Shown here: positions 1 through 64,000 of the stretch, in pieces
Position numbering within the stretch: the first letter of the stretch is position 1
Layout: each line of letters opens with the position of its first letter
DNA from: Anaerolineae bacterium
GTDB lineage: Bacteria; Chloroflexota; Anaerolineae; B4-G1; SLSP01
Direction of reading: 5' to 3'
Assembly (NCBI GenBank): GCA_034429675.1
Contig: DAOUFX010000230.1
Coordinates: forward strand, 2,339-66,338
Length of the DNA: 64,000 nucleotides
Translations under genes and position numbers: made by a program
Notes under the pieces: generated by a model
What the model saw: only the letters and a program-made list of their open reading frames with translations
Database searches by the model: none
Told to the model about the DNA's origin: nothing

Positions 1-418
1 GGATTCCCTGGCGTTCGCGGCAGATGCAGTTGGCGTTGATGAGAATCGTTTGCATGGCTGACGGGATGACCAGGAAGGCATCGGTGCGCGGGTTGTAAGG
101 GAACGAAATTCCCAGGCCCACGTGGATGGGCTCTTTGTGCCCCCGGCGTGTGTGGATGACGTAGACATTGGGCGTTACCACGACTGTCTGCCAGAGCCAG
201 AACCCGGTGATGCGGTAATCCGGCGGGCGTACCGAGACAGGGATGCCGTTAAACCCGTGCGGTTGCGGCGCCTGTGACGGCCCGCCGGCGGGGGCGCTCA
301 TCACTGCGGCCTGGGCAGGCGCAAGGGCGCGCCGCTTGTTTAGCTGGCGGTCCAGTTTCTCTTGTTCTTCCAACACCTGTTCCATGTAAACATTTCCGGG
401 ATTATCTTGTTTGCTCAT
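1..418 (-). CDS. hypothetical protein, N-terminal part (gene runs off the window edge); possible SPFH/band-7-like N-terminus
   Basis: Reverse-strand ORF starts at ATG 418..416 (translation MSKQDNPGNVYMEQVLEEQEKLD...) and is preceded by a GAGGAG Shine-Dalgarno (plus 424..429). The ORF stays open to position 1. The segment ...GFWLWQTVVVTPNVYVIHTRRGHKEPIHVGLGISFPYNP resembles the start of SPFH-domain proteins, but weakly. It is absent from the supplied ORF track because it is truncated. Confidence 0.45.
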   Translation of the reverse strand, partial: MSKQDNPGNVYMEQVLEEQEKLDRQLNKRRALAPAQAAVMSAPAGGPSQAPQPHGFNGIPVSVRPPDYRITGFWLWQTVVVTPNVYVIHTRRGHKEPIHVGLGISFPYNPRTDAFLVIPSAMQTILINANCICRERQGI

Positions 419-501
419 TGGTCTCTCCTCAGAAAATAGTCGAAAGTCAAAAGTCAAAAAGTTGAAAATCCATAGCCGCTTCTGACGACTGGGTTAAAGA
501 G

Positions 502-539
502 GGTATTTTTGCACACGGTATCCCGTGTGCAAAAATACC
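502..539. repeat. perfect 17-bp inverted repeat with 4-nt spacer (GGTATTTTTGCACACGG tatc CCGTGTGCAAAAATACC); candidate operator or structured RNA element
   Basis: Read directly from the sequence: 502..518 is the exact reverse complement of 523..539. It lies in the intergenic region upstream of the minus-strand gene start at 418. No U-run follows on either strand, so it is not a classic intrinsic terminator. Confidence 0.6.
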
Positions 540-697
540 TTCCTTAATCTCTGATATGTAAGGTGCGATTTTCATCCCCCGCTGGTGAACCGCCGGTTTA
601 CGATGAATTCTTCATTATTCTATATCGGATTGATAAGTCGTCCAATGATAGCTGTCACAGGGGCAATCTCATGATAGGGGCAAATCTGCATTTTTGT

Positions 698-757
698 AGA
701 GACGCAAGATCTTGCGTCTCTCTCCGCATAGAAGAAGACGCAAGATTTTGCGTCTCT
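698..757. promoter_or_regulatory. two tandem palindromic sites, AGAGACGCAAGATCTTGCGTCTCT at 698..721 and AGACGCAAGATTTTGCGTCTCT at 736..757; candidate dimeric transcription-factor operators upstream of the AAA ATPase gene
   Basis: Both sites share the half-site AGACGCAA(N4)TTGCGTCT. Their centres are ~37 bp apart (about 3.5 helical turns). They lie 90–150 bp upstream of the start codon at 849. Track ORFs 563..763 and 620..826 merely span these palindromes. Confidence 0.5.
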
Positions 758-848
758 ACTTGACCCCATGACGCTTTGGGACACAATCAGGTAAATACAG
801 TCTATGTTGTCTGACCTGGCGCACACTATGCGCCGTGCAGGAGGAAGA

Positions 849-2249
849 ATGTCATCTCAAGACCAAGCGTTGATTCAGGCGCTGCGCGCAGCGCTGGCCA
901 ATGCGCCGGAATCTGCCCCGTTGCACAAGCATCTGGGAGACTTGTTGATGGCCGAAAGCGCTTATGCTGAAGCCATCGAGGAGTACCGGGCAGCGCTCAA
1001 TCTCGATCCGGAGGATGTGCCGCTCAAGTTGGCTTTGGCCGGGGCATACGATCGCGCCGGTAAGTATCCGGTGGCGTTGGTTATTTTGGAGGAATTGTTG
1101 AATGGCGCTGCTCCGTCCGCGCCGGTTTATCTGTTGGCAGCGCGCGTTTATCTTGCGGCGGGGCAGGAGCGCCGGGCGGCGGAACTGTATCGGCAGGCGC
1201 TCCTCAAAGATGCCACATTGGGCGATGCGGAGCTGGAATCGCGTTTGCCGTTGGGCGACCTGATCCCGGCGCGCGCTTCCGGCGACGCGCCGGCGGCGGA
1301 GGCTGCGCCCGGCGAGCTGGTCTTCGTCACGGCTGAGTCGCCGGGCGGCGCGGCGGAGGTGGACATTGAACGCCCTGCGATCACCTTCAACGATGTCGGC
1401 GGGATGGAGAAGCTCAAGGAGGAGATTCGGATGAAAATTATTTATCCGATTTCTCATCCTGAAATTTACCGGGCCTATGGGAAAAAGACGGGCGGCGGCA
1501 TTTTGATGTACGGCCCGCCCGGCTGCGGCAAAACGTACATCGCGCGGGCCACCGCCGGCGAGGTGCACGCTGCTTTCATGTCGGTGGGGTTGCACGAAGT
1601 GCTCGACATGTACCTGGGCCAAAGCGAACAAAACCTGCACCGTATTTTCGATCTGGCGCGGCGCAATACCCCTTGCGTGTTGTTTTTCGACGAGGTGGAT
1701 GCGCTGGGCGCGAAACGGTCGGATATGCGCACCAGCGGCATCCGGCAGGTTATCAATCAATTTTTGGCAGAGATGGATGGCGTCAACACTTCCAACGAGG
1801 GTGTGCTGATTTTGGCCGCAACCAATGCGCCGTGGCATTTGGATTCGGCGCTGCGACGACCGGGGCGTTTCGATCGCGTGCTTTTTGTTTCTCCGCCGGA
1901 TGCGCTTGCGCGTGAAGCCATTCTGCGGCTGATGCTCTCCGGCAAGCCGGTGCAGGATATGGACTACAGCCGGTTGGCGCGGGAAACGGAGGGGTTCTCC
2001 GGGGCGGATATGCAAGGCGTCATTGATCGTGCGGTTGAGGCGAAGCTTCACGAAGCCATGAAAAGCGGGTTGCCGCGTCCGTTGAAAACGGCGGATCTGC
2101 TCGCTGTCATCAAAACCGTGCGCCCGACGACGCAGGAATGGTTCGAAACGGCGCGCAATTATGCTTTGTATGCCAACCAGGGCGGCGCTTATGATGACGT
2201 GTTGGCCTATCTCAAACAGACCGGGCGCGGCGGTTTATTCTCGCGCTAG
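849..2249 (+). CDS. AAA+ family ATPase with N-terminal TPR repeats
   Basis: A strong Shine-Dalgarno AGGAGG (838..843) lies 5 nt before ATG 849, the in-frame internal start of track ORF 804..2249. Walker A is GPPGCGKT, Walker B is VLFFDEVDALG, and the second region of homology is ILAATNAPWHLDSALRRPGRFDR. The N-terminus carries TPR-like repeats (AYAEAIEEYRAALNLDPEDVP...). Confidence 0.85.
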   Translation: MSSQDQALIQALRAALANAPESAPLHKHLGDLLMAESAYAEAIEEYRAALNLDPEDVPLKLALAGAYDRAGKYPVALVILEELLNGAAPSAPVYLLAARVYLAAGQERRAAELYRQALLKDATLGDAELESRLPLGDLIPARASGDAPAAEAAPGELVFVTAESPGGAAEVDIERPAITFNDVGGMEKLKEEIRMKIIYPISHPEIYRAYGKKTGGGILMYGPPGCGKTYIARATAGEVHAAFMSVGLHEVLDMYLGQSEQNLHRIFDLARRNTPCVLFFDEVDALGAKRSDMRTSGIRQVINQFLAEMDGVNTSNEGVLILAATNAPWHLDSALRRPGRFDRVLFVSPPDALAREAILRLMLSGKPVQDMDYSRLARETEGFSGADMQGVIDRAVEAKLHEAMKSGLPRPLKTADLLAVIKTVRPTTQEWFETARNYALYANQGGAYDDVLAYLKQTGRGGLFSR

Positions 2250-2258
2250 GAACCGGCG

Positions 2259-3560
2259 ATGACCATAGATTTGACCCGCGCGCAGATATTGCTGGATACG
2301 CAGCGTTATCAAGACGCCGAAGCCGAATTGCGCCAGGTTTTATCCCGTGAGCCGACCCACGCGCGGGCGCACGCGCTGTTAGCTTATACCCTCTACCAGC
2401 GGAATCTTCACCCGGCGGCTTTGCATGAAGCACAGGTGGCCATCGGCCTGGAGCCGACGCAGGCGCACTTCTACTATATCAAAGCGTTGATCCTTGTTGC
2501 CAGCGACAAAGATGGCCGGGCGCTGTCGGCCATCCAGGAAGCCATGCGGCTCGACCCGGAGGTCCCTGCCTACTACGCGACGTTGGCGCTGCTTTACACC
2601 AGGAAAAAGGCCTGGCAACAGGCCGTGCGCGCAGCGGAAGCCGGGTTGCAGTTGGCCCCCGACCATGTCGGGTGCGCCAATATGCGGGCGATGGCGTTGG
2701 TGAACCTGGGGAAGCCGGATGCCGCACAACAGACGCTTGCTGCAACGTTGGCGCGCGAACCGGAGAACCCGTTGACCCATGCCAATCAGGGGTGGGCCTG
2801 TTTGCATCGTGGGGATCAGGCAAAGGCATTCGAACACTTTCGCGAGGCGCTGCGGCTGGACCCGACCTCCGGCTGGGCGCGAGCTGGCATCATCGAAGCA
2901 ATGAAGGCGCGCAACCCGATCTATCGTTGGCTGTTGCGCTATTTTTTGTGGATGTCGCGTCTGACCGATGAAGAACAGTGGGGCGCCGTTGCCTTCATCA
3001 CGGGGGCGCGGCGCGCTCTGGTCATATTGGCGCGGCAGATTCCCATTCTGTATGTCATCGTCGCGCCGATTTTGCTGCTGTACTTTTTCTTCGTTTTTCT
3101 TACCTGGACGGGTCGCCCGCTTTTCGCTTTATTCCTGCGCCTGGATCGTTTTGGCCGGTTGGCATTGCCCAGAGACGAGATCGTCGCTTCGAACTGGGTG
3201 GGCGCTTGTCTGGGCGCCGGCATCTTCGGGGCAGTGATGGGCGTGTTGGCTGCCATTCCCAGCGTCTTGTGGCAATGGCCTTTTTTCACCCCGGGGTTTT
3301 TGATTCTGGCCATTGCCGGCTTTTTATTGATGATGCCGGTTGCGGGCATTTTCCGTTGTCATCCCGGCGGTTGGCGTACCGCGCTGATCATTTACACCGG
3401 GTTGCTGGCCTCGATCGGGTTGCTGGCGTCTACTCTGGCGCTTATTCCGACTCCGTGGGGCATGGGGCTGGGGTTGGGACTGGGGCTGGTGTTTCTGGTC
3501 GGGTGGGTCATCTCCTCGTGGGTGGCGAGCCTGTTCATCGTCTTCGCGCAACCTTCTTGA
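2259..3560 (+). CDS. TPR-repeat protein with C-terminal polytopic membrane domain
   Basis: The N-terminal ~230 aa hold multiple TPR-like repeats (AHALLAYTLYQRNLHPAALHEAQVAIGLEP, AYYATLALLYTRKKAWQQAVRAAEAGLQLAP). The C-terminal ~200 aa are hydrophobic with 5–6 predicted TM helices and end in a GLGLGLGL tract. The start codon lies 9 nt after the stop of the AAA ATPase gene. Confidence 0.75.
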   Translation: MTIDLTRAQILLDTQRYQDAEAELRQVLSREPTHARAHALLAYTLYQRNLHPAALHEAQVAIGLEPTQAHFYYIKALILVASDKDGRALSAIQEAMRLDPEVPAYYATLALLYTRKKAWQQAVRAAEAGLQLAPDHVGCANMRAMALVNLGKPDAAQQTLAATLAREPENPLTHANQGWACLHRGDQAKAFEHFREALRLDPTSGWARAGIIEAMKARNPIYRWLLRYFLWMSRLTDEEQWGAVAFITGARRALVILARQIPILYVIVAPILLLYFFFVFLTWTGRPLFALFLRLDRFGRLALPRDEIVASNWVGACLGAGIFGAVMGVLAAIPSVLWQWPFFTPGFLILAIAGFLLMMPVAGIFRCHPGGWRTALIIYTGLLASIGLLASTLALIPTPWGMGLGLGLGLVFLVGWVISSWVASLFIVFAQPS

Positions 3561-3639
3561 CTTTTCCGCGTATCACCTCTACAATGGTTACGGTGCAACA
3601 AACCGTATAAATCTTAGGCACTAAAAAGGAGCAGAAAAC

Positions 3640-3978
3640 ATGGATCAATCCGCTGGACTTCCTCAGATGGACATTACAGATGATGATAAGCTATGGGCAT
3701 TGTTAAGCTGGATCGGTGCGCCTATTGTTCCCATTATCATGGTACTATGGGAAGAGAAGAAGGCGCGTCCTTTCATTAAATACAATGCGATGCAGGCGTT
3801 GGTCATTGGTGCCGTTGCCTATGTTATCTCCTCTGTTTTATCCACCGTTTTAATCGGTTGTTTTACCGGCCCCTTGTCCTTTATCTATTTCATTTACCTT
3901 GGTATTCAGGCTTACGGGGGCAAGGTAGTGACGGTGCCCGTCGTCACCGACTTCTGCAAGAACCAGGGTTGGCTCTAA
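3640..3978 (+). CDS. small membrane protein, DUF4870-like
   Basis: An AAGGAG Shine-Dalgarno lies 7 nt before ATG 3640. The segment ...LLSWIGAPIVPIIMVLWEEKKARPFIKYNAMQALVIG... fits the DUF4870 pattern (membrane helix, K/D-x-F-V/I-K/R-[FY]-[HN]-A-x-Q-[SA]). There are two or three TM helices. An intrinsic terminator follows the stop. Confidence 0.6.
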   Translation: MDQSAGLPQMDITDDDKLWALLSWIGAPIVPIIMVLWEEKKARPFIKYNAMQALVIGAVAYVISSVLSTVLIGCFTGPLSFIYFIYLGIQAYGGKVVTVPVVTDFCKNQGWL

Positions 3979-4003
3979 TTTAATAGGTACGGTCATTTAA
4001 AAA

Positions 4004-4032
4004 GCGGCTTCCTTTATGGAAGCCGCTTTTTT
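4004..4032 (+). terminator. rho-independent terminator (GCGGCTTCC tttat GGAAGCCGC TTTTTT)
   Basis: Read directly from the sequence: a 9-bp GC-rich stem (4004..4012 pairs with 4018..4026), a 5-nt loop and a T6 run at 4027..4032, 26 nt after the stop at 3978. An A-run precedes it, so it could act in both directions. It overlaps the first 17 nt of track ORF 4016..5848, which argues for a later RecJ start. Confidence 0.85.
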
Positions 4033-4120
4033 GACGCCTTTATATCCGCGTGGTATACTGCCTCTCACTATAAGAATTCCAGATGGCTTCTTTGCGATAG
4101 ATCTGGACATGGAGTGCGTT

Positions 4121-5848
4121 ATGGGAATTGTGGAACGCAAGCGCTGGCAAGTGGCGCCGCCTGCCCCACCGAGTTTTTTTGAACAATTATCGCCGCTTAA
4201 TCCGCTCGTCGCTCAGGTGCTTTACAACCGTGGCATTACAAATCCTGAGACTGTGGCTATGTTTGTCAACGGCATCCTGTCCATGAACAACCCCTTCAAT
4301 TTGACGGGCGTGGATGTCGCGGTGCCCTTGATCCGACAGGCTGTGGCGAGACGATTGCCGGTGGTAGTGTATGGCGACTACGACGTGGACGGCGTGACCG
4401 CTTGCGCCGTGTTGGTGCAGGTGCTCCATGCTCTGGGCGCCACAGTGCTGACGTACATCCCCAAACGTGACGATGAAGGGTACGGCTTGAACAAAGAAGC
4501 CATCACTTCCTTATACGAGGAAGGGGTGCGGGTTCTGATTACCGTGGATTGCGGGATTCGCTCGTTAGAAGAGGTGGCTTTGGCGCGGCAATTGGGCATG
4601 ATCGTGATTGTGACCGATCACCACCACGTCGGCGAGGCTTTGCCGGTGGCTCACGCTGTGATTAACCCGCGACAACCGGGATGCCGGTATCCATTCAAAG
4701 ACCTGGCTGGCGTAGGCGTTGCCTACAAGCTGGCGCAAGCGTTGTTGCGCGCCAACCATCAGGTGCCGCTGCCCCACAGCCGGCGCGACATAGACGAGAA
4801 GAATCTGCTGGATCTGGTCGCATTGGGCACGGTGGCCGACATGGTGCCGCTGCTGGGTGAGAACCATGTGCTGGTAGCTCAGGGATTGGCGCAGATCAAT
4901 GCGGCGCGCCGCCCCGGCCTTAGCGCCTTGATGTCGGTGACCGGGACCGATCCGGGAAAGATCACCACCAATACGATCAGTTTTGCGATGGCGCCCCGGC
5001 TCAATGCGGCGGGCCGCATCAGTGAGGCGATGACGGCGCTGGATTTGCTGCTCGCGCCGGATATGACCGTGGCGTTGCCGCTGGCGCAGGAGCTAGACGC
5101 TCTCAACGCCGAACGGCGGACGATGACGTTGGAGGTTCAGGATCGAGCCAGACGGATGGTTTTGGACGCAGAGACGATACCTCCGCTGCTTTTCGCCGCC
5201 TCAGACGACTTCCCTCATGGCGTGGTGGGTCTGGCGGCCAGCCGGCTGTTGGATGATTTTTACCGTCCCTCGGTGGTGGTGGCGATTGAAGGCGAATTCA
5301 GCAAGGGATCGGCGCGCTCCATTCCCGAATTTCACATTACCCAGGCGTTGGACACAATGCCGGACTTGCTGGTGCGTTATGGCGGGCATGCGGCCGCTGC
5401 CGGGTTCACCGTGCGCACGGAGCTGCTATCGGAGTTCAAGGGGCGCCTCGTCGCGTTGGCGCAAAAGCAACTGGTCGGTTTGATGTTGAAGCCGTCCTTG
5501 TCCATAGATATTGACGCGCCACTCCAGATGCTCTCGTGGGATCTGTTTAACGAGATGGAAAAATTGCAACCGTTTGGCTATGGCAACCCGCTGCCGGTGT
5601 TTGTCAGCCGCCGGGTTTCTGTGCGCAGCGCGCGGGCCGTCGGCGCTGACGGGCGCCACCTCAAGTTGATTGTCGCCGATGAGCAGGGCAAGCAGTGGGA
5701 TGCCATTGCTTTCCGCCAGGGGGATTGGATCGGGCGTCTGCCCGCCTATATTGATCTTGTGTATACTTTGGAAGCCAATGAGTGGAACGGGCGGGTCACG
5801 CTCCAATTGAACGTGCAGGATATTCACTTCGCAGATTCATCTTCATAA
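4121..5848 (+). CDS. recJ: single-stranded-DNA-specific exonuclease RecJ (DHH/DHHA1 family)
   Basis: DHH motifs are present: VVVYGDYDVDGVTACAVL, ITVDCGIRS and VIVTDHHH. The RecJ-typical C-terminal OB-like region follows. The start is set at ATG 4121, preceded by GGAG at 4111..4114, because the track ORF start at 4016 overlaps the upstream terminator. ATG 4109 is an alternative. Confidence 0.85.
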   Translation: MGIVERKRWQVAPPAPPSFFEQLSPLNPLVAQVLYNRGITNPETVAMFVNGILSMNNPFNLTGVDVAVPLIRQAVARRLPVVVYGDYDVDGVTACAVLVQVLHALGATVLTYIPKRDDEGYGLNKEAITSLYEEGVRVLITVDCGIRSLEEVALARQLGMIVIVTDHHHVGEALPVAHAVINPRQPGCRYPFKDLAGVGVAYKLAQALLRANHQVPLPHSRRDIDEKNLLDLVALGTVADMVPLLGENHVLVAQGLAQINAARRPGLSALMSVTGTDPGKITTNTISFAMAPRLNAAGRISEAMTALDLLLAPDMTVALPLAQELDALNAERRTMTLEVQDRARRMVLDAETIPPLLFAASDDFPHGVVGLAASRLLDDFYRPSVVVAIEGEFSKGSARSIPEFHITQALDTMPDLLVRYGGHAAAAGFTVRTELLSEFKGRLVALAQKQLVGLMLKPSLSIDIDAPLQMLSWDLFNEMEKLQPFGYGNPLPVFVSRRVSVRSARAVGADGRHLKLIVADEQGKQWDAIAFRQGDWIGRLPAYIDLVYTLEANEWNGRVTLQLNVQDIHFADSSS

Positions 5849-5866
5849 GGGTCAGGTAATTCCATA

Positions 5867-6820
5867 ATGAAAATTCTTGTGACCGGCGCGGCGGGTTTTA
5901 TCGGCAGCCATCTGGCCGAGACATTGCTTCAGCGCGGCGATGTCGTGGTTGGGCTGGACAACTTCAATGATTATTACGATCCTGCGCGGAAGCGGGCGAA
6001 CGCGGCGCTTCTGGCGGCTTATCCCAACTTTGTGTTGCACACGGTAGATGTGCGGGATGAAGCATCGGTTGCGCACATCCTGGCCGATGGCAGTTTTGAC
6101 GCGGTCGCGCATTTGGCCGCTATGGCCGGAGTGCGCTATTCTATCGAACGCGCTCCGCTCTATACCGATGTGAACATTCGTGGCACGGTCAATGTGTTGG
6201 AAGGAATGCGCCATGCCGGCGTCCCGCACATCGTTTTTGCTTCAACCTCGTCCGTTTACGGTAAAACCGACCGGCTGCCGTTTCAGGAAGACGATGCGCT
6301 CGGCAAGCCATTGGCCTCTTACCCCGCCAGCAAGATCGCCGGGGAGTTGATGGGCTACACGTATCATAACCTCTTCCAGATGTCATTCACAGCAGTGCGC
6401 TTCTTTAGCGTCTACGGCCCACGTGGCCGTCCCGATATGATGCCTTACCAGATTACCGATAGCATCGTTCACGACCGGGTTTTCAAACTTTACAATAGCG
6501 GCGAAATGTACCGCGATTGGACCTACGTGGGCGATATTGTCAAAGGAATTGTGGCGGCATTGGAGCGCCCGTTGGGCTATGCCTGCATGAATCTGGGACG
6601 CGGCGAGCCGGTGCGTATGGGCGATTTCGTCTCGTTGGTGGAGCGGCTGGTCGGAAAGCCGGCCCGGATGGAGACGCCTCCCGCGCCTGCCAGCGAGCCG
6701 CCGATTACATACGCCGATATTACGAAAGCTCGTGAATCGCTTGGTTACGCTCCGCATGTGTCGGTTGAAGAGGGCATGACTCGCTTCTGGGAGTGGTATC
6801 AGGCCAATATCCTCGATTGA
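5867..6820 (+). CDS. NAD-dependent epimerase/dehydratase (SDR family, UDP-sugar 4-epimerase-like)
   Basis: The N-terminal Rossmann motif is MKILVTGAAGFIGSHL. The catalytic YxxxK is in SYPASKIAGE. Length is 317 aa, with the NFNDYYDP and STSSVYG motifs typical of UDP-glucuronate or UDP-glucose 4-epimerases. Confidence 0.85.
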   Translation: MKILVTGAAGFIGSHLAETLLQRGDVVVGLDNFNDYYDPARKRANAALLAAYPNFVLHTVDVRDEASVAHILADGSFDAVAHLAAMAGVRYSIERAPLYTDVNIRGTVNVLEGMRHAGVPHIVFASTSSVYGKTDRLPFQEDDALGKPLASYPASKIAGELMGYTYHNLFQMSFTAVRFFSVYGPRGRPDMMPYQITDSIVHDRVFKLYNSGEMYRDWTYVGDIVKGIVAALERPLGYACMNLGRGEPVRMGDFVSLVERLVGKPARMETPPAPASEPPITYADITKARESLGYAPHVSVEEGMTRFWEWYQANILD

Positions 6821-6865
6821 CATTGATTGAACGAAACCCCGTTTGGTTCTTGACCTTTCAAAGGG

Positions 6866-8422
6866 ATGGATAGCAATTCAATGGACTCCGTCATTACAAT
6901 CACCGGTGAGCACCTGACCCTTGAGGACGTTGCGGCTGTGGCGCGTGGCGCGCACGCAAAGTTGGCGTCTTATGCCGAAACGACGATGGCGCGTTCCTGG
7001 GAAGGCGTGCAGACCCTGTTGGCCAACGGCGCGATTGCCTATGGAATCACCACGGGATTTGGCGCATTCAAGGGTCGCATTATTCCCCAGCATGAGGTCT
7101 CCGCATTGCAACGCAACCTGGTATTGAGCCATGCCGCCGGTGTTGGGCCGGCTCTGGATGAAGCGACGGTGCGCGCGATCATAGCGATACGGGCCAATAC
7201 GCTGGCCATGGGTTATTCCGGTATCCGTCCCCAGGTGGTCGCGACGTTGTTGGAATTGTTGAATCGCGGCGTGATGCCGGTGATTCCGGCTTATGGATCG
7301 TTGGGGGCCAGCGGCGATCTGGCGCCGCTGGCGCATCTGGCCTGTGTTCTCATCGGCGAAGGGGAGGCGTGGTTGGCGGGGGAACGCCTGCCCGGCGGGG
7401 CGGCATTGCAGCGCGTTGGATTGGAGCCGGTGGTGTTGGCCGCGAAAGAAGGTCTGGCGTTGATCAATGGGACGGCCGTCACGACGGCGATCGGCGCTTT
7501 GGTGTTGTTGCGCGCCGAGAATCTTTCGCGCGCCGCCGACATTGCCGGAGCCCTTTCGTTGGAGGCGATGCGCGGCACGACGGCTGCTTTCGATCCACGC
7601 TTGCATTTCGTGCGACCTCATCCGCGTCAGGTGGATGCCGCCGCTTACATGCGGCGGGTGTTATCGAATAGCACCTTCGTCCGCCCGCACGATCCCCGCG
7701 ACATTCAGGACGCCTACAGCCTGCGTTGTATACCGCAGGTTCACGGCGCCGTGCGCGATACAGTTGCTTACGCGCGTTGGGCGCTGGAAATCGAGCTTAA
7801 CGCCGTCACCGATAATCCCTTGATCTTTTTTGATGAGGCCGGTGCCCCCGAAGTGCTTTCCGGCGGCAATTTCCATGCGGAACCAATAGGCCTGGCTCTG
7901 GATTATCTCAAGTTGGGAATGGTTGCTTTGGGCAATATCAGCGAGCGGCGCACGGCGCGTCTGGTGGATGAGGCCTTGAGCAACGGGTTGCCGCCATTTC
8001 TGACCCGTCACGGGGGATTGGAGAGCGGCTTTATGATTGCTCAGTACACGGCGGCGGCGCTGGCTTCGCAAAACAAAGTGCTGGCGCATCCATCCACAGC
8101 GGATTCCATTCCCACCTCGGCCAATACGGAGGATCACGTCAGCATGGCGACCAACGCGGCGCACCATGCACGTCAGGTAGCGGGGAACGTCGAGCGTATC
8201 GTTGCGGTTGAGCTGTTGACGGCGGCGCAGGGCGTGGATTTTCGGCGTGAACAGCTCGGTCCGGTCGCGCGGTTGGGTAGGGGGACGGCTGCAGCCTATG
8301 TGTTGTTGCGATCGCGGGTGCCGTTTCAAGAGCATGATGCGCCGCTGGCGCCGTTGATCGAAGCTGTGGCCGGGTTGATCGCCAGCGGGGAATTGGTGTC
8401 AGCCGTGGATGCGGCTCTGTAA
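6866..8422 (+). CDS. MIO-dependent ammonia-lyase (histidine ammonia-lyase family; His versus aromatic substrate not resolvable here)
   Basis: The MIO-forming Ala-Ser-Gly triad sits in GSLGASGDLAPLAHLA. Conserved blocks GITTGFGAF and NLVLSHAAGVG are present. The 518-aa length is typical of HAL, TAL or PAL. No hutU or hutI homologue is adjacent. Confidence 0.8.
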   Translation: MDSNSMDSVITITGEHLTLEDVAAVARGAHAKLASYAETTMARSWEGVQTLLANGAIAYGITTGFGAFKGRIIPQHEVSALQRNLVLSHAAGVGPALDEATVRAIIAIRANTLAMGYSGIRPQVVATLLELLNRGVMPVIPAYGSLGASGDLAPLAHLACVLIGEGEAWLAGERLPGGAALQRVGLEPVVLAAKEGLALINGTAVTTAIGALVLLRAENLSRAADIAGALSLEAMRGTTAAFDPRLHFVRPHPRQVDAAAYMRRVLSNSTFVRPHDPRDIQDAYSLRCIPQVHGAVRDTVAYARWALEIELNAVTDNPLIFFDEAGAPEVLSGGNFHAEPIGLALDYLKLGMVALGNISERRTARLVDEALSNGLPPFLTRHGGLESGFMIAQYTAAALASQNKVLAHPSTADSIPTSANTEDHVSMATNAAHHARQVAGNVERIVAVELLTAAQGVDFRREQLGPVARLGRGTAAAYVLLRSRVPFQEHDAPLAPLIEAVAGLIASGELVSAVDAAL

Positions 8423-8436
8423 AGGCAGTAGCTTTC

Positions 8437-9951
8437 ATGCAGTTGAAGTCGGATCGTGATCTGTATCGGCGGCGACGACAGACGCCCTGGTTCAGGATTT
8501 TTGTGTTGATGTTATTGGCGGGTATTGGCGGATATGTCGGCTATCTGGTTCTGGCGTTCAAGGAGTCGCCGGTAGTGGTTGGCGGTACACCGGTGCCAAC
8601 GCCGACGGTGACACCTGCCCCGGCCATCTATGTAGCCCAGGCGGAGGATGCATACTGGGCCGGGGATATGAGCGGCGCCATTGCGGCTTATCAACGCGCA
8701 TTGGACGTTGAACCCAATCAAGCCGAGGTGTACCTTGAGCTTTCGCGTCTCTTGACGTTTTCCGGCCAGCCGGAGCGCGGTATGTTGATGGCGCGCGAGG
8801 CGTTGCGACGCCAGCCGGAAAATGCCCGGGCCTGGGCCTTATTGGGGATGGCTTACGACTGGTTGGGGCTGCCTTATGAAGCGATTGAAGCGTGCGAGCA
8901 CGCGCGCTCCCTGGATCCGACCGTGCCTGAGGTGTACGCCTATCTGGCCGAGGCGTATATTGACGCCGGGAGTTGGGCTGCGGCCAATGAGACGATTGAT
9001 CTGGCCATGGAACTCGACGAAAACAATGTGGACGTCAAGCGCAATTATGGCTATGTCCTTGAAAGCCAGGGCAATTACTACGGCGCGATTGAAACCTACC
9101 GCGCGGCTCTGGAAATCGAGCCTAATTTGACCTTTCTGTACGCTTCAATTGGACGCAACGCCGGCGCCGTCAACGATTTGGTCACGGCGCGTGACGTCTA
9201 TAAACAGGCCATAGGGATTGATCCTCACGACGCATCCTTGCTGGATCGTCTGGGCTGGACTTATTTGTTGATAGGCGATTATGATCAGGCCAAGGAAGTC
9301 TTGCAGACCGCGCTGAAAGTGGATTCCAAATACGGCGACGCTTACGGCCATCTGGGGACGCTGTATTTTCAACAGCGCAATTATGAGGATGCTATTACCG
9401 CATTTGGCCCCGCGATCCGTTACGGTGAGGCGCGTTCCCGGCGCTCGACGGTGTTCTTCATTCTAACGGAGGAACCGATGGATGCGTTGGGCGCCGAGCC
9501 TTCCGGCCCGGAGGTGGCGCGGGCGACTTTTGTGCACCCGGTTGAGACGGATATGCCGTTGCGGGGCATCTTTGCCGGTTCCGAGACCTATCCGCAAATC
9601 CAGGGGTATATGCGCTTTGACGTTCTGAGTGGGCGATACGATATCGCATTGACCGGAATGCCGGCGGCGCCTTCCGGCAAGGTTTACGTTGGCTGGTTTG
9701 AGCCGCTCTCGTTGCCGGAACGCACGCAAGCGCGCACAGCTCCGATATTTCCGGCGCCGGATGGACAGGTGCGACTCTCGGGGGAGACGGGCGCCGTGAT
9801 GGGGCCGCCGATTGAGCATTATTACATTCTGGCGCTCAGCTACTATTATCTGGATCAATGTCCTCAGGCTTTGCCCTATATTCAGATTGCCCTCCGTCTT
9901 GATCCTGCCGATGCCAATGCTTTGCAGACGTTGCAGTGGTGTCAGCAATAA
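8437..9951 (+). CDS. TPR-repeat protein with N-terminal signal-anchor
   Basis: There is an N-terminal TM helix (FRIFVLMLLAGIGGYVGYLVLAF). Multiple TPR units follow (AIAAYQRALDVEPNQAEVYLELSRLL, AWALLGMAYDWLGLPYEAIEACEHARSLDP, YGAIETYRAALEIEPN, YEDAITAFGPAIRYG). Confidence 0.7.
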   Translation: MQLKSDRDLYRRRRQTPWFRIFVLMLLAGIGGYVGYLVLAFKESPVVVGGTPVPTPTVTPAPAIYVAQAEDAYWAGDMSGAIAAYQRALDVEPNQAEVYLELSRLLTFSGQPERGMLMAREALRRQPENARAWALLGMAYDWLGLPYEAIEACEHARSLDPTVPEVYAYLAEAYIDAGSWAAANETIDLAMELDENNVDVKRNYGYVLESQGNYYGAIETYRAALEIEPNLTFLYASIGRNAGAVNDLVTARDVYKQAIGIDPHDASLLDRLGWTYLLIGDYDQAKEVLQTALKVDSKYGDAYGHLGTLYFQQRNYEDAITAFGPAIRYGEARSRRSTVFFILTEEPMDALGAEPSGPEVARATFVHPVETDMPLRGIFAGSETYPQIQGYMRFDVLSGRYDIALTGMPAAPSGKVYVGWFEPLSLPERTQARTAPIFPAPDGQVRLSGETGAVMGPPIEHYYILALSYYYLDQCPQALPYIQIALRLDPADANALQTLQWCQQ

Positions 9952-9975
9952 TCCGGTGTAAAGGTTGGAGATACG

Positions 9976-12675
9976 GTGCGCACTTCCTCCATTGAATCAC
10001 GCAATCCCCAAAAGAACTCTCCTCAGGATGGTCGTTCCCGGTCGGCGCAATGGTTGTCGTTACTCCCGTTCGTTTTGATGTTGTCTGCTTTGGCCATTCT
10101 GTATCGGCGGTTGCTGGCCGGACGAGTACTGGCCGGTGGGGATTTGCACACATATTTCTTCCCCTATTGGGTCGCCGTAACGCGCGCCTGGCGGGAAGGA
10201 CACCTGCCGCTGTGGACGCCTTATCTCTTTGCCGGAACGCCCCTGCTGTCTAACTCCCAATTAGGAGTGTTTTACCCCCTGAATTGGCCCTTTTGGGCGC
10301 TGTGCGGGACGTCGTTGGCCGGTGTGGCTCAGGCATTGCATTGGAATTTGCTGCTGCATCTGGTGCTGGCGGCGTTTGCGAGCTATCGCCTGACTCGTCG
10401 ACTGGGTGTAGGGTCTTGGGGCGCTGCGTTGAGCGGGATTTTGTACGCGGGAAGTGGTTATCTGGGCTTGCACATCGAACATCTCAACCAGTTGCAGGCG
10501 CTTGCCTGGTTGCCCTGGGTGTTGATGCCTGCCAGGGACGCTCCGGAGAGCAAAGATGGATGGCGTGCGATATTGCCCTCGCCGATTAACATCATCGCCT
10601 TCACCTTGATCCTTCTGGCGGGACATACACAGATGGCGTTTATCACCGGGATTGCGTTGGTAGTGTGGCGTTTGGCGCTGGCCGTTCACTTGAGCCTGTT
10701 CGCTCATATCCAGGGCGGGAAGAAGTTTCGTGTTGGGATGCGCGAAGGTGGGCGCTCGCTGGTATCTTTATTTCCCTTTGTCCTGGCTGTTTTGGCGGCG
10801 GCCGTACAATTGCTGCCGACTCTGGAGTTGGCGCGTTTTTCAATGCGCAGCGGCGGATTGCCCTGGCGTGAGGCCGTGTCGTTTTCGATACGCCCGTGGG
10901 ATTTGCCGCGAGCTCTGCTGCCATTGTATGTAAGCACACCTTTATTGCCGGAGGGCGTCGCTTACGTGAGTGTGATCGGGATAGCGTTCGCCGGATGGGG
11001 AGTGTGGAATGCTATGGGCAACCGGGCCACCCGTAAGGACGATCGGTATGGGTTTGCGTTGGCCATTTTGGGGCTTGTTGGCCTGTTTTTAGCCCTGGGT
11101 GGATACAATCCGTTCTATTTGCTCGCGGCACGCCTGGGAGTGCCTGGAATTGTGCATTTCCGCGCTCCGGCGCGGTTCCTTGCCCTCTATGTGCTGGCAG
11201 CGGCATTACTGGCAGGAAAGGGTTTGGAGGCGTTGGCGAATGCCGGGATGTTGAGACGGCGGTATTGGCTGCTCGGCGGACTATGTGGATTGGCCTGGGT
11301 AGAGCTACTCGTCTCGGCTGAGTCTCTTCCGCACGCTGCCGCGACGGCGTTGCGCACGTATACGGATTTACGCCCCGCGACGGCGAATCTTGTTTCGGCG
11401 ACGCGGTTGGCCGAGAATGCCGGGGAACCTGCCGGACGGTTCCTGAGCATTTCAAAAACGCTGTTTGATGCAGGAGACGAAACCGCCGTTGCCGCTTTGT
11501 ATGGGGACCGGCTTACCGAGAAGTCTTTGTGGGCGTACAATGTCGCGGCGAAACAACGTGAAGTCCTGTCACCCAACTTCTCGTTGGCGTTCGGCGTCCC
11601 GGCCGTGGATGGATACGATGGGGGAATCCTGCCTCTGCGCCACTACGGCACTTTCTCGCGCCTGTTGCTTCCCGACGGTACTTTAGATGGACGGCTGCGG
11701 GAGAATCTGGAAACTGTGCCGGATGTGCGTTGGCTTTCCCTGATGGGCGTGCAGTTTGTGATCACCGACAAGACGGGCGATGCCTGGGCCGACGACGTTT
11801 TTTATGACCGTCAGTTCCAGCCTCAACTGAAACCGGAAGAAACCTTGACGGTGGCCTGGCTTCCGCAAGATTTTGCCGCCAATGCGCTCGGTGTGTTATA
11901 TGCCGGCGCCGGTGAGGTTGTGTTGCAATTCCATAGCGGAGAAGTGATTTCGCGCTCTTTGCCTTTGAGTACGGCTGATACGCCGGGGCGGGTGCATTGG
12001 GAGCAGGCGCAATCCGTGGAGCACATGACGTTGCGCGCCGGTGAAGGCGGATTGACTCTGACCGGCGCAAGTCTGGTTGATGAACGAACTGCCGCGTTTT
12101 ACCCATTGGTTCTCTCTCCACATTTCCGGCTGGTACATTCCGGCGATGTAAAGGTGTATGAGAATCTGGACGTTTTACCGCGAGCGTTTCTGGCGTCGGG
12201 ATATTCCTGTGTGGCTTCAGACGAGGACGGATTGCAGCAGATGCAAACCCCCGGATTTGATCCGGCGACTCAGGCGGTTGTATCCGATTGCGACGCTGCG
12301 GCACAGGCCGGGATGAAGGAGATACTCAATGCACCTTCCCAAGCGCAGGTGGACATCCTTACCTATAGTCCTACTGCCTGGGTGGTGGATGTGACCTCCG
12401 ATTCTGGCGGCTTACTGATTTTGACCGACGCCTGGTATCCCGGCTGGACGGCGACGCTGGTGCCACAACTCGGATCGGGCGCAAGGGTAGAACCCGCGCC
12501 GCTTTTGCGCGCCGACCTGCTCTTCAAAGCCGTGTTATTGGAGCCAGGAGCGTGGCGTGTGACCTTCACCTATCGCTCGCCCTGGTTATTTTGGGGTGCC
12601 GGCATTAGTGTGATCGGTCTGGGATTTCTAGTTCTGTACTATTTCTTTCTGCGGTATACGAGATTACCTCTCTGA
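9976..12675 (+). CDS. large polytopic membrane protein, YfhO-like (putative glycosyl-transfer or cell-envelope biogenesis membrane protein)
   Basis: GTG start 9976 has GGAG 5 nt upstream. The 899-aa protein has more than 10 TM helices in its first ~480 aa. A large extracytoplasmic domain follows, and a single C-terminal TM helix (GAGISVIGLGFLVLYYFFL) ends the protein. This architecture matches the YfhO/DUF2723-type family, but the assignment rests on architecture only. Confidence 0.5.
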   Translation: MRTSSIESRNPQKNSPQDGRSRSAQWLSLLPFVLMLSALAILYRRLLAGRVLAGGDLHTYFFPYWVAVTRAWREGHLPLWTPYLFAGTPLLSNSQLGVFYPLNWPFWALCGTSLAGVAQALHWNLLLHLVLAAFASYRLTRRLGVGSWGAALSGILYAGSGYLGLHIEHLNQLQALAWLPWVLMPARDAPESKDGWRAILPSPINIIAFTLILLAGHTQMAFITGIALVVWRLALAVHLSLFAHIQGGKKFRVGMREGGRSLVSLFPFVLAVLAAAVQLLPTLELARFSMRSGGLPWREAVSFSIRPWDLPRALLPLYVSTPLLPEGVAYVSVIGIAFAGWGVWNAMGNRATRKDDRYGFALAILGLVGLFLALGGYNPFYLLAARLGVPGIVHFRAPARFLALYVLAAALLAGKGLEALANAGMLRRRYWLLGGLCGLAWVELLVSAESLPHAAATALRTYTDLRPATANLVSATRLAENAGEPAGRFLSISKTLFDAGDETAVAALYGDRLTEKSLWAYNVAAKQREVLSPNFSLAFGVPAVDGYDGGILPLRHYGTFSRLLLPDGTLDGRLRENLETVPDVRWLSLMGVQFVITDKTGDAWADDVFYDRQFQPQLKPEETLTVAWLPQDFAANALGVLYAGAGEVVLQFHSGEVISRSLPLSTADTPGRVHWEQAQSVEHMTLRAGEGGLTLTGASLVDERTAAFYPLVLSPHFRLVHSGDVKVYENLDVLPRAFLASGYSCVASDEDGLQQMQTPGFDPATQAVVSDCDAAAQAGMKEILNAPSQAQVDILTYSPTAWVVDVTSDSGGLLILTDAWYPGWTATLVPQLGSGARVEPAPLLRADLLFKAVLLEPGAWRVTFTYRSPWLFWGAGISVIGLGFLVLYYFFLRYTRLPL

Positions 12676-13114
12676 TTCTCTCGGCAATCTGGCGGTGAAT
12701 TTCCTGCGGAATCTCTATCCGCCGACTGTGACTGTAGGGATTGCCAAACTCCGGATCTTCGAAAACCAAACCGTTTATTTGCACCAAGTGGTTATATCGC
12801 GGTACAACCCACCAATGAACATGAGGATTGGGTGGATTTTCACGAAACGAGAGGTTCATGTAGCAAGACCAGTTAAACATAGTTGTGTCAAATGCCATCC
12901 GTAATGCGCTTTCCAAAACTTTCACGATGGTTAACCATTCGAGCAATTCATCCGGTTTTGTATCGGCAATATCGCCACAATGCCTTTTTAAATGAAGGAT
13001 ACATCTTCCGATAAGGCTTTGATTAGGCGCCAGAACGGTCCGCCAAAATTGTGTTTCCAGTATTAACGGATAGTTGGGATTATCAGGTGACCATGAACAA
13101 ATGGGGCATGTCAT
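12605..13114 (-). CDS. HIT-like (histidine triad family) protein with variant HxHxW motif
   Basis: The start is set at the internal ATG (plus 13114..13112; translation MTCPICSW...) because a perfect AGGAGG (plus 13127..13122) lies 7 nt upstream. The N-terminus has a C-P-I-C zinc-ribbon-like motif. The C-terminal segment PHVHWWVVPRY matches the HIT signature H-phi-H-phi-H-phi-phi with the third His replaced by Trp. The gene lies in an AT-rich island, and its 3' end overlaps the convergent YfhO-like gene by ~70 nt. Confidence 0.55.
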   Translation of the reverse strand: MTCPICSWSPDNPNYPLILETQFWRTVLAPNQSLIGRCILHLKRHCGDIADTKPDELLEWLTIVKVLESALRMAFDTTMFNWSCYMNLSFRENPPNPHVHWWVVPRYNHLVQINGLVFEDPEFGNPYSHSRRIEIPQEIHRQIAERIREVISYTAERNSTELEIPDRSH

Positions 13115-13345
13115 ATTTTTACCTCCTGAGCATCTTACGAAGCAAGAGAATCCACGCTGAGTGTAAGTCAAACTTACGAAAACAGCAACGACTTGGAAAT
13201 TGGTTTTGCTTCTATTTGTATTACTTTTTGAGAACGGCTATAATGAAATTGCTCACGGTCGAGACTGTGTAAAGCGATTGTATGTGAGAACCATGAAAAC
13301 TTTTCTGTCTACTTTCTAAATCTTAACCGAATGGTTATCCTATGG

Positions 13346-13375
13346 TTTACCTTCAAAATTGTTTCGTGATATAAT
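13346..13375 (+). promoter_or_regulatory. putative sigma70-type promoter with extended -10 (TGaTATAAT at 13367..13375; weak -35 TTTACC at 13346..13351) driving the response-regulator/kinase/GAF array
   Basis: Read directly from the sequence. This is the only strong -10 consensus in the 240-bp AT-rich gap between the divergent HIT-like gene and the first response-regulator gene. It lies ~38 nt upstream of ATG 13413. Confidence 0.4.
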
Positions 13376-13412
13376 TTAGACAATTAACTGAAAATTACCA
13401 CGGAGGAGCGGC

Positions 13413-13814
13413 ATGTTCTTCGATGAACAAACATCTGGCAGAGGAGAAAAAATCCTATACATAGAAGACAATCCCGGAAATCGCATGCTGGTGCGTCGCA
13501 TTTTGATGGTAGAAGACTTCGTTGTCGTGGAGGCCGAAGACGGTCTACTCGGGGTTGAAGCTGCCTTGCGCGAGAAGCCGGACCTTATTTTGATGGACAT
13601 GAATCTCCCTGAAATGGATGGCTATGAATTAACCAAAAAACTCCGTAGTTTATCTGAGTTGGATGGAATCCCCATTATCGCGATGACGGCCAATGTGATG
13701 TTAGGGGACAAAGAGAAAACTCTGGAAGCCGGTTGCGACGGGTATATCCCCAAACCGATTGATGTGGATGAGTTGCCTCGCCAAATTCGCCGTTTTCTTG
13801 ATGCAAAGGGTTAA
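13413..13814 (+). CDS. single-domain CheY-like response regulator (receiver only)
   Basis: GGAGGAG lies 6 nt before the ATG. Receiver motifs are ILYIEDNPGN, the phospho-acceptor Asp in LILMDMNLPEMDG, the conserved T/S in IIAMTAN, and K in YIPKP. No output domain is present. Confidence 0.85.
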   Translation: MFFDEQTSGRGEKILYIEDNPGNRMLVRRILMVEDFVVVEAEDGLLGVEAALREKPDLILMDMNLPEMDGYELTKKLRSLSELDGIPIIAMTANVMLGDKEKTLEAGCDGYIPKPIDVDELPRQIRRFLDAKG

Positions 13815-13853
13815 TCAGCCACACAAGACTATCAAAATTTAGAGGCGTTAAGT

Positions 13854-14273
13854 ATGCCGTGGAAAACTACGTTGCCGCAAGAGGCCGTCATTTTAATTGT
13901 TGAGGACAATCTCAATAATTTTATTTTGATGACCCGCTTGTTGGCTTATCTTGGCGTCAAAAAATGTGAATGGAAAGCGTCTGGCTGGAAGGTTCTGGAA
14001 TTCGCCGAGACGTTAGGGATGATAGACCTGGTGTTGATGGATATGAACCTTCCCGACTCAGACGGCTATCAAGCATTGGCCTCCTTGCGTTCCCACAAAC
14101 GTTTTGAGAATGTCCCCATTGTTGCGGTGACAGCGCATGTTTCGTTGGAAAATGTGGATCGAGCGCGGCGCGCCGGATTTGATGGCTTCATCGGAAAACC
14201 ACTGGACCCAGATCGCTTTCCTGAACAAGTTCGCCGGGTTTTAGATGGTGAGGAGGTATGGGAACCGGATTAG
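13854..14273 (+). CDS. single-domain CheY-like response regulator (receiver only)
   Basis: Receiver motifs are ILIVEDNLNN, the phospho-acceptor Asp in LVLMDMNLPDSDG, VAVTAH and FIGKP. The product is 139 aa with no output domain. Confidence 0.85.
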   Translation: MPWKTTLPQEAVILIVEDNLNNFILMTRLLAYLGVKKCEWKASGWKVLEFAETLGMIDLVLMDMNLPDSDGYQALASLRSHKRFENVPIVAVTAHVSLENVDRARRAGFDGFIGKPLDPDRFPEQVRRVLDGEEVWEPD

Positions 14274-16612
14274 GTGAGAGACAAGAGGTTCTCGACGCTT
14301 CGCGTATGATTCCCACTACGGGGATGCGTGGCGGTTTGGGGAGAACGCTGTTGACTGCCTTTTTAATTCTCACTATTTTGCCGTTGACTCTGACGGTAGG
14401 GTACGCTACACAGCAGAACAGCCAAAATCTTCAACGGGAAGTTGAAAACAAGCTCCTGGCTTTGGCGACATTGAAGGGTGAAGCGCTTCGTCGTTGGTTG
14501 GATGATCTGCAAAAGTTGTTGGTGTTTTCCATAACGTTGGACGGAGGCCCTTCGCACGAGGGGTATGAATCGTGGTGGCTAACATTGCGTGAGCAATTGC
14601 CCGACTTAATGGGAGTGGTTGTCTTGGACCAAGATCAGCAACCCGTTTGGTCTGTTACTCAATGCCTGGAAATTTGGAATCAAATCTCCCCTCTTTCAGG
14701 CGACTCTTTATCCTCAACGAATTTGACTTTCTTTTATTCTGGCGTTATCTTTTTTTTACCATCTGCATACCATAATCAGACATTCGTGTTCTGTCTGGAT
14801 GGAAAAGGTTTGAATGAGGTCATTCAAGTTGGCGAGCCGGTCGAGCAAACCAATCATACTTATCTAGTCTATCGTTCATGCCTTTGGCCGGATACGACGC
14901 AGTGTGTGCTTCCTTCTATTGTGGATCAGCAAGCGGGGGGGGTAAACAGCGGTGTCTACGAGGATCATAATGGGATAACGGTTATTGGTGCTTACTACCC
15001 GTTGAATTGGTCCGAGTTGGGTGTGTTGGTGGAGCAGGATCAGGCAAAAACTCTGGAGTCATCGGACCGTATCGCGGCAACGTTTATCGCTCTGGTTCTG
15101 GCTGTGGCTCTAGCCTCAACCGCTATCTCAGCCGTGGTGATTCGTCAAATAACACAGCCGGTCATTCGACTCACCGAATCGGCGTTGGCCATGGCTGACG
15201 GTAAATTGGATCAGCATCTTGAAGTTACTTCACGGGATGAAATTGGGATCCTCACGTATGTGTTCAATGAGATGGCGGCGGATTTGAAATCCTTGTATGC
15301 GGACTTAGAGGCAAGGGTCGCCGTGAAAACTAAACAGATACGGCACTTCAACGAACAGATACAGCGAAGGTCTTTACATTTGCAGGCCAGTCAGAGTGTT
15401 AGTCAGGCGATCACTTCCATACGCGATCCCGATTTATTGTTAAGCCGTGTGACGGAGTTGATTAGAGACCGTTTTTTATATACCTCGGTAGCCATTTACA
15501 TGGTCGAACAGGGGGGCGGCGTAGCTTACATGCGCGCATTGAGCCCAGACACTCATGTAACTACGTCACAGGGCAGTGGAAATTTTTATGCGTGGCCTGA
15601 ATATGTCTACATTGGCGACGGCTCCATTGTAGATCGCGCTATTCGTAAGCGCGGTCCAGTCGTTGTGCCCAAAGAAACCGACGAAGAGATTGAGTGGTAT
15701 CGGCGCACTTTGTGTCAGGCAGTGGTTCCTTTGCGCATGGGAGACCGTGTAACGGGCGCGATTGCCGTTTTGAGTGCGGGGCGTGAAGGAATACAAGACG
15801 ATGAATTAGAGGTCTTGGGGTCGTTGGCGAATCAGGTTGCTATTGCTTTGGAGAACGCTCAGGCTTACGAACGTGAACGCTCGGCTACGCAACAGCTTGA
15901 AGAGGCCGAGGTGTTTAAGTCCCGGTTTATGGCGAATATATCCCACGAGTTACGCGAACCCTTGACCAATGTTATTGGGTTCTCGCGGGTGATTCTGAAA
16001 GAGATTGATGGCCCTTTGACCTCGCAGCAACGCGAAGATTTGGAGCGAATTTACAAGGATAGTCAGAAGCTTTTGAATTTGATCACCGACATTCTGGATA
16101 TCTCACAAATCGAAGCCGGTTTAACGGAACTGAAACTACAACCTGCGGATTTCCACGAAGTAGTCAACGATGTGATGCCTACAGCCAGCGCTCTGGTGCG
16201 CGGTAAGGATGTTAATCTGGTTCAGGAAATCCCCGCGGATCTCCCTTTTTTGCGGGTTGATTCGGCCAAAATCCGTCAGGTTTTGGTGCACCTTTTTACA
16301 AATGCTGCTAAGTTCACCGAACAGGGCGAGATCAAGATAGGCGCCCGGCGCAGCGAAGATTATGTGTATGTGAGCATAAGCGACACCGGCGTAGGAATCC
16401 AACCGGAAGATTTGAACAATATCTTTACCAGTTTCGGACGGCTTGGTCATAGAAGCATGCAGCAGGGGCCAGGATTGGGACTGGCATTGAGTAAGAAGCT
16501 TATTGAGATGCATGGGGGGGAGATTTGGGTGCAAAGTGAGGAGGGAGAAGGAACAACGTTTACCTTCTCCTTACCTTGTTATGCACCTTCAGACGCACCC
16601 GAATTAGAGTAG
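14258..16612 (+). CDS. sensor histidine kinase: TM–periplasmic Cache-like–TM–HAMP–GAF–HisKA–HATPase_c
   Basis: The start overlaps the preceding response-regulator gene by 16 nt. There are two TM helices (LLTAFLILTILPLTLTV and AATFIALVLAVALASTAISAVVI). A HAMP domain spans QITQPVIRLTESALAMADGKLDQ...DEIGILTYVFNEMAADL. A GAF domain follows. The HisKA phospho-acceptor His is in FMANISHELREPL. ATPase N, G1, F and G2 boxes are HLFTNAAKF, SDTGVGI, FTSFGR and GPGLGLALS. This is the only catalytic output domain in the whole locus. Confidence 0.9.
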   Translation: MGTGLGERQEVLDASRMIPTTGMRGGLGRTLLTAFLILTILPLTLTVGYATQQNSQNLQREVENKLLALATLKGEALRRWLDDLQKLLVFSITLDGGPSHEGYESWWLTLREQLPDLMGVVVLDQDQQPVWSVTQCLEIWNQISPLSGDSLSSTNLTFFYSGVIFFLPSAYHNQTFVFCLDGKGLNEVIQVGEPVEQTNHTYLVYRSCLWPDTTQCVLPSIVDQQAGGVNSGVYEDHNGITVIGAYYPLNWSELGVLVEQDQAKTLESSDRIAATFIALVLAVALASTAISAVVIRQITQPVIRLTESALAMADGKLDQHLEVTSRDEIGILTYVFNEMAADLKSLYADLEARVAVKTKQIRHFNEQIQRRSLHLQASQSVSQAITSIRDPDLLLSRVTELIRDRFLYTSVAIYMVEQGGGVAYMRALSPDTHVTTSQGSGNFYAWPEYVYIGDGSIVDRAIRKRGPVVVPKETDEEIEWYRRTLCQAVVPLRMGDRVTGAIAVLSAGREGIQDDELEVLGSLANQVAIALENAQAYERERSATQQLEEAEVFKSRFMANISHELREPLTNVIGFSRVILKEIDGPLTSQQREDLERIYKDSQKLLNLITDILDISQIEAGLTELKLQPADFHEVVNDVMPTASALVRGKDVNLVQEIPADLPFLRVDSAKIRQVLVHLFTNAAKFTEQGEIKIGARRSEDYVYVSISDTGVGIQPEDLNNIFTSFGRLGHRSMQQGPGLGLALSKKLIEMHGGEIWVQSEEGEGTTFTFSLPCYAPSDAPELE

Positions 16613-16651
16613 TTTGATTGGCCTGGCGTATACCCTTTTGGGGAGGCTGGT

Positions 16652-18520
16652 GTGAGCAAGAAGCAAGAGACGACTGGAAATACTGCTCGGTCATTTCAGG
16701 ATACTGAAGTATGGCGGCGAGAGCTGTTTGGAAAAACCATGCTGGTTCTTTCCATACTATCGTTTGTCGTGCTGGTGTCAGGGTTGTATTATGTCTCAGC
16801 TACTCAAAAGGCCTGGTCGGCGCCGATTCTACTGTTTTTTTATGGATTGATTGTTGCTGCTGCTTTTGTCCAGAAAATTCCTTTCACCTGGCGCGTCTGG
16901 ACGTTTTTGAGCGTTTTGCTTGCAATGAGTGTTTTCGATCTGTTGACGTATGGTTGGGGCGAAGATGGAAGGATCTATCTACTCGGAGCGACGCTGTTCG
17001 CGATTCTATTTCTGGGCGCGCGACATGGCTTCGTTGTTTTTGTGATTTCCAGTACGATTTTGCTCGCTTATGTCATCGCCGCTTCGACTGGTATTCTATC
17101 ACTGGTTAGTTCCCCGGAAGTGATTCATCCTCCTGCGACCTTGTGGATGGGTTTGGCTATCTATATGGTGATTTCCACAGGCTTATTCATTTCATTCAAT
17201 TATATTCTCCCACGCCTGCTTGACGCTCTGCAAAAGGGTGTTGATCTTTCCCATGAGTTGGAGGTCGAACGCGCTCGATTGGCCGAGCGGACGAGCACTT
17301 TGCAAAACGCCAATGTGAACCTCCAACGTCGGGCGTTTTATTTGGAGTCAAGCACTCAAATTGCTCAGGCTCTGGCGACGATGGTCGAGTTAGATACTTT
17401 GTTGGACCAGGCCGTGAATTTGATTGCCGGTGTTTTCAGCTTTTCTCACGTCGCTGTTTATCTGATGGATGGTGAAGAAGAGTGGGCGGTGCTGCGCGCG
17501 GCTTCTTCTGCCGAGGGGCATCGCTTGTTGGCAAATCAGCATCGTGTTCTTTGTGGCAGCGATTGTATGATAGGGCAGGTATCCCAGGATTCACAGCCGC
17601 GCATGGCCGGGGTGACGCCTGATCTGCCGCCCGCTCGTTCAGAGATGACGTTGCCGTTGCTGGCAGGGACTCAGCGGATAGGGGTTTTGGATATTCAGAG
17701 TACTGAGGAAGCGGCTTTTGATCAGGATGATATGCGTGCATTGCAGGGATTGTCCGGTGTTCTGGCGGCGGCAATCAGCAATGCGAAGCGTTTGGGGGAT
17801 GAAGCCTCTGTGTTGGAGGCGGCAAGTCCGCTATACCATTTGGCGCGCCGTTTGGCAACGGCGCGCATCGAGCGTGAGATTTACACTGCAATTTTGGAGT
17901 CTTTGCGCGGATTTAGTCCGACGCAGGCCTTTATTTTCCGTTTTGAAGAGGGGCTTCCTTCTGCCTACATGGTAGCCGAGATGCGGAAGGGAGAGTTGGC
18001 ATTTCACGAGCAACGCGTGTGGGCGTCGGATATGCAATACCTCAGCGAGATTGTGGCCTTCAGTATGGCCGTTAGATCTTCTGTGATGATTGGCGACCTG
18101 AAAGAATATCAGTCAGGGCAGGCTGACATTGACGCCGTTTTGGTGCATCTGGCTGAGGATCTGGGAATTCTTTCCTTAGCTTTGACGCCGATGTGGGTCG
18201 GGTCGGTGCTTGTGGGAACTTTGTTGGTCATTTATCAGGCTCCGCATTATTTCACAGCTCTGCAGGGTCAGCTCTATCGTGTTCTGGCCGATTTAGGCGG
18301 ACGCGCTCTGGAGCGTATCTGGTTGCTTCAGCAAGCCCAGGCTCATTTGGAGAGTGAGCGTTGGATTAGAGAATTTGGTGAAGCTGTGACACGTATTCCC
18401 GATTTAGAAACGATGATTGCACAGTCGGCCACTTTGTTGCAGGATGTTTCAAAATCCGATGGCGTGTTGATTTCTTTGAGCGCACCTGAGCAGGAATCCT
18501 TGGAGGCGCCCGGTGAATAA
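16652..18520 (+). CDS. GAF-array member A: polytopic membrane N-domain + S-helix + GAF-A + GAF-B; no output domain
   Basis: GTG start 16652 has GGGGAGG 8 nt upstream. There are ~6 TM helices in aa 25–195. The coiled coil is LEVERARLAERTSTLQNANVNLQRRAFYLE. GAF-A runs FSFSHVAVYLMDGEEEWAVLRAASSAEGHRLLANQHRV...PDLPPARSEMTLPLLAGTQRIGVLDIQS. A divergent second GAF follows. The C-terminal tail is ...QAHLESERWIREFGEAVTRIPDLETMIAQSATLL. Confidence 0.8.
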   Translation: MSKKQETTGNTARSFQDTEVWRRELFGKTMLVLSILSFVVLVSGLYYVSATQKAWSAPILLFFYGLIVAAAFVQKIPFTWRVWTFLSVLLAMSVFDLLTYGWGEDGRIYLLGATLFAILFLGARHGFVVFVISSTILLAYVIAASTGILSLVSSPEVIHPPATLWMGLAIYMVISTGLFISFNYILPRLLDALQKGVDLSHELEVERARLAERTSTLQNANVNLQRRAFYLESSTQIAQALATMVELDTLLDQAVNLIAGVFSFSHVAVYLMDGEEEWAVLRAASSAEGHRLLANQHRVLCGSDCMIGQVSQDSQPRMAGVTPDLPPARSEMTLPLLAGTQRIGVLDIQSTEEAAFDQDDMRALQGLSGVLAAAISNAKRLGDEASVLEAASPLYHLARRLATARIEREIYTAILESLRGFSPTQAFIFRFEEGLPSAYMVAEMRKGELAFHEQRVWASDMQYLSEIVAFSMAVRSSVMIGDLKEYQSGQADIDAVLVHLAEDLGILSLALTPMWVGSVLVGTLLVIYQAPHYFTALQGQLYRVLADLGGRALERIWLLQQAQAHLESERWIREFGEAVTRIPDLETMIAQSATLLQDVSKSDGVLISLSAPEQESLEAPGE

Positions 18521-20213
18521 AGAGAGCAGAACCGAAGCGTTGCGCGTTACTGCGCCACGCCTTCGCGAGTGGCAATTGTCATTGCTAACGCAAATTTTGA
18601 GAATATTGGTCTTTACTGTGTTGTTGGTGATGTTGCCGGCTATCATTTTTGTGAGAGGGGAGCATCACGGTGTTGAGTTTATCGTTTTCTATGGAGTAGC
18701 CTTTTCTGTTTTGCTTATTTTGCGGTTTATAAAAAACATTCCCTACACGATAAAGGTTGTGGGATTGCTGGTTTTAATTTATGCATTGGGTATCTCGGCA
18801 TTGTTACGCGCGGGTTTAGGTAGCAATGCTAAGATTTTTTTGATCGCGTTGCCGTTCACGGCAATGTTGCTTCTGGGCAAATGGGAGGGATGGATTTGCC
18901 TGGTGGGGTCGTTTCTCACGATGGTGGTGTTTGGAGTACTGTTCTCCAACAATATCCTCTCCATTCCCACCGGGGTGCAGGTGATATCGCATAAGGTGGA
19001 AGCCTGGGGCAGTTATATCTTGACGATGACGTGGGCCGGCGCGTTTTTTGTGGCGACGCAAAGTTACATGCGGTCGCGTTTGGTGAGCGAGCTGGCGCAG
19101 AGCTGGGCGATGGCGCAGGAGCTGGATGTGCAGCGTGCGCAGGCTGAACGTGACGCAGTGCGCGCTCAGTTACATGCCGAACAGATGGGATGGATTGCGA
19201 ATTTTGGCAATATCTTGACTTCATTGCGAAATCGTGATTTGTTGGTTCAACGTGTTGTGCAAGATCTGGTCCAGAATTTTTCGCTGTATCAGGTCAATTT
19301 CTTTCTGGCCGATCGTTCTGGCGACGTATTGAACCTGGTCGCTGCCGCCGGCGCGCAAGGCCAGGATGGAGTTGGGGCGATGGTGCCGGAAATGGTAGGG
19401 GGACGTTCCCTTTTGGGGCAAGTCGCTCAGACCGGAAAAGAGCAGTCCCGCGTGCTTGATGTTGGTCAGCTTGCGTTGTTGCCTGACAGTCGTTATGAGG
19501 TGGTTTTGCCATTGGTGGTACGTGGTGAGCTTTTGGGAGTGCTGGATATTCACAGTACAGATGTCACTCTCTCCGAAGCTTCGCTTCAGCTTTTCCGCAT
19601 TGTTTCCGGCTATGTGTCAGGCGCTCTGGATACATTGCGCTTATTTGAAGAATCTGAGCGGCAGACTCACGAGATGCGTATGCTCTACGCACAGCATGTC
19701 GTGGCTTCCTGGCGTTCATTGTTAGCCGTTGAGTCTCTCCCGGCGTACTCGCTCGGCGCATTGCCAGCGGACCGTGCGCGTGAAGTGGCCGAGGAGGTGT
19801 TGCGCGATCGGCAATCCCGGTTGCTCACGTTGGCGGACGATCAGGGTCATTTGTTGGTAGTTCCTTTAATTGCTCGTGACGTGGTGTTGGGTTATCTGGC
19901 TTTTGTGAGGGCTTCTTCTAAAGGAACATGGGATCAAGAGTCGCGTGCTCTTATTGAGATGGCGGCCGATCGGTTGGCGTTGGCCCTGGATAACACCCGC
20001 CTCTTGATTGAAGTGCGACGGCAGGCTTTTTATCAAGAGCAACTGCGCCGTGTAGACGATGTCATTTGGCGCAATCCCAGCCCGGACGTCATTATGGCGC
20101 AGAGTGTGCGTGAACTCGGTCGTTTTTTGGGGGCCGGCGAGGTGCAATTGTATATCGCCCCCATGCAGCAGGAAGAGGGCCCCAATGGGGATAAATCGGT
20201 TGGCGATGAGTAA
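18513..20213 (+). CDS. GAF-array member B: polytopic membrane N-domain + coiled coil + GAF + GAF; no output domain
   Basis: GTG start 18513 overlaps the previous gene by 8 nt, and GGAGG lies 6 nt upstream. There are ~6 TM helices. The coiled coil is ELDVQRAQAERDAVRAQL. GAF-A runs FSLYQVNFFLADRSGDVLNLVAAAG...VVLPLVVRGELLGVLDIHS. GAF-B and the tail run ...DNTRLLIEVRRQAFYQEQLRRVDDVIWRNPSPDVIMAQSVRELGRFLGAGEVQLYI. Confidence 0.75.
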   Translation: MNKESRTEALRVTAPRLREWQLSLLTQILRILVFTVLLVMLPAIIFVRGEHHGVEFIVFYGVAFSVLLILRFIKNIPYTIKVVGLLVLIYALGISALLRAGLGSNAKIFLIALPFTAMLLLGKWEGWICLVGSFLTMVVFGVLFSNNILSIPTGVQVISHKVEAWGSYILTMTWAGAFFVATQSYMRSRLVSELAQSWAMAQELDVQRAQAERDAVRAQLHAEQMGWIANFGNILTSLRNRDLLVQRVVQDLVQNFSLYQVNFFLADRSGDVLNLVAAAGAQGQDGVGAMVPEMVGGRSLLGQVAQTGKEQSRVLDVGQLALLPDSRYEVVLPLVVRGELLGVLDIHSTDVTLSEASLQLFRIVSGYVSGALDTLRLFEESERQTHEMRMLYAQHVVASWRSLLAVESLPAYSLGALPADRAREVAEEVLRDRQSRLLTLADDQGHLLVVPLIARDVVLGYLAFVRASSKGTWDQESRALIEMAADRLALALDNTRLLIEVRRQAFYQEQLRRVDDVIWRNPSPDVIMAQSVRELGRFLGAGEVQLYIAPMQQEEGPNGDKSVGDE

Positions 20214-20227
20214 AGGGAGACAGGGTC

Positions 20228-23068
20228 ATGTTGCCTGATTTGCGTCAAATTTTTAACCTATTGGCCTGGTTATTGGCGATCTCCCAATTGGTTTTTGGGC
20301 TTTATATTATTTTCCTAAATCGCGGTCGCCCGGCAAACCGATTGGCCGTGGGTGGAACCTTTGGACTCGTTGCGGTGAATTCGTACGCGTTTGCGCTGCT
20401 TCTGGGCGCTGACGATGTGTCCGTGGCCTTGCATGCGACGTACGTTCTGGCGGCTACTTCTCCCATGCTGGGATGGGCTTTTCTGAGCGATGCTTTGATT
20501 TTGTTGCGGCCTCGCTGGTATGCAAAACGTCTCGCTTTGTGGGTTGGCATTCTCATAGGTTTATTTGCCTTGCCGGTCTTACTTACTTTTGTTGACGTTG
20601 TTTGGGGGACTAATCTCTGGTATTCCGGCCTGGATGTTGACACCTACAAAGTGGGCTCAGTGACATTGATGATGTACACCAGGGGCTATTTCTCCCCGGT
20701 GATTCACGGTGTATTTGGGTATCTGCCCCTCGGATTGTTCCTGATTGGAGTACTGTGGTTGGGACACGTTCGCCCACACCCCGATTTTCCGCGGAGTCAC
20801 TATTGGGTGTGGCCCTTTTTATTGGTTCAGGTGCTGGCGACAGCGATGTATTTTGTCTCCTCGGCTCTATCCGCGCCGATCGTTGTCCCACTTGTTTTCA
20901 ATGGGCTGTGTGTCGGAACCTATGCCATTGCATTTTTCACCCCGGCGCTTCTGGGACACTCTATGCAACGGGGAAGTTTGCGAACACGCCTGACAATTCT
21001 CATTTTTGTCATTGCTGTGCCTATTTCGGTCTTTGGCGTTATGCTGGTAGGATACCAGGCCGTGGGGATGGTCGAGGAAAGCGAGACGCGACGGTTGGCT
21101 GCGCGCAACGATGCTTTAGCTACCAGCATCAATGTATGGCTCAATATTCACGTCAATGCTCTGGCTGAGGTTGCGAAACAACCCGCTATTGTGACAATGG
21201 ATCCTGAACAGCAGGGGCCGGTTCTTAAATTGATGGATGATATTTACTCCAGCGTGTATTTGGTCAGCACCACAGATTTGACCGGGATGAATGTCGCTCG
21301 GAGCGACATGAAAGAGCCCACGTATTACGGTGACCGGCAGTGGTTCTTAAATGCGCGCGCCGGGGTATCTCCGGCGTTGGAGATTGTGCTAGGGCGCACG
21401 AGCGGAGTGCCGGCTTTGGTTGGCGCGATGCCTATCACGCAGACAGACCAGACCATTGTGGGAATCGTGATGTTTGCCAGTACCTTGTCGGATGTCGCCG
21501 CTCAGGTCAAAACTACTGAAATAGGCGAGTCTGGATTCGCTTATATTGTGGATCAGGAAGATCAGATTCTGGCGCATTCCGACCCGGAGGTGACAGCTCA
21601 CGTGACCGATTTCAGCGCTTACCCACCTGTGATGCAGTTGCGCGCCAATGTCGAGGGATTGGTCAAGTTCCGCGACAATTCGGGGCAACGTTGGTGGGCT
21701 TATGTGCGCAGCGCCGGGCCAGGTTTGGGCGTCATTGTTCAACAGCGTGAAGAAGAAGTGTTGCGCGGGACGCGGCAATTTCAGTTGGTCTATTGGGCGG
21801 TCACGTTAGTCGGGGCCTTGTTGCTGACGACTCTGGGATTTATGGCTGTACGGCAGGCTTTCCGCCCGATTTTGACGTTGACCGAAACGGCTCAGGCCAT
21901 TGTGCAGGGGGATTTGGCCCGGCTGGCCCCCGTTGAAAGCGAAGACGAGATCGGCACGTTGGCGCAGACGTTTAATTTGATGACGGCGCAACTGCGCACT
22001 TTGATCGAGACTTTGGAAGAGCGTGTGGCAGAACGCACGAGAGCGTTGGAAAGGCGTGCCGAGTATCTGGCTGTGACGGCGCGAGTGAGCCGGGTAACGG
22101 CCTCGATTTTGGATGTGGACACTCTGCTCACGCGGGTTGCCAATCTGATTTCTGAACGGTTTGGGTTTTACCATGCGGCAATTTTCCTGATTGACGACAG
22201 CGGCGAATGGGCTGTGTTGCGCACCGTTTCTTCTGAAGATGGAAAGCGTATGTTGGCGCGAGGACATCGTTTGCGCGTTGGCGAGCAAGGGATTGTGGGG
22301 TATGTCTCAGGCGCCGGCCGTCCGCGCATTGCTTTGGACGTGGACGAAGATACCGTATGGGTCAAGAATCCCGACTTGCCGAACACCCGTTCGGAGATGG
22401 CTTTGCCTTTGCAGGTACAAAACCAGATCATTGGGGTATTGGATGTGCAGAGCGTGGAACCCAATGCTTTTTCAACCGAGGATGTGGAGACGTTGCGCAT
22501 CCTTGCCGATCAGGTAGCCATTGCGATCCAGAACGCGCGGCAGTTTCGACAGAGCCAACAGATGCTCCGGGATTTACAACATGCCTATAGCGAGCTGGGG
22601 CAGCGGAGTTGGGCGACGTGGACGGCCTCGCATGTAGGGTATCAGTATATGCCGACAGGCGTTACTGCGATTCAGGCCTCGGAAGTGGCGACAGAAACGC
22701 CATCTTCGACGCAAGTGACAGACCCGAATATTTTGTGGGTGCCGTTACAATTGATCGGCGGACGGGTTTTTGGCGCATTGCGTTTGCAACGGGACATTGC
22801 GTACCCCTGGACGGAACAGGAGATTCAATTTGTGCAACAGGCGGGGCAAGCGATTGCGCAGGCATTGGAGGTGTCGCGTTTGCTGGAAGAGGCGCAGCGG
22901 CGAACGACTCGCGATCGTCTGGTTGGGGATATTGCCAATCAGTTGCACACGACGCTCGATCCAGATGTGATTATGAAAACATTGGTGCGTGAGTTAGGCC
23001 GTGTTTTGGGCGCGCGGGTGGCCTCTGTCGAAGTGACCGGTGGGCGTCCTCCCACGGGGATCGTCTAA
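20228..23068 (+). CDS. GAF-array member C: ~8-TM membrane domain + periplasmic Cache-like + TM + HAMP + S-helix + GAF-A + GAF-B; no output domain
   Basis: The HAMP domain is RPILTLTETAQAIVQGDLARLAPVESEDEIGTLAQTFNLMTAQL. The S-helix is LEERVAERTRALERRAEYLAVTARV. GAF-A runs FGFYHAAIFLIDDSGEWAVLRTVSSEDGKRMLARGHRLRVGEQGIVGYV...PDLPNTRSEMALPLQVQNQIIGVLDVQS. The tail is RDRLVGDIANQLHTTLDPDVIMKTLVRELGRVLGARVASVEV. Confidence 0.85.
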   Translation: MLPDLRQIFNLLAWLLAISQLVFGLYIIFLNRGRPANRLAVGGTFGLVAVNSYAFALLLGADDVSVALHATYVLAATSPMLGWAFLSDALILLRPRWYAKRLALWVGILIGLFALPVLLTFVDVVWGTNLWYSGLDVDTYKVGSVTLMMYTRGYFSPVIHGVFGYLPLGLFLIGVLWLGHVRPHPDFPRSHYWVWPFLLVQVLATAMYFVSSALSAPIVVPLVFNGLCVGTYAIAFFTPALLGHSMQRGSLRTRLTILIFVIAVPISVFGVMLVGYQAVGMVEESETRRLAARNDALATSINVWLNIHVNALAEVAKQPAIVTMDPEQQGPVLKLMDDIYSSVYLVSTTDLTGMNVARSDMKEPTYYGDRQWFLNARAGVSPALEIVLGRTSGVPALVGAMPITQTDQTIVGIVMFASTLSDVAAQVKTTEIGESGFAYIVDQEDQILAHSDPEVTAHVTDFSAYPPVMQLRANVEGLVKFRDNSGQRWWAYVRSAGPGLGVIVQQREEEVLRGTRQFQLVYWAVTLVGALLLTTLGFMAVRQAFRPILTLTETAQAIVQGDLARLAPVESEDEIGTLAQTFNLMTAQLRTLIETLEERVAERTRALERRAEYLAVTARVSRVTASILDVDTLLTRVANLISERFGFYHAAIFLIDDSGEWAVLRTVSSEDGKRMLARGHRLRVGEQGIVGYVSGAGRPRIALDVDEDTVWVKNPDLPNTRSEMALPLQVQNQIIGVLDVQSVEPNAFSTEDVETLRILADQVAIAIQNARQFRQSQQMLRDLQHAYSELGQRSWATWTASHVGYQYMPTGVTAIQASEVATETPSSTQVTDPNILWVPLQLIGGRVFGALRLQRDIAYPWTEQEIQFVQQAGQAIAQALEVSRLLEEAQRRTTRDRLVGDIANQLHTTLDPDVIMKTLVRELGRVLGARVASVEVTGGRPPTGIV

Positions 23069-23082
23069 ATACGGGGCGTGGT

Positions 23083-25854
23083 ATGTTGCAAAACTTTGAA
23101 GTGCTCTTAGCGCTGTTTGCTTTCGTCTTGCTCGCGGTAATGCTGGTATGGGTACTGCGCACCCCCCGGCTGCGTGGGTTACAGCGCCGGGGTTTGCTTG
23201 TATTTTGCGCCTTGACCGTGTTCCCGACGTTGTTGGCGTCAACTCTCACTAGTTGGCTCTCCGCCAATATGGTTGAAACTCGCCGGCTAGACCAATTGCG
23301 TATGGCGGCTGACATCAAACAACAGAAGTTTGATTTGTGGTTCGGAGAGTTAGAGCAGACTCTCTTACGTGAGGCGGAACCAGTGCATACGCAACGTCTG
23401 ACGCTTTTGACATCTACACCGGATTCCACCGAATTTAAGTCAGCTTATGCGGCGCAAGCAACGCGCTTCGCCGAGATATTGGCAGCGCAGCTTGATTTTG
23501 AAGCCTTTTCCTTATTGAATGTGCAGGGAGAGGTTATTTTGTCCACTGATGTGTCTGAATTGCTGAAGCAATACTCCGATAAGGATTACTTCCGGGGGGC
23601 TTTGACGGGTGTGTATGTTCAGACGCCGCGGTATTCTGCGACGGCTGCGGCTACGCCGGGGATCATTGCTTATCCGGTATCGGATGATGCGGGCAACGTC
23701 GTGGGGGTTTTTGTGGCGCGAGTGCGCGCCGATGCCTGGTATGAGGTCGTCGGGGAGTTGCTCAAGTTGGGGGAAACAGAGGAGATTTATCTGGTTGATG
23801 CGCGCTACAATCTGGTGACGCCTATACGTCTGAGCGGTGACACGACGTTTTTGCCTTCCACTGCCATGCGAACGGCTATTGACCACCAGGGAGAATACAT
23901 TGGTCGCGTGCGCAATTCCCGTGGGCGGAATGTCTTGGCGATCTATCGTTGGTTGCCGCAATTGAATGTATTGTTGGCGATCGAGGTGGAGCGGTACGAA
24001 ATCTTAAGCGGCATTTGGTTTATCAGCACCGTCAGTCTGGGGATTGCGTTTGTGTTATTAGGGATTTCCGGTGTTTTGGCATACTTGGCGCTGCGCAGTA
24101 TTTCCGTTCCCGTCGCCGAATTGGCCGATGCTGCCAGCAGTGTTGTGCGTGGCGATTGGGCTACAGTTCGTGAATTGCGCGGCAACGATGACCTGGCGCG
24201 ATTGACTCACAAGTTCAATCATATGATCAGTTATTTTCACCAGCGTATGGGCGATTTGGAAGGGCAGGTTGCCAAGCAGATGGGGGTCCTGGAAGGACGC
24301 GCTGCACAGCTCGAGGCCACTATGCAAATTTTGCGCCAGGTGGTCATGTTACGTGATGTGGACGAGTTGCTCACTATGACAGTTACCCGGCTTTCGCAGC
24401 AATTTGGTTTCCACCATGTTGCCGTTTTTCTGTTGGATGATAGCCGTCAACAGGCTATGCTGCGCGCGGCCTCGTCGGTGGCCGGGCGGCAGATGTTAGC
24501 CGAGAAGTTCCATGTGCCGGTGGGGATGGATAACTCAGTGGGTAGTGTTGCTACTCAGAAGAAGCTTCGCATTATGTCGGATTTGAGCGCGGAGAGTGTT
24601 GATTCGGAAACAGGGCTGTTATTGCAGACCCGTTCCCGGGTTTTGATCCCACTCAGTGTGCGCGACGAAGTGATCGGCGTATTGGACGTTCAATCCAATG
24701 AGGCAACGACTTTTACCGTTAGCGGAACGGCACATCTACAAACGGTAGCCGATCAGGTCGCCCTGGCTTTGGATAACGCTCGTTTGTTGACGGCTACCGA
24801 AGAGCGTTTGGGCGAGATTCGCCAGTTGTTGAGCAAGCAGAGCGCCGAAGACTGGCAGCGGTTTTCGCAGGAACGTCCGCATTGGGGCTATACCTACGAC
24901 GGTGTAGAGGTCAAACCTCAGCCGACGACTACTTTTGCAAAGCATTCGCCGCAATTGGTCTTGCCGGTGCAGGAGGGGCAGCAGCTGATCGGCGCGTTTA
25001 GAGCTTTTTGGGATCAGGCCGAGCCCAATTCTTACGATGTAGAGTTGGCGCGGGACATTATCAATCAGGCCAGTCAGGCTTTGGAGAGCGCGCGTTTGTT
25101 TAGCCGGATGCAGGGCGCCCTGGAGGAGGTGGGAGTTTTGTATCGCAGCAGCCAGGCGCTCCTGGCTGCGCGCACGAGCGAACAAATCTTGCGCGCTTTT
25201 GTGGACTATCTGGTTGCGCCGGGGATTGACCGTTGCCTTCTGGCTTTGTTGGAGCCGTATGCTACCGAGGAAGACATGATTGTCCGGGTCGAAGCTGTCT
25301 GGGAATCTGGCCGGGCGAAATCTTCCTTGTTGGGGGATCGTTGGGCGCTTGCGCGAATTCCGGCGCTTGTGGCTGTCGTTCGCGGCGACGCCTCTGCGCG
25401 CCCCTGGGTAATTCCAGACGTCTCAAAACCCAATGTGCATCTGGACAGCACGACGCGTGAGGTTTTTGCCAGTGTCTTCCGTGTCCGCGCTTTGTTGTTG
25501 GTCCCTTTGGCCGTCGCCGGGAAGGTGCTAGGGTGGTTGTTCGTAGAATCCTTGCACGCTCCTTACGCTTTTACCGAGAGAGAAGTGCGTATGTATCGTA
25601 GCCTGGCCGATCAGGCGGCCATTGTGTTACAGAGTTTGCGCCTGTTGACTGAGGTTTCGTTGCGCGCTGACCATGAACGCCGCATCACTTCGATTGCGGC
25701 CGAAATCCGGCGCCACACCGATACTGAGGCGATTTTGCAAACCTCCATTCTTGAGTTGAGCAAGGCGCTCCAAGCCGCAGAGGGTTTTATCCAAATCGGA
25801 TTTGAAACCGATCCTGCGGTTGCGACCGATGGACCGGAGGCGGAGGACAAATGA
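23083..25854 (+). CDS. GAF-array member D: TM + Cache-like + TM + HAMP + three GAF-like domains + conserved tail; no output domain
   Basis: TM helices are at aa 5–25 and ~300–330. The HAMP domain is VPVAELADAASSVVRGDWATV...LARLTHKFNHMISYF. GAF-A runs FGFHHVAVFLLDDSRQQAMLRAASSVAGRQML. The tail is DHERRITSIAAEIRRHTDTEAILQTSILELSKALQAAEGFIQI. Confidence 0.85.
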   Translation: MLQNFEVLLALFAFVLLAVMLVWVLRTPRLRGLQRRGLLVFCALTVFPTLLASTLTSWLSANMVETRRLDQLRMAADIKQQKFDLWFGELEQTLLREAEPVHTQRLTLLTSTPDSTEFKSAYAAQATRFAEILAAQLDFEAFSLLNVQGEVILSTDVSELLKQYSDKDYFRGALTGVYVQTPRYSATAAATPGIIAYPVSDDAGNVVGVFVARVRADAWYEVVGELLKLGETEEIYLVDARYNLVTPIRLSGDTTFLPSTAMRTAIDHQGEYIGRVRNSRGRNVLAIYRWLPQLNVLLAIEVERYEILSGIWFISTVSLGIAFVLLGISGVLAYLALRSISVPVAELADAASSVVRGDWATVRELRGNDDLARLTHKFNHMISYFHQRMGDLEGQVAKQMGVLEGRAAQLEATMQILRQVVMLRDVDELLTMTVTRLSQQFGFHHVAVFLLDDSRQQAMLRAASSVAGRQMLAEKFHVPVGMDNSVGSVATQKKLRIMSDLSAESVDSETGLLLQTRSRVLIPLSVRDEVIGVLDVQSNEATTFTVSGTAHLQTVADQVALALDNARLLTATEERLGEIRQLLSKQSAEDWQRFSQERPHWGYTYDGVEVKPQPTTTFAKHSPQLVLPVQEGQQLIGAFRAFWDQAEPNSYDVELARDIINQASQALESARLFSRMQGALEEVGVLYRSSQALLAARTSEQILRAFVDYLVAPGIDRCLLALLEPYATEEDMIVRVEAVWESGRAKSSLLGDRWALARIPALVAVVRGDASARPWVIPDVSKPNVHLDSTTREVFASVFRVRALLLVPLAVAGKVLGWLFVESLHAPYAFTEREVRMYRSLADQAAIVLQSLRLLTEVSLRADHERRITSIAAEIRRHTDTEAILQTSILELSKALQAAEGFIQIGFETDPAVATDGPEAEDK

Positions 25855-28541
25855 TGAGTTTCTGGTCAAAGAACTTCGCCCGGCGGTTGGTCACTTATTT
25901 TGCGATTTTGCTTGTGTCAACCATGGCTTTGCTGGGGATTCTTGTCTATCCCCTGGTGCGTTCCAGCATGATTGAAGCGCTTTATGCGCGTTTGGATACC
26001 GCACTGGATTTGAAACTGGTCACGATGCGCTATTGGATTCAGGATCAACGCCAGGAAGTGGCCATGCTCGCTGGAAACGCAACGGTTCAGAACCAGGTCG
26101 CTGTGTTGATGAAGAATGACGCCAACAGCGCCGCTTACAAGAAAGCTTATCGTGAACTCTCTTTGAACTTTAATGCGGTAGTATTGCAGAAGGGCGGGTT
26201 ACAGGAGATTTTTGTTTTAACCGAACCGGATGCGCGCGTGTTGATTTCCACAGATACGACCCAAGAGGGTGTTTATCATTCGGATGACGCCTATTTTGTG
26301 CAAGGACGCTCGCAGCTTTATGTTCAAAGTGTCTATGTTGATCCGGATGTTGATGTCCCGATGATGACGGCGTCTTCCCCCATATTTCAAGACGGCAAGT
26401 TGATGGGGGTGCTGGTGGCGCATCTGGATCTCGATCGCATGCACGAGATGCTTTTGGAGCAGCCCGGGTTGGGATCGCGCGGCGATATGTATTTGATGGC
26501 GCGCCCTGGTCGTTTCATTGTTACATCACGCGAGGAATCGCAGACGACCGCGCCTGAGGTAACTTCAGAGGGCATTCAGGCGGCTCTGAGCGGTCAAGAT
26601 GGTCATAGTGTTTATAGGAATTATGCGGGTCGTTCGGTGGTGGGCGCCTATCGTTGGTTAAAGGAATACAATGTGGCCTTTCTGGTCGAGATGGAGGAAC
26701 GTGAATCCATTGTCAAACCATTGCAGCGTATTTTACTGATTTTGCTGGGATGCGGCGCTCTCTTTGGTGTTCTTGCGGTCGGGGTGGGATATGTATTGGT
26801 GCGGCGAAGTATGCGGCCATTGCAGATGTTGAATACCCTGGCGCGACGGATTGCCGACGGCGATTTGCAGCAGACGGCCCCGATTTTGTACGAGGATGAA
26901 GTAGGAACCCTTGCGCGCACATTTAACACGATGACTCAGGAATTGCGTCGTCTGTACGCTGGTCTCGAACAGGAAGTGGCGGCACGTACGCAGACCCTTG
27001 AACAGCGCAATCGCCAATTGGAAGTTGCCGCGCAGGTTGCCAGTGCGGTGTCGGCTATCTATGAGATTGATCGTTTATTGAATGAGACCGTGCGTCTGAT
27101 TGTCACCTATTTTCATTTTGATTATGCTGCGATTTTCATCCTCGATGAAATCGGCGACTCGGTGGCGCTTCAGGCCGCTGCTTCTGGGGGCGAACATTTG
27201 TTGTTGAATCAGCGCTACAAACAGCGACTAGGACAGGGTATCATCGGACGGGTGGCGCAAACCGGGGCTGCGCGGGTCGTGCCGGATGTTGAGATGGATG
27301 CGGATTTTATCCCTAACCCGGATATGCCCGCGATTCGCTCGGAGCTGGCTGTTCCGCTTCTGGGACGTGAGGGAGTCCTGGGAGTTTTGGATGTGCAGTC
27401 TCTCAAACCGGGAGCTTTTACCGAGGAAGACGCCGGGATCTTGCAGATGATGGCCGAACAGATTGCTTTGGCGATTCAGAATGCCCGGTTGCTCAAGGAC
27501 AGCGAGCGAGTCGTGCATGAACTTGAAAGGCGTTATGGCGAGCATACTCGCGATTCCTGGCAATCCCGATTGGCGCGGCAACGTCTGGCCTATCGCTATA
27601 CCGGTATGTCGGTGGAGCCGTTAGCGCCGGAGTCGCCAGCGGCCACTGCCGATGTGTCGGTAGCGCAAACCAGGTTGGTTTGGGATGATGAGCGGGGTCG
27701 CCAGTTGGTGGCGCCTATCCGATTGCGGGACCAGGTGTTGGGTTCCATTGTATTGCGTCAGGGAGTGGGCGACGCCGCCTGGACCGAGGCTGATGTGGCG
27801 ATGTTGGCTTCTACTTGCGAACAGATTGGTCTGGCACTGGACAACGCCCGTTTGTTGGATGAATCCGCCGCGCGCGCCATCCGCGAGAGGGTGTCGAGTG
27901 AGGTCAGCGCGCGGATTCGCGATGCGGCGCTTGATGTCGCATCGGTGTTACAAGTGACGGCCTATGAAATGGCGAAGTTGTCGCAGGCTGCCAGTACCGT
28001 GCATGTGCGCGGCGGCGAGATTGGCGCGACGTATTTGGAGTCTTGCGCTTATGCCTATGATGCCATGTCGGCGCAGCAGCCGGTAGACTCGAGCCTGTTG
28101 TCTTTGACCCGCCTGGTTAGCTCGCATTGTTTGGTTATCCCGTTGATGTTGCGTGAGCAAATCGTGGGCGCCGTGCGTTTGGAACGGGCTCCCGAACAAT
28201 TCTCCTGGCTGCCGGAAGAAGTTCAGATGGTGGAGGAGATCAGTGTACAGGTGGGTTTGGCCCTGGAAAACGCACAATTGCTGGTTGAGAGCCGGCAGCG
28301 TGCTGCACGTCAGCAGCAACTTAACGAGATTTCTCGGAATTTTTCTCAGTCTTTGGATATGGACGTTATGTTGCGCACCGCAGCGCGCGAGCTTGGTCGA
28401 ATACCAGGGGTTACTGAGGCCGGTATTCACATAACGGCGCCGGTGATGCAAGGCACAGCGCAAGGGGTGGCGCCAGAAGCGGCGCAAGAGACTGCGCCGG
28501 AAGCCGCGCCGGGCGCGGCAACCACGGAGAGTCAGGAATAG
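25851..28541 (+). CDS. GAF-array member E: TM + Cache-like + TM + HAMP + S-helix + GAF-A + GAF-B + GAF-C + tail; no output domain
   Basis: An ATGA start/stop overlap joins it to the previous gene. The HAMP domain is RPLQMLNTLARRIADGDLQQT...EVGTLARTFNTMTQEL. The S-helix is LEQEVAARTQTLEQRNRQLEVAAQV. GAF-A runs FHFDYAAIFILDEIGDSVALQAAASGGEHLL...PDMPAIRSELAVPLLGREGVLGVLDVQS. The tail is ERVSSEVSARIRDAALDVASVLQV...LNEISRNFSQSLDMDVMLRTAARELGRIPGV. Confidence 0.85.
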   Translation: MMSFWSKNFARRLVTYFAILLVSTMALLGILVYPLVRSSMIEALYARLDTALDLKLVTMRYWIQDQRQEVAMLAGNATVQNQVAVLMKNDANSAAYKKAYRELSLNFNAVVLQKGGLQEIFVLTEPDARVLISTDTTQEGVYHSDDAYFVQGRSQLYVQSVYVDPDVDVPMMTASSPIFQDGKLMGVLVAHLDLDRMHEMLLEQPGLGSRGDMYLMARPGRFIVTSREESQTTAPEVTSEGIQAALSGQDGHSVYRNYAGRSVVGAYRWLKEYNVAFLVEMEERESIVKPLQRILLILLGCGALFGVLAVGVGYVLVRRSMRPLQMLNTLARRIADGDLQQTAPILYEDEVGTLARTFNTMTQELRRLYAGLEQEVAARTQTLEQRNRQLEVAAQVASAVSAIYEIDRLLNETVRLIVTYFHFDYAAIFILDEIGDSVALQAAASGGEHLLLNQRYKQRLGQGIIGRVAQTGAARVVPDVEMDADFIPNPDMPAIRSELAVPLLGREGVLGVLDVQSLKPGAFTEEDAGILQMMAEQIALAIQNARLLKDSERVVHELERRYGEHTRDSWQSRLARQRLAYRYTGMSVEPLAPESPAATADVSVAQTRLVWDDERGRQLVAPIRLRDQVLGSIVLRQGVGDAAWTEADVAMLASTCEQIGLALDNARLLDESAARAIRERVSSEVSARIRDAALDVASVLQVTAYEMAKLSQAASTVHVRGGEIGATYLESCAYAYDAMSAQQPVDSSLLSLTRLVSSHCLVIPLMLREQIVGAVRLERAPEQFSWLPEEVQMVEEISVQVGLALENAQLLVESRQRAARQQQLNEISRNFSQSLDMDVMLRTAARELGRIPGVTEAGIHITAPVMQGTAQGVAPEAAQETAPEAAPGAATTESQE

Positions 28542-28546
28542 AGACT

Positions 28547-31336
28547 ATGGCGCCAAAAAAAGCACGATACGGCAAAAAACAAGACCGACCTCCAACGATT
28601 GGTTTGTTGATCGCCCATTCCCGTGATACTTATGAGAATTCTCTGGTGGTTGATATGTCAGCTGCAGCCGGCAAGTTGGGCGCTCGATTGATTTGTTATG
28701 TTGGCAGTGAGCTCTATCGTGAAATGCCGGAAAATGTGATCTTCGATCTGGTTTCATCGGAAAGAATAGATGGGCTTATTATCAGTCCCTCTCTCGGCCA
28801 CAATTTTGACAAGGAGCGTTTGCGCGCGTTTTGTCAGCGTTATGCTCCTTTGCCTATTGTAAGCGGCGCATTGGGTCTTGAGGAGATTCCTCAGGTGATT
28901 CCTGATGGCTACAGAGGAATGCGCCAGTTGGTGGATCACATGATCGAAGTACATGGATGCCGGCGTATGGTTTTTATCCGTGGCCCTGAAGGTCAGGCCG
29001 AGGCGACTGAGCGTTATCGCGCTTATACCGAGTCGTTGGATGCTCATAAGATAGCTCTCGATCCGGCATTGATCCTCCCCGGCAATTTTACCGAAAGGAT
29101 GGCCTACCGCACCCTGGAAGGACTGTTGGCGAGCGGCGTATCCTTTGATGCGGTTGTCGCCGTCAATGATGATTCAGCTTTGGGCGCGCTGCGAGCTTTG
29201 CAGGATCGCCACATTCGCGTCCCGGAGGATGTCGCCCTTACCGGTTTCGACGATGTGGAGGCTTCTCGTAATCGGAGCGTACCCTTTACCACGGTACGCC
29301 AGTTGTTTACGATGTCCGCTGAATGTATGATAAACCTGCTGATGCAGCAAATCCAGGGCGAGGATGTTCCCCCCGTCGTCGTTATACCGACCGAGTTGGT
29401 CATTCGTCGTTCATGTGGTTGTGTGGCCGATTCGATTCGTCAGGTTACAGTTGACGCGCCTTCTCGCATCATAGACTCGTCGCAGCCGGAGATGCCGCTT
29501 CCTGACAGAATCCCATCGGATTTGTGGACTGCGTTTTTGAATGATTTGATGAGTGAGGAGCATGCTAATTTCCTGGGTATCTTGGATCAGAAGGTGCGCC
29601 AGGTTTATGATGAGCGCGGTGATGTTGCGGCCTGGCAAGACACGTTGACGGAGCTGCGACGTTATGCATTGTCTTACATCGCCCTTCAGCAAATTCGCGA
29701 CCCTGGCTGTTTTGACGATCAGGTGAATCTACAAGCCGAGAATTTGCTCCAGCAGGGGCGAGTGTTGGTCAGCGAGGCGGCGCAACGACTTGGCAGCTTG
29801 TTGCACTACGCAGATACTCGCGCTCTGGTAGATTTCCAATATCTTGACCAGGCCCTGGCGACGGTTCTGGATTTGCACGAGTTGCCCGACGCAATCCGCA
29901 CACACTTGCCGTCCTTGGGAGTTCAATACTGTTATTTGGTTTTGCTTGAAGAAACTCGTTCCCTGCAATCGGCCCGACTGTTGTTGGCGTACTCCGATAG
30001 GGTGGCGCATTTTTATGCGGAAAGCCCGACGTTTGATGCGCGATGGTTGTTACCCGATGAGCTATGGGCCGGCAGTCAGCACCAGCATAGCATTGTGGTT
30101 CCGCTTGTGTTGCGAGAGCGGGTATATGGATTTGCCTATATGGATTTTGGAACGTCGCAGGGAAGGATTTACGAGCGACTGGGCAATCAAATCGGCGGGG
30201 TTATTTCTCGTGCACAGTTGATGGCTCAACAGCAGAAGGTGCAACATGAGGTCGAGCGGCTGTTAACCGATGTCCAACGTCGCGCAGCGCTGTTGACCGG
30301 CGCCGCTGAAATCTCGCGAGCGACCACCTCATTGACGAATTTATCCGATCTGCTCACAGAAGCCGTCAACTTGATGTATGACCGTTTCCATTTGTATTAT
30401 GCGGGCATTTTTCTGGTAGACGAGAACCGTCAGTGGGCTGTTTTGAGCGCCGGCACCGGTGAGGCTGGCCGTTTGATGTTGAAGCAAGGGCACAAATTGG
30501 AGATCGGCGGGACTTCAATGATTGGAATGTGCATTACGCAGCGACAAGCGCACATCACGTTCGACGTTGCGCACGATGTGCGGCTGCGTCGCAATCCGTT
30601 GCTGCCGGAGACGCGCTCGGAAATGGCGTTGCCGTTGATCAGCCGCGACCGTGCGATTGGCGCGATGACCATTCAATCTGCACAGCCCAATGCTTTTTCG
30701 GAAGATGATGTTACCGCCTTGCAGACAATGGCCGACCAGTTGGCGAATGCTATTGAGAATGCGCGGCTGTTTGAACAAATGGAACAGAGCCGCCGTGAAT
30801 TGGAGATCGCCTCCGGGCATTATACGCAGGAGGCCTGGCAACAATTTGTCAGCGGAACCGGGCAGTTGGGATATCGCTCGCACCTTTTGGGCGTTAAACC
30901 GGCGGCTGAGATGCACCTTGAAGCGCAAGAAGCCCTGCGACAGAACGCGCCGGTGGTCACTAATCTGATCGCCGAGACCGGCGCGTCGTCCGGCAGCGCC
31001 CTGGGAGTCCCGGTGCGGTTGCGCAATCAAGTGTTGGGCGTATTGAATTTGCGCTTTGAAAGCGAATCTGTCCCGCCGGAAACGGTGGCCTTAGTTGAGC
31101 AGATTGCAGATCGCCTGGCGATTTCCCTGGAAAGCGCGCGGTTGTTGCAGGAAACGTTGAGCACTGCCGAGCGGGAGCAACGCATCGGTCAAGTCACCGG
31201 GCGGATGCGCGAGAATTTGGATGTAGATGCGGTGGTGCGAACTGCTGCCGAGCAGATTCGCGAGGCCATGGATTTGTCGAGTGTGACGATTCGCCTGTCC
31301 CCTCATTCACGACTATCGGACGAGGATGACGCATGA
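28547..31336 (+). CDS. GAF-array member F: LacI/PurR-type periplasmic-binding-protein-fold (type I) ligand-binding domain, without HTH, + helical region + GAF-A + GAF-B + tail; no output domain
   Basis: The N-terminal ~290 aa carry sugar-binding-domain motifs (TIGLLIAHSRDTYENSL, IDGLIISPSL, RRMVFIRGPEGQAEATERYRAY, VVAVNDDSALGALRALQDRHIRVPEDVALTGFDD). No N-terminal HTH is present. GAF-A runs FHLYYAGIFLVDENRQWAVLSAGTGEAGRLMLKQGHKLEIGGTSMIGMCI...PLLPETRSEMALPLISRDRAIGAMTIQS. The tail is REQRIGQVTGRMRENLDVDAVVRTAAEQIREAMDLSSVTIRL. Confidence 0.8.
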   Translation: MAPKKARYGKKQDRPPTIGLLIAHSRDTYENSLVVDMSAAAGKLGARLICYVGSELYREMPENVIFDLVSSERIDGLIISPSLGHNFDKERLRAFCQRYAPLPIVSGALGLEEIPQVIPDGYRGMRQLVDHMIEVHGCRRMVFIRGPEGQAEATERYRAYTESLDAHKIALDPALILPGNFTERMAYRTLEGLLASGVSFDAVVAVNDDSALGALRALQDRHIRVPEDVALTGFDDVEASRNRSVPFTTVRQLFTMSAECMINLLMQQIQGEDVPPVVVIPTELVIRRSCGCVADSIRQVTVDAPSRIIDSSQPEMPLPDRIPSDLWTAFLNDLMSEEHANFLGILDQKVRQVYDERGDVAAWQDTLTELRRYALSYIALQQIRDPGCFDDQVNLQAENLLQQGRVLVSEAAQRLGSLLHYADTRALVDFQYLDQALATVLDLHELPDAIRTHLPSLGVQYCYLVLLEETRSLQSARLLLAYSDRVAHFYAESPTFDARWLLPDELWAGSQHQHSIVVPLVLRERVYGFAYMDFGTSQGRIYERLGNQIGGVISRAQLMAQQQKVQHEVERLLTDVQRRAALLTGAAEISRATTSLTNLSDLLTEAVNLMYDRFHLYYAGIFLVDENRQWAVLSAGTGEAGRLMLKQGHKLEIGGTSMIGMCITQRQAHITFDVAHDVRLRRNPLLPETRSEMALPLISRDRAIGAMTIQSAQPNAFSEDDVTALQTMADQLANAIENARLFEQMEQSRRELEIASGHYTQEAWQQFVSGTGQLGYRSHLLGVKPAAEMHLEAQEALRQNAPVVTNLIAETGASSGSALGVPVRLRNQVLGVLNLRFESESVPPETVALVEQIADRLAISLESARLLQETLSTAEREQRIGQVTGRMRENLDVDAVVRTAAEQIREAMDLSSVTIRLSPHSRLSDEDDA

Positions 31337-33711
31337 GCAAGCTGTTAAAACGCCTTCTGGCCTTTCAACAATGGCCATTATTTACGAAGTCGTATGCCGC
31401 CATTCTGCTCATTGGCTGGGGGACGTTGCTTTTCATGACGTTCATGGACGCCCGTTCCTTGTATGTGCGTTTGGGCGATCAGATCCGTGAGAATTTTGCG
31501 GCTTTGTCAACGCAGCAGATGTCCAAGATTGTGGACGTTTTGGTCCATCATATAGCTCTGGTTCGCACCGTTGCGTTGAATGCGACCGTGATCGAGGAAG
31601 CGGCGGCATCCTCTGAGCGTTATTCGGGGGATCCGGTTGCCGAACTGGCTGCTTTGAACCAGACCTGGCAGAATGCCGCCGTGGACGATCCGGTGGTGCA
31701 AGATGTGATCAATCCGGATAAGAATGCTCTGACGGCACAGTTGTTGGGCTATATGAAAGGATTCCCCGACTATGACAGCCTTCTGGTTACTGATCGGTAT
31801 GGCGGGGTGATCGCCGCCACGTACCGTCCGACGGATTATGCTTGCACTGATCAGCCCTGGTGGCAGGCTGCTTATGGAGAAGGAACGGGGCATTTAAGCG
31901 TCGCTGTCCTCGATGAAGTTACCGGAATGAAGGTGTCGGTGGCTTTGCCCATCCTCGGGGAAGATAGTGCGACGGTAATGGGTGTTGTGCGAGCAACTTT
32001 TCATTTTGAGAGCATCAAGGATCTGCTGGATGAGTTGTTTGCCAGTTATCATGTCGGCGCGGCGTTGTTTGACGCCAACCGGACCATGCTTGTAGCCAGC
32101 CTGCCCCCCACTACCGGCGCTTACGTCAATTCGGATTGGTTAACATCGGAGGCTTACAATCGTCGGCGTTCCTGGCAGGAGTTGTCGTTCGAGAACGGCG
32201 AGCCTGCTTTGGTGGGGTACAGTTTCATCAAGAAGTTGACGGCAGCTTCTCGCGACGTTGTAGATGAGGCCCTTTATGAACTGGATTGGTCGTTGTTGGT
32301 TTATGCGCCACGGTCCGATGTGTATCTTCCGTTGATTCGTGCTCTATGGGGTGTCTATCTTCGGGCCGCAGTTTGGGGCGTGGGATTGATGGTAGCGGGG
32401 TTCTTCCTCGTGCGCTTCTTTAGCGGGCCGCTTTTGCAGCTATTGGGCGTGGTTGCCCAGGAGGCTACCGGTGATCGTAATGTGCGCGCCTGGATTTATG
32501 CTGCGGATGAGGTCGGTAAATTAGCGCAACATATCAATCGTCTGATTGAAGAGAAGCAGGCTTTGCAACAAGGTGTAGAGCAGCGCTCCATTGAACGTGA
32601 GCTTGAGCAGAAGCGTCGCCAACGCGAGCTTGAAACGACTGCGGCTATCGGCGCCGTCACGTCGGCGACGTTGGAGCTGAACGCTTTGATTGCTCAGGCT
32701 GTAGAAATTGTCCACGATAGTTTTGGATTGTATTTTGTGGGCGTATTCCTGCTCAATGAAACTCGCTCCTGGGCCGTATTACATGGCGGCACCGGCGAAG
32801 CCGGGCAGCTGTTATTGTCCAGAGGGTATCGCGCGCGCGTTGACATCGGGAGTATTGGCCAATGTATCACAGAAGGCCGGGCAGTGGTAGATCGTGATGT
32901 GAGTGCTTCTGTCGCCACAGGATTGCCGGAATTGCCCTATACGCGTTCAGAACTGGCCTTGCCGCTGCGTTCTCGCGGCGATGTTTGGGGCGCGCTCTCC
33001 GTTCACAGTTATCATCAGGATACCTTTGATGGCGACCTGGCCGTGGTTTTGCAAATTATTGCCGACCAAATTGCTGTTGCCATTGATAGTATTCGTCTCT
33101 TCGATGCACGTCAGGAAGCGATGCGCAGCCTCCAGCGTGCGTATGGGGAGGCCAGCCGTGAGGCGTGGGAATCCCTGTTGAAAACCCGCGACAGTCTGGG
33201 GGGTGGCTATCAGGCCAAGCGCGCCGGATCGGTCAAGTTGACGCCGACTTCGCCGGAGTCCTGGCGTCCTGACGTGCAGAACGCCTGGCAAGAGGAATGC
33301 ATGGTTCAAAGCGACGATGCGGCTTCCCAAGAGCATCGCATGGCTTTGCCGGTTGTCGTGCGCGGCGTGGTTATTGGTGTGATTGACGTCGCGAAACCGT
33401 TTGCCGCCGGGGCATGGACGCCGGTTGAAATTGCGGAATTGGAGACGTTGACCTATGAGATCGGCGTGGCTTTGGAGAATGCTCGTCTGTATGAAGATGC
33501 GCGCAGTCGCGCGGTGCGGCAGCGCTTGTTGAGCGATGTTTCCAGCCGCATTCGCTCCCCGTTGACCATAGATGCTGTCTTGCAGACTGCGGCGCGAGAA
33601 ATGCGCGATCTGTTGGGTCTGGATGAGGCCGAGGTACGATTGGCCGAACAGTTTGACGCCCGGACCGGGACCGGGCCTTTGGCAGATACGGCAACGCATC
33701 AGCATAAGTAA
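31333..33711 (+). CDS. GAF-array member G: TM + Cache-like + TM + HAMP + S-helix + GAF-A + GAF-B + tail; no output domain
   Basis: An ATGA overlap joins it to the previous gene. The N-terminal TM helix is ILLIGWGTLLFMTFM and the second TM is ~LRAAVWGVGLMVAGFFLV. The HAMP domain is FSGPLLQLLGVVAQEATGDRNVRAWIYAADEVGKLAQHINRLIEE. GAF-A runs FGLYFVGVFLLNETRSWAVLHGGTGEAGQLLL...GSIGQCI...LPELPYTRSELALPLRSRGDVWGALSVHS. The tail is RQRLLSDVSSRIRSPLTIDAVLQTAAREMRDLLGLDEAEVRL. Confidence 0.85.
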   Translation: MSKLLKRLLAFQQWPLFTKSYAAILLIGWGTLLFMTFMDARSLYVRLGDQIRENFAALSTQQMSKIVDVLVHHIALVRTVALNATVIEEAAASSERYSGDPVAELAALNQTWQNAAVDDPVVQDVINPDKNALTAQLLGYMKGFPDYDSLLVTDRYGGVIAATYRPTDYACTDQPWWQAAYGEGTGHLSVAVLDEVTGMKVSVALPILGEDSATVMGVVRATFHFESIKDLLDELFASYHVGAALFDANRTMLVASLPPTTGAYVNSDWLTSEAYNRRRSWQELSFENGEPALVGYSFIKKLTAASRDVVDEALYELDWSLLVYAPRSDVYLPLIRALWGVYLRAAVWGVGLMVAGFFLVRFFSGPLLQLLGVVAQEATGDRNVRAWIYAADEVGKLAQHINRLIEEKQALQQGVEQRSIERELEQKRRQRELETTAAIGAVTSATLELNALIAQAVEIVHDSFGLYFVGVFLLNETRSWAVLHGGTGEAGQLLLSRGYRARVDIGSIGQCITEGRAVVDRDVSASVATGLPELPYTRSELALPLRSRGDVWGALSVHSYHQDTFDGDLAVVLQIIADQIAVAIDSIRLFDARQEAMRSLQRAYGEASREAWESLLKTRDSLGGGYQAKRAGSVKLTPTSPESWRPDVQNAWQEECMVQSDDAASQEHRMALPVVVRGVVIGVIDVAKPFAAGAWTPVEIAELETLTYEIGVALENARLYEDARSRAVRQRLLSDVSSRIRSPLTIDAVLQTAAREMRDLLGLDEAEVRLAEQFDARTGTGPLADTATHQHK

Positions 33712-33725
33712 AAGGGAGAGACCAG

Positions 33726-35444
33726 ATGTTTTCCTGGATTGCACGCTTATTGAATCCACCGACCTTCAGCAGGGATGAGGAAAAGTCGCGGCAGGCGCGT
33801 TTGTTAGCCATGGTGGTGCGGATTGTTTTGGCGATGGCCATACTCCTGATCCTGGCCGGATTGGTTGCGATGGGACTAAGCTGGCGCGCCGGAGAGCCGG
33901 TGTGGTCTTCGACGGTGTTTTGGTGGTACGTGTTTGCCCTGCTCCTTTTTGTGCTGTCGGGAATCGTGCAGTTTCTGTCCCATGCCGGGCATGTGCGTCC
34001 TGCCAGCATTGTTTTAACCGTGACGATAGGGTGCCTGTTCATATACGGACATTGGTTGACCAGAGTGGGCATCCGTTCTCCGCTTTTCTTAGGCTATATC
34101 CTGGTCGCCTTTGTCGCCGGGTTGTTGTTGGGACGCCGTTGGACGGTGATTGTGGCGGGCGTAAGTATACTTCTGGCCGGCTTCTTGCTTTTTGCCGAGC
34201 ATACCGGTTTGTGGGGCGTGCGCGATATTGCTGAGTTGCCCTGGTTAGCTTCAGGCGGGAGTATGAGCCTTTACGTGGTCGCTGTGGCGCTTTTCTATGT
34301 CGCGTTGAGCAACTTTGACTTGTCTCTAAAGCGGGCAAGGGAGGTTAACCAGGAGTTGGATATTTTCCGAGCCTCGCTTGAGGCGCGTGTTGAGGCGCGC
34401 ACCCGTGATTTGTCGCGGCGCGCGCGATACCTGGAAGCTACGGCGGAAGTGGCGCGTTACGTTAGCTCGGAACTGGCGATGGCTGAATTGCTTATGCGTA
34501 TCGTCAGATTGATCAGTGAACAGTTTGGGTTCTATCACGCCGGTGTTTTTCTGTTAGACCCTACCGGCGCGTGGGCTGAGTTGCAGGCAGCCTCCAGTCC
34601 GGGGGGGCAGGCGATGTTGGCCCGTGGTCATCGTCTGGGTGTAGGACAACAAGGACTTGTGGGATACGTGACTGCCCGTGGTGAGCCACGGGTGGCTTCG
34701 GATATCGGGGACGACGCGGTGTTCTTTGATAATCCCGACTTACCGGAGACCCGTTCGGCGATGGCGCTCCCCTTGCGTGTTGGCGGGCGCATCATCGGGG
34801 CGCTCGATGTGCAGAGCAAGGAATCGGCGGCTTTTAGCCAGGAAGATGTCGCCGTCCTGCAAATTTTGGCCGACCAGGTTGCCGTCGCGATTAGCAATGC
34901 CCGGCTTTTCGAGCGTCTGCAAGAGAGTGTTGCTGCCGAACGTCGCGCCTATGGGGAATTGAGCTATCAAGCGTGGGCTGAAGTACTCAAAGAACAAGGC
35001 GAGTTGGGTTACATTGACAATGTCGCCGGGACTTCCATCGTGAAAGGCGCGCCGATGCCCGATGCTATGCAGTTGGCGGGCAGGGAGGCCACGATTGTCC
35101 AGGAGGAAGAAACCGTGTCCATTCCGGTTACCGTTCAGGAGGGAGAAGGCGTGTTGGGGGTGGTGCGGCTGCGCAAACCCGAGGGCACAGGCGCCTGGAC
35201 GCCGGATCAGGTGTCATTGATGCAGGACATTGTCCAGCAGTTAGGCGTCGCGTTGGAAAGAGCGCGGCTGTATCAGGATTCGCAGCAGGTGGCGATTCGT
35301 GAGCGGTTGGTCAGTGAGGCGACCAGCCGTATGCGGCAGACGTTGGATGTAGAAGCCGTCTTGAAAACGGCGGCGGACGAAATCTATCAGGCATTGCAGT
35401 TGGATGAAATTGTCGTGCGCCTGGCGACTAAACACGACGAGTAG
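33726..35444 (+). CDS. GAF-array member H: polytopic membrane N-domain + S-helix + GAF-A + GAF-B + tail; no output domain
   Basis: GGGAGAG lies 6 nt before the ATG. There are ~6 TM helices. The S-helix is LEARVEARTRDLSRRARYLEATAEVAR. GAF-A runs FGFYHAGVFLLDPTGAWAELQAASSPGGQAMLARGHRLGVGQQGLVGYV...PDLPETRSAMALPLRVGGRIIGALDVQS. The tail is RERLVSEATSRMRQTLDVEAVLKTAADEIYQALQLDEIVVRL. Confidence 0.85.
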   Translation: MFSWIARLLNPPTFSRDEEKSRQARLLAMVVRIVLAMAILLILAGLVAMGLSWRAGEPVWSSTVFWWYVFALLLFVLSGIVQFLSHAGHVRPASIVLTVTIGCLFIYGHWLTRVGIRSPLFLGYILVAFVAGLLLGRRWTVIVAGVSILLAGFLLFAEHTGLWGVRDIAELPWLASGGSMSLYVVAVALFYVALSNFDLSLKRAREVNQELDIFRASLEARVEARTRDLSRRARYLEATAEVARYVSSELAMAELLMRIVRLISEQFGFYHAGVFLLDPTGAWAELQAASSPGGQAMLARGHRLGVGQQGLVGYVTARGEPRVASDIGDDAVFFDNPDLPETRSAMALPLRVGGRIIGALDVQSKESAAFSQEDVAVLQILADQVAVAISNARLFERLQESVAAERRAYGELSYQAWAEVLKEQGELGYIDNVAGTSIVKGAPMPDAMQLAGREATIVQEEETVSIPVTVQEGEGVLGVVRLRKPEGTGAWTPDQVSLMQDIVQQLGVALERARLYQDSQQVAIRERLVSEATSRMRQTLDVEAVLKTAADEIYQALQLDEIVVRLATKHDE

Positions 35445-35458
35445 ACGAGGCAGAGTTT

Positions 35459-37246
35459 ATGCAAGACCGGCAACGAAGAACGTCAGGAAGCCTGGGTGGA
35501 ATACGCGATCGCACTCTGGCGGCATCCGATCTACAAGTATGGCGCGCGCAGTTGGTGCAATATGTGCTGTGGATCATGTCCGCGGTCGGGGTGTTGCCGA
35601 CGTTTTTTGGGGCTTATTATCGTTTTTCGCAGCAGCGTTATGGCGCAGTCCTGTTTTTTATTCTGGCCTATGCCCTGCTTCTTTCCCTTGCCTTTGCGCG
35701 CCGATTGAATTATGTCATCCGGGTCCGCGCGATGTTGTTTCTGCTTTACAGTTTGGCGGTTATTGACTTTTTTGCGGATGGACCGGCCGGCGGCGCGCGC
35801 GTGATGCTGTTGGCGGCGGTTTTCGTCGCCGCGATTTTCCTGGGCGGGCGCGCCGGTCTTTACTCATTATTGCTTGCCCTGGCCATCAATGGGTTCTTTG
35901 CTTACCTTTATCTGACCAGTTTTTTGCCGGCGCCGGCGCCGATTGATTTTGTAGACCCCCGGCGTTGGGGCAGCGGCTTTTTTGTGCTGGCGATGTTGAG
36001 CGGATTGGTTGTCGCCAGTATTGACTACCTCATTCCACGGCTGATTGAGGCGATGTCGCAAAGCGGGCGGTTGGCGCGTGAGCTGACCGACTCTCAGACC
36101 CGTTTGGAAGAGTTGGTGGCGCAACAGGGGATGAATCTGGAGCGCCGTGGCATGCAATTGCAGGCCGCCGCCCAGCTGGCTCGCGAAGCCACCGGGTTTC
36201 AGGACGTGAGGCAGATTCTAAACGAGACGGTCCAGCTGATTTCGGAACGGTTTGGATTTTACCAGGCCGGTATCTTTTTGTTGGACAAGGAGCGCGAGTA
36301 TGCTGAGTTGCGCGCGGCCTCTTCTGAAGGGGGGCGTCTGTTACTGGCGCGCGGCTACCGGCAACAGGTAGGCGTAGGTATTGTCGGTTATGTGGCGCAA
36401 AGCGGCGAACCCCGCATGGCGCTGGATGTGGACAATGACGCTGAATTTCTCAGTACGCCCGACTTGCCCGACACTCGTTCGGAGATCGCTTTGCCGTTGC
36501 GTACCAGAGAGGGCGTTATTGGGGTGTTGGACGTGCAGTCTTTGGAATCTGAGTCATTTACTGATGATGACATGGTCATTCTCCAGACGCTTGCCGATCA
36601 GATTGCTCTGGTGATTTCCAATGCCCAACTTTTGCAGCAGGTAGAATCGCAAGTCGAGGCCGAACGGCAGTTCTATCAGCAGCTGAGCAATCGCGCCTGG
36701 GCGGATCTCATCGCGACGGCGCGGACGCCGGGATTTGCGCGGAATTCCGCGGGCGTTTTCCCGGCGGCGAATATCTGGCGTCCCCGTATGGAGCAGGCCG
36801 TGCAGTCCGGCGCGCTGACCTTTGATGAGCAGGAAGCGGCGGCGGTTTCTGTGCCGATTCGGGTGCGCGGACAGGTCGTGGGCGTGATTGATGCGCGAAA
36901 ACGTGGCGGAACCAGCGCCTGGACTCAAGACGAACTTGAGTTGTTGGAGACGCTGAGTGCGCAGTTGGACCCGGCATTGGATAGCGCGCAATTGTATCAT
37001 AATAGCCAGTTGCTTGCCAAGCGGGAGCAGGTGACGCGTGAAATTGCATCGAGGATGCGAGAAACTTTGGATGCGGACATGATCCTGCAAACGGCCGCCC
37101 GCGAGATCGGCGATGCGTTGGGGCTGGCCGATTTTGTGATTCGGGTGGGGACCTCCGATCAGCTTTTGTCGCGGAGTACTTATTCTGACGTTGAATCGGA
37201 TGTGGATGGTAATCCCGAAGCGAGGGGGATGAAGGATGTTGCGTAA
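35459..37246 (+). CDS. GAF-array member I: polytopic membrane N-domain + coiled coil + GAF-A + GAF-B + tail; no output domain
   Basis: There are ~6 TM helices. The coiled coil is LARELTDSQTRLEELVAQQGMNLERRGMQLQAAAQLAR. GAF-A runs FGFYQAGIFLLDKEREYAELRAASSEGGRLLLARGYRQQVGVGIVGYV...PDLPDTRSEIALPLRTREGVIGVLDVQS. The tail is REQVTREIASRMRETLDADMILQTAAREIGDALGLADFVIRV. Confidence 0.85.
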   Translation: MQDRQRRTSGSLGGIRDRTLAASDLQVWRAQLVQYVLWIMSAVGVLPTFFGAYYRFSQQRYGAVLFFILAYALLLSLAFARRLNYVIRVRAMLFLLYSLAVIDFFADGPAGGARVMLLAAVFVAAIFLGGRAGLYSLLLALAINGFFAYLYLTSFLPAPAPIDFVDPRRWGSGFFVLAMLSGLVVASIDYLIPRLIEAMSQSGRLARELTDSQTRLEELVAQQGMNLERRGMQLQAAAQLAREATGFQDVRQILNETVQLISERFGFYQAGIFLLDKEREYAELRAASSEGGRLLLARGYRQQVGVGIVGYVAQSGEPRMALDVDNDAEFLSTPDLPDTRSEIALPLRTREGVIGVLDVQSLESESFTDDDMVILQTLADQIALVISNAQLLQQVESQVEAERQFYQQLSNRAWADLIATARTPGFARNSAGVFPAANIWRPRMEQAVQSGALTFDEQEAAAVSVPIRVRGQVVGVIDARKRGGTSAWTQDELELLETLSAQLDPALDSAQLYHNSQLLAKREQVTREIASRMRETLDADMILQTAAREIGDALGLADFVIRVGTSDQLLSRSTYSDVESDVDGNPEARGMKDVA

Positions 37247-38708
37247 ACTTTATCGGGCCATTATGTCTAGTATTCGCGCCAAAGTGCTGGTAGTGATGTT
37301 GTCCATTGCGCTGCTGCCGCCGGCCGTGATGTCAGGATATACGGCGCTGCAGGCGATTTTCCCTTCCTTTCCCCGCAGCCAGTGGTTGACCCTCGGCATC
37401 GTGGGGGGATTGGTGTTGTTCGTGATAGTTTTGGAACAATGGAGCGCCACCCGTTTGGCGCATCCTTTGCAGCAGTTGCAGATTCGAGCCGTCCAGATGG
37501 GTGCGGGAGACTTGGAAACCGAAATTGCGCTGACGAAGACGGCGCACCCCGATGAAATCGAACTGTTGGCCGACGCCTTGAACCGGACCCGTCTTGCTCT
37601 TTTGCGGACACGCGAGGAATTGGAATTGCAGGTGGAGTCGGCGGAGAGGCGGGCCGAAGATTTGCGCACGGCGGCTGAGGTGGCGGCTTCGGCGGCGGCG
37701 ATTCTTAATCCACAGGAGTTGTTGAGCAACGTTGTGAGCCTTATCAGCGAGCGATTTGGTTTCTATCACACCGGCGCGTTTTTGTTGGACGAAACCGGCG
37801 CCTGGGCCAATTTGCAGGCCGCTTCCAGTGTGGGCGGGCAACGGATGTTGTCGCGCGGACATCGCCTGCGGGTTGGCGAGCAGGGGATTGTGGGGTATGT
37901 GGCGGCGACAGGCGAGCCGCGAATTGCGCTGGATGTTGGCGTGGACGCGGCGCATTTCGCCAATCCCGATCTTCCTGATACGCGCTCGGAAATGGCTTTG
38001 CCATTGCAGTCGCGCAACCGTATTTTGGGCGTGTTGGATGTACAATCGGTTGAGGCGGAAGCTTTTGGCAGTGAAGATATTGTGACCCTACAAATTTTGG
38101 CCGACCAGGTGGCGATGGCCCTCAGCAATGCGCAATTGTTCCAGGCTGCGCAAGAAAACCTGGTGGCCTTACAGCGCGCGCGGGGCGAGTATAGCTTTCA
38201 GGGCTGGGTTGAACTGGCGCGCACGTTGGAGGGCGGCGGATACCGGTATCATCAGAAGACGCTCTCGCCGGCCAAGGATGTCTGGCGTCCGGAAATGGCT
38301 CGCGCCGTTCGGGAGGGTCAGGTGGTGCAGGGCTCCGGGCGATCCGATACGGTGGCGATTCCGTTGCGCGACCGCGACCAGATTATCGGAGTGATGGATG
38401 CGCGTAAACCCGATGGCGCGGGGACCTGGAGCGAAGATGAGATCGCGCTGCTTGAAACCCTGGGGCGCCAATTGGAGGTCGCTTTAGGCAGCGCCCGGTC
38501 CTATCAGGAGACCCGAATTCGCGAAGCTCGCGAGCAGACCGTGCGCCGCATCGCCGACAGCATGCGGCGTTCTTTGGAAGTGGATATGGTTGCGCAGCGA
38601 GCTGTCCAGGAGTTGGGGCAAGCACTTGGCGCAGGGACCGTGGCAATCCGGTTGGGCACTCTCGAAAAGCTGTTGCCGCCGGATGATCAGTCAGAGGATA
38701 AGGGCTAA
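37236..38708 (+). CDS. GAF-array member J: 2 TM + HAMP + S-helix + GAF-A + GAF-B + tail; no output domain
   Basis: It overlaps the previous gene by 11 nt. TM helices are VLVVMLSIALLPPAVM and LTLGIVGGLVLFVIV. The HAMP domain is RLAHPLQQLQIRAVQMGAGDLETEI. GAF-A runs FGFYHTGAFLLDETGAWANLQAASSVGGQRMLSRGHRLRVGEQGIVGYV...PDLPDTRSEMALPLQSRNRILGVLDVQS. The tail is REQTVRRIADSMRRSLEVDMVAQRAVQELGQALGAGTVAIRL. Confidence 0.85.
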   Translation: MLRKLYRAIMSSIRAKVLVVMLSIALLPPAVMSGYTALQAIFPSFPRSQWLTLGIVGGLVLFVIVLEQWSATRLAHPLQQLQIRAVQMGAGDLETEIALTKTAHPDEIELLADALNRTRLALLRTREELELQVESAERRAEDLRTAAEVAASAAAILNPQELLSNVVSLISERFGFYHTGAFLLDETGAWANLQAASSVGGQRMLSRGHRLRVGEQGIVGYVAATGEPRIALDVGVDAAHFANPDLPDTRSEMALPLQSRNRILGVLDVQSVEAEAFGSEDIVTLQILADQVAMALSNAQLFQAAQENLVALQRARGEYSFQGWVELARTLEGGGYRYHQKTLSPAKDVWRPEMARAVREGQVVQGSGRSDTVAIPLRDRDQIIGVMDARKPDGAGTWSEDEIALLETLGRQLEVALGSARSYQETRIREAREQTVRRIADSMRRSLEVDMVAQRAVQELGQALGAGTVAIRLGTLEKLLPPDDQSEDKG

Positions 38709-38711
38709 AGT

Positions 38712-40484
38712 ATGAGCGAACCATCGTTGACCGATTGGGTACAGGAACGCGACCGCCAGCGGTTAAAGGTTCTGAATATCCTGATGCTGGTTGCGACGGT
38801 TGCCGGCGGGGCGGCAACTTTGCCGTCGTTCATTGCTGCTTTGCAAGACTCGCGCCGCTTTGCGACCGAGGCGCCGGTGTTTTTCTCCTACTTGATCATT
38901 GTATTGGCGACTGTTCTGCCACGATTGGACTATCGGCTACGGTTGGGAGTGTTGGTGACGGCCCTTTATTTTGTGGGAATTGCTACGGTGCGCACCTACG
39001 GGATTGCCAGTCACGGCGTCTGGTATCTGCTGGTGGTGCCCCTGGTGATGTTTCCCTTGATCGGCTGGCGCATGGGAGCCTTTTCGTTGGGCTTGAGTGC
39101 TGTGCTGTTTTTCTTTTTCGCGGCAGGGCATCTAATGGGATGGCTCTCGCTGGATTCGTTGCCCGATCCGCGCACTCAGGCGATTGTATCCAGGTTCTCT
39201 GCTGTTTTCATAGCCTTGCTATCAGGCGTTGGAATCATTCAGGGATTTTTTAATCACCATCAGGAGCAGGCCTTGCAGGAGACTTCCGCGCGGGCGTCCG
39301 AGCTAACTCGAGCGCGAGAGAAGTTACAGGAGCACACTACCGAGTTATTACACACCAATGAGCGTTTGCGCACGCAATCGTGGTTGTTGAATACGGCGGC
39401 GTATCTTATCGGTGAGATCTCAGGGTTGGATGATCTGGAGACATTGCTCACCCAAGTCGTGCAGATTCTGCAAAGACGTTTCCAACGCTTTGGTGTTGAG
39501 TGCGTGGGAATTTTCATGCAAGACCTGGAAACGTTGACCACGCAGTCCGTTGCGACTGCCCCCTTGATTTTGCGGGCATTGAGCGGTAGGGAAATTTTCC
39601 CATTGCGCTCGGTGAATGTTTCGACGGTTGTGGCGCAGGCGATACATTCGGGGGAGGTGACTTTCGGGCCATGCACTGTGCGGTCGGAGACAGGCACCCT
39701 CCCGGCTTATGAACTCGCAGTTCCTTTGCGTTTGTACTTGCATAGTGGACGCGCCGATGTCATTTCTCGCGGCGTTTTATATTTTTGCAATACCACTCAG
39801 GCGCTTTTTGAGGATTTGGATGAAGCCGTGTGGCTGACGTTGGCCAGCCAGTTGTCGGTGGCAATACAGAATGTGGGTTTGCTACAAAAGGCTCGCGGCG
39901 AGGTCCAGGAAATGCGGCGGCTACAACAACAATATATGGAACAGTCATGGCGCGACCTCTTCGCCGATGCGGCGGTTTTTGCTTACCATGCCGATGAGAC
40001 GCAGGCGGATAAATCCTGGCAATTTGCTCCAGAGGTTGCGGCAGCATTGCGCGAGGAACGTGTGGTGGTTCGCGGCGGGTCCAAGCATACGCGCGGCGCT
40101 ATCATCGTCCCTGTCAAGGTGCGCGACACGATTTTGGGCGTTGTTGAGATCCAGAGCGCGGAGCCGGGGGCGATGTGGTCCCGTGAGCAATTGGACCTGG
40201 TGGATACGGTGGTGGATCAGCTGGGGGTAGCTTTGGACAGCGCCCGGCTGTACCAAGAATCACTGCGCCGGGCATCCCGTGAGCAATTGACCCGTGAGAT
40301 TACCGATGAAATGCGTCGTTCCATTACGATGGAGACAATTTTGCGGACTGCGGTCGAGAAGCTAGGGCAAGCTATTGGGGTTCCACAGGCTTATGTGCAG
40401 TTGAAATTGAACGAGGGCCCGGAACCGGCGCCGGAGGCGCCGGTTGCGAGCGGAGAGGGAGAAGAGTCTCATGCGTCACAATAA
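38712..40484 (+). CDS. GAF-array member K: polytopic membrane N-domain + coiled coil + divergent GAF + GAF-B + tail; no output domain
   Basis: There are ~6 TM helices. The coiled coil is ETSARASELTRAREKLQEHTTELLHTNERLR. The first GAF is divergent (FQRFGVECVGIFMQDLETLTTQSVA...). GAF-B runs AIIVPVKVRDTILGVVEIQSAEPGAMWSREQLDLVDTVVDQLGVALDSARLYQ. The tail is REQLTREITDEMRRSITMETILRTAVEKLGQAIGVPQAYVQL. Confidence 0.8.
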   Translation: MSEPSLTDWVQERDRQRLKVLNILMLVATVAGGAATLPSFIAALQDSRRFATEAPVFFSYLIIVLATVLPRLDYRLRLGVLVTALYFVGIATVRTYGIASHGVWYLLVVPLVMFPLIGWRMGAFSLGLSAVLFFFFAAGHLMGWLSLDSLPDPRTQAIVSRFSAVFIALLSGVGIIQGFFNHHQEQALQETSARASELTRAREKLQEHTTELLHTNERLRTQSWLLNTAAYLIGEISGLDDLETLLTQVVQILQRRFQRFGVECVGIFMQDLETLTTQSVATAPLILRALSGREIFPLRSVNVSTVVAQAIHSGEVTFGPCTVRSETGTLPAYELAVPLRLYLHSGRADVISRGVLYFCNTTQALFEDLDEAVWLTLASQLSVAIQNVGLLQKARGEVQEMRRLQQQYMEQSWRDLFADAAVFAYHADETQADKSWQFAPEVAAALREERVVVRGGSKHTRGAIIVPVKVRDTILGVVEIQSAEPGAMWSREQLDLVDTVVDQLGVALDSARLYQESLRRASREQLTREITDEMRRSITMETILRTAVEKLGQAIGVPQAYVQLKLNEGPEPAPEAPVASGEGEESHASQ

Positions 40485-43400
40485 AACCAGTTCCCGGCGA
40501 ACCGGGGACGCCCGGAGGCCATTGGCAGGAATTGTGCCCGGTCCTTCTGCGCCTGAGGCCAATCCGTTGTTCTCAGAGGCCGAATCCCGATTTGCCGATA
40601 TGGCTGCGTTGAGCGCCGATTGGCTTTGGGAAACGGATGTCGTAGGGCGTTATGTTTATTCGTCGGCGCGGGTAACGGATATTTTAGGTTATACCGCCGA
40701 CGAAGTGGTGGGAAAGACTCTATTTGATTTGTTGCCTGCCGAAGAGGCTTCACGCCTGCGTGACACGCTTGGCGAGGTGATGGTGGCCCGGCATCCCATT
40801 GAAAATCTGGTGCATCAAAAGATCGCTAAAGATGGGCGCTCCGTGTGGGTACAAACTCAGGCCAGACCGGTTTTTGCTGCGGATGGCGGGTTGTTGGGCT
40901 ATCGGGGCGTTGATCGCGATATTACGGCGCAACGACAGACTGAAGAAGCGCAACGACAATTGCGGGAGCAGGAAGCTTTTTTGCGACAGGTGTTGGATAT
41001 CAACCCGAATTTTGTATTTGTCCGGGATCGTGAAGGGCGCTTTGTCCTGGCGAATCAGGCTATCGCCGACGCTTATGGTACGACTGTGGACGGCTTAATC
41101 GGCAAGACCGATGCCGATTTTACGCTGAGTGGTGCGGATGTGGAAGCGATTCGGCGCAGTGACCTGGGCGTGATGGAGTCTCTGAAGGAGAAATTCATCC
41201 CTGAGAGCCACATCGCTTATGGCGGGGCGCATCCGCGCTGGGTTCAGACCATCAAACGCCCGTTGGTGGACGAAGATGGCGTTGCGCGCCGGGTGCTGGG
41301 AGTTTCGAGTGACATCACCGAGCGCAAATTGATGCAGCAGGCGATCGAGGCTTCCCTGGAGCGACGTGGGCGTCAGGTACAGACGAGCACCGAGATTGCG
41401 CAGGAGATCGCGGGTATAGCGGCGCTGGATGAATTATTCCGCAAGGTGGTGACGCTGGTAAAGGAACGATTTGGCTATTATCATGCCCAAATTTTCCGTT
41501 ACGATGCGGCGACCCAGGCGATGCGGTTGGTGGTCGGCTATGGCGACACCGGACAGGCGATGTTGGAGGCCGGACATTACCTGCCGATGGGGCGAGGCGT
41601 GGTAGGGACGGCCGCAGAGACCGGACGACCGGTCATGGCGAGCGACGTGTCGCAGGATTCGGATTGGATTCCCAATAAATTTCTGCCCAAGACGCAAGGC
41701 GAACTGGCCGTTCCTATCCGGCTGCGGGACGAAATCCTGGGGATTCTTGACGTGCAAAGCGAGACGGCAGGAGCGCTGACCGGGGAGGATCAATTGCTGT
41801 TGGAGGGCCTCTGCGGTCAGATTGCCATTGCTATGGAGAGCACCCAGTTGCTCGAGTTTACCGGCGCTTTCCGGCAAGTGATTGAGGCATCGGGGCAGGG
41901 GATCGGTTGGGCAACCCTGGATGGCACGATGGTGTACGTCAATCCTATGATGTGCCGTATGCTCAATGTGCCCGATTCGTCCGCTCTGGTGGGGCGATTG
42001 TCGCAGAGCTTTTACCCGCCGGAAGTCCAACGACGCCTTGCGGAGGAGATTCTGCCGGCGGTGTTGCAGGAAGGACAATGGCAAGGCGAGTTACCTCTGC
42101 TTTGCTCCGATGGAAAAGTGATCCCAACGTTGGCAAACATCTTCATCATTCGTGACAAAGAGGGCACGCCTCTCTATTTCGCGAATCAAATTGCCGACAT
42201 CACCGCGCGAAAACAAGTCGAAGTGTCTCTGTTGCATAGTGAACAGCGCTACCGGGTGCTATTCGAGCAGGCCAACGATGCAATTCTGCTGGAAAACGAA
42301 AAGGAGCTGATTGTTGACGTAAACCAGCGCGCTTGCGAGTTGTTCGGATACACGCGAGATGAATTGCTTACGATGAAGACATCCGATTTGCAGCCGCCCT
42401 CAACAAGTTCCCTGCCTATTTATTCGGACCCGGGCATGCCAACGAATATCTTCGAACTGAAGGCCTCAAAGCGAGATGGCACGCCTCTCTATATTGAGGT
42501 GCACATTACGCCTCTTGAGATCGGTGGGGAGTCTTTGTTCCTGTCAATTGTGCGAGACATCACCGGGCGCCGGCAAACTGAGCTGGCGTTGGAACAGGAA
42601 CGTTACTTGTTGAATTCCCTGATGGAGAATACCCCGGATCACATTTATTTCAAAGATGTCGAGAACCGTTTCGTTCGCGTTAATCGTTCGATGGCCGAGT
42701 GGCTCCAATTGAGTTCACCTGAAGAGGCGGTTGGCAAGACCGATTTCGATTTTTTCTCCGAAGAACATGCCCGGCAAGCTTTTGACGATGAAAAGATTTT
42801 GATGGAAACCGGACAGTCATTGATCGGGCTTGAGGAGAAGGAAACCTGGCAGGATGGTCATGTGACCTGGGTTTCAACCACCAAATTGCCGATGTACGAT
42901 CGTCAGGGCGTCGCGAGTGGCACGTTTGGAATTTCGCGGGATATTACCGAGAGTCGTCAGGCGCAAGAGCAACTGCGTGAGACGCAGCGTTTGTTGCAAG
43001 GGATTCTGGATAATACTACGGTGGTTATCTACATCAAAGATTTGCAGGGACGCTATTTGCTGGTGAACCGGCGTTATGAGACCTTGTTTAGCGTCAAGCA
43101 ACCTGACATTGTCGGAAAAACTTTCAGAGAGGTTTTCGCGAATTTGGAATTCGCCGGACTGGGGGTTGAAACTGAGACGGTTTTGGAAAGCGGGCAATCG
43201 CTGGAGCAGATTGAAACGATCCGGCGTGAGGATGCGGTGCATACTTATCTCTCGCTCAAGTTCCCTCTCTGCGCCGATGATGGTGCACCCTATGCGATCG
43301 GTTGCATTTCTACCGATATTACCGAACGTGAGTCAGCGGAGACTGAGCGCAAGCGATTGCTGAGCGATCTGGAAAGCCATGCGAAACAATTGGAGGTGGC

Positions 43401-45024
43401 TCTGGAGGATACGGCGGCGCTCTATCGCGCCAGCCAGGCCATTAACACGGCGACTTCCCCTGATGAGATTGCGCACGCGTTGATTGTAGGCCTGCATCTG
43501 CCGGAAGTTTACCGGGTCACATTGAACCTGTTTGAGCATCCCTGGTTGCCGGAGAATTTGCCGGAACAGATTGAAACGGTTGCGATATGGGATAAGCGTG
43601 TGGAGGACGGCGAAATTCAACCTACAGGATCCGGTCAACGTTTTGAATTGCGTCAGTACCCGGCGGCGCATTTGTTTACGCCCGATGTTCCTCTGGTCTT
43701 TTCTGACATCACCACCGATTCCCGAATGGATGGGTTTTCTCGCGCATTGTTTCGCGATGTCTTTGGCGCGCGCGGCGCCGCTTTTCTGCCTATGGTCATC
43801 AGTGGACAATGCATTGGCTTTATCAGCGTTATGACGCACAGTGGAGCGGTCTTTGACGAACGCCGCTTGCGCCGGTTGACGGCGTTATCCAGCCAGGCTG
43901 CCGCTGCCATTCAGAGTATGCGTTTGCTCAAGTCGGCGCAGGATCGCGCGCGTCGTGAGCGTGCCTTGCGTGAGATAGCGCTGGCGGTCGGCGCCAGCGA
44001 GACTATCACTGGATTGCTTAATGAATTGCCGTTGATTGTGGCCCCCTTGCGTCAGTTGGTGCCGGTGGATTCTCTCGTGTTGACTACCCATACACCGGGT
44101 GAGACGGAACTGACGCTTTTTGCTATTCTGGCCGAGGCGACGACGGGACGTTACACCCAGGGGATGCGCTTACCTCTGGAAGGGACTGCCACCGCCTGGG
44201 TGATTGAGCACGACGAACCCTGGATAGATGTTGATATTCGCGAGAATCCTGCCTTTACGCAGGATCAACGCTTGTCGGATGAGCGGTTTGTGTCGCGGGC
44301 GACATTGCCGTTGCACTTTGGCGATCAAGTGGTGGGGACTCTCATCATTGGTTGCCAGCAGGTCGGGGCGTATACCCAAGAGGATGTGTCCGTTTTGCAG
44401 CGTGTCGCCGATCAATTGGCCCAGGCGTTGGAGCGCACACGCTTGTTGGAGACCACTCGCGCCGCTCGCGACGAAGTCACCGCAGTTCACCGTAGTTACT
44501 TGCGGCAGGGATGGCAGGAGTATCTGGAAAAGGAGCGGCAGTTGAGCCAGGCCACTTTCGTGTACGATGGAGGGAATGTCACCGTGCAGCGTGATTTTTC
44601 TCGCCCGGAAATTGAGCAATCGCTGAAGACCGGGGAAGCGGTGACCCAGGCCAGCGTATCGTCGCAGACTGAGGAATCACAACGCACGGCCCTGGCTGTC
44701 CCGATTGAGGTTCGCGGTCAGGTTTTGGGGGTGTTGGGGCTTGAGGACCCCGAGGGAAAGTGGCATTGTAATGCCGAGCAGCTGATGCTGATTCAGGCGG
44801 TGGCGCAGCAGTTGGGTCAAGTTCTTGAAAACTCCCGGTTGATTGAGGCGACGCAAAATCAGGCCGAACGCGAGCGTTTGGTGGATGAAGTGTCGTCGCG
44901 GGTGCGCGCTTCTCTGGAGTTGGATACAGTTTTGCGCACGGCAGTGGCTGAGTTACGCGATGCGTTGCAACTGGCCGAAATTGAGGTGCGCATCGGCGCC
45001 GAGACTTTGTCTCAAAGAAGGTAA
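40471..45024 (+). CDS. GAF-array member L: ~1518-aa cytoplasmic multi-PAS (5–6 PAS/PAC) + multi-GAF protein with the conserved tail; no output domain
   Basis: The start is set at ATG 40471, with GGAGAGGGAGAAGAG upstream and a 14-nt overlap with the previous gene; the track ORF begins at 40444. PAS blocks include SADWLWETDVVGRYVYSSARVTDILGYTADEVVGKT, NPNFVFVRDREGRFVLANQAIADAYG, GIGWATLDGTMVYVNPMMCRML, NDAILLENEKELIVDVNQRACELFGYTRDEL, TPDHIYFKDVENRFVRVNRSMAEW and TVVIYIKDLQGRYLLVNRRYETLF. GAF blocks include FGYYHAQIFRYD...LPKTQGELAVPIRLRDEILGILDVQS. The tail is RERLVDEVSSRVRASLELDTVLRTAVAELRDALQLAEIEVRI. Confidence 0.85.
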   Translation: MRHNKTSSRRTGDARRPLAGIVPGPSAPEANPLFSEAESRFADMAALSADWLWETDVVGRYVYSSARVTDILGYTADEVVGKTLFDLLPAEEASRLRDTLGEVMVARHPIENLVHQKIAKDGRSVWVQTQARPVFAADGGLLGYRGVDRDITAQRQTEEAQRQLREQEAFLRQVLDINPNFVFVRDREGRFVLANQAIADAYGTTVDGLIGKTDADFTLSGADVEAIRRSDLGVMESLKEKFIPESHIAYGGAHPRWVQTIKRPLVDEDGVARRVLGVSSDITERKLMQQAIEASLERRGRQVQTSTEIAQEIAGIAALDELFRKVVTLVKERFGYYHAQIFRYDAATQAMRLVVGYGDTGQAMLEAGHYLPMGRGVVGTAAETGRPVMASDVSQDSDWIPNKFLPKTQGELAVPIRLRDEILGILDVQSETAGALTGEDQLLLEGLCGQIAIAMESTQLLEFTGAFRQVIEASGQGIGWATLDGTMVYVNPMMCRMLNVPDSSALVGRLSQSFYPPEVQRRLAEEILPAVLQEGQWQGELPLLCSDGKVIPTLANIFIIRDKEGTPLYFANQIADITARKQVEVSLLHSEQRYRVLFEQANDAILLENEKELIVDVNQRACELFGYTRDELLTMKTSDLQPPSTSSLPIYSDPGMPTNIFELKASKRDGTPLYIEVHITPLEIGGESLFLSIVRDITGRRQTELALEQERYLLNSLMENTPDHIYFKDVENRFVRVNRSMAEWLQLSSPEEAVGKTDFDFFSEEHARQAFDDEKILMETGQSLIGLEEKETWQDGHVTWVSTTKLPMYDRQGVASGTFGISRDITESRQAQEQLRETQRLLQGILDNTTVVIYIKDLQGRYLLVNRRYETLFSVKQPDIVGKTFREVFANLEFAGLGVETETVLESGQSLEQIETIRREDAVHTYLSLKFPLCADDGAPYAIGCISTDITERESAETERKRLLSDLESHAKQLEVALEDTAALYRASQAINTATSPDEIAHALIVGLHLPEVYRVTLNLFEHPWLPENLPEQIETVAIWDKRVEDGEIQPTGSGQRFELRQYPAAHLFTPDVPLVFSDITTDSRMDGFSRALFRDVFGARGAAFLPMVISGQCIGFISVMTHSGAVFDERRLRRLTALSSQAAAAIQSMRLLKSAQDRARRERALREIALAVGASETITGLLNELPLIVAPLRQLVPVDSLVLTTHTPGETELTLFAILAEATTGRYTQGMRLPLEGTATAWVIEHDEPWIDVDIRENPAFTQDQRLSDERFVSRATLPLHFGDQVVGTLIIGCQQVGAYTQEDVSVLQRVADQLAQALERTRLLETTRAARDEVTAVHRSYLRQGWQEYLEKERQLSQATFVYDGGNVTVQRDFSRPEIEQSLKTGEAVTQASVSSQTEESQRTALAVPIEVRGQVLGVLGLEDPEGKWHCNAEQLMLIQAVAQQLGQVLENSRLIEATQNQAERERLVDEVSSRVRASLELDTVLRTAVAELRDALQLAEIEVRIGAETLSQRR

Positions 45025-45027
45025 TGT

Positions 45028-46806
45028 ATGAAAAGGAGATGGAATAGCCTGGTTTTGAAGATTGGAGTCGCCATCGTCCTGGTTGAGGCGGTGGCGCTTG
45101 CAATCGTTGGCGCCATTTATGTTGATCAAGTTTCGGGCGCCCTGGATGGCGCTTTCGAAAGCCGAATTCAGGTTCCGGCTACACTGATGGATAGACAGTT
45201 GTTGTCTTATGATATGGCTGGGGATCGCGACCTTTTGGAATCGCTGGTCGGCGATCGAGTTTTGCGAAGTTTTATGGTGGACATCAATGGGCAGGTACTT
45301 TTTACATACGCTGATGACTATTTGGGACAACCCTTATCCGACGTGCCCGGCATTGAGGCGCCCGACCGGTTTGACCCGACTCAGGTGCAATTGATCAAAG
45401 TATCCGACGCTGTTATCATTGTTTCTCCACTGAGCTCCGGTCCGCAACGTCAAGTTTTGGGATATTTGTATCTTAAGGTAGCAACTACGCAGTTGCGTCA
45501 GCAAAAGGCCGTCGTTGCATCCATCTTTGGCATAGGGTCTGTGGTTGCGGTGGTGACGACATCGGGGCTGTTGATTTACCTGCTGAACTCACTGGTCTTG
45601 ACGCGCATCGGATCTTTGTTGGGGGTTTCACGGCAAGTGCTTGCCGGAGATTTGACGGCGCGGTTGAGCGGGACATTTTCATCCGACGAGATTGGTGTTT
45701 TGCAGAGTGACATCAATGCCATGGTGGTGCAGTTGGAAGACACCGTCCGCACTTTGGAGTCACGTGTAACCGAGCGCACTTCTGATTTGGAACGCCGGTC
45801 ACGCCAGCTTCAAGTCGTGACCAAAGTCGGAAGCGCTATTGTTTCGATCCGCGAATTCGATACCTTGTTGGCCGAAGTTACCCGGTTGATCAGCGATCAA
45901 TTCGGATTTTATCATGTAGGAATCTTCTTGTTGGATGCATCCGGCAAACGTGCGGTGTTGCGTGCGGCAAATAGTGAGGGTGGGCAGCGTATGCTGGCCC
46001 GTGGCCATACCCTGGAGGTCGGCGGCGTAGGCATCGTGGGATATGTGTCTCGTGAACATCAACCGCGTATTGCGGCGGATGTTGGCGAAGATGCCGTCTA
46101 TTTCGATAACCCGGATTTGCCTGAAACGCGATCAGAGATGGCGTTGCCGTTACTTGCGGGCGGGCGTTTGCTGGGAGTGCTGGATATTCAAAGTAAGGAA
46201 GAGGTTGCCTTCTCTCAGGAAGACGTAGAGACGTTGCGTGGTTTAGCCGATCAGGTAGCGGTTGCTCTCGATAATGCGCGTTTGCTAGGAGAGATTCAGG
46301 CGGCCATCGAAGCGCAACAGCGCGCGTATGGTGAGATCAGCCGCCGGGCGTGGGAGGAACTGTCACGTTCGGAAATTTTAGCCTATCATAGTGAATCTAG
46401 CGGTGACGTTGCGCCACTTGCTGACGAATGGCCGCCCGAAATGATCCAGGCCAAGCAGGAAGGTCATATTGTGCAGATGGACGACTTTACGGTGGCTGTG
46501 CCGGTCAAATTGCGCGGCGAGACGGCGATCGGGGTTGTGAAGCTGCGCCGGCCTGATGACGCTGGGATATGGACACCTCAACAATTGGCATTATTGGAGA
46601 CTTTGAGCGACCGGTTGGGGCAGGCGTTAGAGAGCGCGCGTTTTTACCGGGATTCGCAGCGCGTTGCTTCACGGGAGCAGACCTTACGCGAAATTGTGGA
46701 GCAGGTGCGCGGCGTAGTAGATGTGGATTCGGTTATGCGTACCGCTGTGCGCGAAGTTGGACAGGCGCTCGGTCGTGAGGTTTTTATTTACCTGACGGAG
46801 GAATGA
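45028..46806 (+). CDS. GAF-array member M: TM + extracytoplasmic sensor domain (~150 aa) + TM + HAMP + S-helix + GAF-A + GAF-B + tail; no output domain
   Basis: TM helices are IGVAIVLVEAVALAIVGAIYV and VVASIFGIGSVVAVVTTSGLLIYLL. The HAMP domain is LTRIGSLLGVSRQVLAGDLTARL...EIGVLQSDINAMVVQL. The S-helix is LESRVTERTSDLERRSRQLQVVTKV. GAF-A runs FGFYHVGIFLLDASGKRAVLRAANSEGGQRMLARGHTLEVGGVGIVGYV...PDLPETRSEMALPLLAGGRLLGVLDIQS. The tail is REQTLREIVEQVRGVVDVDSVMRTAVREVGQALGREVFIYL. Confidence 0.85.
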   Translation: MKRRWNSLVLKIGVAIVLVEAVALAIVGAIYVDQVSGALDGAFESRIQVPATLMDRQLLSYDMAGDRDLLESLVGDRVLRSFMVDINGQVLFTYADDYLGQPLSDVPGIEAPDRFDPTQVQLIKVSDAVIIVSPLSSGPQRQVLGYLYLKVATTQLRQQKAVVASIFGIGSVVAVVTTSGLLIYLLNSLVLTRIGSLLGVSRQVLAGDLTARLSGTFSSDEIGVLQSDINAMVVQLEDTVRTLESRVTERTSDLERRSRQLQVVTKVGSAIVSIREFDTLLAEVTRLISDQFGFYHVGIFLLDASGKRAVLRAANSEGGQRMLARGHTLEVGGVGIVGYVSREHQPRIAADVGEDAVYFDNPDLPETRSEMALPLLAGGRLLGVLDIQSKEEVAFSQEDVETLRGLADQVAVALDNARLLGEIQAAIEAQQRAYGEISRRAWEELSRSEILAYHSESSGDVAPLADEWPPEMIQAKQEGHIVQMDDFTVAVPVKLRGETAIGVVKLRRPDDAGIWTPQQLALLETLSDRLGQALESARFYRDSQRVASREQTLREIVEQVRGVVDVDSVMRTAVREVGQALGREVFIYLTEE

Positions 46807-47005
46807 GTTATCGTTTCAATAAAGGTGGGGATTTGGGGGCGGGCGCAGCCCACCCCCCCAGATTTTGAGAAGATACTGAGCATATATCTTTGATTTGACT
46901 TTGTTGGCTATCTGAGCAACGATAGGGTAGAATATGGTAAGGTTATAGAGAAATCTTTTCTCATAACCCCGGACAAAGAGAGACATTTGAGGTAGAGGTG
47001 ATGTT
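46807..47005 (+). promoter_or_regulatory. 199-bp low-GC intergenic region, the largest gap inside the array; probable internal promoter/regulatory region for the downstream cassette
   Basis: GC content drops here. The region contains TTGACT (about 46896) and TAGAAT (about 46929) hexamers, though their spacing is not canonical. An imperfect hairpin GGTTATAGAGAAATCTTTTCTCATAACC at ~46945..46972 lies just upstream of the GAGGTAGAGGTGA ribosome-binding site of gene 47006. Confidence 0.35.
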
Positions 47006-47587
47006 ATGACACAGATTTTTGGTAACTATGTCGAACCGTCCGATGACATCGAACATTTGGTGATCCATTTTTCGCCAACGGCGATCCCTTTACAGCAACG
47101 CTGGCGCAACAATGGGTTGTCGGCGGACTTCCTGGCGGAATATTGGACGACTTTCTTCCCAACGTCCGATACACTTTTCGAAAGCCGTCGAAAAGCGATG
47201 AAGGGCGCGGTTGCTTACATTGCCAATGAGTTGTTGGAAAACATTATGAAATTCAACTACAACCCGGCGCAGTGCGCGGTCAACCTGGGGTTATATTTGC
47301 ATAAAGACGAATTACGTTTTTATACATCCAATGCCATTATCCCCGAGAACTACACCTCGTTTCGTGAGCGCATTCGACAATTGTTGACCGAAGACCCAGA
47401 AGAGTTGTACATTCGCCAGATCGAACAGAATGCTCTGAATGTGGATAAAGGTGGATCGTGCCTGGGACTATTGACAATGATTCACGATTATGAAGCCCAA
47501 CTGGCCTGGAAATTTGAGGATGTGCAATGCGGTACAGCCTCTTCGGAACTGGTGCTTGTCTATACTTTAGTGCGGTTGAATATTTGA
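47006..47587 (+). CDS. GHKL-fold (anti-sigma-factor/RsbW/SiaB/slr1658-like) putative partner-switching pseudo-kinase, copy 1
   Basis: A strong ribosome-binding site is present. An N-box-like IANELLENIMKF fits E-x-x-x-N-x-x-x-[H/F] with Phe at the usual His position. A G2-box-like segment is KGGSCLGLLTM. No G1 box (DxGxG) is recognisable. The product is 193 aa. It is immediately followed by a STAS-like gene, the classic partner-switching pair arrangement. Confidence 0.5.
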   Translation: MTQIFGNYVEPSDDIEHLVIHFSPTAIPLQQRWRNNGLSADFLAEYWTTFFPTSDTLFESRRKAMKGAVAYIANELLENIMKFNYNPAQCAVNLGLYLHKDELRFYTSNAIIPENYTSFRERIRQLLTEDPEELYIRQIEQNALNVDKGGSCLGLLTMIHDYEAQLAWKFEDVQCGTASSELVLVYTLVRLNI

Positions 47588-47601
47588 GGAGGATTGAGGC
47601 T

Positions 47602-47952
47602 ATGAAACAGGTACAGGGTGAGGATTACAGTATTTCCTATGATGATTCTACTGCCACGATTGTGTTTCGGGGACAGATGCGTTTACAAGGAACCGCAGAG
47701 TATGCCAGCATTGAGGAATTACTGGAAGAAGTTTTGACTACCAGTTCCAAGTTAATTTCATTGGATATGTGCGACCTGGAGTTCCTGAACAGCTCCGGTA
47801 TTAATGTGATCTTGAAATTTGCCTTCAAAGTACGGGACTTGCCGATGCGATTTTCTTTATTGTTGCGTGCTAATTCGCAGGTCATGTGGCAATCCCGTAT
47901 GTTGAGCAACTTGCAGCGTTTGATGCCCAATGTGAAGGTGCAATACAACTAG
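47602..47952 (+). CDS. STAS-fold / SiaC (DUF1987, slr1659)-like anti-sigma-antagonist-type protein, copy 1
   Basis: ATG 47602 has GAGGAGGA 7 nt upstream; the track ORF starts earlier at 47527 and overlaps the previous gene. The core LISLDMCDLEFLNSSGINVILKFAFKV matches the STAS/SiaC motif (L-D-[LM]-x-x-L-x-[FY]-[LI]-N-[ST]-S-[SG]-I). The candidate phospho-acceptor is the Ser/Ser pair in LNSSGIN. Confidence 0.55.
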   Translation: MKQVQGEDYSISYDDSTATIVFRGQMRLQGTAEYASIEELLEEVLTTSSKLISLDMCDLEFLNSSGINVILKFAFKVRDLPMRFSLLLRANSQVMWQSRMLSNLQRLMPNVKVQYN

Positions 47953-47988
47953 GCGGTAAAGGGTGCACCATAGTGAAAGAAGGCGATT

Positions 47989-48567
47989 ATGACTGAAATC
48001 TATGGAGATTTTAGGGAGCCTGAAGATGTGGGCGAGTACCTGATTATCCGTTTTTCGCCTAGTTCCATTCCATTGAAGCAACGTTGGCGCAATAATGGGT
48101 TGTCAGCAGACTTTTTGGCCGAGTATTGGGCGACTTTTTTTCCCGCTTATGATATTGCCTCACAGCAACGACAAGCGGAGATCAAGAATGCTATTGATTA
48201 TGTCGCCAATGAGTTGTTGGAGAATATCATGAAGTTTAGCTATTCTCCTTCCAATTACCCTGTAGACATCGGCCTGTATTTATTTGAGGATGAGTTCCGC
48301 TTTTATGCGCGCAATCCGATAGACCCGGTGAGTCTGCAGGGGTTTCGTGAGCTTATTCAGAAATTGCTGGTAGCGGATCCGCTGGAACTTTATCTTCAGC
48401 AAATTGAACATAATGCTGTTTCTGAAGATGGGAATGTCTCGCAGTTGGGTCTGTTGACCATGATGACCGACTACAATGCGACATTGGCCTGGAAATTTGA
48501 ATCGCTTGAGCCGTCTCCCGGAATGGAGATTTTGATTGTGACAACGATGGTGAGTCTATCTTTGTAG
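47989..48567 (+). CDS. GHKL-fold SiaB/slr1658-like putative partner-switching pseudo-kinase, copy 2 (paralogue of 47006..47587)
   Basis: It is collinear with copy 1: PSSIPLKQRWRNNGLSADFLAEYWATFFP versus PTAIPLQQRWRNNGLSADFLAEYWTTFFP. The N-box-like segment is VANELLENIMKFSY and the G2-like segment is SQLGLLTMM. Confidence 0.5.
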   Translation: MTEIYGDFREPEDVGEYLIIRFSPSSIPLKQRWRNNGLSADFLAEYWATFFPAYDIASQQRQAEIKNAIDYVANELLENIMKFSYSPSNYPVDIGLYLFEDEFRFYARNPIDPVSLQGFRELIQKLLVADPLELYLQQIEHNAVSEDGNVSQLGLLTMMTDYNATLAWKFESLEPSPGMEILIVTTMVSLSL

Positions 48568-48608
48568 ATGTCAGATGTTTATTGAAAGCTGAGTGAGGAG
48601 TGCCCATA

Positions 48609-48953
48609 ATGAAAATCGAAGATGAAAATTATGAAGTGACTTATGATCAAGAAACAATGACCATAGTTTTTCATGGAACTTTGCGTCTACGCGGGGTAGC
48701 CGAATACGAGCCCATTACGCATTTGCTGGACGATGTGATCGCCCAGACGCCGGAGAAAGTGACCCTTGATTTGCGCGATCTGCATTTTCTCAACAGTTCT
48801 GGTATCAATATCCTGTTCCGATTTGTGATCAATATGCGTGAAAAGGCAACCACCGTTGTGGTAGTGCGGGGAGCTTCCGAGATTCCATGGCAGACGAAAT
48901 CGTTGAAGAATTTGCAACGGCTGATGCCCGCTTTGCAGTTGGAGTTTGATTGA
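48609..48953 (+). CDS. STAS-fold / SiaC (DUF1987)-like protein, copy 2 (paralogue of 47602..47952)
   Basis: ATG 48609 has GAGGAG 8 nt upstream; the track uses GTG 48600. The core is VTLDLRDLHFLNSSGINILFRFVINM. It is collinear with copy 1 (YEVTYDQETMTIVFHGTLRLRGVAEYEPI versus YSISYDDSTATIVFRGQMRLQGTAEYASI). Confidence 0.55.
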   Translation: MKIEDENYEVTYDQETMTIVFHGTLRLRGVAEYEPITHLLDDVIAQTPEKVTLDLRDLHFLNSSGINILFRFVINMREKATTVVVVRGASEIPWQTKSLKNLQRLMPALQLEFD

Positions 48954-48965
48954 GTTTGGAGGAAC

Positions 48966-49607
48966 ATGGAGCAAGAAGAACCTACCCTTGAGGCTTTGTT
49001 GTCCGAGATTGCTGCTCTGCGTCAGGAAGTCGCCACTTTGCAACAGGAGAGGGACGACATTCAAACCATTATGGATATAACCGTCGAACATTCCGATGGT
49101 GTGACGGCAGAAATGGAGGAGCGCCTGCGGATGATGGAAATGCTGCAGCGAGCGCAGACGCGCGAGGGTTGGGATATTTTGCGGGCGCGACGTGCGGGAT
49201 TGTGGGGGTATGCTTTTGATCGTCAGAAGGTGCGGCGATTGACATCGCTGCCTGCCCCTGATTCGGAAACCCACATGCTTCCGATGGTGATACAGCAAGA
49301 TAAGGTGGGGATGATCGGGGTTCGGGATGACGCGCAACATCCGTTGACTGCGGAAGAGCGAGCTCTGTTGACTTCTCTCTCTGAGCAAATTGCCGCTGCT
49401 CTCGATCGCGCGCGTTTGTTCGAGGTTACTCGTCGCAACGCGGCGCGCGATCAGATTATCAGTGAAATCAGCGCTCAAATGCGGGCATCTTTGGACATTG
49501 ATACAATCTTGCAAACAACGGTCCGTGAAATCGCGGAAGCTCTCAATATTGCACGGGTGGAAGTGCGCCTGGGCAGCGATGAGGATGGAATCGAAGTCGG
49601 ATCTTGA
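48966..49607 (+). CDS. minimal GAF-array member R (213 aa): coiled coil + GAF-B + conserved tail only, with no sensor domain and no GAF-A
   Basis: GGAGGAA lies 6 nt before the ATG. The coiled coil is LEALLSEIAALRQEVATLQQERDDIQ. GAF-B runs MLPMVIQQDKVGMIGVRDDAQHPLTAEERALLTSLSEQIAAALDRARLFE. The tail is RDQIISEISAQMRASLDIDTILQTTVREIAEALNIARVEVRL. Confidence 0.75.
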   Translation: MEQEEPTLEALLSEIAALRQEVATLQQERDDIQTIMDITVEHSDGVTAEMEERLRMMEMLQRAQTREGWDILRARRAGLWGYAFDRQKVRRLTSLPAPDSETHMLPMVIQQDKVGMIGVRDDAQHPLTAEERALLTSLSEQIAAALDRARLFEVTRRNAARDQIISEISAQMRASLDIDTILQTTVREIAEALNIARVEVRLGSDEDGIEVGS

Positions 49608-49624
49608 GTGGCTGAGGTGCGCCC

Positions 49625-51979
49625 ATGGCTGAGAAACAAAAGCTAAATGTGTCCGGTGAAGAAGTCGTTTCTGCTACCCCCGGTGGAATGTCCGCGCAGG
49701 GCAGTTATCGGTGGAAAGGCAGGTGGCTTTCGATCCGTACCCGTTTGGTCGGTTCCTTTGTAATATTGGTGCTTCTGGCGACGTTAGCCGTTGGAATTAC
49801 ATCGGTGGTGTTCGGCTGGCAGAACGGACGGCAGCGGGTTAATGAACGGCTTGAATTTGAGGTGAGATTAAAGGAATCCGAAATCAACGCCTGGCTGGAC
49901 AGACTGGAGACCAATCTCGAAGCATCGGCCTCTGATCAGGATATTACCGATCTTGCCGATTTTCTTTTGCTGCGTTATGCGGAATTTCCGAATGACGCGG
50001 ACTTGACGCCGAAAAACATCCCGGTGGATATGCGCACCAGTCTGAAGTCGCGGATGCAGATGCATATTAACCAAACTCAACTCTTCAACTATTTGGCCGT
50101 GGTGGATGTATTAGGACGGGTGGTGGTGACGACGGATGTATTGCCGGAAGGCTTAATTCCTAACATCTTATCTTCTGTGGATCCGAAGTTACAATCAGCC
50201 ACGACTACACTCTTTCTCTCTAATGATCCTCAAGTGATTGTGGTGATCCCCGTTTTTGGCGCCGCTTCGGTCCTTGACAACGTGACGTCGCTCCCTTTGG
50301 GGTACATGATCGGCGGTGTTGATTTGAATCCGCTCAATTCAATCATGTTCGATAAATCTGGTCTGGGCGACACCGGCGACATCTATCTTGTTGGCGAGAA
50401 CCGTGTCGCTCTTACAGAATTGCGTTTTGGGGTGCAGGGGCAACTGATGCAAACGTCCGCGGTAGATCGGGCATTTTCTACCAGGAAAAGTGGATCAAGT
50501 GGTTACCGCAATGACCGGAATGAATCGGTGGTGGGTGTTTATTATTGGTTACCTCGATTGAACGCGGTTTTGTTGGCCGAGCAGGCGCGCGCAGAAGCCT
50601 TTGGAGCGATTTACGCAACGCTGATTTTGAATATTGTGATTACTGTGGTTGCTGTAATGTTAGCAGTGGTGGCTGCTTCGTTTATTACGCGCAGCATTGT
50701 GAATCCGTTGGCGCATCTGTCTGAGACTGCGCGGCAGGTCGCCGCCGGGCGGCTTGATCATGTCGCCCGGGTCAATTCTCAGGATGAAGTCGGCCAGCTT
50801 GCTCAGACATTCAATTTGATGACAGAACAGTTGCGCGAACTGTTTGCTAATCTGGAACAGCGTGTTGTTGAACGCACCCATGATTTGGAGCGCCGTTCTG
50901 CGTATTTGGAAGCCTCGGCTGAGGTGGCGCGTGCAGCTTCTTCGATCCTTTCTGTGGATGATCTTATTCAACAAGTTGTTGAACTTATTCGATCACGGTT
51001 TTCCTTTTACTATGTCGGTTTGTTTCTGGTGGAGGGCGATTGGGCTGTTTTGCGCGCCGGCACCGGCGATGCGGGGCGGGCGATGTTGTCCCGGCATCAC
51101 CGTATTCGGGTAGGAGAAGGAATGATCGGATGGAGTATCGCTAATCTGCAACCTCGAATCGCCTCACGGGCGGAGGCCGATGCAGTTCGTGTGGTTAACC
51201 CTGAGTTGCCGGACACCCGCTCCGAAGTGGCATTGCCGCTGCGTTCCCGTGGACAGGTTTTGGGCGCATTGAGTGTGCAGAGTACACGTCCCGATGCATT
51301 TGATGAAGATGTGCTCACGACATTGCAGATTATGGCGGATCAGGTCGCCGTGGCGTTGAATAATGCCAGTTTGTTTGCCGCTTCTCAGGAAGCATTGGAA
51401 GCGGAACGGCGTGAGTATGGTGAACGCACTCGACAAAGTTGGGCCGATTTGTTGCGGACGCGCAAATCATGGGGTTATGTCTATGAGCGTGCTCCCGATC
51501 CTGAAATCGCGTCAGCGACGTTGGTGGAGGCGCAAGGTAAGTGGAGCGCTGAACTACGGGAGGTCAAGCGGTCCGGTCATCATATTCAGAATATTGTGTC
51601 CAATATGCGGCGTTTGTCCGTCCCGATATGGGTGGGGAGTGATGTGATTGGAGCGCTGTCTTTTGACCGCAGTGAATCCGATGTGCCCTGGACAGATGAA
51701 GAGGTTCTGTTGCTTGAGACGTTGACGGATCAGTTGGGACAAACCCTGGAACGGGCTCAGTTGTATTGGAATACTCAGCGACGCGCGGCGCGTGAACAGT
51801 TGACGCGCGAAATTACCGACACCATGCGGCGTACGCTGAATTGGGATGATTTGATGCAAGCGGCGATTCGTGAGGTGGGCGGTGTGTTGGAGGCATCCCG
51901 CGCCTTCGTCCAGTGGACGCCTGCCGGGATGATGGCGCCAGGCACAGACCGCCTACACCCGGTTGAGGACCAGGAATGA
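49625..51979 (+). CDS. GAF-array member S: TM + Cache-like periplasmic domain + TM + HAMP + S-helix + GAF-A + GAF-B + tail; no output domain
   Basis: TM helices are LVGSFVILVLLATLAVGITSVVF and IYATLILNIVITVVAVMLAVVAASFI. The HAMP domain is RSIVNPLAHLSETARQVAAGRLDHV...EVGQLAQTFNLMTEQL. The S-helix is LEQRVVERTHDLERRSAYLEASAEV. GAF-A runs FSFYYVGLFLVEGDWAVLRAGTGDAGRAMLSRHHRIRVGEGMIGWSI...PELPDTRSEVALPLRSRGQVLGALSVQS. The tail is REQLTREITDTMRRTLNWDDLMQAAIREVGGVLEASRAFVQW. Confidence 0.85.
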   Translation: MAEKQKLNVSGEEVVSATPGGMSAQGSYRWKGRWLSIRTRLVGSFVILVLLATLAVGITSVVFGWQNGRQRVNERLEFEVRLKESEINAWLDRLETNLEASASDQDITDLADFLLLRYAEFPNDADLTPKNIPVDMRTSLKSRMQMHINQTQLFNYLAVVDVLGRVVVTTDVLPEGLIPNILSSVDPKLQSATTTLFLSNDPQVIVVIPVFGAASVLDNVTSLPLGYMIGGVDLNPLNSIMFDKSGLGDTGDIYLVGENRVALTELRFGVQGQLMQTSAVDRAFSTRKSGSSGYRNDRNESVVGVYYWLPRLNAVLLAEQARAEAFGAIYATLILNIVITVVAVMLAVVAASFITRSIVNPLAHLSETARQVAAGRLDHVARVNSQDEVGQLAQTFNLMTEQLRELFANLEQRVVERTHDLERRSAYLEASAEVARAASSILSVDDLIQQVVELIRSRFSFYYVGLFLVEGDWAVLRAGTGDAGRAMLSRHHRIRVGEGMIGWSIANLQPRIASRAEADAVRVVNPELPDTRSEVALPLRSRGQVLGALSVQSTRPDAFDEDVLTTLQIMADQVAVALNNASLFAASQEALEAERREYGERTRQSWADLLRTRKSWGYVYERAPDPEIASATLVEAQGKWSAELREVKRSGHHIQNIVSNMRRLSVPIWVGSDVIGALSFDRSESDVPWTDEEVLLLETLTDQLGQTLERAQLYWNTQRRAAREQLTREITDTMRRTLNWDDLMQAAIREVGGVLEASRAFVQWTPAGMMAPGTDRLHPVEDQE

Positions 51980-52055
51980 AGGCAACTGAAACGCTTATGT
52001 CAGGGGACCGCCAGCGGATTACCGCGATTATTTTGGGCATGGATAGGTGTCGTTG

Positions 52056-54761
52056 ATGGAAAAAGAGAGCAACTTGCCGCTGCAATCTGAAGATGAAGCT
52101 TTGTTGATTCAGTTAAAACGAGACGCTTCGTTTGCTCGTTTATCTTTGCTGACGGCTGCATCATGTTTTGCGGTAGCGGGTGTGCATTTCCTCGCCGCCT
52201 GGTACCTGTCCCTTTGGCAATATTGGGTCACCGGCGCTTTGACAGTTTTAGCCGGAGGGGGATACCTTTGGATTCGCCATTTGGTTCCCTCTCATCGTTT
52301 TACTTTGACTAGAACGCTGGCCTGGCTCATTCCATTCTTGTTGTTCCCGCCGATGGCTTTCTTCTGGTCTCATGCTACAGTGCCATTGATCATATCTGTT
52401 TCTTCCGTGCAGATTTTTCTGGGGGTCTTGTTGTACGGACGTAAGCGGATGCCCCTGGCTTTTGCGCAAGCGGTTGTCGGCGTTGTTCTGGTGCTCGTGA
52501 TAAACGCCTTTCCTCTATGGCCGCGCCATGATGTGACAACGACCTGGCTGTCACGTCTTATTTTGGGGATTGTTCCGGCCGGCGCGTTTCTCGTCATTTT
52601 GATGACATTGATTCGGGGTTTGCGACGTTTTAGGACCATTCGCTCCCGTTTGACGGTGGCGTTTGTGGTAGCGGTTCTACTGGGAGCCGGCATCGTCATT
52701 TTGGGTTCTGTCACACTTACCTGGCAGAGTATGATTGGACAGGCCTATGCGCGATTGGGCACCGTTTTGTCGCTTAAAGAAGAATCGCTGAATGCCTGGA
52801 TGAAGAATTTGCTGCTGGACCTGGATGTCATTGTGACTGATGAGCGTGAAGTGGAGCGTATACAGGTGCTTTTGTCTGAAACAGGTTCAGAGTCATTGGT
52901 TTATGAGAAGCGGCAGGATTTGCGCGCGCGCCTCAACCAATTGATTGACCAGGTGCAGCGTTTCGATGTGCTATTTTTGATGGATCCCGCCGGCAAAGTG
53001 GTGCTCTCGTCCGATCCGACGCAAGAGGGGGTGCTTTTTACTGACGAAACTTCTTTCCAGGAGGGTTTACGCGGGCCCTACATTTCTCCACCGATTTATT
53101 CACCTTCGGCAGAAAGAGCCGCCATTTTTGTGACCCGGCCTTTGACCGATAGGGATGGAAATCTGCTAGGAGTTTTTGGGGGGCGCGCCAATATCGCCAG
53201 CCTGGATGACACCATCGCGGGCGTTACTTCATTGGATCAAAGCAGCGAGGTTTATCTGGTGGGGGCCAATCATGCGCGATTGACTGATTCGGATGGAGGG
53301 ACGGGCGACTACCTTCAAAGTCCGGGTATTGACGCCGTGTTGCGCGATCAGAATCTCGGTCAGGGCATGTATAAAGGCTACCGGGGCAATCAGGTAGTGG
53401 GTGTGTATAAATGGATACCTGAATTACAGGTAGCGCTGTTGGTCGAGATGGACCGCGCGAAGGCTTTTCAGGGAGTCCAACAGGTGATATTGCTCAATGT
53501 TATTTTGGCTGTGGTTGCTACCGGATTTGCTGTTGTTATTGCGACTTTCTTTACGCAGGATATATCTTCCGCTTTGACATATCTTTCGGAGATGGCGGTG
53601 CGCATTGCCAGAGGGGAACACGGACTTGTTGCCAGAGTGGATCGTGAGGATGAGATCGGTGTGTTGGCGCAAGCTTTCAACAGTATGACCGGGCAAATGC
53701 GCGACTTGATCGGTGGATTGGAACGTCGCGTGGAGGAACGCACGCAAAGTTTGGAGGCTGTGGCTGAGGTTTCGCGCGCGACGACCTCGGTGCTCGATCC
53801 TGATAAATTGTTGCCTCAAGTAGTTACTCTAGTCCGAGAACGGTTCAATTTGTATTATGTGGGTTTGTTTTTGGTCAATGAAACCGGCGATCAAGCTGTT
53901 TTGCGCGCGGGCACCGGGGAAGCCGGGCGGCAGATGATAGAGCATACCTGGCAACTTGAGATCGGCGGCGAGTCTATGATTGGGCAATGTGTCGCCACCG
54001 GGCGTCCGGGTGTTCGCCAGACAGAGGGCGATATCGTAGTGCGTTTTGAGAATCCGTTCCTGCCGTTGACACGCTCGGAATTGGCGCTCCCTCTACGGTA
54101 CGGGACTCAGGTTATTGGGGCGATGACCGTACAAAGTGTGCAGGAATCGGCCTTTGACAAGACTTCCATTGCCCTGCTGCAAAACATGGCTGACCAGGTC
54201 GCGGTCGCGGTAGAAAATGCGCGGCTCTTTACGACAACCCAGAAGGCTCTGGCGCGGGCGTATGATGTGCAACGACGGTATCAGGCGCAGGCGTGGGAGG
54301 ACTACATGAGCGCGCGTCCGACGACCGGATACGAGTTGCAGGCGAATGAACTGCGACCTTTGACCGAAGAGTTGTTGCCGGATGTTCGCCAGATGCTGCG
54401 CGATCGTCGCCCTTTCGTAGAGGGCGGGAAGCTGATCGTCCCAATTTTTCAGGATGATCGCATTGTAGGCGTTTTAGGATTTGAGGGACGAGCGGGGCAA
54501 ACTGAGTGGGGTGCGGAGGAGATTGCCATGGTCCAGTCTCTTTCCGAACAATTGCTGTTGGCCGCCGAAAATCAGCGCTTGTTGGATCAAACGCAACGCA
54601 GCGCGGCGCGCGAACGAACGATCAGTGAGGTCACCGGTCGTGTGCGTCAGGCATTGGATGTGCAGGGTGTGTTAAGAACGGCTGCCGATGAGCTCCAACA
54701 GGTGCTAAGTCTTGAACGGGTTGTGGTGCGGATGGTGCCTCAGGACGAGTCGGAGCCATGA
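52056..54761 (+). CDS. GAF-array member T: ~6-TM membrane domain + Cache-like + TM + HAMP + S-helix + GAF-A + GAF-B + tail; no output domain
   Basis: The start is set at ATG 52056 (MEKESN...); the track begins at GTG 52047. The HAMP domain is ISSALTYLSEMAVRIARGEHGLV...EIGVLAQAFNSMTGQM. The S-helix is LERRVEERTQSLEAVAEV. GAF-A runs FNLYYVGLFLVNETGDQAVLRAGTGEAGRQMIEHTWQLEIGGESMIGQCV...PFLPLTRSELALPLRYGTQVIGAMTVQS. The tail is RERTISEVTGRVRQALDVQGVLRTAADELQQVLSLERVVVRM. Confidence 0.85.
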   Translation: MEKESNLPLQSEDEALLIQLKRDASFARLSLLTAASCFAVAGVHFLAAWYLSLWQYWVTGALTVLAGGGYLWIRHLVPSHRFTLTRTLAWLIPFLLFPPMAFFWSHATVPLIISVSSVQIFLGVLLYGRKRMPLAFAQAVVGVVLVLVINAFPLWPRHDVTTTWLSRLILGIVPAGAFLVILMTLIRGLRRFRTIRSRLTVAFVVAVLLGAGIVILGSVTLTWQSMIGQAYARLGTVLSLKEESLNAWMKNLLLDLDVIVTDEREVERIQVLLSETGSESLVYEKRQDLRARLNQLIDQVQRFDVLFLMDPAGKVVLSSDPTQEGVLFTDETSFQEGLRGPYISPPIYSPSAERAAIFVTRPLTDRDGNLLGVFGGRANIASLDDTIAGVTSLDQSSEVYLVGANHARLTDSDGGTGDYLQSPGIDAVLRDQNLGQGMYKGYRGNQVVGVYKWIPELQVALLVEMDRAKAFQGVQQVILLNVILAVVATGFAVVIATFFTQDISSALTYLSEMAVRIARGEHGLVARVDREDEIGVLAQAFNSMTGQMRDLIGGLERRVEERTQSLEAVAEVSRATTSVLDPDKLLPQVVTLVRERFNLYYVGLFLVNETGDQAVLRAGTGEAGRQMIEHTWQLEIGGESMIGQCVATGRPGVRQTEGDIVVRFENPFLPLTRSELALPLRYGTQVIGAMTVQSVQESAFDKTSIALLQNMADQVAVAVENARLFTTTQKALARAYDVQRRYQAQAWEDYMSARPTTGYELQANELRPLTEELLPDVRQMLRDRRPFVEGGKLIVPIFQDDRIVGVLGFEGRAGQTEWGAEEIAMVQSLSEQLLLAAENQRLLDQTQRSAARERTISEVTGRVRQALDVQGVLRTAADELQQVLSLERVVVRMVPQDESEP

Positions 54762-54787
54762 GCGCTTTAGACTAGGGAGTCAGGTAT

Positions 54788-56506
54788 ATGGAGAGTCAAA
54801 AGTTGCGACCTGGTAATGCATCACGAGAGGAAACGTCCCTGGAACTGACGACCTTGCAGCGCTCTTTTATGCAAGTTCTACTCAGGATTATAACCATAAC
54901 TGTTCCTGTCTCGTTGGGAATATCTGCATACGCTGCATGGAATGTGGGGCAAAAGGCGCTTACCTTCGTTTTGGGAGCGATTTACGTTGTGCTTTTGGTT
55001 TGTTACTTTTGGCAGAGCGCTGCTTTCCGTTTACGGACATGGGTGTTATTAGGGCTATTGGCAGCAAATGCTTTTATCACTTTGGCGAGAGGCGAACCTA
55101 ACGGAACTGCGCGAATGTTCTTGATTCTCATTCCCTTTCTGGCCCGGCTATTTTTGAACCGTAGGGATGGGATTGTGAGCATTGCCTTATGTCTGGTGCT
55201 GGATGGTCTGGCGGGGTTTCTACTCGATATCGGCGTTTTACCGCCTCCTATGGGGAGAGGGGACTTTGATATTCGCATGTGGCTGCTGCCGGGGACGCTG
55301 GTGTTGTTTACTGTGGATGTTCTGATTGTGATCGGCGTGGACTACTTTCTGCAAAACTTTGACGTTCTGTTGAACCGTAGCCGTTTGTTAGCCGACGACC
55401 TGAAATCACAGCGAGCGCATTTGGAAGCGCAGGTCAATGAGCGCACGACGACGATAGCTCGGCGTGCCAAGTATCTGGAGGCGACTGCCAAGATTGCGCG
55501 TGGAGCTTCTATTTCCCTGGATAATCCTGAGATGTTGTATGCGCACCTGGTGAATTTGATCGCCGAGCAACTGGGCTTCTCCAATGTCTCGTTATTTTTG
55601 GTGGATTCAAGCAACGAGTGGGTTGACTTGCGTGCTGCCTCCAGTGATGCCGGGAAGCACTTATTGGAACAAGGGCATCGTTTGCGTGTGGGAGGACAGG
55701 GTTTGGTGGGCTATGCCGCCGATCGGGGTGAAGTCAGAGTGGTGTCAGATGTGCTTGCAGATGTTCTGTTCAAGGCTCACGGGGTTTTGCCGACGACTCG
55801 CTCCGAAGTCGCTTTGCCGTTGCGTGTGGCCGATGCGATTATCGGCGTGCTGGATGTTCAGAGTGTAGACCCGCACGCTTTCAGTGAGGAAGACGTTGCC
55901 GTTTTACAATCGTTGGCCGATGAGGTTGCCGTGGCGGTAAGCAATGTACGTTTGTTCCAGCAACTACAGGAAAGTATTCAGGCCGAACGCCGTGCGCGCG
56001 GTGAGTCGTCGTTTGACGCCTGGCGCGAACAGCTTCAGGTACAAAGTGGTTTGGGGTTTGTGAAGCAGAGAAATGTTATGACCCTATCCGGCGATTTTTG
56101 GCAACAAGAGATGGCTTCGGCGGTGAAGTCGGGGCGCCCGGCATTGTCCCTCGCCGACCCGCGCACTCTGGCGGTGCCGATCAAAGCGGGTGGGCATGTT
56201 GTGGCCGTGATTGATGCGCGGCTCCCCGATGCGTTTAGTAAGTGGCAACCTGAGCAGATTTCTCTGTTAGAGGCTCTTTCCGATGAATTGGGTGAGGCGT
56301 TGGAGCGTGCGCGACTCTACGAGGAGACCCAACGCCGCGCTACGCGCGAACAACTTTCACGCGAAGTGACCACTCGTGTTCGTGAATCTCTGGATATTGA
56401 GACGATTCTGTTGACGGCAGTGAATGAGATTGGTAGCCGTTTGGGGGTAGAGACTGAGGTGTGGATGGGGATGGATCTGGCGTCTGATGAACATGCCGGC
56501 GGTTAG
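54788..56506 (+). CDS. GAF-array member U: polytopic membrane N-domain + S-helix + GAF-A + GAF-B + tail; no output domain
   Basis: There are ~6 TM helices. The S-helix is LEAQVNERTTTIARRAKYLEATAKIAR. GAF-A runs LGFSNVSLFLVDSSNEWVDLRAASSDAGKHLLEQGHRLRVGGQGLVGYA...LPTTRSEVALPLRVADAIIGVLDVQS. The tail is REQLSREVTTRVRESLDIETILLTAVNEIGSRLGVETEVWM. Confidence 0.85.
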   Translation: MESQKLRPGNASREETSLELTTLQRSFMQVLLRIITITVPVSLGISAYAAWNVGQKALTFVLGAIYVVLLVCYFWQSAAFRLRTWVLLGLLAANAFITLARGEPNGTARMFLILIPFLARLFLNRRDGIVSIALCLVLDGLAGFLLDIGVLPPPMGRGDFDIRMWLLPGTLVLFTVDVLIVIGVDYFLQNFDVLLNRSRLLADDLKSQRAHLEAQVNERTTTIARRAKYLEATAKIARGASISLDNPEMLYAHLVNLIAEQLGFSNVSLFLVDSSNEWVDLRAASSDAGKHLLEQGHRLRVGGQGLVGYAADRGEVRVVSDVLADVLFKAHGVLPTTRSEVALPLRVADAIIGVLDVQSVDPHAFSEEDVAVLQSLADEVAVAVSNVRLFQQLQESIQAERRARGESSFDAWREQLQVQSGLGFVKQRNVMTLSGDFWQQEMASAVKSGRPALSLADPRTLAVPIKAGGHVVAVIDARLPDAFSKWQPEQISLLEALSDELGEALERARLYEETQRRATREQLSREVTTRVRESLDIETILLTAVNEIGSRLGVETEVWMGMDLASDEHAGG

Positions 56507-56528
56507 TGTGTTTGTGGAGAACGAGCGT

Positions 56529-56777
56529 ATGAAAAGATTTAAAGCATTTTTGCGACAGCCAGAACTGATGGCCTTGCTTTTTATCCTGGGGGGCCTTGCC
56601 TTTTTTTACCCGGTTCTATTGATGTTGGAAGCTGCGCCGCCACGAACCACGATGCTTGCTGTCTATCTCCCTTGGGGTTTGATCACACTGGCGTTGATTT
56701 TTATTGGACGCGCCAGCTTCGCGGACTCCTCTTCTCCGGAAGCTACGTCGCAGGATGAAGGGGGGCGTGATGGCTAA
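56529..56777 (+). CDS. small 2-TM membrane protein, DUF4212-like (sodium:solute symporter-associated small subunit)
   Basis: ATG 56529 has GGAGAA 8 nt upstream; the track begins at 56487 and overlaps the previous gene. The 82-aa product has two TM helices (LMALLFILGGLAFFYPVLLML and LAVYLPWGLITLALIFIG). Its stop overlaps the downstream SSS-family start by 8 nt, the typical pairing of the DUF4212 small subunit with an SSS permease. Confidence 0.55.
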   Translation: MKRFKAFLRQPELMALLFILGGLAFFYPVLLMLEAAPPRTTMLAVYLPWGLITLALIFIGRASFADSSSPEATSQDEGGRDG

Positions 56778-59700
56778 TCCCTGGGGTGTCATCCTGGCCA
56801 TATCTGCTTACATTGCCCTGATGTTTGTGGCCGCACTCCTGGTCGAGCGCGGTGTTTGGAAGCGCCAGCTCACAGCTTACGGCGGCATGGTCTATGCTTT
56901 GGCTCTGACCGTTTATTGTACATCGTGGACTTTTTACGGCAGCGTGGGCAGCGCGGCCACCACAGGAATGCGTTTTGTCGCCGTCTATCTCGGCCCGGTC
57001 TTATCCGTCATTTTGTGGGGCAGCGTTCTGCGCCGTATGGTGCGCATTAAGAATTTGTACCGGATTACAACCATTGCCGATTTTATCTCGGCGCGTTATG
57101 CCAAATCCGAGGCTCTGGCCGTTGTGGCGACTCTTTTGGCCGTGGTGGGCGTCTTGCCGTATATTGCGCTACAGCTCAAAGCGGTCACCGACTCTTTTGC
57201 AGTGATTACAGCTGCCGATGTCGCTTTTAGCGCCTGGGCGACCGGTTATATTGCTCCGGTGGTGTTGGTTTTCATGATCGCTTTCACTGTTTTGTTTGGG
57301 GCGCGGCGTTTGGATCCCACCGAGCGGCATCCCGGCATGGTTTTTGCGTTGGCCGTTCTGGGCGTTGTGAGACTGGTTGCGTTTTTGGCCGTGGGAATTT
57401 TTGTCACCTATGGGTTGTTGGGGGGCTTCGGACAATTCTTCCAGACCTTAGAGACCAGTTCTTTTGCCGGATTGACCGACATGGCCGGCGGCGCGTCGGG
57501 GCCGTTGGTTTGGATGACTCACATCCTTTTGTCTATGTCTGCGATTTTGTTTTTGCCCCGGCAGTTCCACATGGCCGTTATAGAAAATGAGAATGAGAAG
57601 CATATCGGTACCGCCATGTGGGTTTTGCCGCTGTACATGATTTTGATCACGATTTTTGTTCTTCCAATTGCAGCCGGAGGACTGTTGTTGGGACAATCGG
57701 TAACGGTGGCCGATACTTTCGTCTTACGCCTGCCCATGCAGTATGGCCCCGGTTGGTTGACCATGTTGGTGTTTTTGGGCGGCCTTTCTGCGTCTTCGGC
57801 GATGGTCATGCTTACATCTTTGGCGGTCTCGACGATGATCGCCAATCACTTACTGTTGCCGTTGCTGATGAGGATACCCTCTTTGGGGTTTTTGCGACGC
57901 AATTTGTTGCCGGTGCGTTGGGGCGTGATCGCCATTGTGTTGGTGTTGGGGTATGTGTTCAACGCGCGTTTGGGCGAGTCCTACACGTTGGTGAACATGG
58001 GATTGATTTCCTTCGCAGCCGTCATGCAATTTGCCCCGGTTATTTTGGGAGGATTGTTCTGGCGACGTGGCAGTAAGGTCGGCGCCTTGATGGGATTGAT
58101 TGCCGGGTTCGCGATGTGGATGTACACATTGTTGATTCCTTCGTTTGTTAGAAGCGGTTGGCTTTCTTCATCCCTTCTCGACAACGGGCCTTTGGGCATC
58201 GGCTGGCTGCGTCCGGAGCAATTTTTGGGATTGCGCGGATTGGACAACTTGACGCACGCGGTGTTTTGGTCTCTGTTGTTGAATGTCGGTTTATACGTCT
58301 TGGGCTCGCTGTTTTTCCCTCAAAGTCAAGACGAGAAGGTTCAGGCTGATCGTTTTGTGGATATCCTGGCCCACAAAGGCGTGACGTTTGCCGCGGTGTA
58401 TGGGCACGCCCAGGTAAGTGTCGTGCTGAAAACAGACCAGCTGGAGCAAATTCTGAATAACTATTTCTTTGTTTCGGAATCCAGGGCTATGATTGCCCGC
58501 TGTTTGGAAAGAGTTGGGCTCAAAGATCAGCGTGAAACTACCGTGAATAAACTCGTCGAGTTTTATGATGAAGTGGAACGCGAACTGGCCGGTTCGCTTG
58601 GCACGGCAGCTGCGCATCGCACGATTGACCGGAAATCCCTTTTCACAGCAGAGGAGTCGGCGGAGTTGTCACGCACTTATGGCGAAATCCTGGCCGATTT
58701 GCAAATCGCGCCTGACGATCTGATGAAGCGGATTGATTATTACCGCGAGCGCGAAAATTTGTTGGCAGAACAGGCGTCCGGGTTGGAATCGCGGGTGGCG
58801 GCTCGCACTCGCGCGCTGGCGATGGCTGCAGAAGTGGGGCGTGCTGCGGCTTCAATCTTGGACCCTGAACGCCTGGTTAAGCAGGTGGTGGAGTTAATCC
58901 GCGAACGTTTTGATTTGTATTATGTCGGTCTGTTTTTGCTGGATGAGCTCCGCGAATGGGCGGTTTTGCGTGCCGGCACCGGAGCCGCCGGACAGATGAT
59001 GCTGGCGCGTGGGCATCGTTTGAAGTGTGACGAGGGTTCAATGGTGGGCTGGTGCATTGTGAATGCCCGGGCGCGCATCGCTCTGGAAGCCGAAAAAGAC
59101 GAAGTGCGCCATGTCACTGCCGAGTTGCCGGATACGCATTCCGAAGTAGCTGTGCCTTTGCGCTCGCGCGGACAGGTGCTCGGTGCGTTTACCATTCAAA
59201 GTACGCAGCTAAACGCCTTTGACGAAGCCGCCATCACGGTTTTTCAGATGGTGGCTGATCAAGTAGCGGTGGCTCTGGACAATGCGCGTTTGTTCGCCGA
59301 TGCCCAGGCCGCTATTGAAACCGAGCGGCGCGCCTACGGTGAGATCAATCGCCAGGCGTGGAAAGAGATGTTGCGCAGCCGGCCTGAGTTGCGTTACCGT
59401 CGCGATGCGCGCGGTGCTGTGCATTCAACATCTGGATCGCCGGCGCAAGAGATCGTGCGGGCGGTTCAGACTGGGGATGCAGTCTATTCCGAGGCCGCCA
59501 CTCTGGCGTTGCCCATCAGGATTCGTGACAATGTGGTGGGCGCGCTGCGTTTTCGCAAGCCGGAAACCAATGAGGCGTGGACGCCGGAGGAAGTGACCCT
59601 GTTGGAGACTCTCATTGAGCAACTGGAAGGAGCGTTGGAACGCGCCCGTCTTTATGACAATACACAACGTAGCGCCGCTCGCGAACGCACCATCGGTCAG

Positions 59701-59898
59701 GTTTCTGCAAGGATGCGCGAGCCGTTGGAATTGGAAGATGTCTTGAAAACGGCTGCGGATCAGATGCGTGAAGCTCTCGGCCTGGAAGAACTGGTGGTGC
59801 GCCTGGCTACCGGTCAGACGCTGGCGCAGTGGGCCGGAGACACTGCTTCGGGAGAGCCGGAGACCGACGATTCACCGATGGGAGATCAAAGCTTATGA
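56770..59898 (+). CDS. GAF-array member W: sodium:solute symporter (SSS family, ~13 TM) fused to S-helix + GAF-A + GAF-B + tail; no enzymatic output domain
   Basis: ATG 56770 has GAAGGGGGG upstream; the track begins at 56704. The SSS N-terminus is VILAISAYIALMFVAALLVERG...YGGMVYALALTVYCTSWTFYGSVGSAATTGMRF with ~13 TM helices to aa ~560. The S-helix is LESRVAARTRALAMAAEV. GAF-A runs FDLYYVGLFLLDELREWAVLRAGTGAAGQMMLARGHRLKCDEGSMVGWCI...ELPDTHSEVAVPLRSRGQVLGAFTIQS. The tail is RERTIGQVSARMREPLELEDVLKTAADQMREALGLEELVVRL. Confidence 0.85.
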   Translation: MANPWGVILAISAYIALMFVAALLVERGVWKRQLTAYGGMVYALALTVYCTSWTFYGSVGSAATTGMRFVAVYLGPVLSVILWGSVLRRMVRIKNLYRITTIADFISARYAKSEALAVVATLLAVVGVLPYIALQLKAVTDSFAVITAADVAFSAWATGYIAPVVLVFMIAFTVLFGARRLDPTERHPGMVFALAVLGVVRLVAFLAVGIFVTYGLLGGFGQFFQTLETSSFAGLTDMAGGASGPLVWMTHILLSMSAILFLPRQFHMAVIENENEKHIGTAMWVLPLYMILITIFVLPIAAGGLLLGQSVTVADTFVLRLPMQYGPGWLTMLVFLGGLSASSAMVMLTSLAVSTMIANHLLLPLLMRIPSLGFLRRNLLPVRWGVIAIVLVLGYVFNARLGESYTLVNMGLISFAAVMQFAPVILGGLFWRRGSKVGALMGLIAGFAMWMYTLLIPSFVRSGWLSSSLLDNGPLGIGWLRPEQFLGLRGLDNLTHAVFWSLLLNVGLYVLGSLFFPQSQDEKVQADRFVDILAHKGVTFAAVYGHAQVSVVLKTDQLEQILNNYFFVSESRAMIARCLERVGLKDQRETTVNKLVEFYDEVERELAGSLGTAAAHRTIDRKSLFTAEESAELSRTYGEILADLQIAPDDLMKRIDYYRERENLLAEQASGLESRVAARTRALAMAAEVGRAAASILDPERLVKQVVELIRERFDLYYVGLFLLDELREWAVLRAGTGAAGQMMLARGHRLKCDEGSMVGWCIVNARARIALEAEKDEVRHVTAELPDTHSEVAVPLRSRGQVLGAFTIQSTQLNAFDEAAITVFQMVADQVAVALDNARLFADAQAAIETERRAYGEINRQAWKEMLRSRPELRYRRDARGAVHSTSGSPAQEIVRAVQTGDAVYSEAATLALPIRIRDNVVGALRFRKPETNEAWTPEEVTLLETLIEQLEGALERARLYDNTQRSAARERTIGQVSARMREPLELEDVLKTAADQMREALGLEELVVRLATGQTLAQWAGDTASGEPETDDSPMGDQSL

Positions 59899-61847
59899 GC
59901 ATTCGAGTGAGTCTGGTCATATTGATTGTGTTGGTGGGAATTTTGCCGCTGGGGATTGCCGTTTTTGCGGCTACCAACCAGATGGAGACTCTGGCTATTG
60001 ACAGCGGCAAGGCCGCGCTGGAACAGATTGGCCGGGCTACCATTTACGATCAAGCCACTACGACGGCGCAACAGCTCGCCGCGTATTTCCACGCAAATCC
60101 TGAGATTGACCTGGCTCATTTGTTAGACTACGCCGACGATGAGACGATGCGATCTCTGGCGGTGCAGCCTGTTGGGAAAACCGGTTACACTGCCATCCTC
60201 GACGCCGATGGTGTGGTTTATTTTCATCCCAATCCTGCTTTGATTGGCATCAATATGGCTGTCCTGTCGGAGAAGTTGCCGGACTTTTGGCGCATTCTCT
60301 CTCGCGGCCTGGATGGGACCCTATCGTCCGGGGATTACGATTGGATCGAACCCGATGGAAGCACTCGCCAGAAATACATGGTGGTGATGCCTGTGGGCGA
60401 TACTCAATTCCGGGTGGCGGCCACCACCTATTTGGATGAGTTCTCTGAATCTACTCGCCAGATCGAGACCGCTTTGCGTGACGTGGCGACACTGACACGC
60501 CAACGTTTTTTCGGCACAATCTTGCTGGTTGCCCTGGGGGTTCTGATCCTTGCCTTGCTGACCAGTGTGTGGGTGACCACGCCTCTGCGCGAAATGGCCG
60601 AGGCTGCTGTTCTGGTCAGCGCGGGCAAGTGGGACGCTATCCAACCATCGCGGCGCCGTGATGAATTGGGAATACTGAATCAGGCATTTTACAACATGAC
60701 CGCTCAAGTACGCGGGCTGGTAAGCGGGCTGGAAAAACAGGTCGCCGAACGCACCCAACATTTGGAACGGCGGGCGCGCTATCTGGAAGCGACTTCGGCG
60801 GTTGCGCGGGGGGCGGCTTCAATTCTCGACCTGGAAGCTTTGTTGTCTGACATTGTTAATCTGGTCGGCCAGCAATTTGGCTTCTATCATGTTGCACTAT
60901 TCTTGCTCGGTGCGGACAATGAGTGGGTTGAGTTGCGCGCAGCATCCAGTGAGGGTGGGCGGCAGCTGCTCATTCAGGGACATCGTTTGCGGGTGGATGA
61001 TCCCGGACTTGTCGGGAGTGTTATCCGCGCCAGCGAATCACGCCTGGCGGTGGACGTCGAAGGTGAAGCGTCGCCATTTCGCGATGCCTATATGCCGGAG
61101 ACTCGCTCCGAGCTGGTTCTCCCGTTGCATGCGCGTGATCAGGTCATTGGCGTGCTGGATGTCCACAGTCGTGAGGCTGAGGCCTTTGATTCGGAAGATG
61201 TGACGGCTTTGCAGTCCCTGGCCGACCAGATAGCGGTCGCGATCAGTAATGCTTATCTCTTCCGGCAGGTCGAGGCCAGCGCTGAAGCAGAGCGTCGCGC
61301 CCGTGGCGAAGCTGAATTGGAAGCCTGGCAGGGTTTGTTGCACTCACGGATGAATCTGGCTTTCCGCAGTACCTCGCGTGGAACGGTTCCTGTCCCCGAT
61401 TTGTGGTATCCAGAGATGGTTCAAGCTATTCGGACGGCTCAACCGGTACAAGATAAGGAAGATGGCACGCGCTTTGCCGTCCCGATCCAGGTAGCCGGGC
61501 AGGTCATCGGCGTGATCGAGGGGCGCAAACCGCAGGCGACGGGCCCCTGGACGTCCGATGACATTGTTCTGATGGACACGTTAGCCGCGCAGTTAAATGC
61601 GGCTGTCGAGCGCGCCCGGCTCTACCATGAAACACAGCGCAGCGCAGCGCGTGAACGTGCGATTGCCGACGTTACTTCGCGTATGCGAGAACCGTTGGAG
61701 CTGGAAGATGTGCTGAAGGCTGCGGTCTCCGAAATCCGTCAGGCATTGGATATGGACGAACTGGCAGTGCGCCTGACGATGTCCGGGCCGTTGAAGCTCG
61801 ATGCCCATATGGAAGAAGGATTGGAAGATCATGAAAACCATAGGTAA
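59895..61847 (+). CDS. GAF-array member X: TM + Cache-like + TM + HAMP + S-helix + GAF-A + GAF-B + tail; no output domain
   Basis: ATG 59895 forms an ATGA overlap with the previous stop and has GGGAGA 8 nt upstream; the track begins at 59829. TM helices are VSLVILIVLVGILPLGIAVFAA and FGTILLVALGVLILALLTSVWV. The HAMP domain is TTPLREMAEAAVLVSAGKWDAI...ELGILNQAFYNMTAQV. The S-helix is LEKQVAERTQHLERRARYLEATSAVAR. GAF-A runs FGFYHVALFLLGADNEWVELRAASSEGGRQLLIQGHRLRVDDPGLVGSV...AYMPETRSELVLPLHARDQVIGVLDVHS. The tail is RERAIADVTSRMREPLELEDVLKAAVSEIRQALDMDELAVRL. Confidence 0.85.
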   Translation: MSIRVSLVILIVLVGILPLGIAVFAATNQMETLAIDSGKAALEQIGRATIYDQATTTAQQLAAYFHANPEIDLAHLLDYADDETMRSLAVQPVGKTGYTAILDADGVVYFHPNPALIGINMAVLSEKLPDFWRILSRGLDGTLSSGDYDWIEPDGSTRQKYMVVMPVGDTQFRVAATTYLDEFSESTRQIETALRDVATLTRQRFFGTILLVALGVLILALLTSVWVTTPLREMAEAAVLVSAGKWDAIQPSRRRDELGILNQAFYNMTAQVRGLVSGLEKQVAERTQHLERRARYLEATSAVARGAASILDLEALLSDIVNLVGQQFGFYHVALFLLGADNEWVELRAASSEGGRQLLIQGHRLRVDDPGLVGSVIRASESRLAVDVEGEASPFRDAYMPETRSELVLPLHARDQVIGVLDVHSREAEAFDSEDVTALQSLADQIAVAISNAYLFRQVEASAEAERRARGEAELEAWQGLLHSRMNLAFRSTSRGTVPVPDLWYPEMVQAIRTAQPVQDKEDGTRFAVPIQVAGQVIGVIEGRKPQATGPWTSDDIVLMDTLAAQLNAAVERARLYHETQRSAARERAIADVTSRMREPLELEDVLKAAVSEIRQALDMDELAVRLTMSGPLKLDAHMEEGLEDHENHR

Positions 61848-63561
61848 GTGGATCAGATGGTTTTGGGCAGCGCCGGTTTTCGCGGACGATGAAGAGAAAA
61901 CGCGAATGGCGGAGATACTCAATCCTTTGTTGGTGGGTCTGATGGGGTTGTTGGTATTCGCTGCATTCGCCAGTTTTTTTGTTTTTGCTCAGAAGGTAGC
62001 CAGCGGCATTGTGGTTGCGATTTTGTTCTTTATTTTGTTGCTTTCTCGATGGAGCATGTACCGCGGAAATTTGCGTTTTGCCGGCGCGCTCTTTGCGTGG
62101 GGGACGTGGCTCCCTTGTCTGCTCGTTGTCATTCTGTCCAACATGCGCAGCCTTCTTTCCGTCTCTCTGGTAGCGATTATTGTGATTGCTGGGGTGCTTT
62201 TGGGCCGGCGAACGGCCATTGTGATGGGAATTTCGACCAGTGCGGCGGTCCTGGTTCTGGCCATAGCGGTAATCCTGGGATACCAACTGCCGGATATGTT
62301 CCCTTCTCCAGTTCCGGCAAGTTGGGTCGTGATGACGGTGGGATTGGTGATGGTTTTGTTGCCGCTGAACATTGCACTGCGAGGAATGGGTGAGGCGTTG
62401 TCGCGATCGAAAATTTACGCGACCGAGTTGGAAGGCCAGCGGGAACAATTGGAAGTATTGGTGCGTGAGCGCACTCGCGATTTGATGCGCCGTACCAGCT
62501 ATTTGGGCGCGACCGCCATTGTAGCGCAAGAGGCAGCGATGGTAGTGGGCGATCTGGACAAACTGCTCGCGCGGGTGGTACAGATTGTGAGCGAACAGTT
62601 TGATTTTTACCATACCGGGCTTTTTTTGTTGAACGACAGCGGCGAGTGGGTAGAATTGTGCGCCGCTTCCAGTGAAGGTGGACGGCGGATGTTGGCGCGT
62701 GGGCATCGCCTACGCGTGGGAGTGGAAGGTATCGTCGGGTACGTCGCGCTCCATGGCGAACCACGGGTATCTTTGGATGTGGGTGAGGATGCCGTGTTTT
62801 TCAACAATCCCGACCTGCCGGCTACCCGTTCTGAGGTGGCTTTGCCCTTGCAACTGAGCCGCGAAATGATCGGGGTATTGGATGTACAGAGTACCGAGCC
62901 GGAGGCTTTCAGCAATGAAGATGTGCGTGTTTTGCAATCTCTGGCCGATCAGGTTGCCGTCGCCATCAATAACGCGCGTTTGCTGCGGCAGGTCCAACAA
63001 GTGGCCGAAGGAGAACGTCGCGCACGTAGCGAATTGATTCAGCAAGCCTGGGCTCGCTTTTTGCGGACGCAGTCGCAAGTTGCCTATTTGAGCAACCGCC
63101 GGGGAGTTTTCTCGGCGCAAAGCAAGTGGCAGCCTGAGATGGAAGTCGCGGTGCGTTCTGGCCGACCGGTAGTTAGTGAAGACGACCCTAATTATCTGGC
63201 AATTCCACTTCAAGTGGGCGGACAGGTTATTGGAATTCTGGATGGGCGCAAACCCGATGGTTGGACGACAGACGAAATTGCCATGGTGACTACTTTGACC
63301 GAGGAATTGGGCGATGCCCTGGATCGCGCTCGACTTTATCGTGAGACTCAACGCCGCGCTGCCCGTGAGCAAATGGCCGGGCAGGTAACGGCCAATATTC
63401 GCGAATCGCTGGATTTGGATACTGTTTTGCAGACGGCGGCGCGTGAGGTGGCTAAAGCTCTGAATTTGCCCAAGGTGGAAGTGTGGTTGGGGGCCGGCCC
63501 GCAGAATGTGCCGTCATCCCGGCCGGGAGGAAATGCGGATGGCGTTAACTCGAAATCTTAA
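61831..63561 (+). CDS. GAF-array member Y: polytopic membrane N-domain + S-helix + GAF-A + GAF-B + tail; no output domain
   Basis: The start is set at ATG 61831 (MKTIGKWIRWFWAAPVFADDEEKTR...), whose N-terminus parallels member H; the track begins at 61801. There are ~6 TM helices. The S-helix is LEVLVRERTRDLMRRTSYLGATAIVAQ. GAF-A runs FDFYHTGLFLLNDSGEWVELCAASSEGGRRMLARGHRLRVGVEGIVGYV...PDLPATRSEVALPLQLSREMIGVLDVQS. The tail is REQMAGQVTANIRESLDLDTVLQTAAREVAKALNLPKVEVWL. Confidence 0.85.
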   Translation: MKTIGKWIRWFWAAPVFADDEEKTRMAEILNPLLVGLMGLLVFAAFASFFVFAQKVASGIVVAILFFILLLSRWSMYRGNLRFAGALFAWGTWLPCLLVVILSNMRSLLSVSLVAIIVIAGVLLGRRTAIVMGISTSAAVLVLAIAVILGYQLPDMFPSPVPASWVVMTVGLVMVLLPLNIALRGMGEALSRSKIYATELEGQREQLEVLVRERTRDLMRRTSYLGATAIVAQEAAMVVGDLDKLLARVVQIVSEQFDFYHTGLFLLNDSGEWVELCAASSEGGRRMLARGHRLRVGVEGIVGYVALHGEPRVSLDVGEDAVFFNNPDLPATRSEVALPLQLSREMIGVLDVQSTEPEAFSNEDVRVLQSLADQVAVAINNARLLRQVQQVAEGERRARSELIQQAWARFLRTQSQVAYLSNRRGVFSAQSKWQPEMEVAVRSGRPVVSEDDPNYLAIPLQVGGQVIGILDGRKPDGWTTDEIAMVTTLTEELGDALDRARLYRETQRRAAREQMAGQVTANIRESLDLDTVLQTAAREVAKALNLPKVEVWLGAGPQNVPSSRPGGNADGVNSKS

Positions 63562-64000
63562 TCTTCGTTCGCGCGTGGGACGCTTTTTGCGTTGGCTGTG
63601 GAACATTGCCATTAAGCCGCATCTTTCGATTACGGAGAGCGGCCAGAGGCGTCAGGCGCAGTCGCTGTTGGTTTTGGCGTTGGCATTCTCACTGCTCCTT
63701 TTAGTAGGGTTGACGGTTGCGTTTTTTCTGTCTGGGACAGGGCTTAACCCGGTAATGGCGGCTCTCTTTGTGTTGTCTCTGCTGGTGTATGGCATTGGCC
63801 GTACCCGGTTTTTTACGTGGGGAGCCTTTTTCTTGGTGGTGGCGCTTCCGGTTGTGGTGCATTTCCAAATACTGACAAGAGGGGTTGAGCCGATTGGCGC
63901 TCTTTATTTCACGGTGCCGCTGGTCCTGATTGTTGGTAGCGTTTTCTTCTCTATCCGCGTTCAAATTTTTATGGCTGTGATCAATGCGATTGCCGCGTTT
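63539..64000 (+). CDS. GAF-array member Z (5' part; continues beyond the window): polytopic membrane N-domain of the same family
   Basis: ATG 63539 has GGGAGGA 7 nt upstream and overlaps the previous gene by 23 nt. The frame stays open to the window end. The N-terminus (MALTRNLNLRSRVGRFLRWLWNIAIKPHLSITESGQRRQAQSLLVLALAFSLLLLVGL...) follows the pattern of members H and Y: an amphipathic W-rich leader, then an R/Q-rich segment, then successive TM helices. It is absent from the ORF track because no stop occurs in the window. Confidence 0.65.
   Translation, partial: MALTRNLNLRSRVGRFLRWLWNIAIKPHLSITESGQRRQAQSLLVLALAFSLLLLVGLTVAFFLSGTGLNPVMAALFVLSLLVYGIGRTRFFTWGAFFLVVALPVVVHFQILTRGVEPIGALYFTVPLVLIVGSVFFSIRVQIFMAVINAIAAF

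Follow-up and report, generated by a model that had tools for sequence, protein, structure and literature searches.

Gene order and spacing support the view that, in the Anaerolineae, a histidine kinase, two stand-alone receivers and an array of kinase-less sensors form one conserved, tightly packed unit. This multi-sensor, one-kinase locus is apparently undescribed, and no description of it was found in the literature on MASE11, DUF6272 and Anaerolineae GAF arrays. The Anaerolineae are filamentous bacteria that are abundant and largely uncultured, and, to our knowledge, their signalling is essentially unstudied. The window considered here is the whole 64 kb stretch of Anaerolineae DNA that was analysed, and all of the features described lie on its forward strand. 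The original prediction had placed one kinase-competent protein and two receiver-only regulators at the head of the array, an arrangement on which Pfam matches, motifs and gene order agree. It had also cast the kinase as a shared output hub for many sensors, which is plausible but unproven.

The head of the locus

The locus is preceded by a 737-nt, AT-richer gap with a drop in GC content, and within this gap lies the best promoter match, a candidate sigma-70-like site (TTTACC-18-TATAAT with TG; 10/12 matches; positions 13346 to 13375) ~40 nt upstream of the first receiver gene. The match is only suggestive, since the count of promoter-like sites in this upstream region is not above that in shuffled sequences; a terminator scan was likewise not above the shuffled expectation. 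The two stand-alone receivers, RR1 (13413 to 13814; 133 aa) and RR2 (13854 to 14273; 139 aa), score 97 and 75.7 bits, respectively, against Pfam Response_reg, and both contain the acidic pair, acceptor Asp, Thr and Lys of a receiver domain (E18/D19, Asp62 in LMDMNLP, Thr92 and Lys114 in RR1; E17/D18, Asp63, T93 and K115 in RR2). The 3' end of RR2 overlaps the start of the kinase gene by 16 nt.

The sensor histidine kinase gene (14258 to 16612) encodes a protein of 784 aa. Based on Pfam domains, catalytic motifs, profile-profile comparison and orthologues, this head kinase consists of TM1, a Cache-like periplasmic domain (~aa 53-275), TM2, HAMP (294-344), an S-helix, GAF (390-531), HisKA (554-621; 67.7 bits) and HATPase_c (668-774; 103 bits). 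Its H-box, SHELREPL, is encoded at 15941 to 15964, with the codon of the phospho-accepting His563 at 15944 to 15946, and the HATPase_c catalytic domain (16259 to 16579) contains the N (Asn682), G1 (DTGVGI), F and G2 (GPGLGL) boxes; upon inspection, all of the catalytic motifs (H, N, G1, F and G2) are intact. The head of the locus has the parts of a classical two-component system: a HisKA domain with its His, the HATPase_c boxes and complete receiver residues. With all large ORFs of the 64 kb window scanned, Pfam identified one HisKA kinase, that at 14258 to 16612, and no other HisKA or HATPase_c domain, which upholds the claim that this pair of domains is unique to the first sensor gene among the paralogues. 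As for the TM-Cache-TM-HAMP-GAF front end that had been ascribed to the kinase, HAMP and GAF were recovered, but Pfam returned no Cache match even at E<=10. The label 'Cache-like' nonetheless holds, because hhalign profile-profile comparison matches the kinase periplasmic region to the dCache regions of the array (97.6% probability, E 4.5e-12, 212 columns); one kinase orthologue, P0231, has a precomputed match to PF02743. Over HAMP-GAF, identity between the head kinase and most array members is only 24-31% (21% for one member), which makes the kinase their distant paralogue.

Orthologues of the head kinase fall into >120 clusters from Anaerolineae MAGs, at 43-87% identity. Asn682 and the G1 residues are invariant in 59/59 aligned kinase sequences, and the first G2 glycine is kept in 57/59. 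The best-conserved segment among the orthologues is HAMP (0.84, as compared to 0.34-0.74 in other segments), which would fit an additional interaction surface.

The array of kinase-less sensors

Downstream of the kinase, the 64 kb window contains at least 21 genes which, according to Pfam, encode varied sensor domains and no kinase domain; these include 20 large array genes (16652 to 63561), a 213-aa mini protein and a partial gene from ~63539. The inputs are MASE11, dCache plus HAMP, Peripla_BP and 6xPAS, after which there are GAF modules only. The first array member (16652 to 18520) is a 622-aa MASE11-GAF protein with a divergent C-terminal module, and the gene after the kinase is of this same type (about 620-700 aa) in loci L005-L007 and in many of loci L013-L048. 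Twelve further kinase-less sensors (18513 to 46806) follow, with gaps of <=14 nt or overlaps between them, and all end in GAF-GAF2-helix-stub. These include MASE11 sensors (genes starting at 18513, 35459 and 38712), dCache plus HAMP sensors (20228, 23083, 25851 and 31333), a Peripla_BP sensor (28547), HAMP-only sensors (37236 and 45028), a 1526-aa sensor with 6xPAS and 4 GAF domains (40444), and a sensor whose membrane N-terminus has no Pfam match (33726). In total, gaps of <=39 nt or overlaps join seventeen genes, from RR1 to position 46806. Six more kinase-less sensors (49625 to 63561), all ending in the module plus stub, comprise dCache/HAMP sensors (genes starting at 49625, 52047 and 59829), a MASE11 sensor (54788), and two sensors without an N-terminal domain assignment (56704, of 1064 aa, and 61801). 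Since the start of a further membrane protein (63539 to 64000) runs off the window, the array continues past the window end. The source contig goes on for only ~4.7 kb beyond that point, and an exact 60-mer of the window end had no match among genome or metagenome contigs.

Pfam found neither STAS nor HisKA (DHp) domains in the array members, and none matched MCPsignal (PF00015) at E<=0.01; the cytoplasmic module of the sensors has no enzymatic output. HAMP is missing from the MASE11, PAS and solute-binding members.

The shared C-terminal module

The downstream paralogues had been described as stopping after their GAF modules. They are indeed kinase-less, but they do not simply stop; rather, all array members share a C-terminal module of GAF, compact GAF (GAF2), long helix and conserved ~45-residue stub, and it is the helix and stub that end each chain. 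The stub corresponds to the beginning of a further GAF, cut short after its helix(es) and first strand; an example is RLVSEATSRMRQTLDVEAVLKTAADEIYQALQLDEIVVRLATKH (35304 to 35435, in the gene at 33726 to 35444). The AF2 model of the module predicts helices at 98-143 and 147-162, followed by an extended tail. Among 88 modules, information content is 2.12 bits/column in the stub versus 1.58 in the GAF2 core, and no other part of the module is as constrained as the helix-stub (88 proteins, ~35 genomes).

Two other interpretations of the stub were rejected. That it is a degenerate DHp helix was suggested by the resemblance of RMRExL to SHELREPL, which hmmsearch aligned; this was discarded because, in the gene at 25851 to 28541, the stub sequence runs into a full third GAF and because, in poly-GAF proteins, the profile continues past the stub and into the following repeat. 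The other, that GAF2 needs the stub to become a whole domain, was also set aside; in the predicted AF2 monomer, the small GAF-like sheet is already complete and the tail is unpaired.

The best matches to the AF2 model of the module are the tandem-GAF regions of PDE5, PDE6 and PDE2, with their long connecting helices. Within tandem-GAF modules (PDE2/5/6, cyanobacterial cyclases), the GAFs regulate a covalently attached catalytic domain, whereas the array chains end after the first helix-strand of the would-be next GAF. An exhaustive profile search identified 11,780 cluster representatives (E<=1e-30) of kinase-less, GAF-only proteins with the module, many with 7-21 repeats and without an output domain; a word-indexed search gave only 22 homologues, mostly fragmentary. 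Because such GAF-only proteins are so abundant, the module works in contexts for which no link to this kinase was found. The GAF2-stub module, common to all of the sensors, is absent from the head kinase, and, if it is an assembly domain, the head kinase would stand outside the assembly.

The slr1658/slr1659 cassettes

Between the two blocks of sensors, and after a 199-nt gap, are two tandem slr1658/slr1659 cassettes (47006 to 48953). The slr1658-family proteins (47006 to 47587 and 47989 to 48567), which are GHKL proteins with a SiaB/RsbW/SpoIIAB-like fold, score 218.6 and 226.6 bits against an NCBIfam cutoff of 200 bits, and the slr1659-superfamily STAS-like proteins (47599 to 47952 and 48600 to 48953) score 123.9 and 157.2 bits against a cutoff of 100 bits. 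For the slr1658-like AF2 model (pLDDT 84), the top Foldseek matches are UsfX, SpoIIAB, RsbW and SiaB, with a TM-score, normalised to the query, of 0.52 against SiaB 6kko_A; as modelled, the slr1658-family proteins resemble partner-switch Ser/Thr kinases. Thus, the head kinase is the only histidine kinase in the window, yet other kinase-like proteins are present. Immediately beyond lies the gene for the 213-aa mini protein (48966 to 49607; module score, 146.8 bits), which has an N-terminal coiled coil, the compact GAF2 and the stub only. Pfam found no SpoIIE/PP2C phosphatase in the window.

Conservation across the Anaerolineae

RR1(-RR2)-kinase followed immediately by GAF-stub genes is found in 5/5 metagenome loci (L005, L006, L007, L011 and L012), and the order receiver-receiver-kinase-array recurs, despite differing upstream genes, in all 34 GTDB species-representative Anaerolineae loci wherever flanks exist. 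The overlaps between RR2 and the kinase gene and between the kinase gene and the next gene recur as well, the stop codon of one gene often overlapping the start codon of the next. No second HisKA kinase was found within 10 kb downstream in the 5 metagenome and 34 GTDB loci. One locus, L004, has a different arrangement, in that a GAF-only array is flanked by a receiver resembling RR2 and by a single poly-GAF hybrid kinase. Of all the components, the receivers are conserved best, with identities of 57-85% for RR1 and 66-82% for RR2 versus 47-61% for the kinase and 29-55% for array members. The RR1 acceptor motif is kept in 31/31 orthologues (median identity, 68%); RR2 has 29 orthologues (median identity, 76%) and is missing only from loci L023 and L028, in which the acceptor His of the kinase is Arg. 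Because gene order recurs, overlaps are frequent and the receivers are the best conserved, functional coupling of these components is well supported. RR1 and RR2, which are linked to the head kinase by adjacency, the 16-nt overlap and conserved synteny, are candidate recipients of phosphotransfer from it.

The acceptor His is replaced by Arg or Gln in 8/58 kinase orthologues, with the ATP-binding boxes intact (in the 59 aligned sequences, His occurs in 51, Arg in 6 and Gln in 2). GAF-stub arrays are still present at all three His-to-Arg loci that were fetched (L011/L028, L023 and L029), so His-Asp transfer from the head kinase is not the sole purpose of the array. RR2 is lost in 2/3 His-to-Arg loci versus 0/~27 His-bearing loci, although both may stem from one event in related lineages.

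How the sensors may signal

In the model that we favour, tentatively and at slightly less than an even chance, the operon would be co-transcribed, uniting a HisKA-type kinase and two CheY-like receivers with kinase-less, mostly TM sensors, each of which joins a different input (MASE11, dCache plus HAMP, solute-binding or PAS) to the common S-helix-GAF-compact GAF-long helix-stub module. The sensors would be accessory co-sensors whose helix-stub binds non-covalently to the kinase or to its complex with the receivers; this contact would tune the kinase/phosphatase balance of the head kinase, so that many inputs would jointly set how far RR1 and RR2 are phosphorylated. Such logic would approximate that of MCP-CheA or NreA-NreB, and in-register mixed dimers would not be needed.

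A somewhat doubtful alternative is that the GAF-stub sensors signal not via the head kinase but via another partner; the trio of kinase and receivers would then be just the one member of a paralogous family that has all two-component parts, kept in the operon for co-expression. Candidate partners are an effector encoded past the visible part of the array, a ligand (a small molecule) common to the GAFs, and the slr1658/slr1659 cassettes, with the mini protein as an adaptor. The lack of the GAF2-stub in the head kinase, the persistence of arrays beside His-less kinase orthologues and the abundance of the module in output-less poly-GAF proteins elsewhere all argue for independent output, as does the succession of SiaB/RsbW/SpoIIAB-like proteins and a GAF2-plus-stub-only protein within the array. 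Furthermore, in locus L093, an array of sensor-STAS proteins without kinase domains begins with a double slr1658/slr1659 cassette and a kinase, and therefore these cassettes do associate with multi-sensor arrays. However, GAF-stub genes adjoin none of the slr1658/1659 cassettes in 44 metagenomic loci of >=5 kb, the usual partners being PP2C phosphatases (28/44), which the window lacks, and kinases (14/44), and the 10 kb that follow the kinase in 34 orthologous loci are free of cassettes. On the basis of these two surveys, the idea that arrays of this type generally signal through the cassette was rejected; the cassette, being absent near the orthologous kinases, whereas the receiver-receiver-kinase linkage is universal, looks like a lineage-specific insertion.

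It is also conceivable, albeit unlikely, that information flows in reverse or as feedback, with the kinase-like protein and the phosphorylated receiver acting on the sensors, e.g. by docking on the helix-stub, or with the kinase sensing the phosphorylated receiver. Docking of this kind would set sensor sensitivity or assembly. The His-to-Arg/Gln orthologues with their invariant ATP-binding boxes recall DivL, a kinase with a new role in sensing phosphorylated DivK (PMC4211667), and the single-domain nature and top conservation of the receivers, along with the uneven loss of RR2, would suit this flow. Yet, the RR2 losses are perhaps one event, the sensors would still be in need of an output, and the kinase of the window carries every catalytic motif, which makes ordinary forward phosphotransfer the default.

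The original prediction had proposed, as one plausible model, mixed dimers or higher-order arrays formed between the kinase-less sensors and the kinase through S-helix/GAF coiled coils, and had called for a comparison of S-helix heptads. The HAMP-S-helix-GAF region is indeed common to both, with HAMP/S-helix identities to the kinase of 25-40% for 8 of the nine HAMP-bearing members and 17% for the ninth; co-localization of kinase and array is conserved, and RetS-GacS provides a known case of heteromeric inhibition (PMC8498467). However, the compared registers differ by one heptad. Relative to the array model, the HAMP-to-GAF helix is longer by 7 residues in 153/156 kinase orthologues and by 0 in 42/55 HAMP-bearing kinase-less members, an offset that bars in-register pairing of both HAMP and GAF. 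Additionally, the MASE11, PAS and solute-binding members lack HAMP altogether, the sensors have GAF2 after GAF1 where the kinase has its DHp, and a heterodimer, having half a DHp bundle, could only inactivate the kinase. Mixed dimers are accordingly disfavoured and, in our estimation, highly improbable.

Finally, that the array members are decaying duplicates or functionless decoys, as their lack of a recognized output domain might suggest, is close to refuted, for all are long intact ORFs with a C-terminal stub strongly constrained over ~35 genomes, the gene that is split in one contig variant (L002) is intact in the others, and members are 43-55% identical to collinear L005 orthologues versus 26-45% to the next-best paralogue, implying that they are old and individually maintained.

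Comparison with known systems

The statement that one kinase served by many co-sensors has no well-described precedent was too strong, as chemoreceptor arrays, the stressosome (PMC9765535) and NreA-NreB (PMC8139620) share this logic. Chemoreceptor arrays (MCPs-CheW-CheA-CheY) likewise combine many kinase-less TM receptors, one histidine kinase and single-domain CheY-like receivers, and place diverse dCache/HAMP-type inputs on one common cytoplasmic signalling module. However, GAF-GAF-stub forms the module here, and a HisKA-type sensor kinase that sits in the membrane and has its own Cache-like input takes the place of CheA. Pfam found no MCPsignal, CheA, CheW, CheB or CheR in the window, and CheA and CheW were also absent from the orthologous 10-kb flanks within the annotation's reach. 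We consider it rather doubtful that the Anaerolineae have a receptor-array system built from non-chemotaxis parts, in which dozens of kinase-less membrane receptors with GAF-GAF-stub in common would assemble via the helix-stub with one HisKA kinase and two CheY-like proteins, as a functional analogue of MCP-CheA-CheY with an independent origin. In such a system, the HisKA partner would be a His-less pseudokinase in some lineages and the truncated-GAF stub would be a new docking element.

NreA, a staphylococcal GAF protein, inhibits NreB by direct contact when nitrate is absent (PMC8139620), and the NreA-NreB-NreC operon pattern, a GAF-only protein encoded alongside a kinase and a regulator, is also seen here. 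Yet, NreA is one small soluble GAF protein, whereas this locus has at least 21 mostly membrane-bound, multi-domain sensors with a tandem-GAF-stub module, for which contact is only inferred. In the stressosome and other partner-switching systems (RsbR paralogues/RsbS/RsbT; SiaABCD), paralogous sensors that differ at the N-terminus and share a C-terminal assembly domain all feed one kinase (PMC9765535, PMC9237128). The pairs of GHKL slr1658 and STAS-like slr1659 proteins, with their SiaB/RsbW-like fold, are stressosome-like, but the sensors end in GAF-stub rather than STAS and there is no PP2C in the window. In the case of RetS-GacS, partner sensors set kinase activity by contact and not by phosphotransfer (PMC8498467), and the absence of the acceptor His from some head-kinase orthologues is a DivL-like trait (PMC4211667). 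RetS and DivL, however, keep DHp/CA and make DHp-DHp or DHp-receiver contacts, whereas the array members have neither DHp nor CA.

Implications

The locus is suited to testing, as it occurs in many species and offers a defined candidate docking element (the helix-stub), natural His-less kinases and soluble mini versions. Convergence of many input-only sensors on a single kinase and its two receivers, if it does take place, would represent a third route, besides chemoreceptor arrays and stressosomes, by which bacteria combine dozens of signals in a single output, and it would give a role to the huge, unexplained class of output-less GAF-only proteins.

The head kinase and its receivers

Every large gene of the 64-kb window lies on the + strand. 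Housekeeping-type genes (AAA+/TPR, TPR, RecJ, an epimerase, an aromatic amino-acid lyase, TPR and a large membrane protein) occupy positions 804-12675 and are separated by a lower-GC gap of 737 nt from RR1, the first of two receiver-only regulators. The best promoter-like site of the gap lies at 13346-13375, the count of such sites there being not above chance. The gap also holds a minus-strand ORF (12605-13171; 188 aa, or 169 aa as called in the source contigs) without a family match. Downstream, RR1 (13413-13814, +) opens a tightly packed series that continues with RR2, the second regulator (13854-14273, +), the head kinase (14258-16612, +) and thereafter kinase-less sensor genes as far as the window reaches. 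Counting from RR1, the 17 genes up to 46806 each overlap their neighbour or are spaced by 39 nt or less; wider spacings occur before 47006 (199 nt) and before 56704 (197 nt). Within 12001-20000, GC falls from ~0.58 to 0.48-0.52 over the promoter gap, receivers, kinase and first array genes, and rises again along the array. Identical copies of the source sequence are present in several assemblies, including an 84-kb metagenome contig of JGI 3300023207, and close relatives are MAGs named Anaerolineae bacterium.

Pfam domains, catalytic motifs and acceptor pockets confirmed the original prediction of an intact kinase with two receiver-only regulators upstream. The kinase contains HAMP (residues 294-344), GAF (390-531), HisKA (554-621) and HATPase_c (668-774) domains, and its catalytic motifs are complete, comprising the H-box SHELREPL (His563) and the N, G1, F and G2 boxes. 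RR1 and RR2 each have a complete phospho-acceptor pocket, and their best partial NCBIfam matches are to the receiver domains of the hybrid kinases BarA, TorS and RcsC and to the single-domain regulator EpsW. That it would be the single kinase-competent paralogue also held; a Pfam scan of every large ORF in the 64 kb gave no second HisKA or HATPase_c domain. The Cache domain ascribed to it stood in part; the region has no Pfam match to Cache even at E<=10, but its periplasmic profile matches the dCache regions of the array (97.6% probability, E 4.5e-12, 212 columns). Identity between the kinase and array members is 24-31% for most and 21% for one, over HAMP-GAF only, making the kinase, by sequence, a distant paralogue of the sensors. 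Among kinase orthologues, conservation is highest in HAMP (0.84), followed by HisKA (0.66) and the catalytic domain (0.59), and the high HAMP value would fit an extra interaction role for the kinase. The periplasmic domain (14414-15082) is the least conserved part (0.34), and its orthologue consensus retains cysteines (vWs.G.C, tlv.Cl) that may form disulfides.

The sensor array and its truncated GAF terminus

The inputs of the array are diverse, including MASE11 (five members), dCache plus HAMP (seven members), HAMP only (two members), a LacI-type solute-binding domain (one member) and a set of six PAS and four GAF domains (one member), with the remaining members having membrane N-termini without family assignment. 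In contrast, the cytoplasmic core is common to all, i.e., an S-helix, a full GAF domain, a linker helix (ERRAYGE..W), a compact GAF domain (GAF2), a long helix (ALERARLY..TQRRAARE), a stub of ~45 residues (consensus rlvgEIt.rmResLDvdtvLrTAVrELGraLgl.eV.VrL) and a short variable tail that is acidic or proline-rich. Thus, the claim that the paralogues stop after their GAF modules is right in that none has a kinase domain, but all of them continue through the helix into the conserved stub. Gene 40444-45024 (1526 aa, soluble-looking) combines six PAS with four GAF domains and terminates in this stub too; it is called from a TTG that lies 41 nt inside the preceding gene, so that its true start is uncertain. 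In gene 23083-25854, ~200 aa without a family match are inserted after the first GAF, ahead of the C-terminal module. In L002 (7700-10540), an assembly from this organism, the gene orthologous to 20228-23068 is split into 691-aa and 242-aa genes, reflecting either an assembly error or a strain-level disruption of one sensor.

The stub is, as read from sequence, the N-terminal part (helix and first strand) of an additional GAF domain, because it continues into a full GAF both in gene 25851-28541, where a complete third GAF comes next and then another stub, and in poly-GAF repeats. In an exhaustive search, hits to the module profile numbered 97,040 cluster representatives at E<=1e-3, of which 11,780 reached E<=1e-30. 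The best-scoring ones measure 1,100-3,950 aa and hold 6-21 tandem copies, the profile passing from each stub straight into the repeat that follows. Seven poly-GAF proteins that were scanned had GAF domains only, plus MASE11 in one of them. Among the giant poly-GAF proteins P0023-P0172 (up to 3,952 aa), many terminate in the stub or module without an output domain. An AF2 model of the C-terminal module (pLDDT 85) has a small GAF-like sheet between long helices, then a helix (147-162) and an extended, unpaired end; in structural comparison it comes closest to the tandem-GAF regions of PDE5, PDE6 and PDE2. Across 88 C-terminal modules from ~35 genomes, information content is 2.12 bits per column in the stub versus 1.58 in the GAF2 core, which argues that the stub is under strong constraint.

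Conservation of the locus across the Anaerolineae

Orthologues of the kinase form >120 clusters with 43-87% full-length identity, and every cluster carries the name Anaerolineae, Anaerolineales or Chloroflexota. In five metagenome/MAG loci, RR1, usually with RR2, precedes the kinase and four to five GAF-only genes follow directly, even though the upstream genes are unrelated in two of the five; every downstream gene ends in the module including the stub, and the kinase orthologues match the GAF part only. The receivers are the best-conserved components (RR1 57-85%, RR2 66-82%), with kinases at 47-61% and array members at 29-55% identity, as compared with 83-84% for the neighbouring lyase. A GTDB scan with one genome per species, annotated by ORF calling, HMM and BLAST, yielded 34 full-length orthologous loci, all from MAGs. 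Wherever flanking sequence exists the gene order is the same, RR2 being absent only in loci L023 and L028; the 10-kb flank holds up to six module-bearing GAF genes, most with the terminal stub, and no second HisKA kinase. The first five genes of the array keep the order of their counterparts in locus L005, at 43-55% identity versus 26-45% to the next paralogue. Collinearity, together with orthologue identity above paralogue identity, indicates an old, ordered and individually maintained array and not a recent burst of duplicates, and that the array members are non-functional duplicates is scarcely credible.

Another arrangement occurs in L004 (347-17487; ENA ERZ25039513 contig_27635), where receivers are followed by several GAF-only sensors, a ParA-like ATPase and a hybrid kinase. 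One of the receivers is 52% identical to RR2, some of the sensors are split by apparent frameshifts, and the tail is a 1581-aa poly-GAF HisKA-HATPase-receiver hybrid kinase.

Slr1658/slr1659 cassettes

Within the array, two tandem cassettes pair slr1658-family proteins (47006-47587 and 47989-48567) with slr1659-superfamily STAS-like proteins (47599-47952 and 48600-48953), all above the curated NCBIfam cutoffs. The slr1658-like protein has a GHKL, SiaB/RsbW-like fold, its AF2 model (pLDDT 84) matching the anti-sigma kinases UsfX, SpoIIAB and RsbW, as well as SiaB. In Synechocystis, pgr5 rises about a thousand-fold when the regulator Slr1658 is lost, through a route that is not known (PMC7555055, PMC6525291). 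The 213-aa mini protein after the cassettes (48966-49607) has no parts other than a coiled coil, a GAF2 and a stub, and could tie the cassettes to the array. Elsewhere, PP2C phosphatases adjoin the slr1658/slr1659 pairs in 28 of 44 loci and kinases in 14, with a GAF-stub gene beside the pairs in none; unusually, no PP2C phosphatase is near the cassettes of the window. Since none of the 34 orthologous arrays has a cassette within its first 10 kb, the insertion is treated as a lineage-specific addition. In an Anaerolineae MAG (L093, 7219-17776; GCA_016926805.1 JAFGNV010000066.1), a double cassette and a PAS kinase precede at least five kinase-less sensors that each end in STAS, a stressosome-like counterpart of the GAF-stub array.

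Proposed coupling of the sensors to the kinase

We tentatively favour a conserved multi-sensor, one-kinase operon in which the output-less sensors would modulate the kinase-receiver pair non-covalently, with their helix-stub making the contact and information flowing from sensors to the activity of the pair. Class-wide synteny and recurrent gene overlaps are the basis for coupling the array to the kinase and receivers. That the sensors instead have an independent, as yet unseen output is unlikely, if a serious competitor.

Reverse, DivL-like flow is rather improbable. Of 58 sampled kinase orthologues, 8 lack the phospho-accepting His (H-box NMSRELxxPL or NMSQELRGPL), with Arg in its place in P0245, P0247, P0249, P0255, P0273 and P0275 and Gln in P0281 and P0285, while the Asn and G1 residues are invariant and G2 is nearly so. 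The three His-to-Arg loci fetched (L011/L028, L023 and L029) all keep GAF-stub genes, and RR2 is missing in two of them versus none of ~27 His-bearing loci, two losses that may be one shared ancestral event. Because arrays persist where the His is lost, phosphotransfer as the sole purpose is disfavoured. These variants recall DivL, a kinase repurposed as a sensor of a phosphorylated single-domain regulator (PMC4211667).

Mixed kinase:sensor dimers through the S-helix and GAF, the original prediction for a shared hub, are very improbable. The HAMP-to-GAF helix of the kinase (residues 345-389, ~15290-15425) exceeds that of array members by exactly one heptad; with an HMM of the array HAMP-S-helix region, seven extra residues are seen in 153 of 156 kinase-type proteins and none in 42 of 55 kinase-less HAMP-bearing proteins. 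Moreover, many sensors have no HAMP, and past GAF1 they have GAF2 where the kinase has DHp.

No description of the locus or the GAF-stub module was found in the literature. Nevertheless, the supposed lack of a well-described precedent does not extend to the logic, which is paralleled, with different components, by MCP-CheA-CheY, the stressosome (PMC9765535) and NreA-NreB (PMC8139620). The scale of at least 21 sensors, the truncated GAF at their common terminus and the naturally occurring kinase variants without the His make the locus a worthwhile target.

Follow-up and report, generated by a model that had tools for sequence, protein, structure and literature searches.

The window analyzed here is a stretch of 64,000 nt from an Anaerolineae bacterium. 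From position 16652 to its end every called gene is found on the + strand, as agreed by the ORF listing, the gene calls of public assemblies which contain the same DNA and family HMMs which we have built. Most of these genes belong to a single family of paralogues (Table 1): 19 complete large sensors (G01–G13 and G17–G22), a short member of 213 amino acids (G16) and the start of another member, truncated where the window ends. An earlier note on this DNA had counted at least 21, which is correct. In a syntenic MAG the final member shows the same 23 nt overlap (at 63539) and is followed by five more family genes. All minus strand ORFs longer than 150 amino acids are nested in + strand genes, and the public assemblies do not call them. 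The absence of minus strand genes also holds. The family genes, described as consecutive, do share one strand, but the run is broken at 46.8–49.0 kb by four overlooked genes of a different type (two slr1658-like and two slr1659-like (STAS) genes, spanning 47006–48953), and again by a 96 amino acid ORF. Nor does the description of the array as sensor-only stand: there are two SiaB-like kinase/STAS pairs inside it, and a histidine kinase and two receivers at its head. The long overlaps between some genes (−41, −70 and −47 nt) are an artefact of taking the longest ORF; according to homologues and to the gene calls of public assemblies, these starts are at about 40471, 56770, 59892 and 61831.

Table 1. 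Genes of the array and of its head, with their positions in the window.
Feature	Position	Strand	Basis
REC1, single-domain response-regulator receiver, cluster head	13413..13814	+	NCBIfam receiver matches
REC2, second single-domain receiver, overlapping kinase start	13854..14273	+	NCBIfam, ORF list
Histidine kinase TM-sensor-HAMP-GAF-HisKA-HATPase, non-family	14258..16612	+	Pfam
G01: MASE11 6-TM input, GAF-A, divergent C-module	16652..18520	+	
G02: MASE11 input, GAF-A, C-module	18513..20213	+	
G03: multi-TM, dCache_1, HAMP, GAF-A, C-module	20228..23068	+	
G04: dCache_1, HAMP, GAF-A, additional GAF-like insertion, C-module	23083..25854	+	
G05: dCache_1, HAMP, GAF-A, two C-modules (first tail runs into another mini-GAF and second tail)	25851..28541	+	
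G06: cytoplasmic LacI-type periplasmic-binding-protein fold (Peripla_BP), GAF-A, C-module	28547..31336	+	
G07: dCache_1, HAMP, GAF-A, C-module	31333..33711	+	
G08: 6-TM input without Pfam match, GAF-A, C-module	33726..35444	+	
G09: MASE11, GAF-A, C-module	35459..37246	+	
G10: 2-TM, HAMP, GAF-A, C-module	37236..38708	+	
G11: MASE11, degenerate GAF-A, C-module	38712..40484	+	
G12: cytoplasmic; six PAS and extra GAFs, then GAF-A, C-module; true start likely ~40471	40444..45024	+	
G13: TM-sensor-TM-HAMP, GAF-A, C-module	45028..46806	+	
slr1658-family protein a (DUF6272; SiaB-like GHKL putative Ser/Thr kinase)	47006..47587	+	NF052618, NF047703
slr1659-family STAS-like protein a, FLNSSG phospho-site-like motif	47602..47952	+	NF047705
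slr1658-family protein b	47989..48567	+	NF052618
slr1659-family STAS-like protein b	48609..48953	+	NF047705, weak SiaC and STAS
G16: stand-alone short form; N-terminal 'output-stalk' motif, mini-GAF-B, tail	48966..49607	+	HMMs, AF2
G17: dCache_1, HAMP, GAF-A, C-module	49625..51979	+	
G18: multi-TM, dCache_1, HAMP, GAF-A, C-module	52047..54761	+	
G19: MASE11, GAF-A, C-module	54788..56506	+	
96 amino acid two-TM ORF ahead of transporter-type sensor	56487..56777	+	called as gene in public assemblies
G20: SLC5/CbrA-like 12-TM transporter-type input, GAF-A, C-module	56770..59898	+	
G21: sCache/Cache_3-Cache_2, HAMP, GAF-A, C-module	59892..61847	+	
G22: 6-TM input, GAF-A, C-module; its core is the structure-modelled one	61831..63561	+	
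Next family member, start only (membrane input domain), cut by window end	63539..64000	+	sequence reading

All large members share a collinear core: S-helix, full GAF-A, long helix, reduced 'mini' GAF-B, long helix and tail. This order had been noticed before, but two of its parts need correction. While GAF-A is a complete six-strand GAF, GAF-B is a reduced one, which has four or five strands and lacks the helix 2/strand 3 portion of the pocket. The tail, in turn, is a third GAF cut down to helix 1 and strand 1. Family HMMs and alignments place the C-module (mini-GAF-B, long helix and tail) about 10–45 residues before the stop codon in every complete member. It is terminal in 19/19 large array proteins, in 29 complete family genes of three further arrays and in a number of poly-GAF proteins (P0249 and P0339, for example). 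GAF-A is the most conserved region among the paralogues (39%, versus 27–30% for the C-module), and the Arg-rich, basic linker helix (TQRRAARE) is conserved at 35%. The core model aligns in Foldseek with 3lfv, 3mf0, 1ykd and 1mc0 over 340–390 columns; in monomer models the tail strand appears unpaired and with lower confidence (pLDDT about 70–80).

The tandem GAFs of PDE2/5/6/10/11 and CyaB1/CyaB2 also have two GAF folds on long connecting helices, likely as a parallel dimer which relays a signal along them. On the other hand, the array proteins have no catalytic domain after the GAFs, their GAF-B is reduced, a piece of a third GAF closes the chain, and their inputs are N-terminal to the GAFs, which in PDE/CyaB are the inputs themselves. 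Poly-GAF sensors (GAF-rich histidine kinases and related giants) have the same GAF units and Arg-rich linkers, and the tail of the array family corresponds to the beginning of the GAF which comes next in those chains. Most giants run 200–650 residues past the last GAF, whereas chains of the array family end with helix 1 and strand 1.

The N-terminal inputs are indeed swapped among members, as had been proposed: MASE11 or other 6-TM domains, dCache or sCache with HAMP, TM-HAMP, Peripla_BP, six PAS domains, and an SLC5/CbrA-like transporter which matches a 'histidine kinase' structure (PDB 10ed_A, E 8e-67 over residues 7–459 of G20). No known output domain, catalytic or DNA-binding, is found in any member by Pfam (E ≤ 0.01), NCBIfam or PADLOC, and this includes the last 250 amino acids. 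STAS domains, also said to be absent, are absent from the members themselves, but are encoded within the array by the slr1659 pair. In its logic, such a set of paralogous receptors may be compared with methyl-accepting chemotaxis proteins, which have swapped Cache, PAS, HAMP and TM inputs and one conserved, non-catalytic cytoplasmic module which acts by protein contact. They differ in that the array module has a GAF fold instead of a four-helix hairpin, the array genes form one co-directional run, and a Pfam scan of the array finds neither MCPsignal nor che genes. The C-module might also be a cryptic enzyme or nucleic-acid-binding element missed by current profiles, for example through its basic and conserved linker helix. 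It is placed where an output domain would be, but we consider this explanation very doubtful.

Core identity between paralogues is only 17–48%, and dN/dS versus the orthologues in the related MAG GCA_016931835.1 is 0.08–0.15. The low identity marks them as old paralogues, and the dN/dS values correspond to purifying selection, so the genes are not pseudogenes. The search for relatives gave more than 6,000 proteins, and other Anaerolineae assemblies show the architecture too: every further neighbourhood that we inspected, in several lineages, is a similar array. We have found no literature on such arrays. The idea that these genes have no function, being what is left of decaying histidine kinases or of a giant poly-GAF gene that broke up, is suggested by the resemblance of the tail to a truncated domain and by the existence of poly-GAF giants with as many as about 20 GAFs. 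Nevertheless, the family ORFs are all intact with a common end point, and thousands of proteins from many lineages retain this ending. Together with the dN/dS values, this effectively refutes decay.

The four genes which interrupt the run resemble the slr1657–slr1660 operon of Synechocystis sp. PCC 6803. The 192–193 amino acid proteins score above the cutoffs of the NCBIfam slr1658 models, the 'cyano' equivalog among them: protein a matches NF052618 with 218.6 bits (cutoff 200) and NF047703 with 205.8 bits, and protein b matches NF052618 with 226.6 bits. The 114–116 amino acid proteins pass the slr1659 superfamily model NF047705, with 124.9 bits (cutoff 100) for protein a, which also has weak anti-sigma antagonist/STAS matches, and 157.4 bits for protein b (Pfam STAS 4e-6, SiaC 1e-3). 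Protein a of the slr1658 pair has a weak SiaB_fam_kinase match and keeps the ANELLEN box. In our census, ANE[LM]LEN is present in 164/168 slr1658 sequences and an FxNSSG STAS-type motif in 133/150 slr1659 sequences. We found no published biochemistry of this family in the literature searched. The slr1658 family is a proven regulator, since loss of slr1658 deregulates pgr5 about 1000-fold in Synechocystis (PMC7555055, PMC6525291).

We have classified about 160 slr1658 loci. The usual order, conserved across phyla, is PP2C, slr1658, slr1659 and output; slr1659 is followed by a class III cyclase in 65 cases, a histidine kinase in 10 and a short C-module protein in 8. The loci of filamentous cyanobacteria and Chloroflexaceae which we have read, such as Microcoleus, are flanked by a HAMP-PP2C and a PAS-class III cyclase, while in the window array sensors and the short C-module protein take these places. 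This protein, G16, takes the output slot. It scores 116 bits with the C-module HMM and 68 bits with the tail HMM, it has no GAF-A, and its AF2 model has a pLDDT of 83. Residues ~12–57 form an 'output-stalk' motif, shared with outputs of other loci: an HMM whose training set was limited to cyclase and kinase outputs matches G16 with E 2e-14. Among 7,985 ORFs, all from loci preselected for slr1658, G16 is the only match from the window, and the other matches are ORFs after slr1659. The short form, wherever seen (three or more lineages, 58–100% identity), is accompanied by slr1658 and slr1659. It is rare, with 7 matches in one search and a separately found L008-type lineage.

In gene order and logic the cassette resembles SiaABCD of Pseudomonas aeruginosa, which consists of a PP2C (SiaA), a kinase (SiaB), a STAS-like phosphoprotein (SiaC) and a diguanylate cyclase (SiaD). 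It consists of a SiaB-like GHKL protein, followed by a small protein of the STAS/SiaC type whose Ser motif is phosphorylatable, and by an output with an N-terminal helical stalk. Sequence similarity to SiaB and SiaC is weak, with scores far under their cutoffs. Other differences are the duplicated kinase/STAS pair and the output, a mini-GAF and tail module instead of a GGDEF or any other enzyme. The PP2C is also missing in the window lineage, although related lineages have a sensor-PP2C ahead of the cassette, so the switch in the window may lack a component or obtain it from another locus.

Since the same module fills the output slot of this partner-switching cassette, the C-module is probably an uncharacterised signalling output. 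The observations of the earlier note are confirmed, and its interpretation is partly supported: the common output is strengthened by the lone module, while protein-protein action is our inference, as it was there. We suggest, with a probability of about 0.4, that the C-module is a non-catalytic output switched by dimer geometry, with an embedded partner switch acting on G16. The array would be a large repertoire of dimeric receptors, in which the MASE11, Cache-HAMP, PBP, PAS and SLC5 inputs drive the C-module through the S-helix and GAF-A. The geometry of its coiled-coil dimer would switch it, as in a cyclase, GGDEF or DHp domain, and it would signal by binding a partner, not by catalysis. SiaC switches on SiaD by binding to its stalk (PMC8457831); by analogy, dephosphorylated slr1659 may dock on the stalk motif of G16 under the control of the slr1658 kinase.

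It is also possible that GAF-A is the decisive part, by binding a common small molecule such as a cyclic nucleotide or a metabolite. The proteins would then be ligand-gated scaffolds or sinks, with membrane inputs tuning affinity and a structural C-module. The fold of GAF-A is complete and its conservation the highest, the layout resembles the regulatory modules of PDE5A, PDE2A and CyaB2, and the usual output of the cassette in other phyla is a class III cyclase. However, the conserved residues of GAF-A, judged by eye, mostly match the general GAF_2 consensus, no cyclase or phosphodiesterase genes are found in the window by Pfam, and G16 is in the output slot without a GAF-A. We regard this as quite improbable. 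Apart from this ligand hypothesis, a point against the C-module as the output is that GAF-A is better conserved among paralogues and could therefore be the real transmitter.

Another explanation is that the array proteins are accessory sensors of histidine kinases, with the C-module merely capping the dimer. They would form mixed dimers or complexes with GAF kinases, in the first place the one at the head, through the HAMP/S-helix/GAF coiled coil, and many inputs would tune one two-component pathway which ends at both receivers. The kinase and receivers are co-oriented with the array, only 39 nt separate the kinase stop codon from G01, and the region's best promoter-like site (13346–13375) is just 5' of REC1. 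The layout of the kinase is the same up to its GAF, where the family diverges, and the extension of many poly-GAF relatives leaves room for an output domain, judging by length only. On the other hand, the kinase GAF is generic, with 58 bits on the family GAF-A profile versus 100–252 for members, and family HMMs find neither C-module nor tail in this protein. No kinase is found within 20 kb in four other arrays, and a mere cap does not explain a lone module in the output slot. We consider this explanation unlikely.

As for the C-module as a switched output, the partner switch may have been joined to it in certain lineages only, because the short form is rare and arrays such as L171 and L172 have no cassette within 20 kb. 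In the window, G16 and about 20 sensors would share a single output 'language'. They would converge on one common target, or on each other as mixed oligomers; the nearest candidate recipients are the histidine kinase and the two receivers at the head of the array.

Family profiles detect a common C-terminal module and tail in 19 large proteins of the array and in one protein of 213 amino acids (G16). The module, which we call the C-module, consists of a reduced GAF domain (mini-GAF-B), a helix and a truncated GAF, the tail; in the large sensors, a complete GAF (GAF-A) comes before it. The end of the window falls within one more member of the family, and the histidine kinase at the head of the array carries a generic GAF only. 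The N-termini are swapped among membrane, Cache, HAMP, periplasmic-binding and PAS inputs, as the earlier note had described: Pfam finds dCache_1, sCache, HAMP, MASE11, Peripla_BP or six PAS domains, with GAF in every case. The symporter input was also correctly recognized. It is an SLC5/CbrA-type transporter domain in member G20, missed by Pfam, whose N-terminus aligns with a chain of known structure labelled "histidine kinase" (10ed_A, E 8e-67). With a crude MASE11 HMM, no link emerged between the MASE11 members and the 6-TM inputs found in G08 and G22. A 96-aa ORF with two TM segments overlaps the start of G20 and is conserved in a related genome (an 81-aa gene, locus L001); it is reminiscent of the small membrane ORFs located ahead of certain solute:sodium symporters and CbrA-type kinases.

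The domain searches agree with the absence of outputs proposed from the sequence. No output domain is detected in the members by Pfam (E ≤ 0.01), and NCBIfam and PADLOC supply nothing further. A HisKA/DHp helix with its conserved histidine has no match in 20 members (Pfam, E ≤ 0.01), in a search which picks up the head kinase at 9e-19. HATPase_c is not matched by Pfam in the members either, and the proteins stop 10–45 residues past the tail. GGDEF, EAL, HD-GYP, class III cyclase and PDE catalytic domains are absent from Pfam, NCBIfam and fold search results, no member matches MCPsignal in Pfam, and the C-terminal STAS domain of RsbR-type stressosome sensors is found by Pfam in none of the array members: STAS is confined to separate proteins of 114–116 amino acids. 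An anti-phage defence system was considered and dropped, since PADLOC gave no match among five representative proteins.

The paralogues are only distantly related, with core identities of 17–48% (median 30%), which points to old duplications. A syntenic genome, the metagenome-assembled GCA_016931835.1, contains five additional members beyond the point where the window ends. Five orthologue pairs from both genomes have 71–82% amino acid identity, a dS of 1.2–1.7 and a dN/dS of 0.08–0.15. The earlier note had considered that these genes might be remnants of histidine kinases. Pseudogenised kinases are ruled out by the intact frames together with the dN/dS values, and the probability of decay in the array genes is practically negligible.

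Arrays of this kind, which the earlier note proposed to look for in other Chloroflexota, are found in GCA_016931835.1 and in other Anaerolineae neighbourhoods. More than 6,269 proteins of the family were recovered, a lower bound; no output Pfam domain appears among the matches listed, and the named relatives are annotated as "GAF domain-containing protein [Anaerolineae bacterium]". Three distant members picked at random lie among 9–11 family genes per 20 kb, on the same strand and every one ending in the module. When a C-module profile was compared with 1.84 billion representatives, giant poly-GAF proteins swamped the matches, so the distribution of the family is not derivable from that search. 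Some of these giants (included in proteins P0241–P0390) have up to about 20 consecutive GAFs and are otherwise blank in Pfam; P0241 has 3792 aa and P0242 has 3952 aa. About a quarter of the poly-GAF giants finish in the truncated-GAF tail, the others run 200–650 residues more.

The core was modelled with AlphaFold2 in G22 (84-sequence alignment, pLDDT 88). The model starts with an S-helix of 46 residues, which leads into a GAF-A with its full set of six strands and then into a 50-residue helix. GAF-B is reduced: It has a β-hairpin, a single short helix and three strands, and closes with another helix. After a further helix of 46 residues come the tail helix, 15 residues long, and an unpaired strand. 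Foldseek matches it to single GAFs and tandem-GAF modules only (PDE5A, PDE2A, CyaB2, phytochromes; the tandem structures are 3lfv, 3mf0, 1ykd and 1mc0). As in the PDE/CyaB tandem-GAF module, two GAF folds are joined by a long helix, but here the second one is reduced. A cryptic activity of the C-module seems improbable to us. A common ligand of GAF-A would fit the conservation of this domain, which the earlier note had remarked on: 39% for GAF-A, 27–30% for the C-module. We give little credit to this explanation. An NKFDE-type cyclic-nucleotide pocket motif is not evident when the family consensus is read by eye.

In NCBIfam, the tail corresponds to the helix and strand with which a GAF begins. 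In member G05 it continues into a second mini-GAF and a second tail, so the C-terminal unit is tandemly duplicated, while G04 has a GAF-like insertion of about 200 residues between the AYGE linker and the mini-GAF: The number of units varies within the array. In poly-GAF proteins the stretch equal to the tail is a plain junction of successive GAFs. Taken together, the NCBIfam match, G05 and the poly-GAF proteins indicate that the most fitting description of the chain is a GAF-A, then mini-GAF-B, then the first third of another GAF. Two other descriptions were rejected. A circularly permuted GAF made of GAF-B and tail does not agree with the model, which has a self-contained reduced GAF, an extra helix and an unpaired strand; it is also unneeded, since the tail runs into a further GAF in G05 and in poly-GAF proteins. 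A decayed HisKA helix (IRESL compared with HELREPL) has its register off by one and no HisKA signal, and profiles place the tail at the N-terminus of a GAF (NCBIfam Tlr1612 positions 272–303).

Coordinates of the features discussed, in the window or in comparison loci (L numbers)
Feature	Location	Remarks
Low-GC stretch	window 12605–14000	GC 0.48; between the gene for a YfhO-like membrane protein and those of the receivers
Promoter-like site	window 13346–13375	best of the region; 10/12 matches, TG extension; within the low-GC stretch
Head kinase	window 14258–16612	TM-HAMP-GAF-HisKA-HATPase
Array	window from 16652	
G04	window 23083–25854	
G05	window 25851–28541	
Interruption of the array	window 46.8–49.0 kb	four non-sensor genes, two slr1658/slr1659 pairs
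G16	window 48966–49607	
Place corresponding to the PF09084 gene	window 51979–52047	gap, gene missing
96-aa ORF	window 56487–56777	
PF09084 gene	L089:17379–18347	
PF09084 gene	L173:16376–17341	
PF09084 gene	L001:1–185	
Pair of 116–120-aa proteins	L170:18352–19073	
Stalk-motif ORF	L059:10942–12513	
Stalk-motif ORF	L011:11034–12506	
Stalk-motif ORF	L041:10886–12364	
Stalk-motif ORF	L164:3397–5469	up to five motifs
Stalk-motif ORFs, about 120 others		

From 13.4 kb onwards, all long coding ORFs of the window lie on the + strand, and a single confident gene is off this strand in the whole 64 kb. GC skew is positive throughout and its cumulative curve climbs monotonically (1–64000), which, together with gene orientation, suggests that the whole region is on the leading strand. 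Public gene calls for identical DNA in JGI metagenomes 3300023207 and 3300029799 also include + strand genes only. Unrelated housekeeping genes and a low-GC gap precede the cluster. Only in this gap is there a convincing ORF on the minus strand close to the array; it has 188 aa and a weak match to a HIT domain. Two single-domain receivers, the head kinase and the array follow in this order. The sensors might be accessory sensing for this kinase; it stands next to them, with only a generic GAF of its own, and we find this unlikely. Array genes overlap by 4 or 8 nt or are separated by 3–26 nt. Promoter and terminator scans were both at chance level, so this spacing is what indicates an operon.

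The + strand run of the earlier note stands, but the genes are not consecutive: Two slr1658/slr1659 gene pairs interrupt the sensors. Two proteins of 192–193 aa pass the NCBIfam slr1658 models (NF052618, 218.6 and 226.6 bits, cutoff 200) and show a weak likeness to SiaB kinases. They fall in the SiaB/slr1658-like GHKL class and, by sequence, are putative kinases. Their ANELLEN box is found as ANE[LM]LEN in 164 of 168 relatives; a PDB sequence search with the first of them gave nothing even at E ≤ 10. Each is followed by a protein of 114–116 aa which passes the slr1659 superfamily model (NF047705, 124.9 and 157.4 bits, cutoff 100), with weak STAS, anti-sigma antagonist and SiaC matches. Both contain FLNSSG, present as FxNSSG in 133 of 150 relatives, at the position of the SpoIIAA phospho-serine. 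Loss of slr1658 in Synechocystis deregulates pgr5 about 1000-fold (PMC7555055, PMC6525291).

We have compared slr1658 loci, 160 in all, taken from metagenomes and from the genomes of species, sorting the neighbours with small HMMs checked by Pfam. Among the taxa are Chloroflexota, filamentous cyanobacteria and sulfur bacteria of the Beggiatoa type, as well as Deinococcota and Actinomycetota. As a rule, sensor-PP2C (SpoIIE) comes first, then slr1658, slr1659 and output protein, a layout equal to that of SiaABCD. In 65 cases, the gene 3' of slr1659 codes for a PAS-class III cyclase; 10 times it codes for a histidine kinase and 8 times for a short C-module protein, these 8 all from Anaerolineae arrays. 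Tandem duplications of slr1658/slr1659, as in the window, are frequent in several phyla (58-59-58-59, 58-58-59 or 59-58-58-59; loci L007, L009, L031, L053, L079, L087, L088, L099 and L150). The PP2C is found in most other phyla and, among arrays, in the L008/L089/L090 lineage. The window lineage and L173 lack it, and no SpoIIE-type PP2C occurs anywhere in the 64-kb window. Five relatives of the short form (58–100% identity) all apparently share a contig with an slr1658 relative; the one locus opened reads array, slr1658, slr1659, short form, array.

Other genes accompany Anaerolineae arrays. A pair of proteins unrelated to slr1659, one with a weak SpoIIAA-like match (PF11964), is found in another Anaerolineae array, and small STAS-type proteins may be recurrent companions of these arrays. 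In related lineages, the arrays harbour a gene for an NMT1/THI5-like substrate-binding protein (PF09084), and its position is conserved; the window has no such gene at the matching place.

Outputs which follow slr1659 have an N-terminal motif, with consensus SREQLLLEIERLRQQVEDLKEEKADLEILLETTTEHSDTVEEELEERAEE, regardless of the effector: cyclase, histidine kinase, GAF module or others. It is repeated in some proteins. The first 55 or so residues of G16, LLSEIAALRQEVATLQQERDDIQTIMDITVEHSDGVTAEMEERL, contain the motif which opens cyclase and kinase outputs in other phyla, for example LQEELAALRQEVENLQQEKADLEMLLEMTTEHSDTVEEEL in a Chloroflexia cyclase. An HMM of this stalk, trained on cyclase and kinase outputs only, was searched against 7,985 ORFs of the slr1658-selected loci. 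It detects G16 with E 2e-14 and nothing else in the window; elsewhere its matches are ORFs 3' of slr1659. In the AlphaFold2 model of G16 the motif region forms two long helices before the mini-GAF; only mini-GAF-B and tail follow, with no enzymatic effector domain. SiaC switches on SiaD when it binds the helical stalk of this protein (PMC8457831). An analogous role, as the docking site of slr1659, is likely for the stalk motif of G16. Judging from the motif match and this precedent, G16 is a genuine output of the cassette which carries the array C-module in place of an enzyme.

The C-module replaces a cyclase or kinase behind the stalk, and the same module ends some 20 receptors driven by HAMP or S-helices. 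On these grounds we suggest, with a probability of about 0.4, that it acts as an output domain would, with the geometry of the dimer as its switch. Its recipients in cis could be slr1658/slr1659, other array members through mixed oligomers, or the head kinase and the two receivers. Three observations argue against the module as an output: Conservation is higher in GAF-A than in the module, monomer models leave the tail strand unpaired, and the cassette is missing from some 20-kb samples of other arrays. That mini-GAF and truncated-GAF tail form a new class of non-catalytic signalling outputs is a somewhat smaller but real chance. If so, more than 25 receptors per Anaerolineae array and a lone copy controlled by partner switching would meet at one hub, either by forming mixed oligomers or by protein-protein contacts under regulation. 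Signals would then be integrated much as by chemoreceptors, but with GAF folds, and apart from two-component, chemotaxis and second-messenger signalling.

None of the folds described here is new, and databases already list the proteins as "GAF domain-containing protein". We found nothing on the array in the literature searched; the array, its fixed truncated-GAF ending, this ending as the output of a SiaABCD-like cassette, and a stalk motif shared by outputs of the cyclase, kinase and GAF-module types appear to be undescribed in the searchable literature. The slr1658/slr1659 cassette is widespread (cyanobacteria, Chloroflexota, giant sulfur bacteria and others) and, in the literature searched, biochemically unstudied: Its canonical order and conserved stalk motif provide a directly testable handle. 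Sediments, digesters and activated sludge are rich in filamentous Anaerolineae; to our knowledge, almost nothing is known about their environmental sensing. This family, whose relatives number more than 6,000 and stand in arrays of tens of genes, none with a recognisable output, appears to be a major share of their sensory equipment. Naming the partner of the C-module would define a new wiring of many inputs to one response, and would explain "output-less" GAF sensors in general.

Follow-up and report, generated by a model that had tools for sequence, protein, structure and literature searches.

The window analysed here, a stretch of 64,000 nucleotides of Anaerolineae DNA, carries a row of tandem genes whose proteins share a similar GAF-A domain, and the question it raises is whether this likeness reflects recent copying between the genes or long-term selection on the protein. 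A sequence-only reading had favoured the former, having flagged a block at positions 22170-22440, in gene C of the row, as almost invariant among nine named paralogues. The explanation that best accounts for the evidence presented below, and which we regard as very probable, is that the flagged GAF-A belongs to an old, stably inherited sensor array in which different types of the domain probably bind different ligands and the signals probably converge on a kinase encoded at the head.

Organisation of the array

The array spans positions 14258..63561 of the forward strand, on which all the features given here lie, and was delineated from open reading frames and Pfam domains. It comprises 21 co-directional paralogous GAF-module genes (g8-g21 and g24-g30) with intergenic gaps of -70 to +67 nt, save for two of around 200 nt. 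The array proteins follow a common plan in which a variable N-terminal sensor (dCache-HAMP, MASE11, PAS, periplasmic-binding-protein-like or multi-pass membrane) is followed by GAF-A, then by a reduced GAF-B and finally by an orphan GAF N-terminal stub. GAF-B is reduced in that its Pfam match covers the C-terminal half only. The stub was recognised by profile-profile comparison of the 50-residue tails, Pfam applied to these tails alone giving no recognition. The minimal member, g24 (48966..49607), consists of a coiled coil, GAF-B and the C-terminal stub only. Segments containing the signalling helix and GAF-A number 19 and are found at 15305-15916, 17267-17845, 19131-19697, 22013-22597, 24256-24840, 26964-27545, 30239-30823, 32575-33153, 34377-34961, 36104-36685, 37608-38192, 41323-41904, 45754-46338, 50852-51427, 53718-54290, 55421-56008, 58783-59346, 60729-61313 and 62449-63036.

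Directly 5' of the array are two single-domain response-regulator genes (13413..14273, individually 13413-13814 and 13854-14273; Pfam Response_reg, 97 and 75.7 bits). The first gene of the array itself, g8 (14258..16612), has the Pfam architecture sensor-HAMP-GAF-HisKA-HATPase_c and is alone among the array genes in possessing HisKA and HATPase_c domains (67.7 and 103 bits), the sole enzymatic output. Apart from g8, Pfam reveals no output domain in the array genes of the window, and a catalytic or DNA-binding Pfam domain is present in none of the 240 homologues listed. The same order of two response regulators and a kinase is seen at the head of related loci (L029, L033, L016, L059, L008 and L015).

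Inside the array, NCBIfam and STAS matches identify two gene pairs, each of an slr1658-family (SiaB-like) and an slr1659-superfamily (STAS) member, at 47006..48953 (ORFs 47006-47587, 47602-47952, 47989-48567 and 48600-48953). All score above the NCBIfam cut-offs (slr1658_cyano 218.6 and 226.6 bits, cut-off 200; slr1659_superfam 124.9 and 157.2 bits, cut-off 100). Since such pairs occur in none of 79 related loci, they are not a general component of the arrays. Rfam and tRNA scans of the whole window found nothing.

Likeness among the GAF-A domains and its origin

Gene C (g11, 20228-23068) has its GAF-A domain at 22109..22531; the flagged block falls inside this domain, which is matched by both Pfam GAF and GAF_2. 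Residues 628-768 of g11 score 83.6 bits against GAF (cut-off 22.4, profile positions 1-133) and 86 bits against GAF_2 (cut-off 28.6, profile positions 2-136), so that the gathering thresholds (PF01590 / PF13185) are passed over nearly the full profiles. The description of this domain as almost invariant proved an overstatement: pairwise comparison of the nine named paralogues over the flagged 91-residue block gives a mean amino-acid identity of 53% (range 37-70%) with 18 invariant positions, and gene D (g12) is clearly divergent within the set. The five members of the group described as carrying a conserved Cys are 51% identical. Over the whole GAF-A segment of approximately 195 residues, the best pair of paralogues reaches 62% identity in protein and 64% in DNA.

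Identical nucleotide runs had been taken as a sign that the genes duplicated very recently or are still undergoing gene conversion. One such run is real, in that the 26-nt string encoding GEQGIVGYV in g11 (22280..22305) has a near-copy, with one mismatch, in gene J (g18, 37236-38708) at 37875..37900. Yet such runs are not in excess. Exact matches between genes were sought across 50 kb, with overlapping ORFs (g28/g29, g29/g30 and g19/g20) trimmed, and compared with a null model in which synonymous codons were permuted. The longest exact match between any two paralogues is 20 nt (34860..34879, with its partner at 38091-38110 in g18), against a null mean of 18.9 and maximum of 27 (P=0.37), while matches of at least 14 nt number 28 against 22.2 +/- 4.5 expected (P=0.11). 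Codon-level comparisons agree: the best 25-codon window contains 18 identical codons (null 18.0 +/- 0.9) and the longest run of identical codons is 9 (null 9.2). The permutation P values overall are 0.11, 0.37, 0.71, 0.69 and 0.07, the last belonging to the g11/g18 pair, whose 26-mer extends to a 29-nt stretch with one mismatch, the most extreme in the array (null for stretches with at most one mismatch 24.3 +/- 2.6, maximum 35). This borderline stretch may represent an eroded, very old conversion tract at that spot. Nucleotide similarity thus does not rise above what protein conservation and codon usage imply, which is the very outcome that the sequence-only reading had named as refuting it, and synonymous sites between paralogues are saturated (pS 0.60-0.83, median 0.73).

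Comparison with other genomes points in the same direction. Each of the 19 GAF-A domains has a closer relative in other Anaerolineae genomes than inside the window, as illustrated by g11 (78% outside vs 60% inside), g16 (80% vs 60%) and g20 (77% vs 38%). These nearest outside relatives are often syntenic orthologues, and in a neighbour-joining tree g10, g11, g13, g14, g15, g16, g17, g20 and g26 form cross-genome sister pairs with bootstrap values of 0.83-1.0. Gene order is kept with one related locus (L004), full-length matches running through the sensors, and synteny holds between genomes about 45-57% identical in protein. Several co-directional copies are present at all 79 genome loci, with a median of 7 per stretch of 21 kb or less; such tandem arrays are characteristic of the class Anaerolineae (Chloroflexota). 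The paralogues therefore diverged long ago, and each has positional orthologues elsewhere.

Because dS is saturated, dN/dS cannot be properly estimated. In eight orthologue pairs pN is 0.13-0.31 for GAF-A vs 0.25-0.50 for the N-terminal sensors, with pS around 0.7 everywhere, making GAF-A the slowest-evolving part of each array protein. Purifying selection, together with common codon preferences, consequently explains the common motifs and the occasional runs of 17-29 nt.

Recent copying, in which very recent duplication or conversion would homogenise GAF-A and the DNA held in common would drive shuffling of the sensors, accordingly deserves scarcely any credence. Besides the g11/g18 near-match and its 29-nt extension, it can draw on the tandem, co-directional arrangement of the genes, a feature that, like the conserved common domain, the array shares with tandem families undergoing concerted evolution. 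The signatures of that process are absent, however: there is neither excess synonymous identity nor long tracts nor clustering within the genome, and common runs and identical codons show no surplus, global or local. Every paralogue is nearer to a gene of another species, in well-supported orthologue pairs. Nor does the suggestion that the array serves as a substrate for recombination fare better, since a maximum exact identity of 20 nt leaves essentially no substrate for homologous recombination in the present array. Long-term selection acting on the protein accounts for the likeness among the GAF-A cores; recent copying or conversion does not.

Two types of GAF-A domain

The division of the GAF-A domains into two sequence types, by contrast with the above, was borne out. 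The AASS type and the AGTG (Cys) type each occur widely across Anaerolineae arrays and are found together at 37 of 79 loci, so that at least two ancient types coexist within arrays. 'Type' here denotes a motif class, not a proven clade, since the smallest clade containing the AGTG/Cys group has a bootstrap value of 0.04 in the neighbour-joining tree. The types are better defined by His or Tyr at a single pocket position than by the Cys: the strongest marker of the AASS type, the His of the FGFYH motif (codon 22172..22174 in g11), is present in 99% of its domains, and the AGTG type has Tyr at the same position in 87% (for example codon 53856-53858 in g26). Further differences are seen in the helix presumed to line the pocket, with IVGYV in one type and MIGxC in its counterpart.

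Fold, pocket and known relatives

An AF2 model of the module has a pLDDT of 87.6, with values of 91-98 in the GAF-A region except for residues 101-110, at 73. In the model GAF-A is flanked by long helices. Foldseek matches it to solved GAF domains at E values of 1e-9 to 1e-7, the best being free methionine-R-sulfoxide reductase (fRMsr; 3mmh) and the PtsP GAF domains (3ci6 and 3trc).

The top structural match, fRMsr (a GAF_2-type GAF; PDB 3mmh, 3ksf and 4mn7), is found with E 2.2e-9 and a target TM-score of 0.76. It is also the best PDB match by sequence, having in common the motifs ...SE..(V/L)PL and GVLD.xS. In fRMsr the catalytic Cys lies in an H[I/V]xCD motif, resolving Cys residues are located approximately 30 and 40 residues upstream of it, and substrate is bound by Trp66, Tyr70, Glu132, Asp149 and Asp151 (bioRxiv 10.1101/2021.02.26.433065). 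Array GAF-A domains retain the substrate-binding Glu almost invariantly. The position equivalent to Asp149, however, is Asp only in the AASS type, Thr or Ser replacing it in the other, and the Trp, Tyr and Asp151 positions are occupied by His/Tyr, Phe and Gln, respectively. The Trp position thereby coincides with the marker residue, His in the AASS type and Tyr in the AGTG type. In place of the catalytic motif the array has N-P-x-L-P, without Cys, and the Cys of the fRMsr GVCG motif, a candidate resolving residue, aligns with Ile or Val. With both Cys residues missing, identity as an fRMsr enzyme was rejected; the array GAF-A module functions in sensing and has no role as an enzyme.

The second-best structural neighbour is the GAF domain of PtsP / EI-Ntr (target TM-score 0.75-0.82), for which the sequence match is marginal (E 0.47). 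That domain is likewise regulatory and attached to a signalling protein, although the PEP-utilising phosphotransferase part is missing from the array proteins. The PtsP GAF responds to small nitrogen metabolites. By homology with fRMsr and PtsP, the two array types appear to differ at pocket-lining positions, so that the small ligands they bind are most likely different.

The whole model is matched by the tandem GAF-A/GAF-B modules of PDE2A, PDE5 and cyanobacterial CyaB cyclases (1mc0 and 3lfv). As in the array, two GAF-like domains are there connected by a long helix and lie downstream of other elements. In contrast, these tandem GAFs regulate an attached catalytic domain, which the array proteins lack, and they have neither the reduced GAF-B nor the orphan stub that follows it in the array.

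The type-specific cysteine and alternative roles for GAF-A

The Cys proposed as a redox or ligand-attachment site is encoded in g26 by TGT at 53988..53990, within MIGQCV; in the modelled module it is residue 91 and falls in helix 87-94. Equivalent Cys codons are present in g14 (30530-30532), g15 (32863-32865) and g28 (59053-59055). The residue had been described as conserved in five named genes. It is indeed type-specific, but only four of the five possess it, gene S (g25) having Ser (AGT, 51134-51136). Conservation in orthologous arrays is similarly partial: g14, g15 and g26 have orthologues that retain the Cys, while for g28 the nearest relatives carry Ser, and in an unbiased genome sample the position is Cys in 54%, Ser in 24%, Ala in 11% and Thr and Val in 5% each.

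That this Cys is a working thiol, sensing redox state, NO or metal, or attaching a ligand covalently as in bilin-binding GAF domains, strikes us as quite unlikely. Its presence in 87% of 116 close homologues, set against 0 of 255 domains of the other type, speaks for such a role, as does its modelled location in the helix adjoining the pocket, where it would lie three residues downstream of the fRMsr GVCG Cys position (3mmh has Ala there). Against it, the Cys-type domains have no second conserved Cys that could serve as a disulfide partner, and since 46% of the unbiased sample has Ser, Ala, Thr or Val instead, an indispensable covalent attachment site is unlikely. The bilin-binding GAF domains of phytochromes have a canonical Cys-His motif and are accompanied by a PAS/PHY context. 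Among the window genes and the Cys-bearing homologues listed, the residue after the Cys is Val, Ile, Thr, Met, Ala or Leu, never His, and Pfam finds no PHY domain in the array genes; a bilin-binding (phytochrome or cyanobacteriochrome) identity was rejected on these sequence grounds. A redox or ligand role is possible, and the Cys may best be seen as a pocket-shaping, possibly thiol-reactive, residue, not as an obligatory site of covalent attachment.

A different alternative dispenses with the ligand altogether. GAF-A would then be a module for dimerisation and signal transmission, with the two types as two sets of mutually pairing partners. Its long flanking helices resemble those of tandem-GAF transmitters, the tandem GAFs of PDE2A and PDE5 and the GAF-PHY of phytochromes are among the structural matches, and the N-terminal sensors already supply input domains. 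The best-conserved motifs (TRSE, LDVQS/xTVQS and FYH/LYY) nevertheless align with substrate-binding residues of fRMsr and not with the helices, and the positions that discriminate the types map to elements of the pocket. We consider a purely transmitting GAF-A a possibility, albeit a rather doubtful one, and prefer GAF-A domains that bind small ligands.

A possible signalling role

Under the preferred reading of an old array of ligand-binding sensors, each protein would couple a distinct N-terminal sensor to the common module of GAF-A, GAF-B and stub, which is devoid of enzymatic output. The signals would probably converge, through contacts between the proteins, on g8, the GAF histidine kinase, and on the two receivers. 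Gene order, with kinase and receivers conserved at the array's head, is what suggests this probable convergence.

An analogy, of function only, may be drawn with methyl-accepting chemotaxis receptors, which also comprise many paralogues having dCache, HAMP or PAS-type sensors and a common non-enzymatic cytoplasmic module. Here, too, the array is encoded alongside a kinase and single-domain CheY-like receivers. The MCP signalling domain is nevertheless missing from the array proteins, the window encodes neither CheA nor CheW, and the kinase belongs to the HisKA type. The fullest form of the analogy would make the arrays an undescribed chemoreceptor-like system in which dozens of sensors assemble with one another and with the single head kinase, perhaps by way of the orphan GAF N-terminal stub, their many inputs are channelled into the two CheY-like receivers, and the His-type and Tyr/Cys-type pockets contribute a further input from inside the cell, be it a ligand or a redox signal; taken as a whole we judge it improbable.

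Significance

As the array is not actively recombining, the locus should not be cited to illustrate gene conversion or recombination-driven domain shuffling. Its interest lies elsewhere. The family is large, numbering at E<=1e-10 some 37,995 cluster representatives (a figure that includes poly-GAF relatives), and the literature searched, on Anaerolinea/Anaerolineae GAF proteins, MASE11 and slr1658, contains no description of it, nor any experimental characterisation. Its genes form unusually stable arrays of 10-20 members throughout a whole bacterial class. The His-type and Tyr/Cys-type pockets offer concrete targets for ligand screening, and convergence on the head kinase, if true, would represent a new wiring of many sensors to one two-component output.

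Organisation of the array

The contig is metagenomic and was found again in several JGI and Logan assemblies. ORF calls place 21 co-directional, closely packed genes of one family at 14.2-63.6 kb of the window, separated by -70 to +67 nt with the exception of two gaps of about 200 nt. Pfam matches reveal a four-part plan in every member: an N-terminal sensor, a helical linker leading into a full GAF domain (GAF-A), a reduced second GAF (GAF-B) to which only the C-terminal half of GAF profiles matches, and a conserved C-terminal tail of around 50 residues. In gene C (g11, 20228-23068), the block at 22170-22440 lies in a GAF-A recognised by Pfam GAF and GAF_2 at residues 628-768. The sensors differ by member (dCache_1 plus HAMP, MASE11, periplasmic-binding-protein-like, six PAS domains, or multi-pass membrane regions unrecognised by Pfam). 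Among the array genes, Pfam finds an enzymatic output, HisKA plus HATPase_c, only in the first, g8.

Several adjacent genes overlap by 4-11 nt (e.g. 18513-18520, 25851-25854, 31333-31336 and 37236-37246) and most others are spaced by 3-17 nt, junctions tight enough to suggest long polycistronic units with translational coupling. The gaps of about 200 nt, at 46807-47005 and 56507-56703, could be the sole places for internal promoters.

Individual members show further peculiarities. The N-terminal 560 or so residues of g28 (56704-58400), fused to the GAF module, form a long hydrophobic multi-pass membrane region with no Pfam match at E≤0.01 which, judged by eye, resembles a transporter-like sensor. 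In the MASE11-type g19 (38712-40484), Pfam GAF matches just the C-terminal GAF part (residues 426-509), the GAF-B-like region downstream, and no Pfam match covers GAF-A. Since RFQRFGVECVGIFMQD and SGREIFPL stand where the GAF-A core motifs are usually found, the pocket of this domain may be degenerate. Mid-array, at 47006-48953, are two tandem pairs of slr1658-family (SiaB-like) and slr1659-superfamily (STAS) proteins, all four ORFs exceeding NCBIfam cut-offs. No such pairs were found among 79 related loci, so they look like a partner-switching module acquired by lineage-specific insertion.

Similarity among the GAF-A domains

The sequence-only reading described the GAF-A cores of nine members as almost invariant and attributed this to very recent duplication or ongoing gene conversion. 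The motifs are indeed present, but that description is too strong: over the exact 91-residue block, pairwise identity among the nine averages 53% and runs from 37 to 70%, no more than 18 positions are invariant, and gene D (g12) is plainly divergent. Over the same block, the five members assigned to the Cys group share 51% identity, compared with 40% to the other group. Across a segment of about 195 residues compared among all 19 paralogues, the most similar pair reaches 62% protein and 64% DNA identity, with a median protein identity of 37%.

The 26-nt string offered as an example of copying is real, matching between 22280-22305 and 37875-37900 with one mismatch. Nevertheless, nucleotide similarity in GAF-A does not rise above the level implied by protein conservation. 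The proportion of synonymous differences among window paralogues is 0.60-0.83 (median 0.73), and synonymous sites are saturated (dS undefined or greater than 1.2). Across 50 kb, exact matches between paralogues extend to 20 nt at most. Observations were compared with a null in which synonymous codons were permuted inside each gene, holding protein and codon usage constant. There were 28 exact matches of 14 nt or more, where the null gives 22.2 ± 4.5 (P=0.11), and the longest run was likewise unexceptional (null mean 18.9, maximum 27; P=0.37). The best local patch had 18 of 25 codons identical (18.0 ± 0.9 expected) and the longest run of identical codons was 9 (9.2 ± 1.2 expected). Even the quoted string, which extends with one mismatch to 29 nt and is the most extreme stretch of the whole array, falls within the null (24.3 ± 2.6, maximum 35, P=0.07). 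A lack of excess nucleotide similarity is the very outcome that the sequence-only reading had set as its refutation.

The conservation of GAF-A is instead due to purifying selection on the protein, as seen from eight orthologue pairs compared by region, in which synonymous divergence is about 0.7 throughout while non-synonymous divergence is low in GAF-A (0.13-0.31). Six pairs have their lowest non-synonymous divergence there, with N-terminal sensors at 0.25-0.50 and the C-terminal part at 0.23-0.38; in the g14 and g15 pairs, the C-terminal part is equal to or slightly below GAF-A.

Age of the array

Scanning a single genome from each species yielded 389 relatives, of which the best 80 loci, 79 of them distinct, were examined. 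Almost all of these 80 come from metagenome-assembled genomes of Anaerolineae or other Chloroflexota; Anaerolinea thermolimosa IMO-1 is a cultured carrier. Multiple co-directional copies are present in all 79 distinct loci; the median is 7 copies in a locus of up to 21 kb, the maximum 12. One contig labelled 'uncultured Propionivibrio sp.' (CAZAGR010000008.1) holds 12 copies as in Anaerolineae loci, and is probably mis-binned rather than a betaproteobacterial occurrence.

The closest genome, Anaerolineae bacterium R24_97, keeps the order g12, g13, g14, g15, g16, g17, g20 with a few extra genes, and its proteins match those of the window over their full length, N-terminal sensors included, at 43-57% identity. 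For each of the 19 window GAF-A domains, the nearest relative comes from another genome, not from the window (78% vs 60% for g11, 80% vs 60% for g16 and 77% vs 38% for g20). In a neighbour-joining tree, a gene from another genome is sister to each of g10, g11, g13, g14, g15, g16, g17, g20 and g26 (bootstrap 0.83-1.0), and there are no supported exclusive pairs of window genes. Similarly, the g26 and g11 modules each have a best database match at 61% identity; along the same module, in-window paralogues reach at most 41% for g26 and 42% for g11 (with g16). The array is therefore older than the split between the compared lineages and displays no concerted evolution; with synonymous sites saturated and identical runs not in excess, very recent duplication or ongoing gene conversion is refuted.

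Two types of GAF-A

Judged by their motifs, the two proposed types of GAF-A, one bearing AASSEGG and IVGYV (AASS type) and the other AGTGEAG and an MIGxC-like motif (AGTG type), are real and old. The 79 loci contain 255 AASS-type, 74 AGTG-type and 207 other-variant domains, with both types side by side in 37 loci. The AGTG group lacks bootstrap support as a clade in the neighbour-joining tree, and it is treated here as a motif class rather than a subclade.

The Cys of the AGTG type, suggested as a redox or ligand-attachment site, is type-specific but incompletely conserved. It never occurs in the AASS type (0/255; Val in 212) and is kept in g14, g15 and g26 orthologues. However, Ser replaces it in window gene g25, as in the nearest relatives of g28, and while 101 of 116 AGTG-type domains among the best g26 homologues have Cys (87%, in a sample biased towards the query), the genome-locus sample, obtained with an AASS-type query, gives 40 of 74 (54%), with Ser in 18, Ala in 8, Thr in 4 and Val in 4. 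There is no second Cys column. A stronger discriminator is the residue following F-x-[FL]-Y, which is His in 99% of the AASS type and Tyr in 87% of the AGTG type.

The g26 module, modelled with AlphaFold2 (mean pLDDT 87.6), is predicted to consist of GAF-A, a helix of 50 residues that connects it to a smaller GAF-B rich in beta structure, and a pair of helices at the end. Its best matches among solved structures are free methionine-R-sulfoxide reductase (fRMsr; 3mmh) and the PtsP GAF domain (3ci6, 3trc), with the PDE5 and PDE2A tandem GAFs ranking next. The published functional residues of fRMsr include a catalytic Cys, substrate-binding Glu and Trp, and Asp149 (bioRxiv 10.1101/2021.02.26.433065). 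Residue alignment to 3mmh shows that both the catalytic Cys (HIAC) and the GVCG Cys are absent from the array GAF-A domains; the family Cys lies three residues past the GVCG position, in helix 87-94 of the g26 model, where 3mmh has Ala. The substrate-binding Glu, in contrast, is nearly invariant, the Trp position is that of the His/Tyr discriminator, and the Asp149 position is occupied by Asp in the AASS type and by Thr or Ser in the AGTG type. Since discriminating residues align with substrate-binding positions, we infer that the two types have different binding pockets and probably different ligands.

GAF-B and the C-terminal tail

The last 50 or so codons of each array gene (e.g. 35289-35441 in g16, 54606-54758 in g26) encode R-E-Q/R ... 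R..LD.D.VL.TA..E...L....V.L. In an hhalign comparison, this tail proved homologous to the opening helix and strand of a GAF domain (GAF-A columns 12-55, probability 87.7%, E 3.4e-6). In g13 it runs on into a further complete GAF and a second tail, and the GAF-B plus tail profile matches giant poly-GAF proteins at every GAF-GAF junction; by these comparisons the tail is an orphan stub of a following GAF domain. An extra complete GAF lies upstream of the tail in g12 and g20.

The same profile retrieves 10,325 cluster representatives at E≤1e-30. The giants among its hits have 1,100-3,950 residues and up to 21 matched stretches. A Pfam scan of three found 7-10 GAF domains, to which P0241 (2,543 aa) adds a MASE3 sensor and a kinase ATPase domain; P0251 and P0308 have no Pfam output domain.

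The minimal family member, g24 (48966-49607), consists only of a coiled coil, GAF-B and stub. In its AlphaFold2 model (pLDDT 74.7) the stub strand is predicted to pair into a sheet, and the best PDB hit by Foldseek is not significant (E 1.2). Together, GAF-B and stub may be an atypical or circularly permuted GAF; the stub may either complete GAF-B or act in trans.

Head of the array and possible working

Two single-domain response-regulator (receiver) genes, 13413-13814 and 13854-14273, lie directly upstream of the array and are followed by g8 (unit 13413-16612). The same order of receiver, receiver, kinase and GAF protein is found in six or more other Anaerolineae loci (L029, L033, L016, L059, L008 and L015). 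No catalytic or DNA-binding Pfam domain occurs among the 240 best homologues listed, all of at most 615 residues; the window's long members (784-1,526 aa) are missing as self-hits, though g16 is in the collection, so the word-based selection of candidates may capture too few long proteins, and domain-composition statistics are biased to short members.

In the simplest model, the sensors without output would act through protein contacts on the g8 kinase. The array layout is similar to that of chemoreceptors, where many receptors feed one kinase and CheY-like receivers. No description of the GAF-A/GAF-B sensor family or its arrays was found in the literature searched. The near-identity of GAF-A cores, as originally put, is an ordinary finding, confirmed in part as an observation; its main interpretation, recent copying, is refuted, and the distinction of two types is supported and refined; the family and its conserved arrays are of moderate interest.
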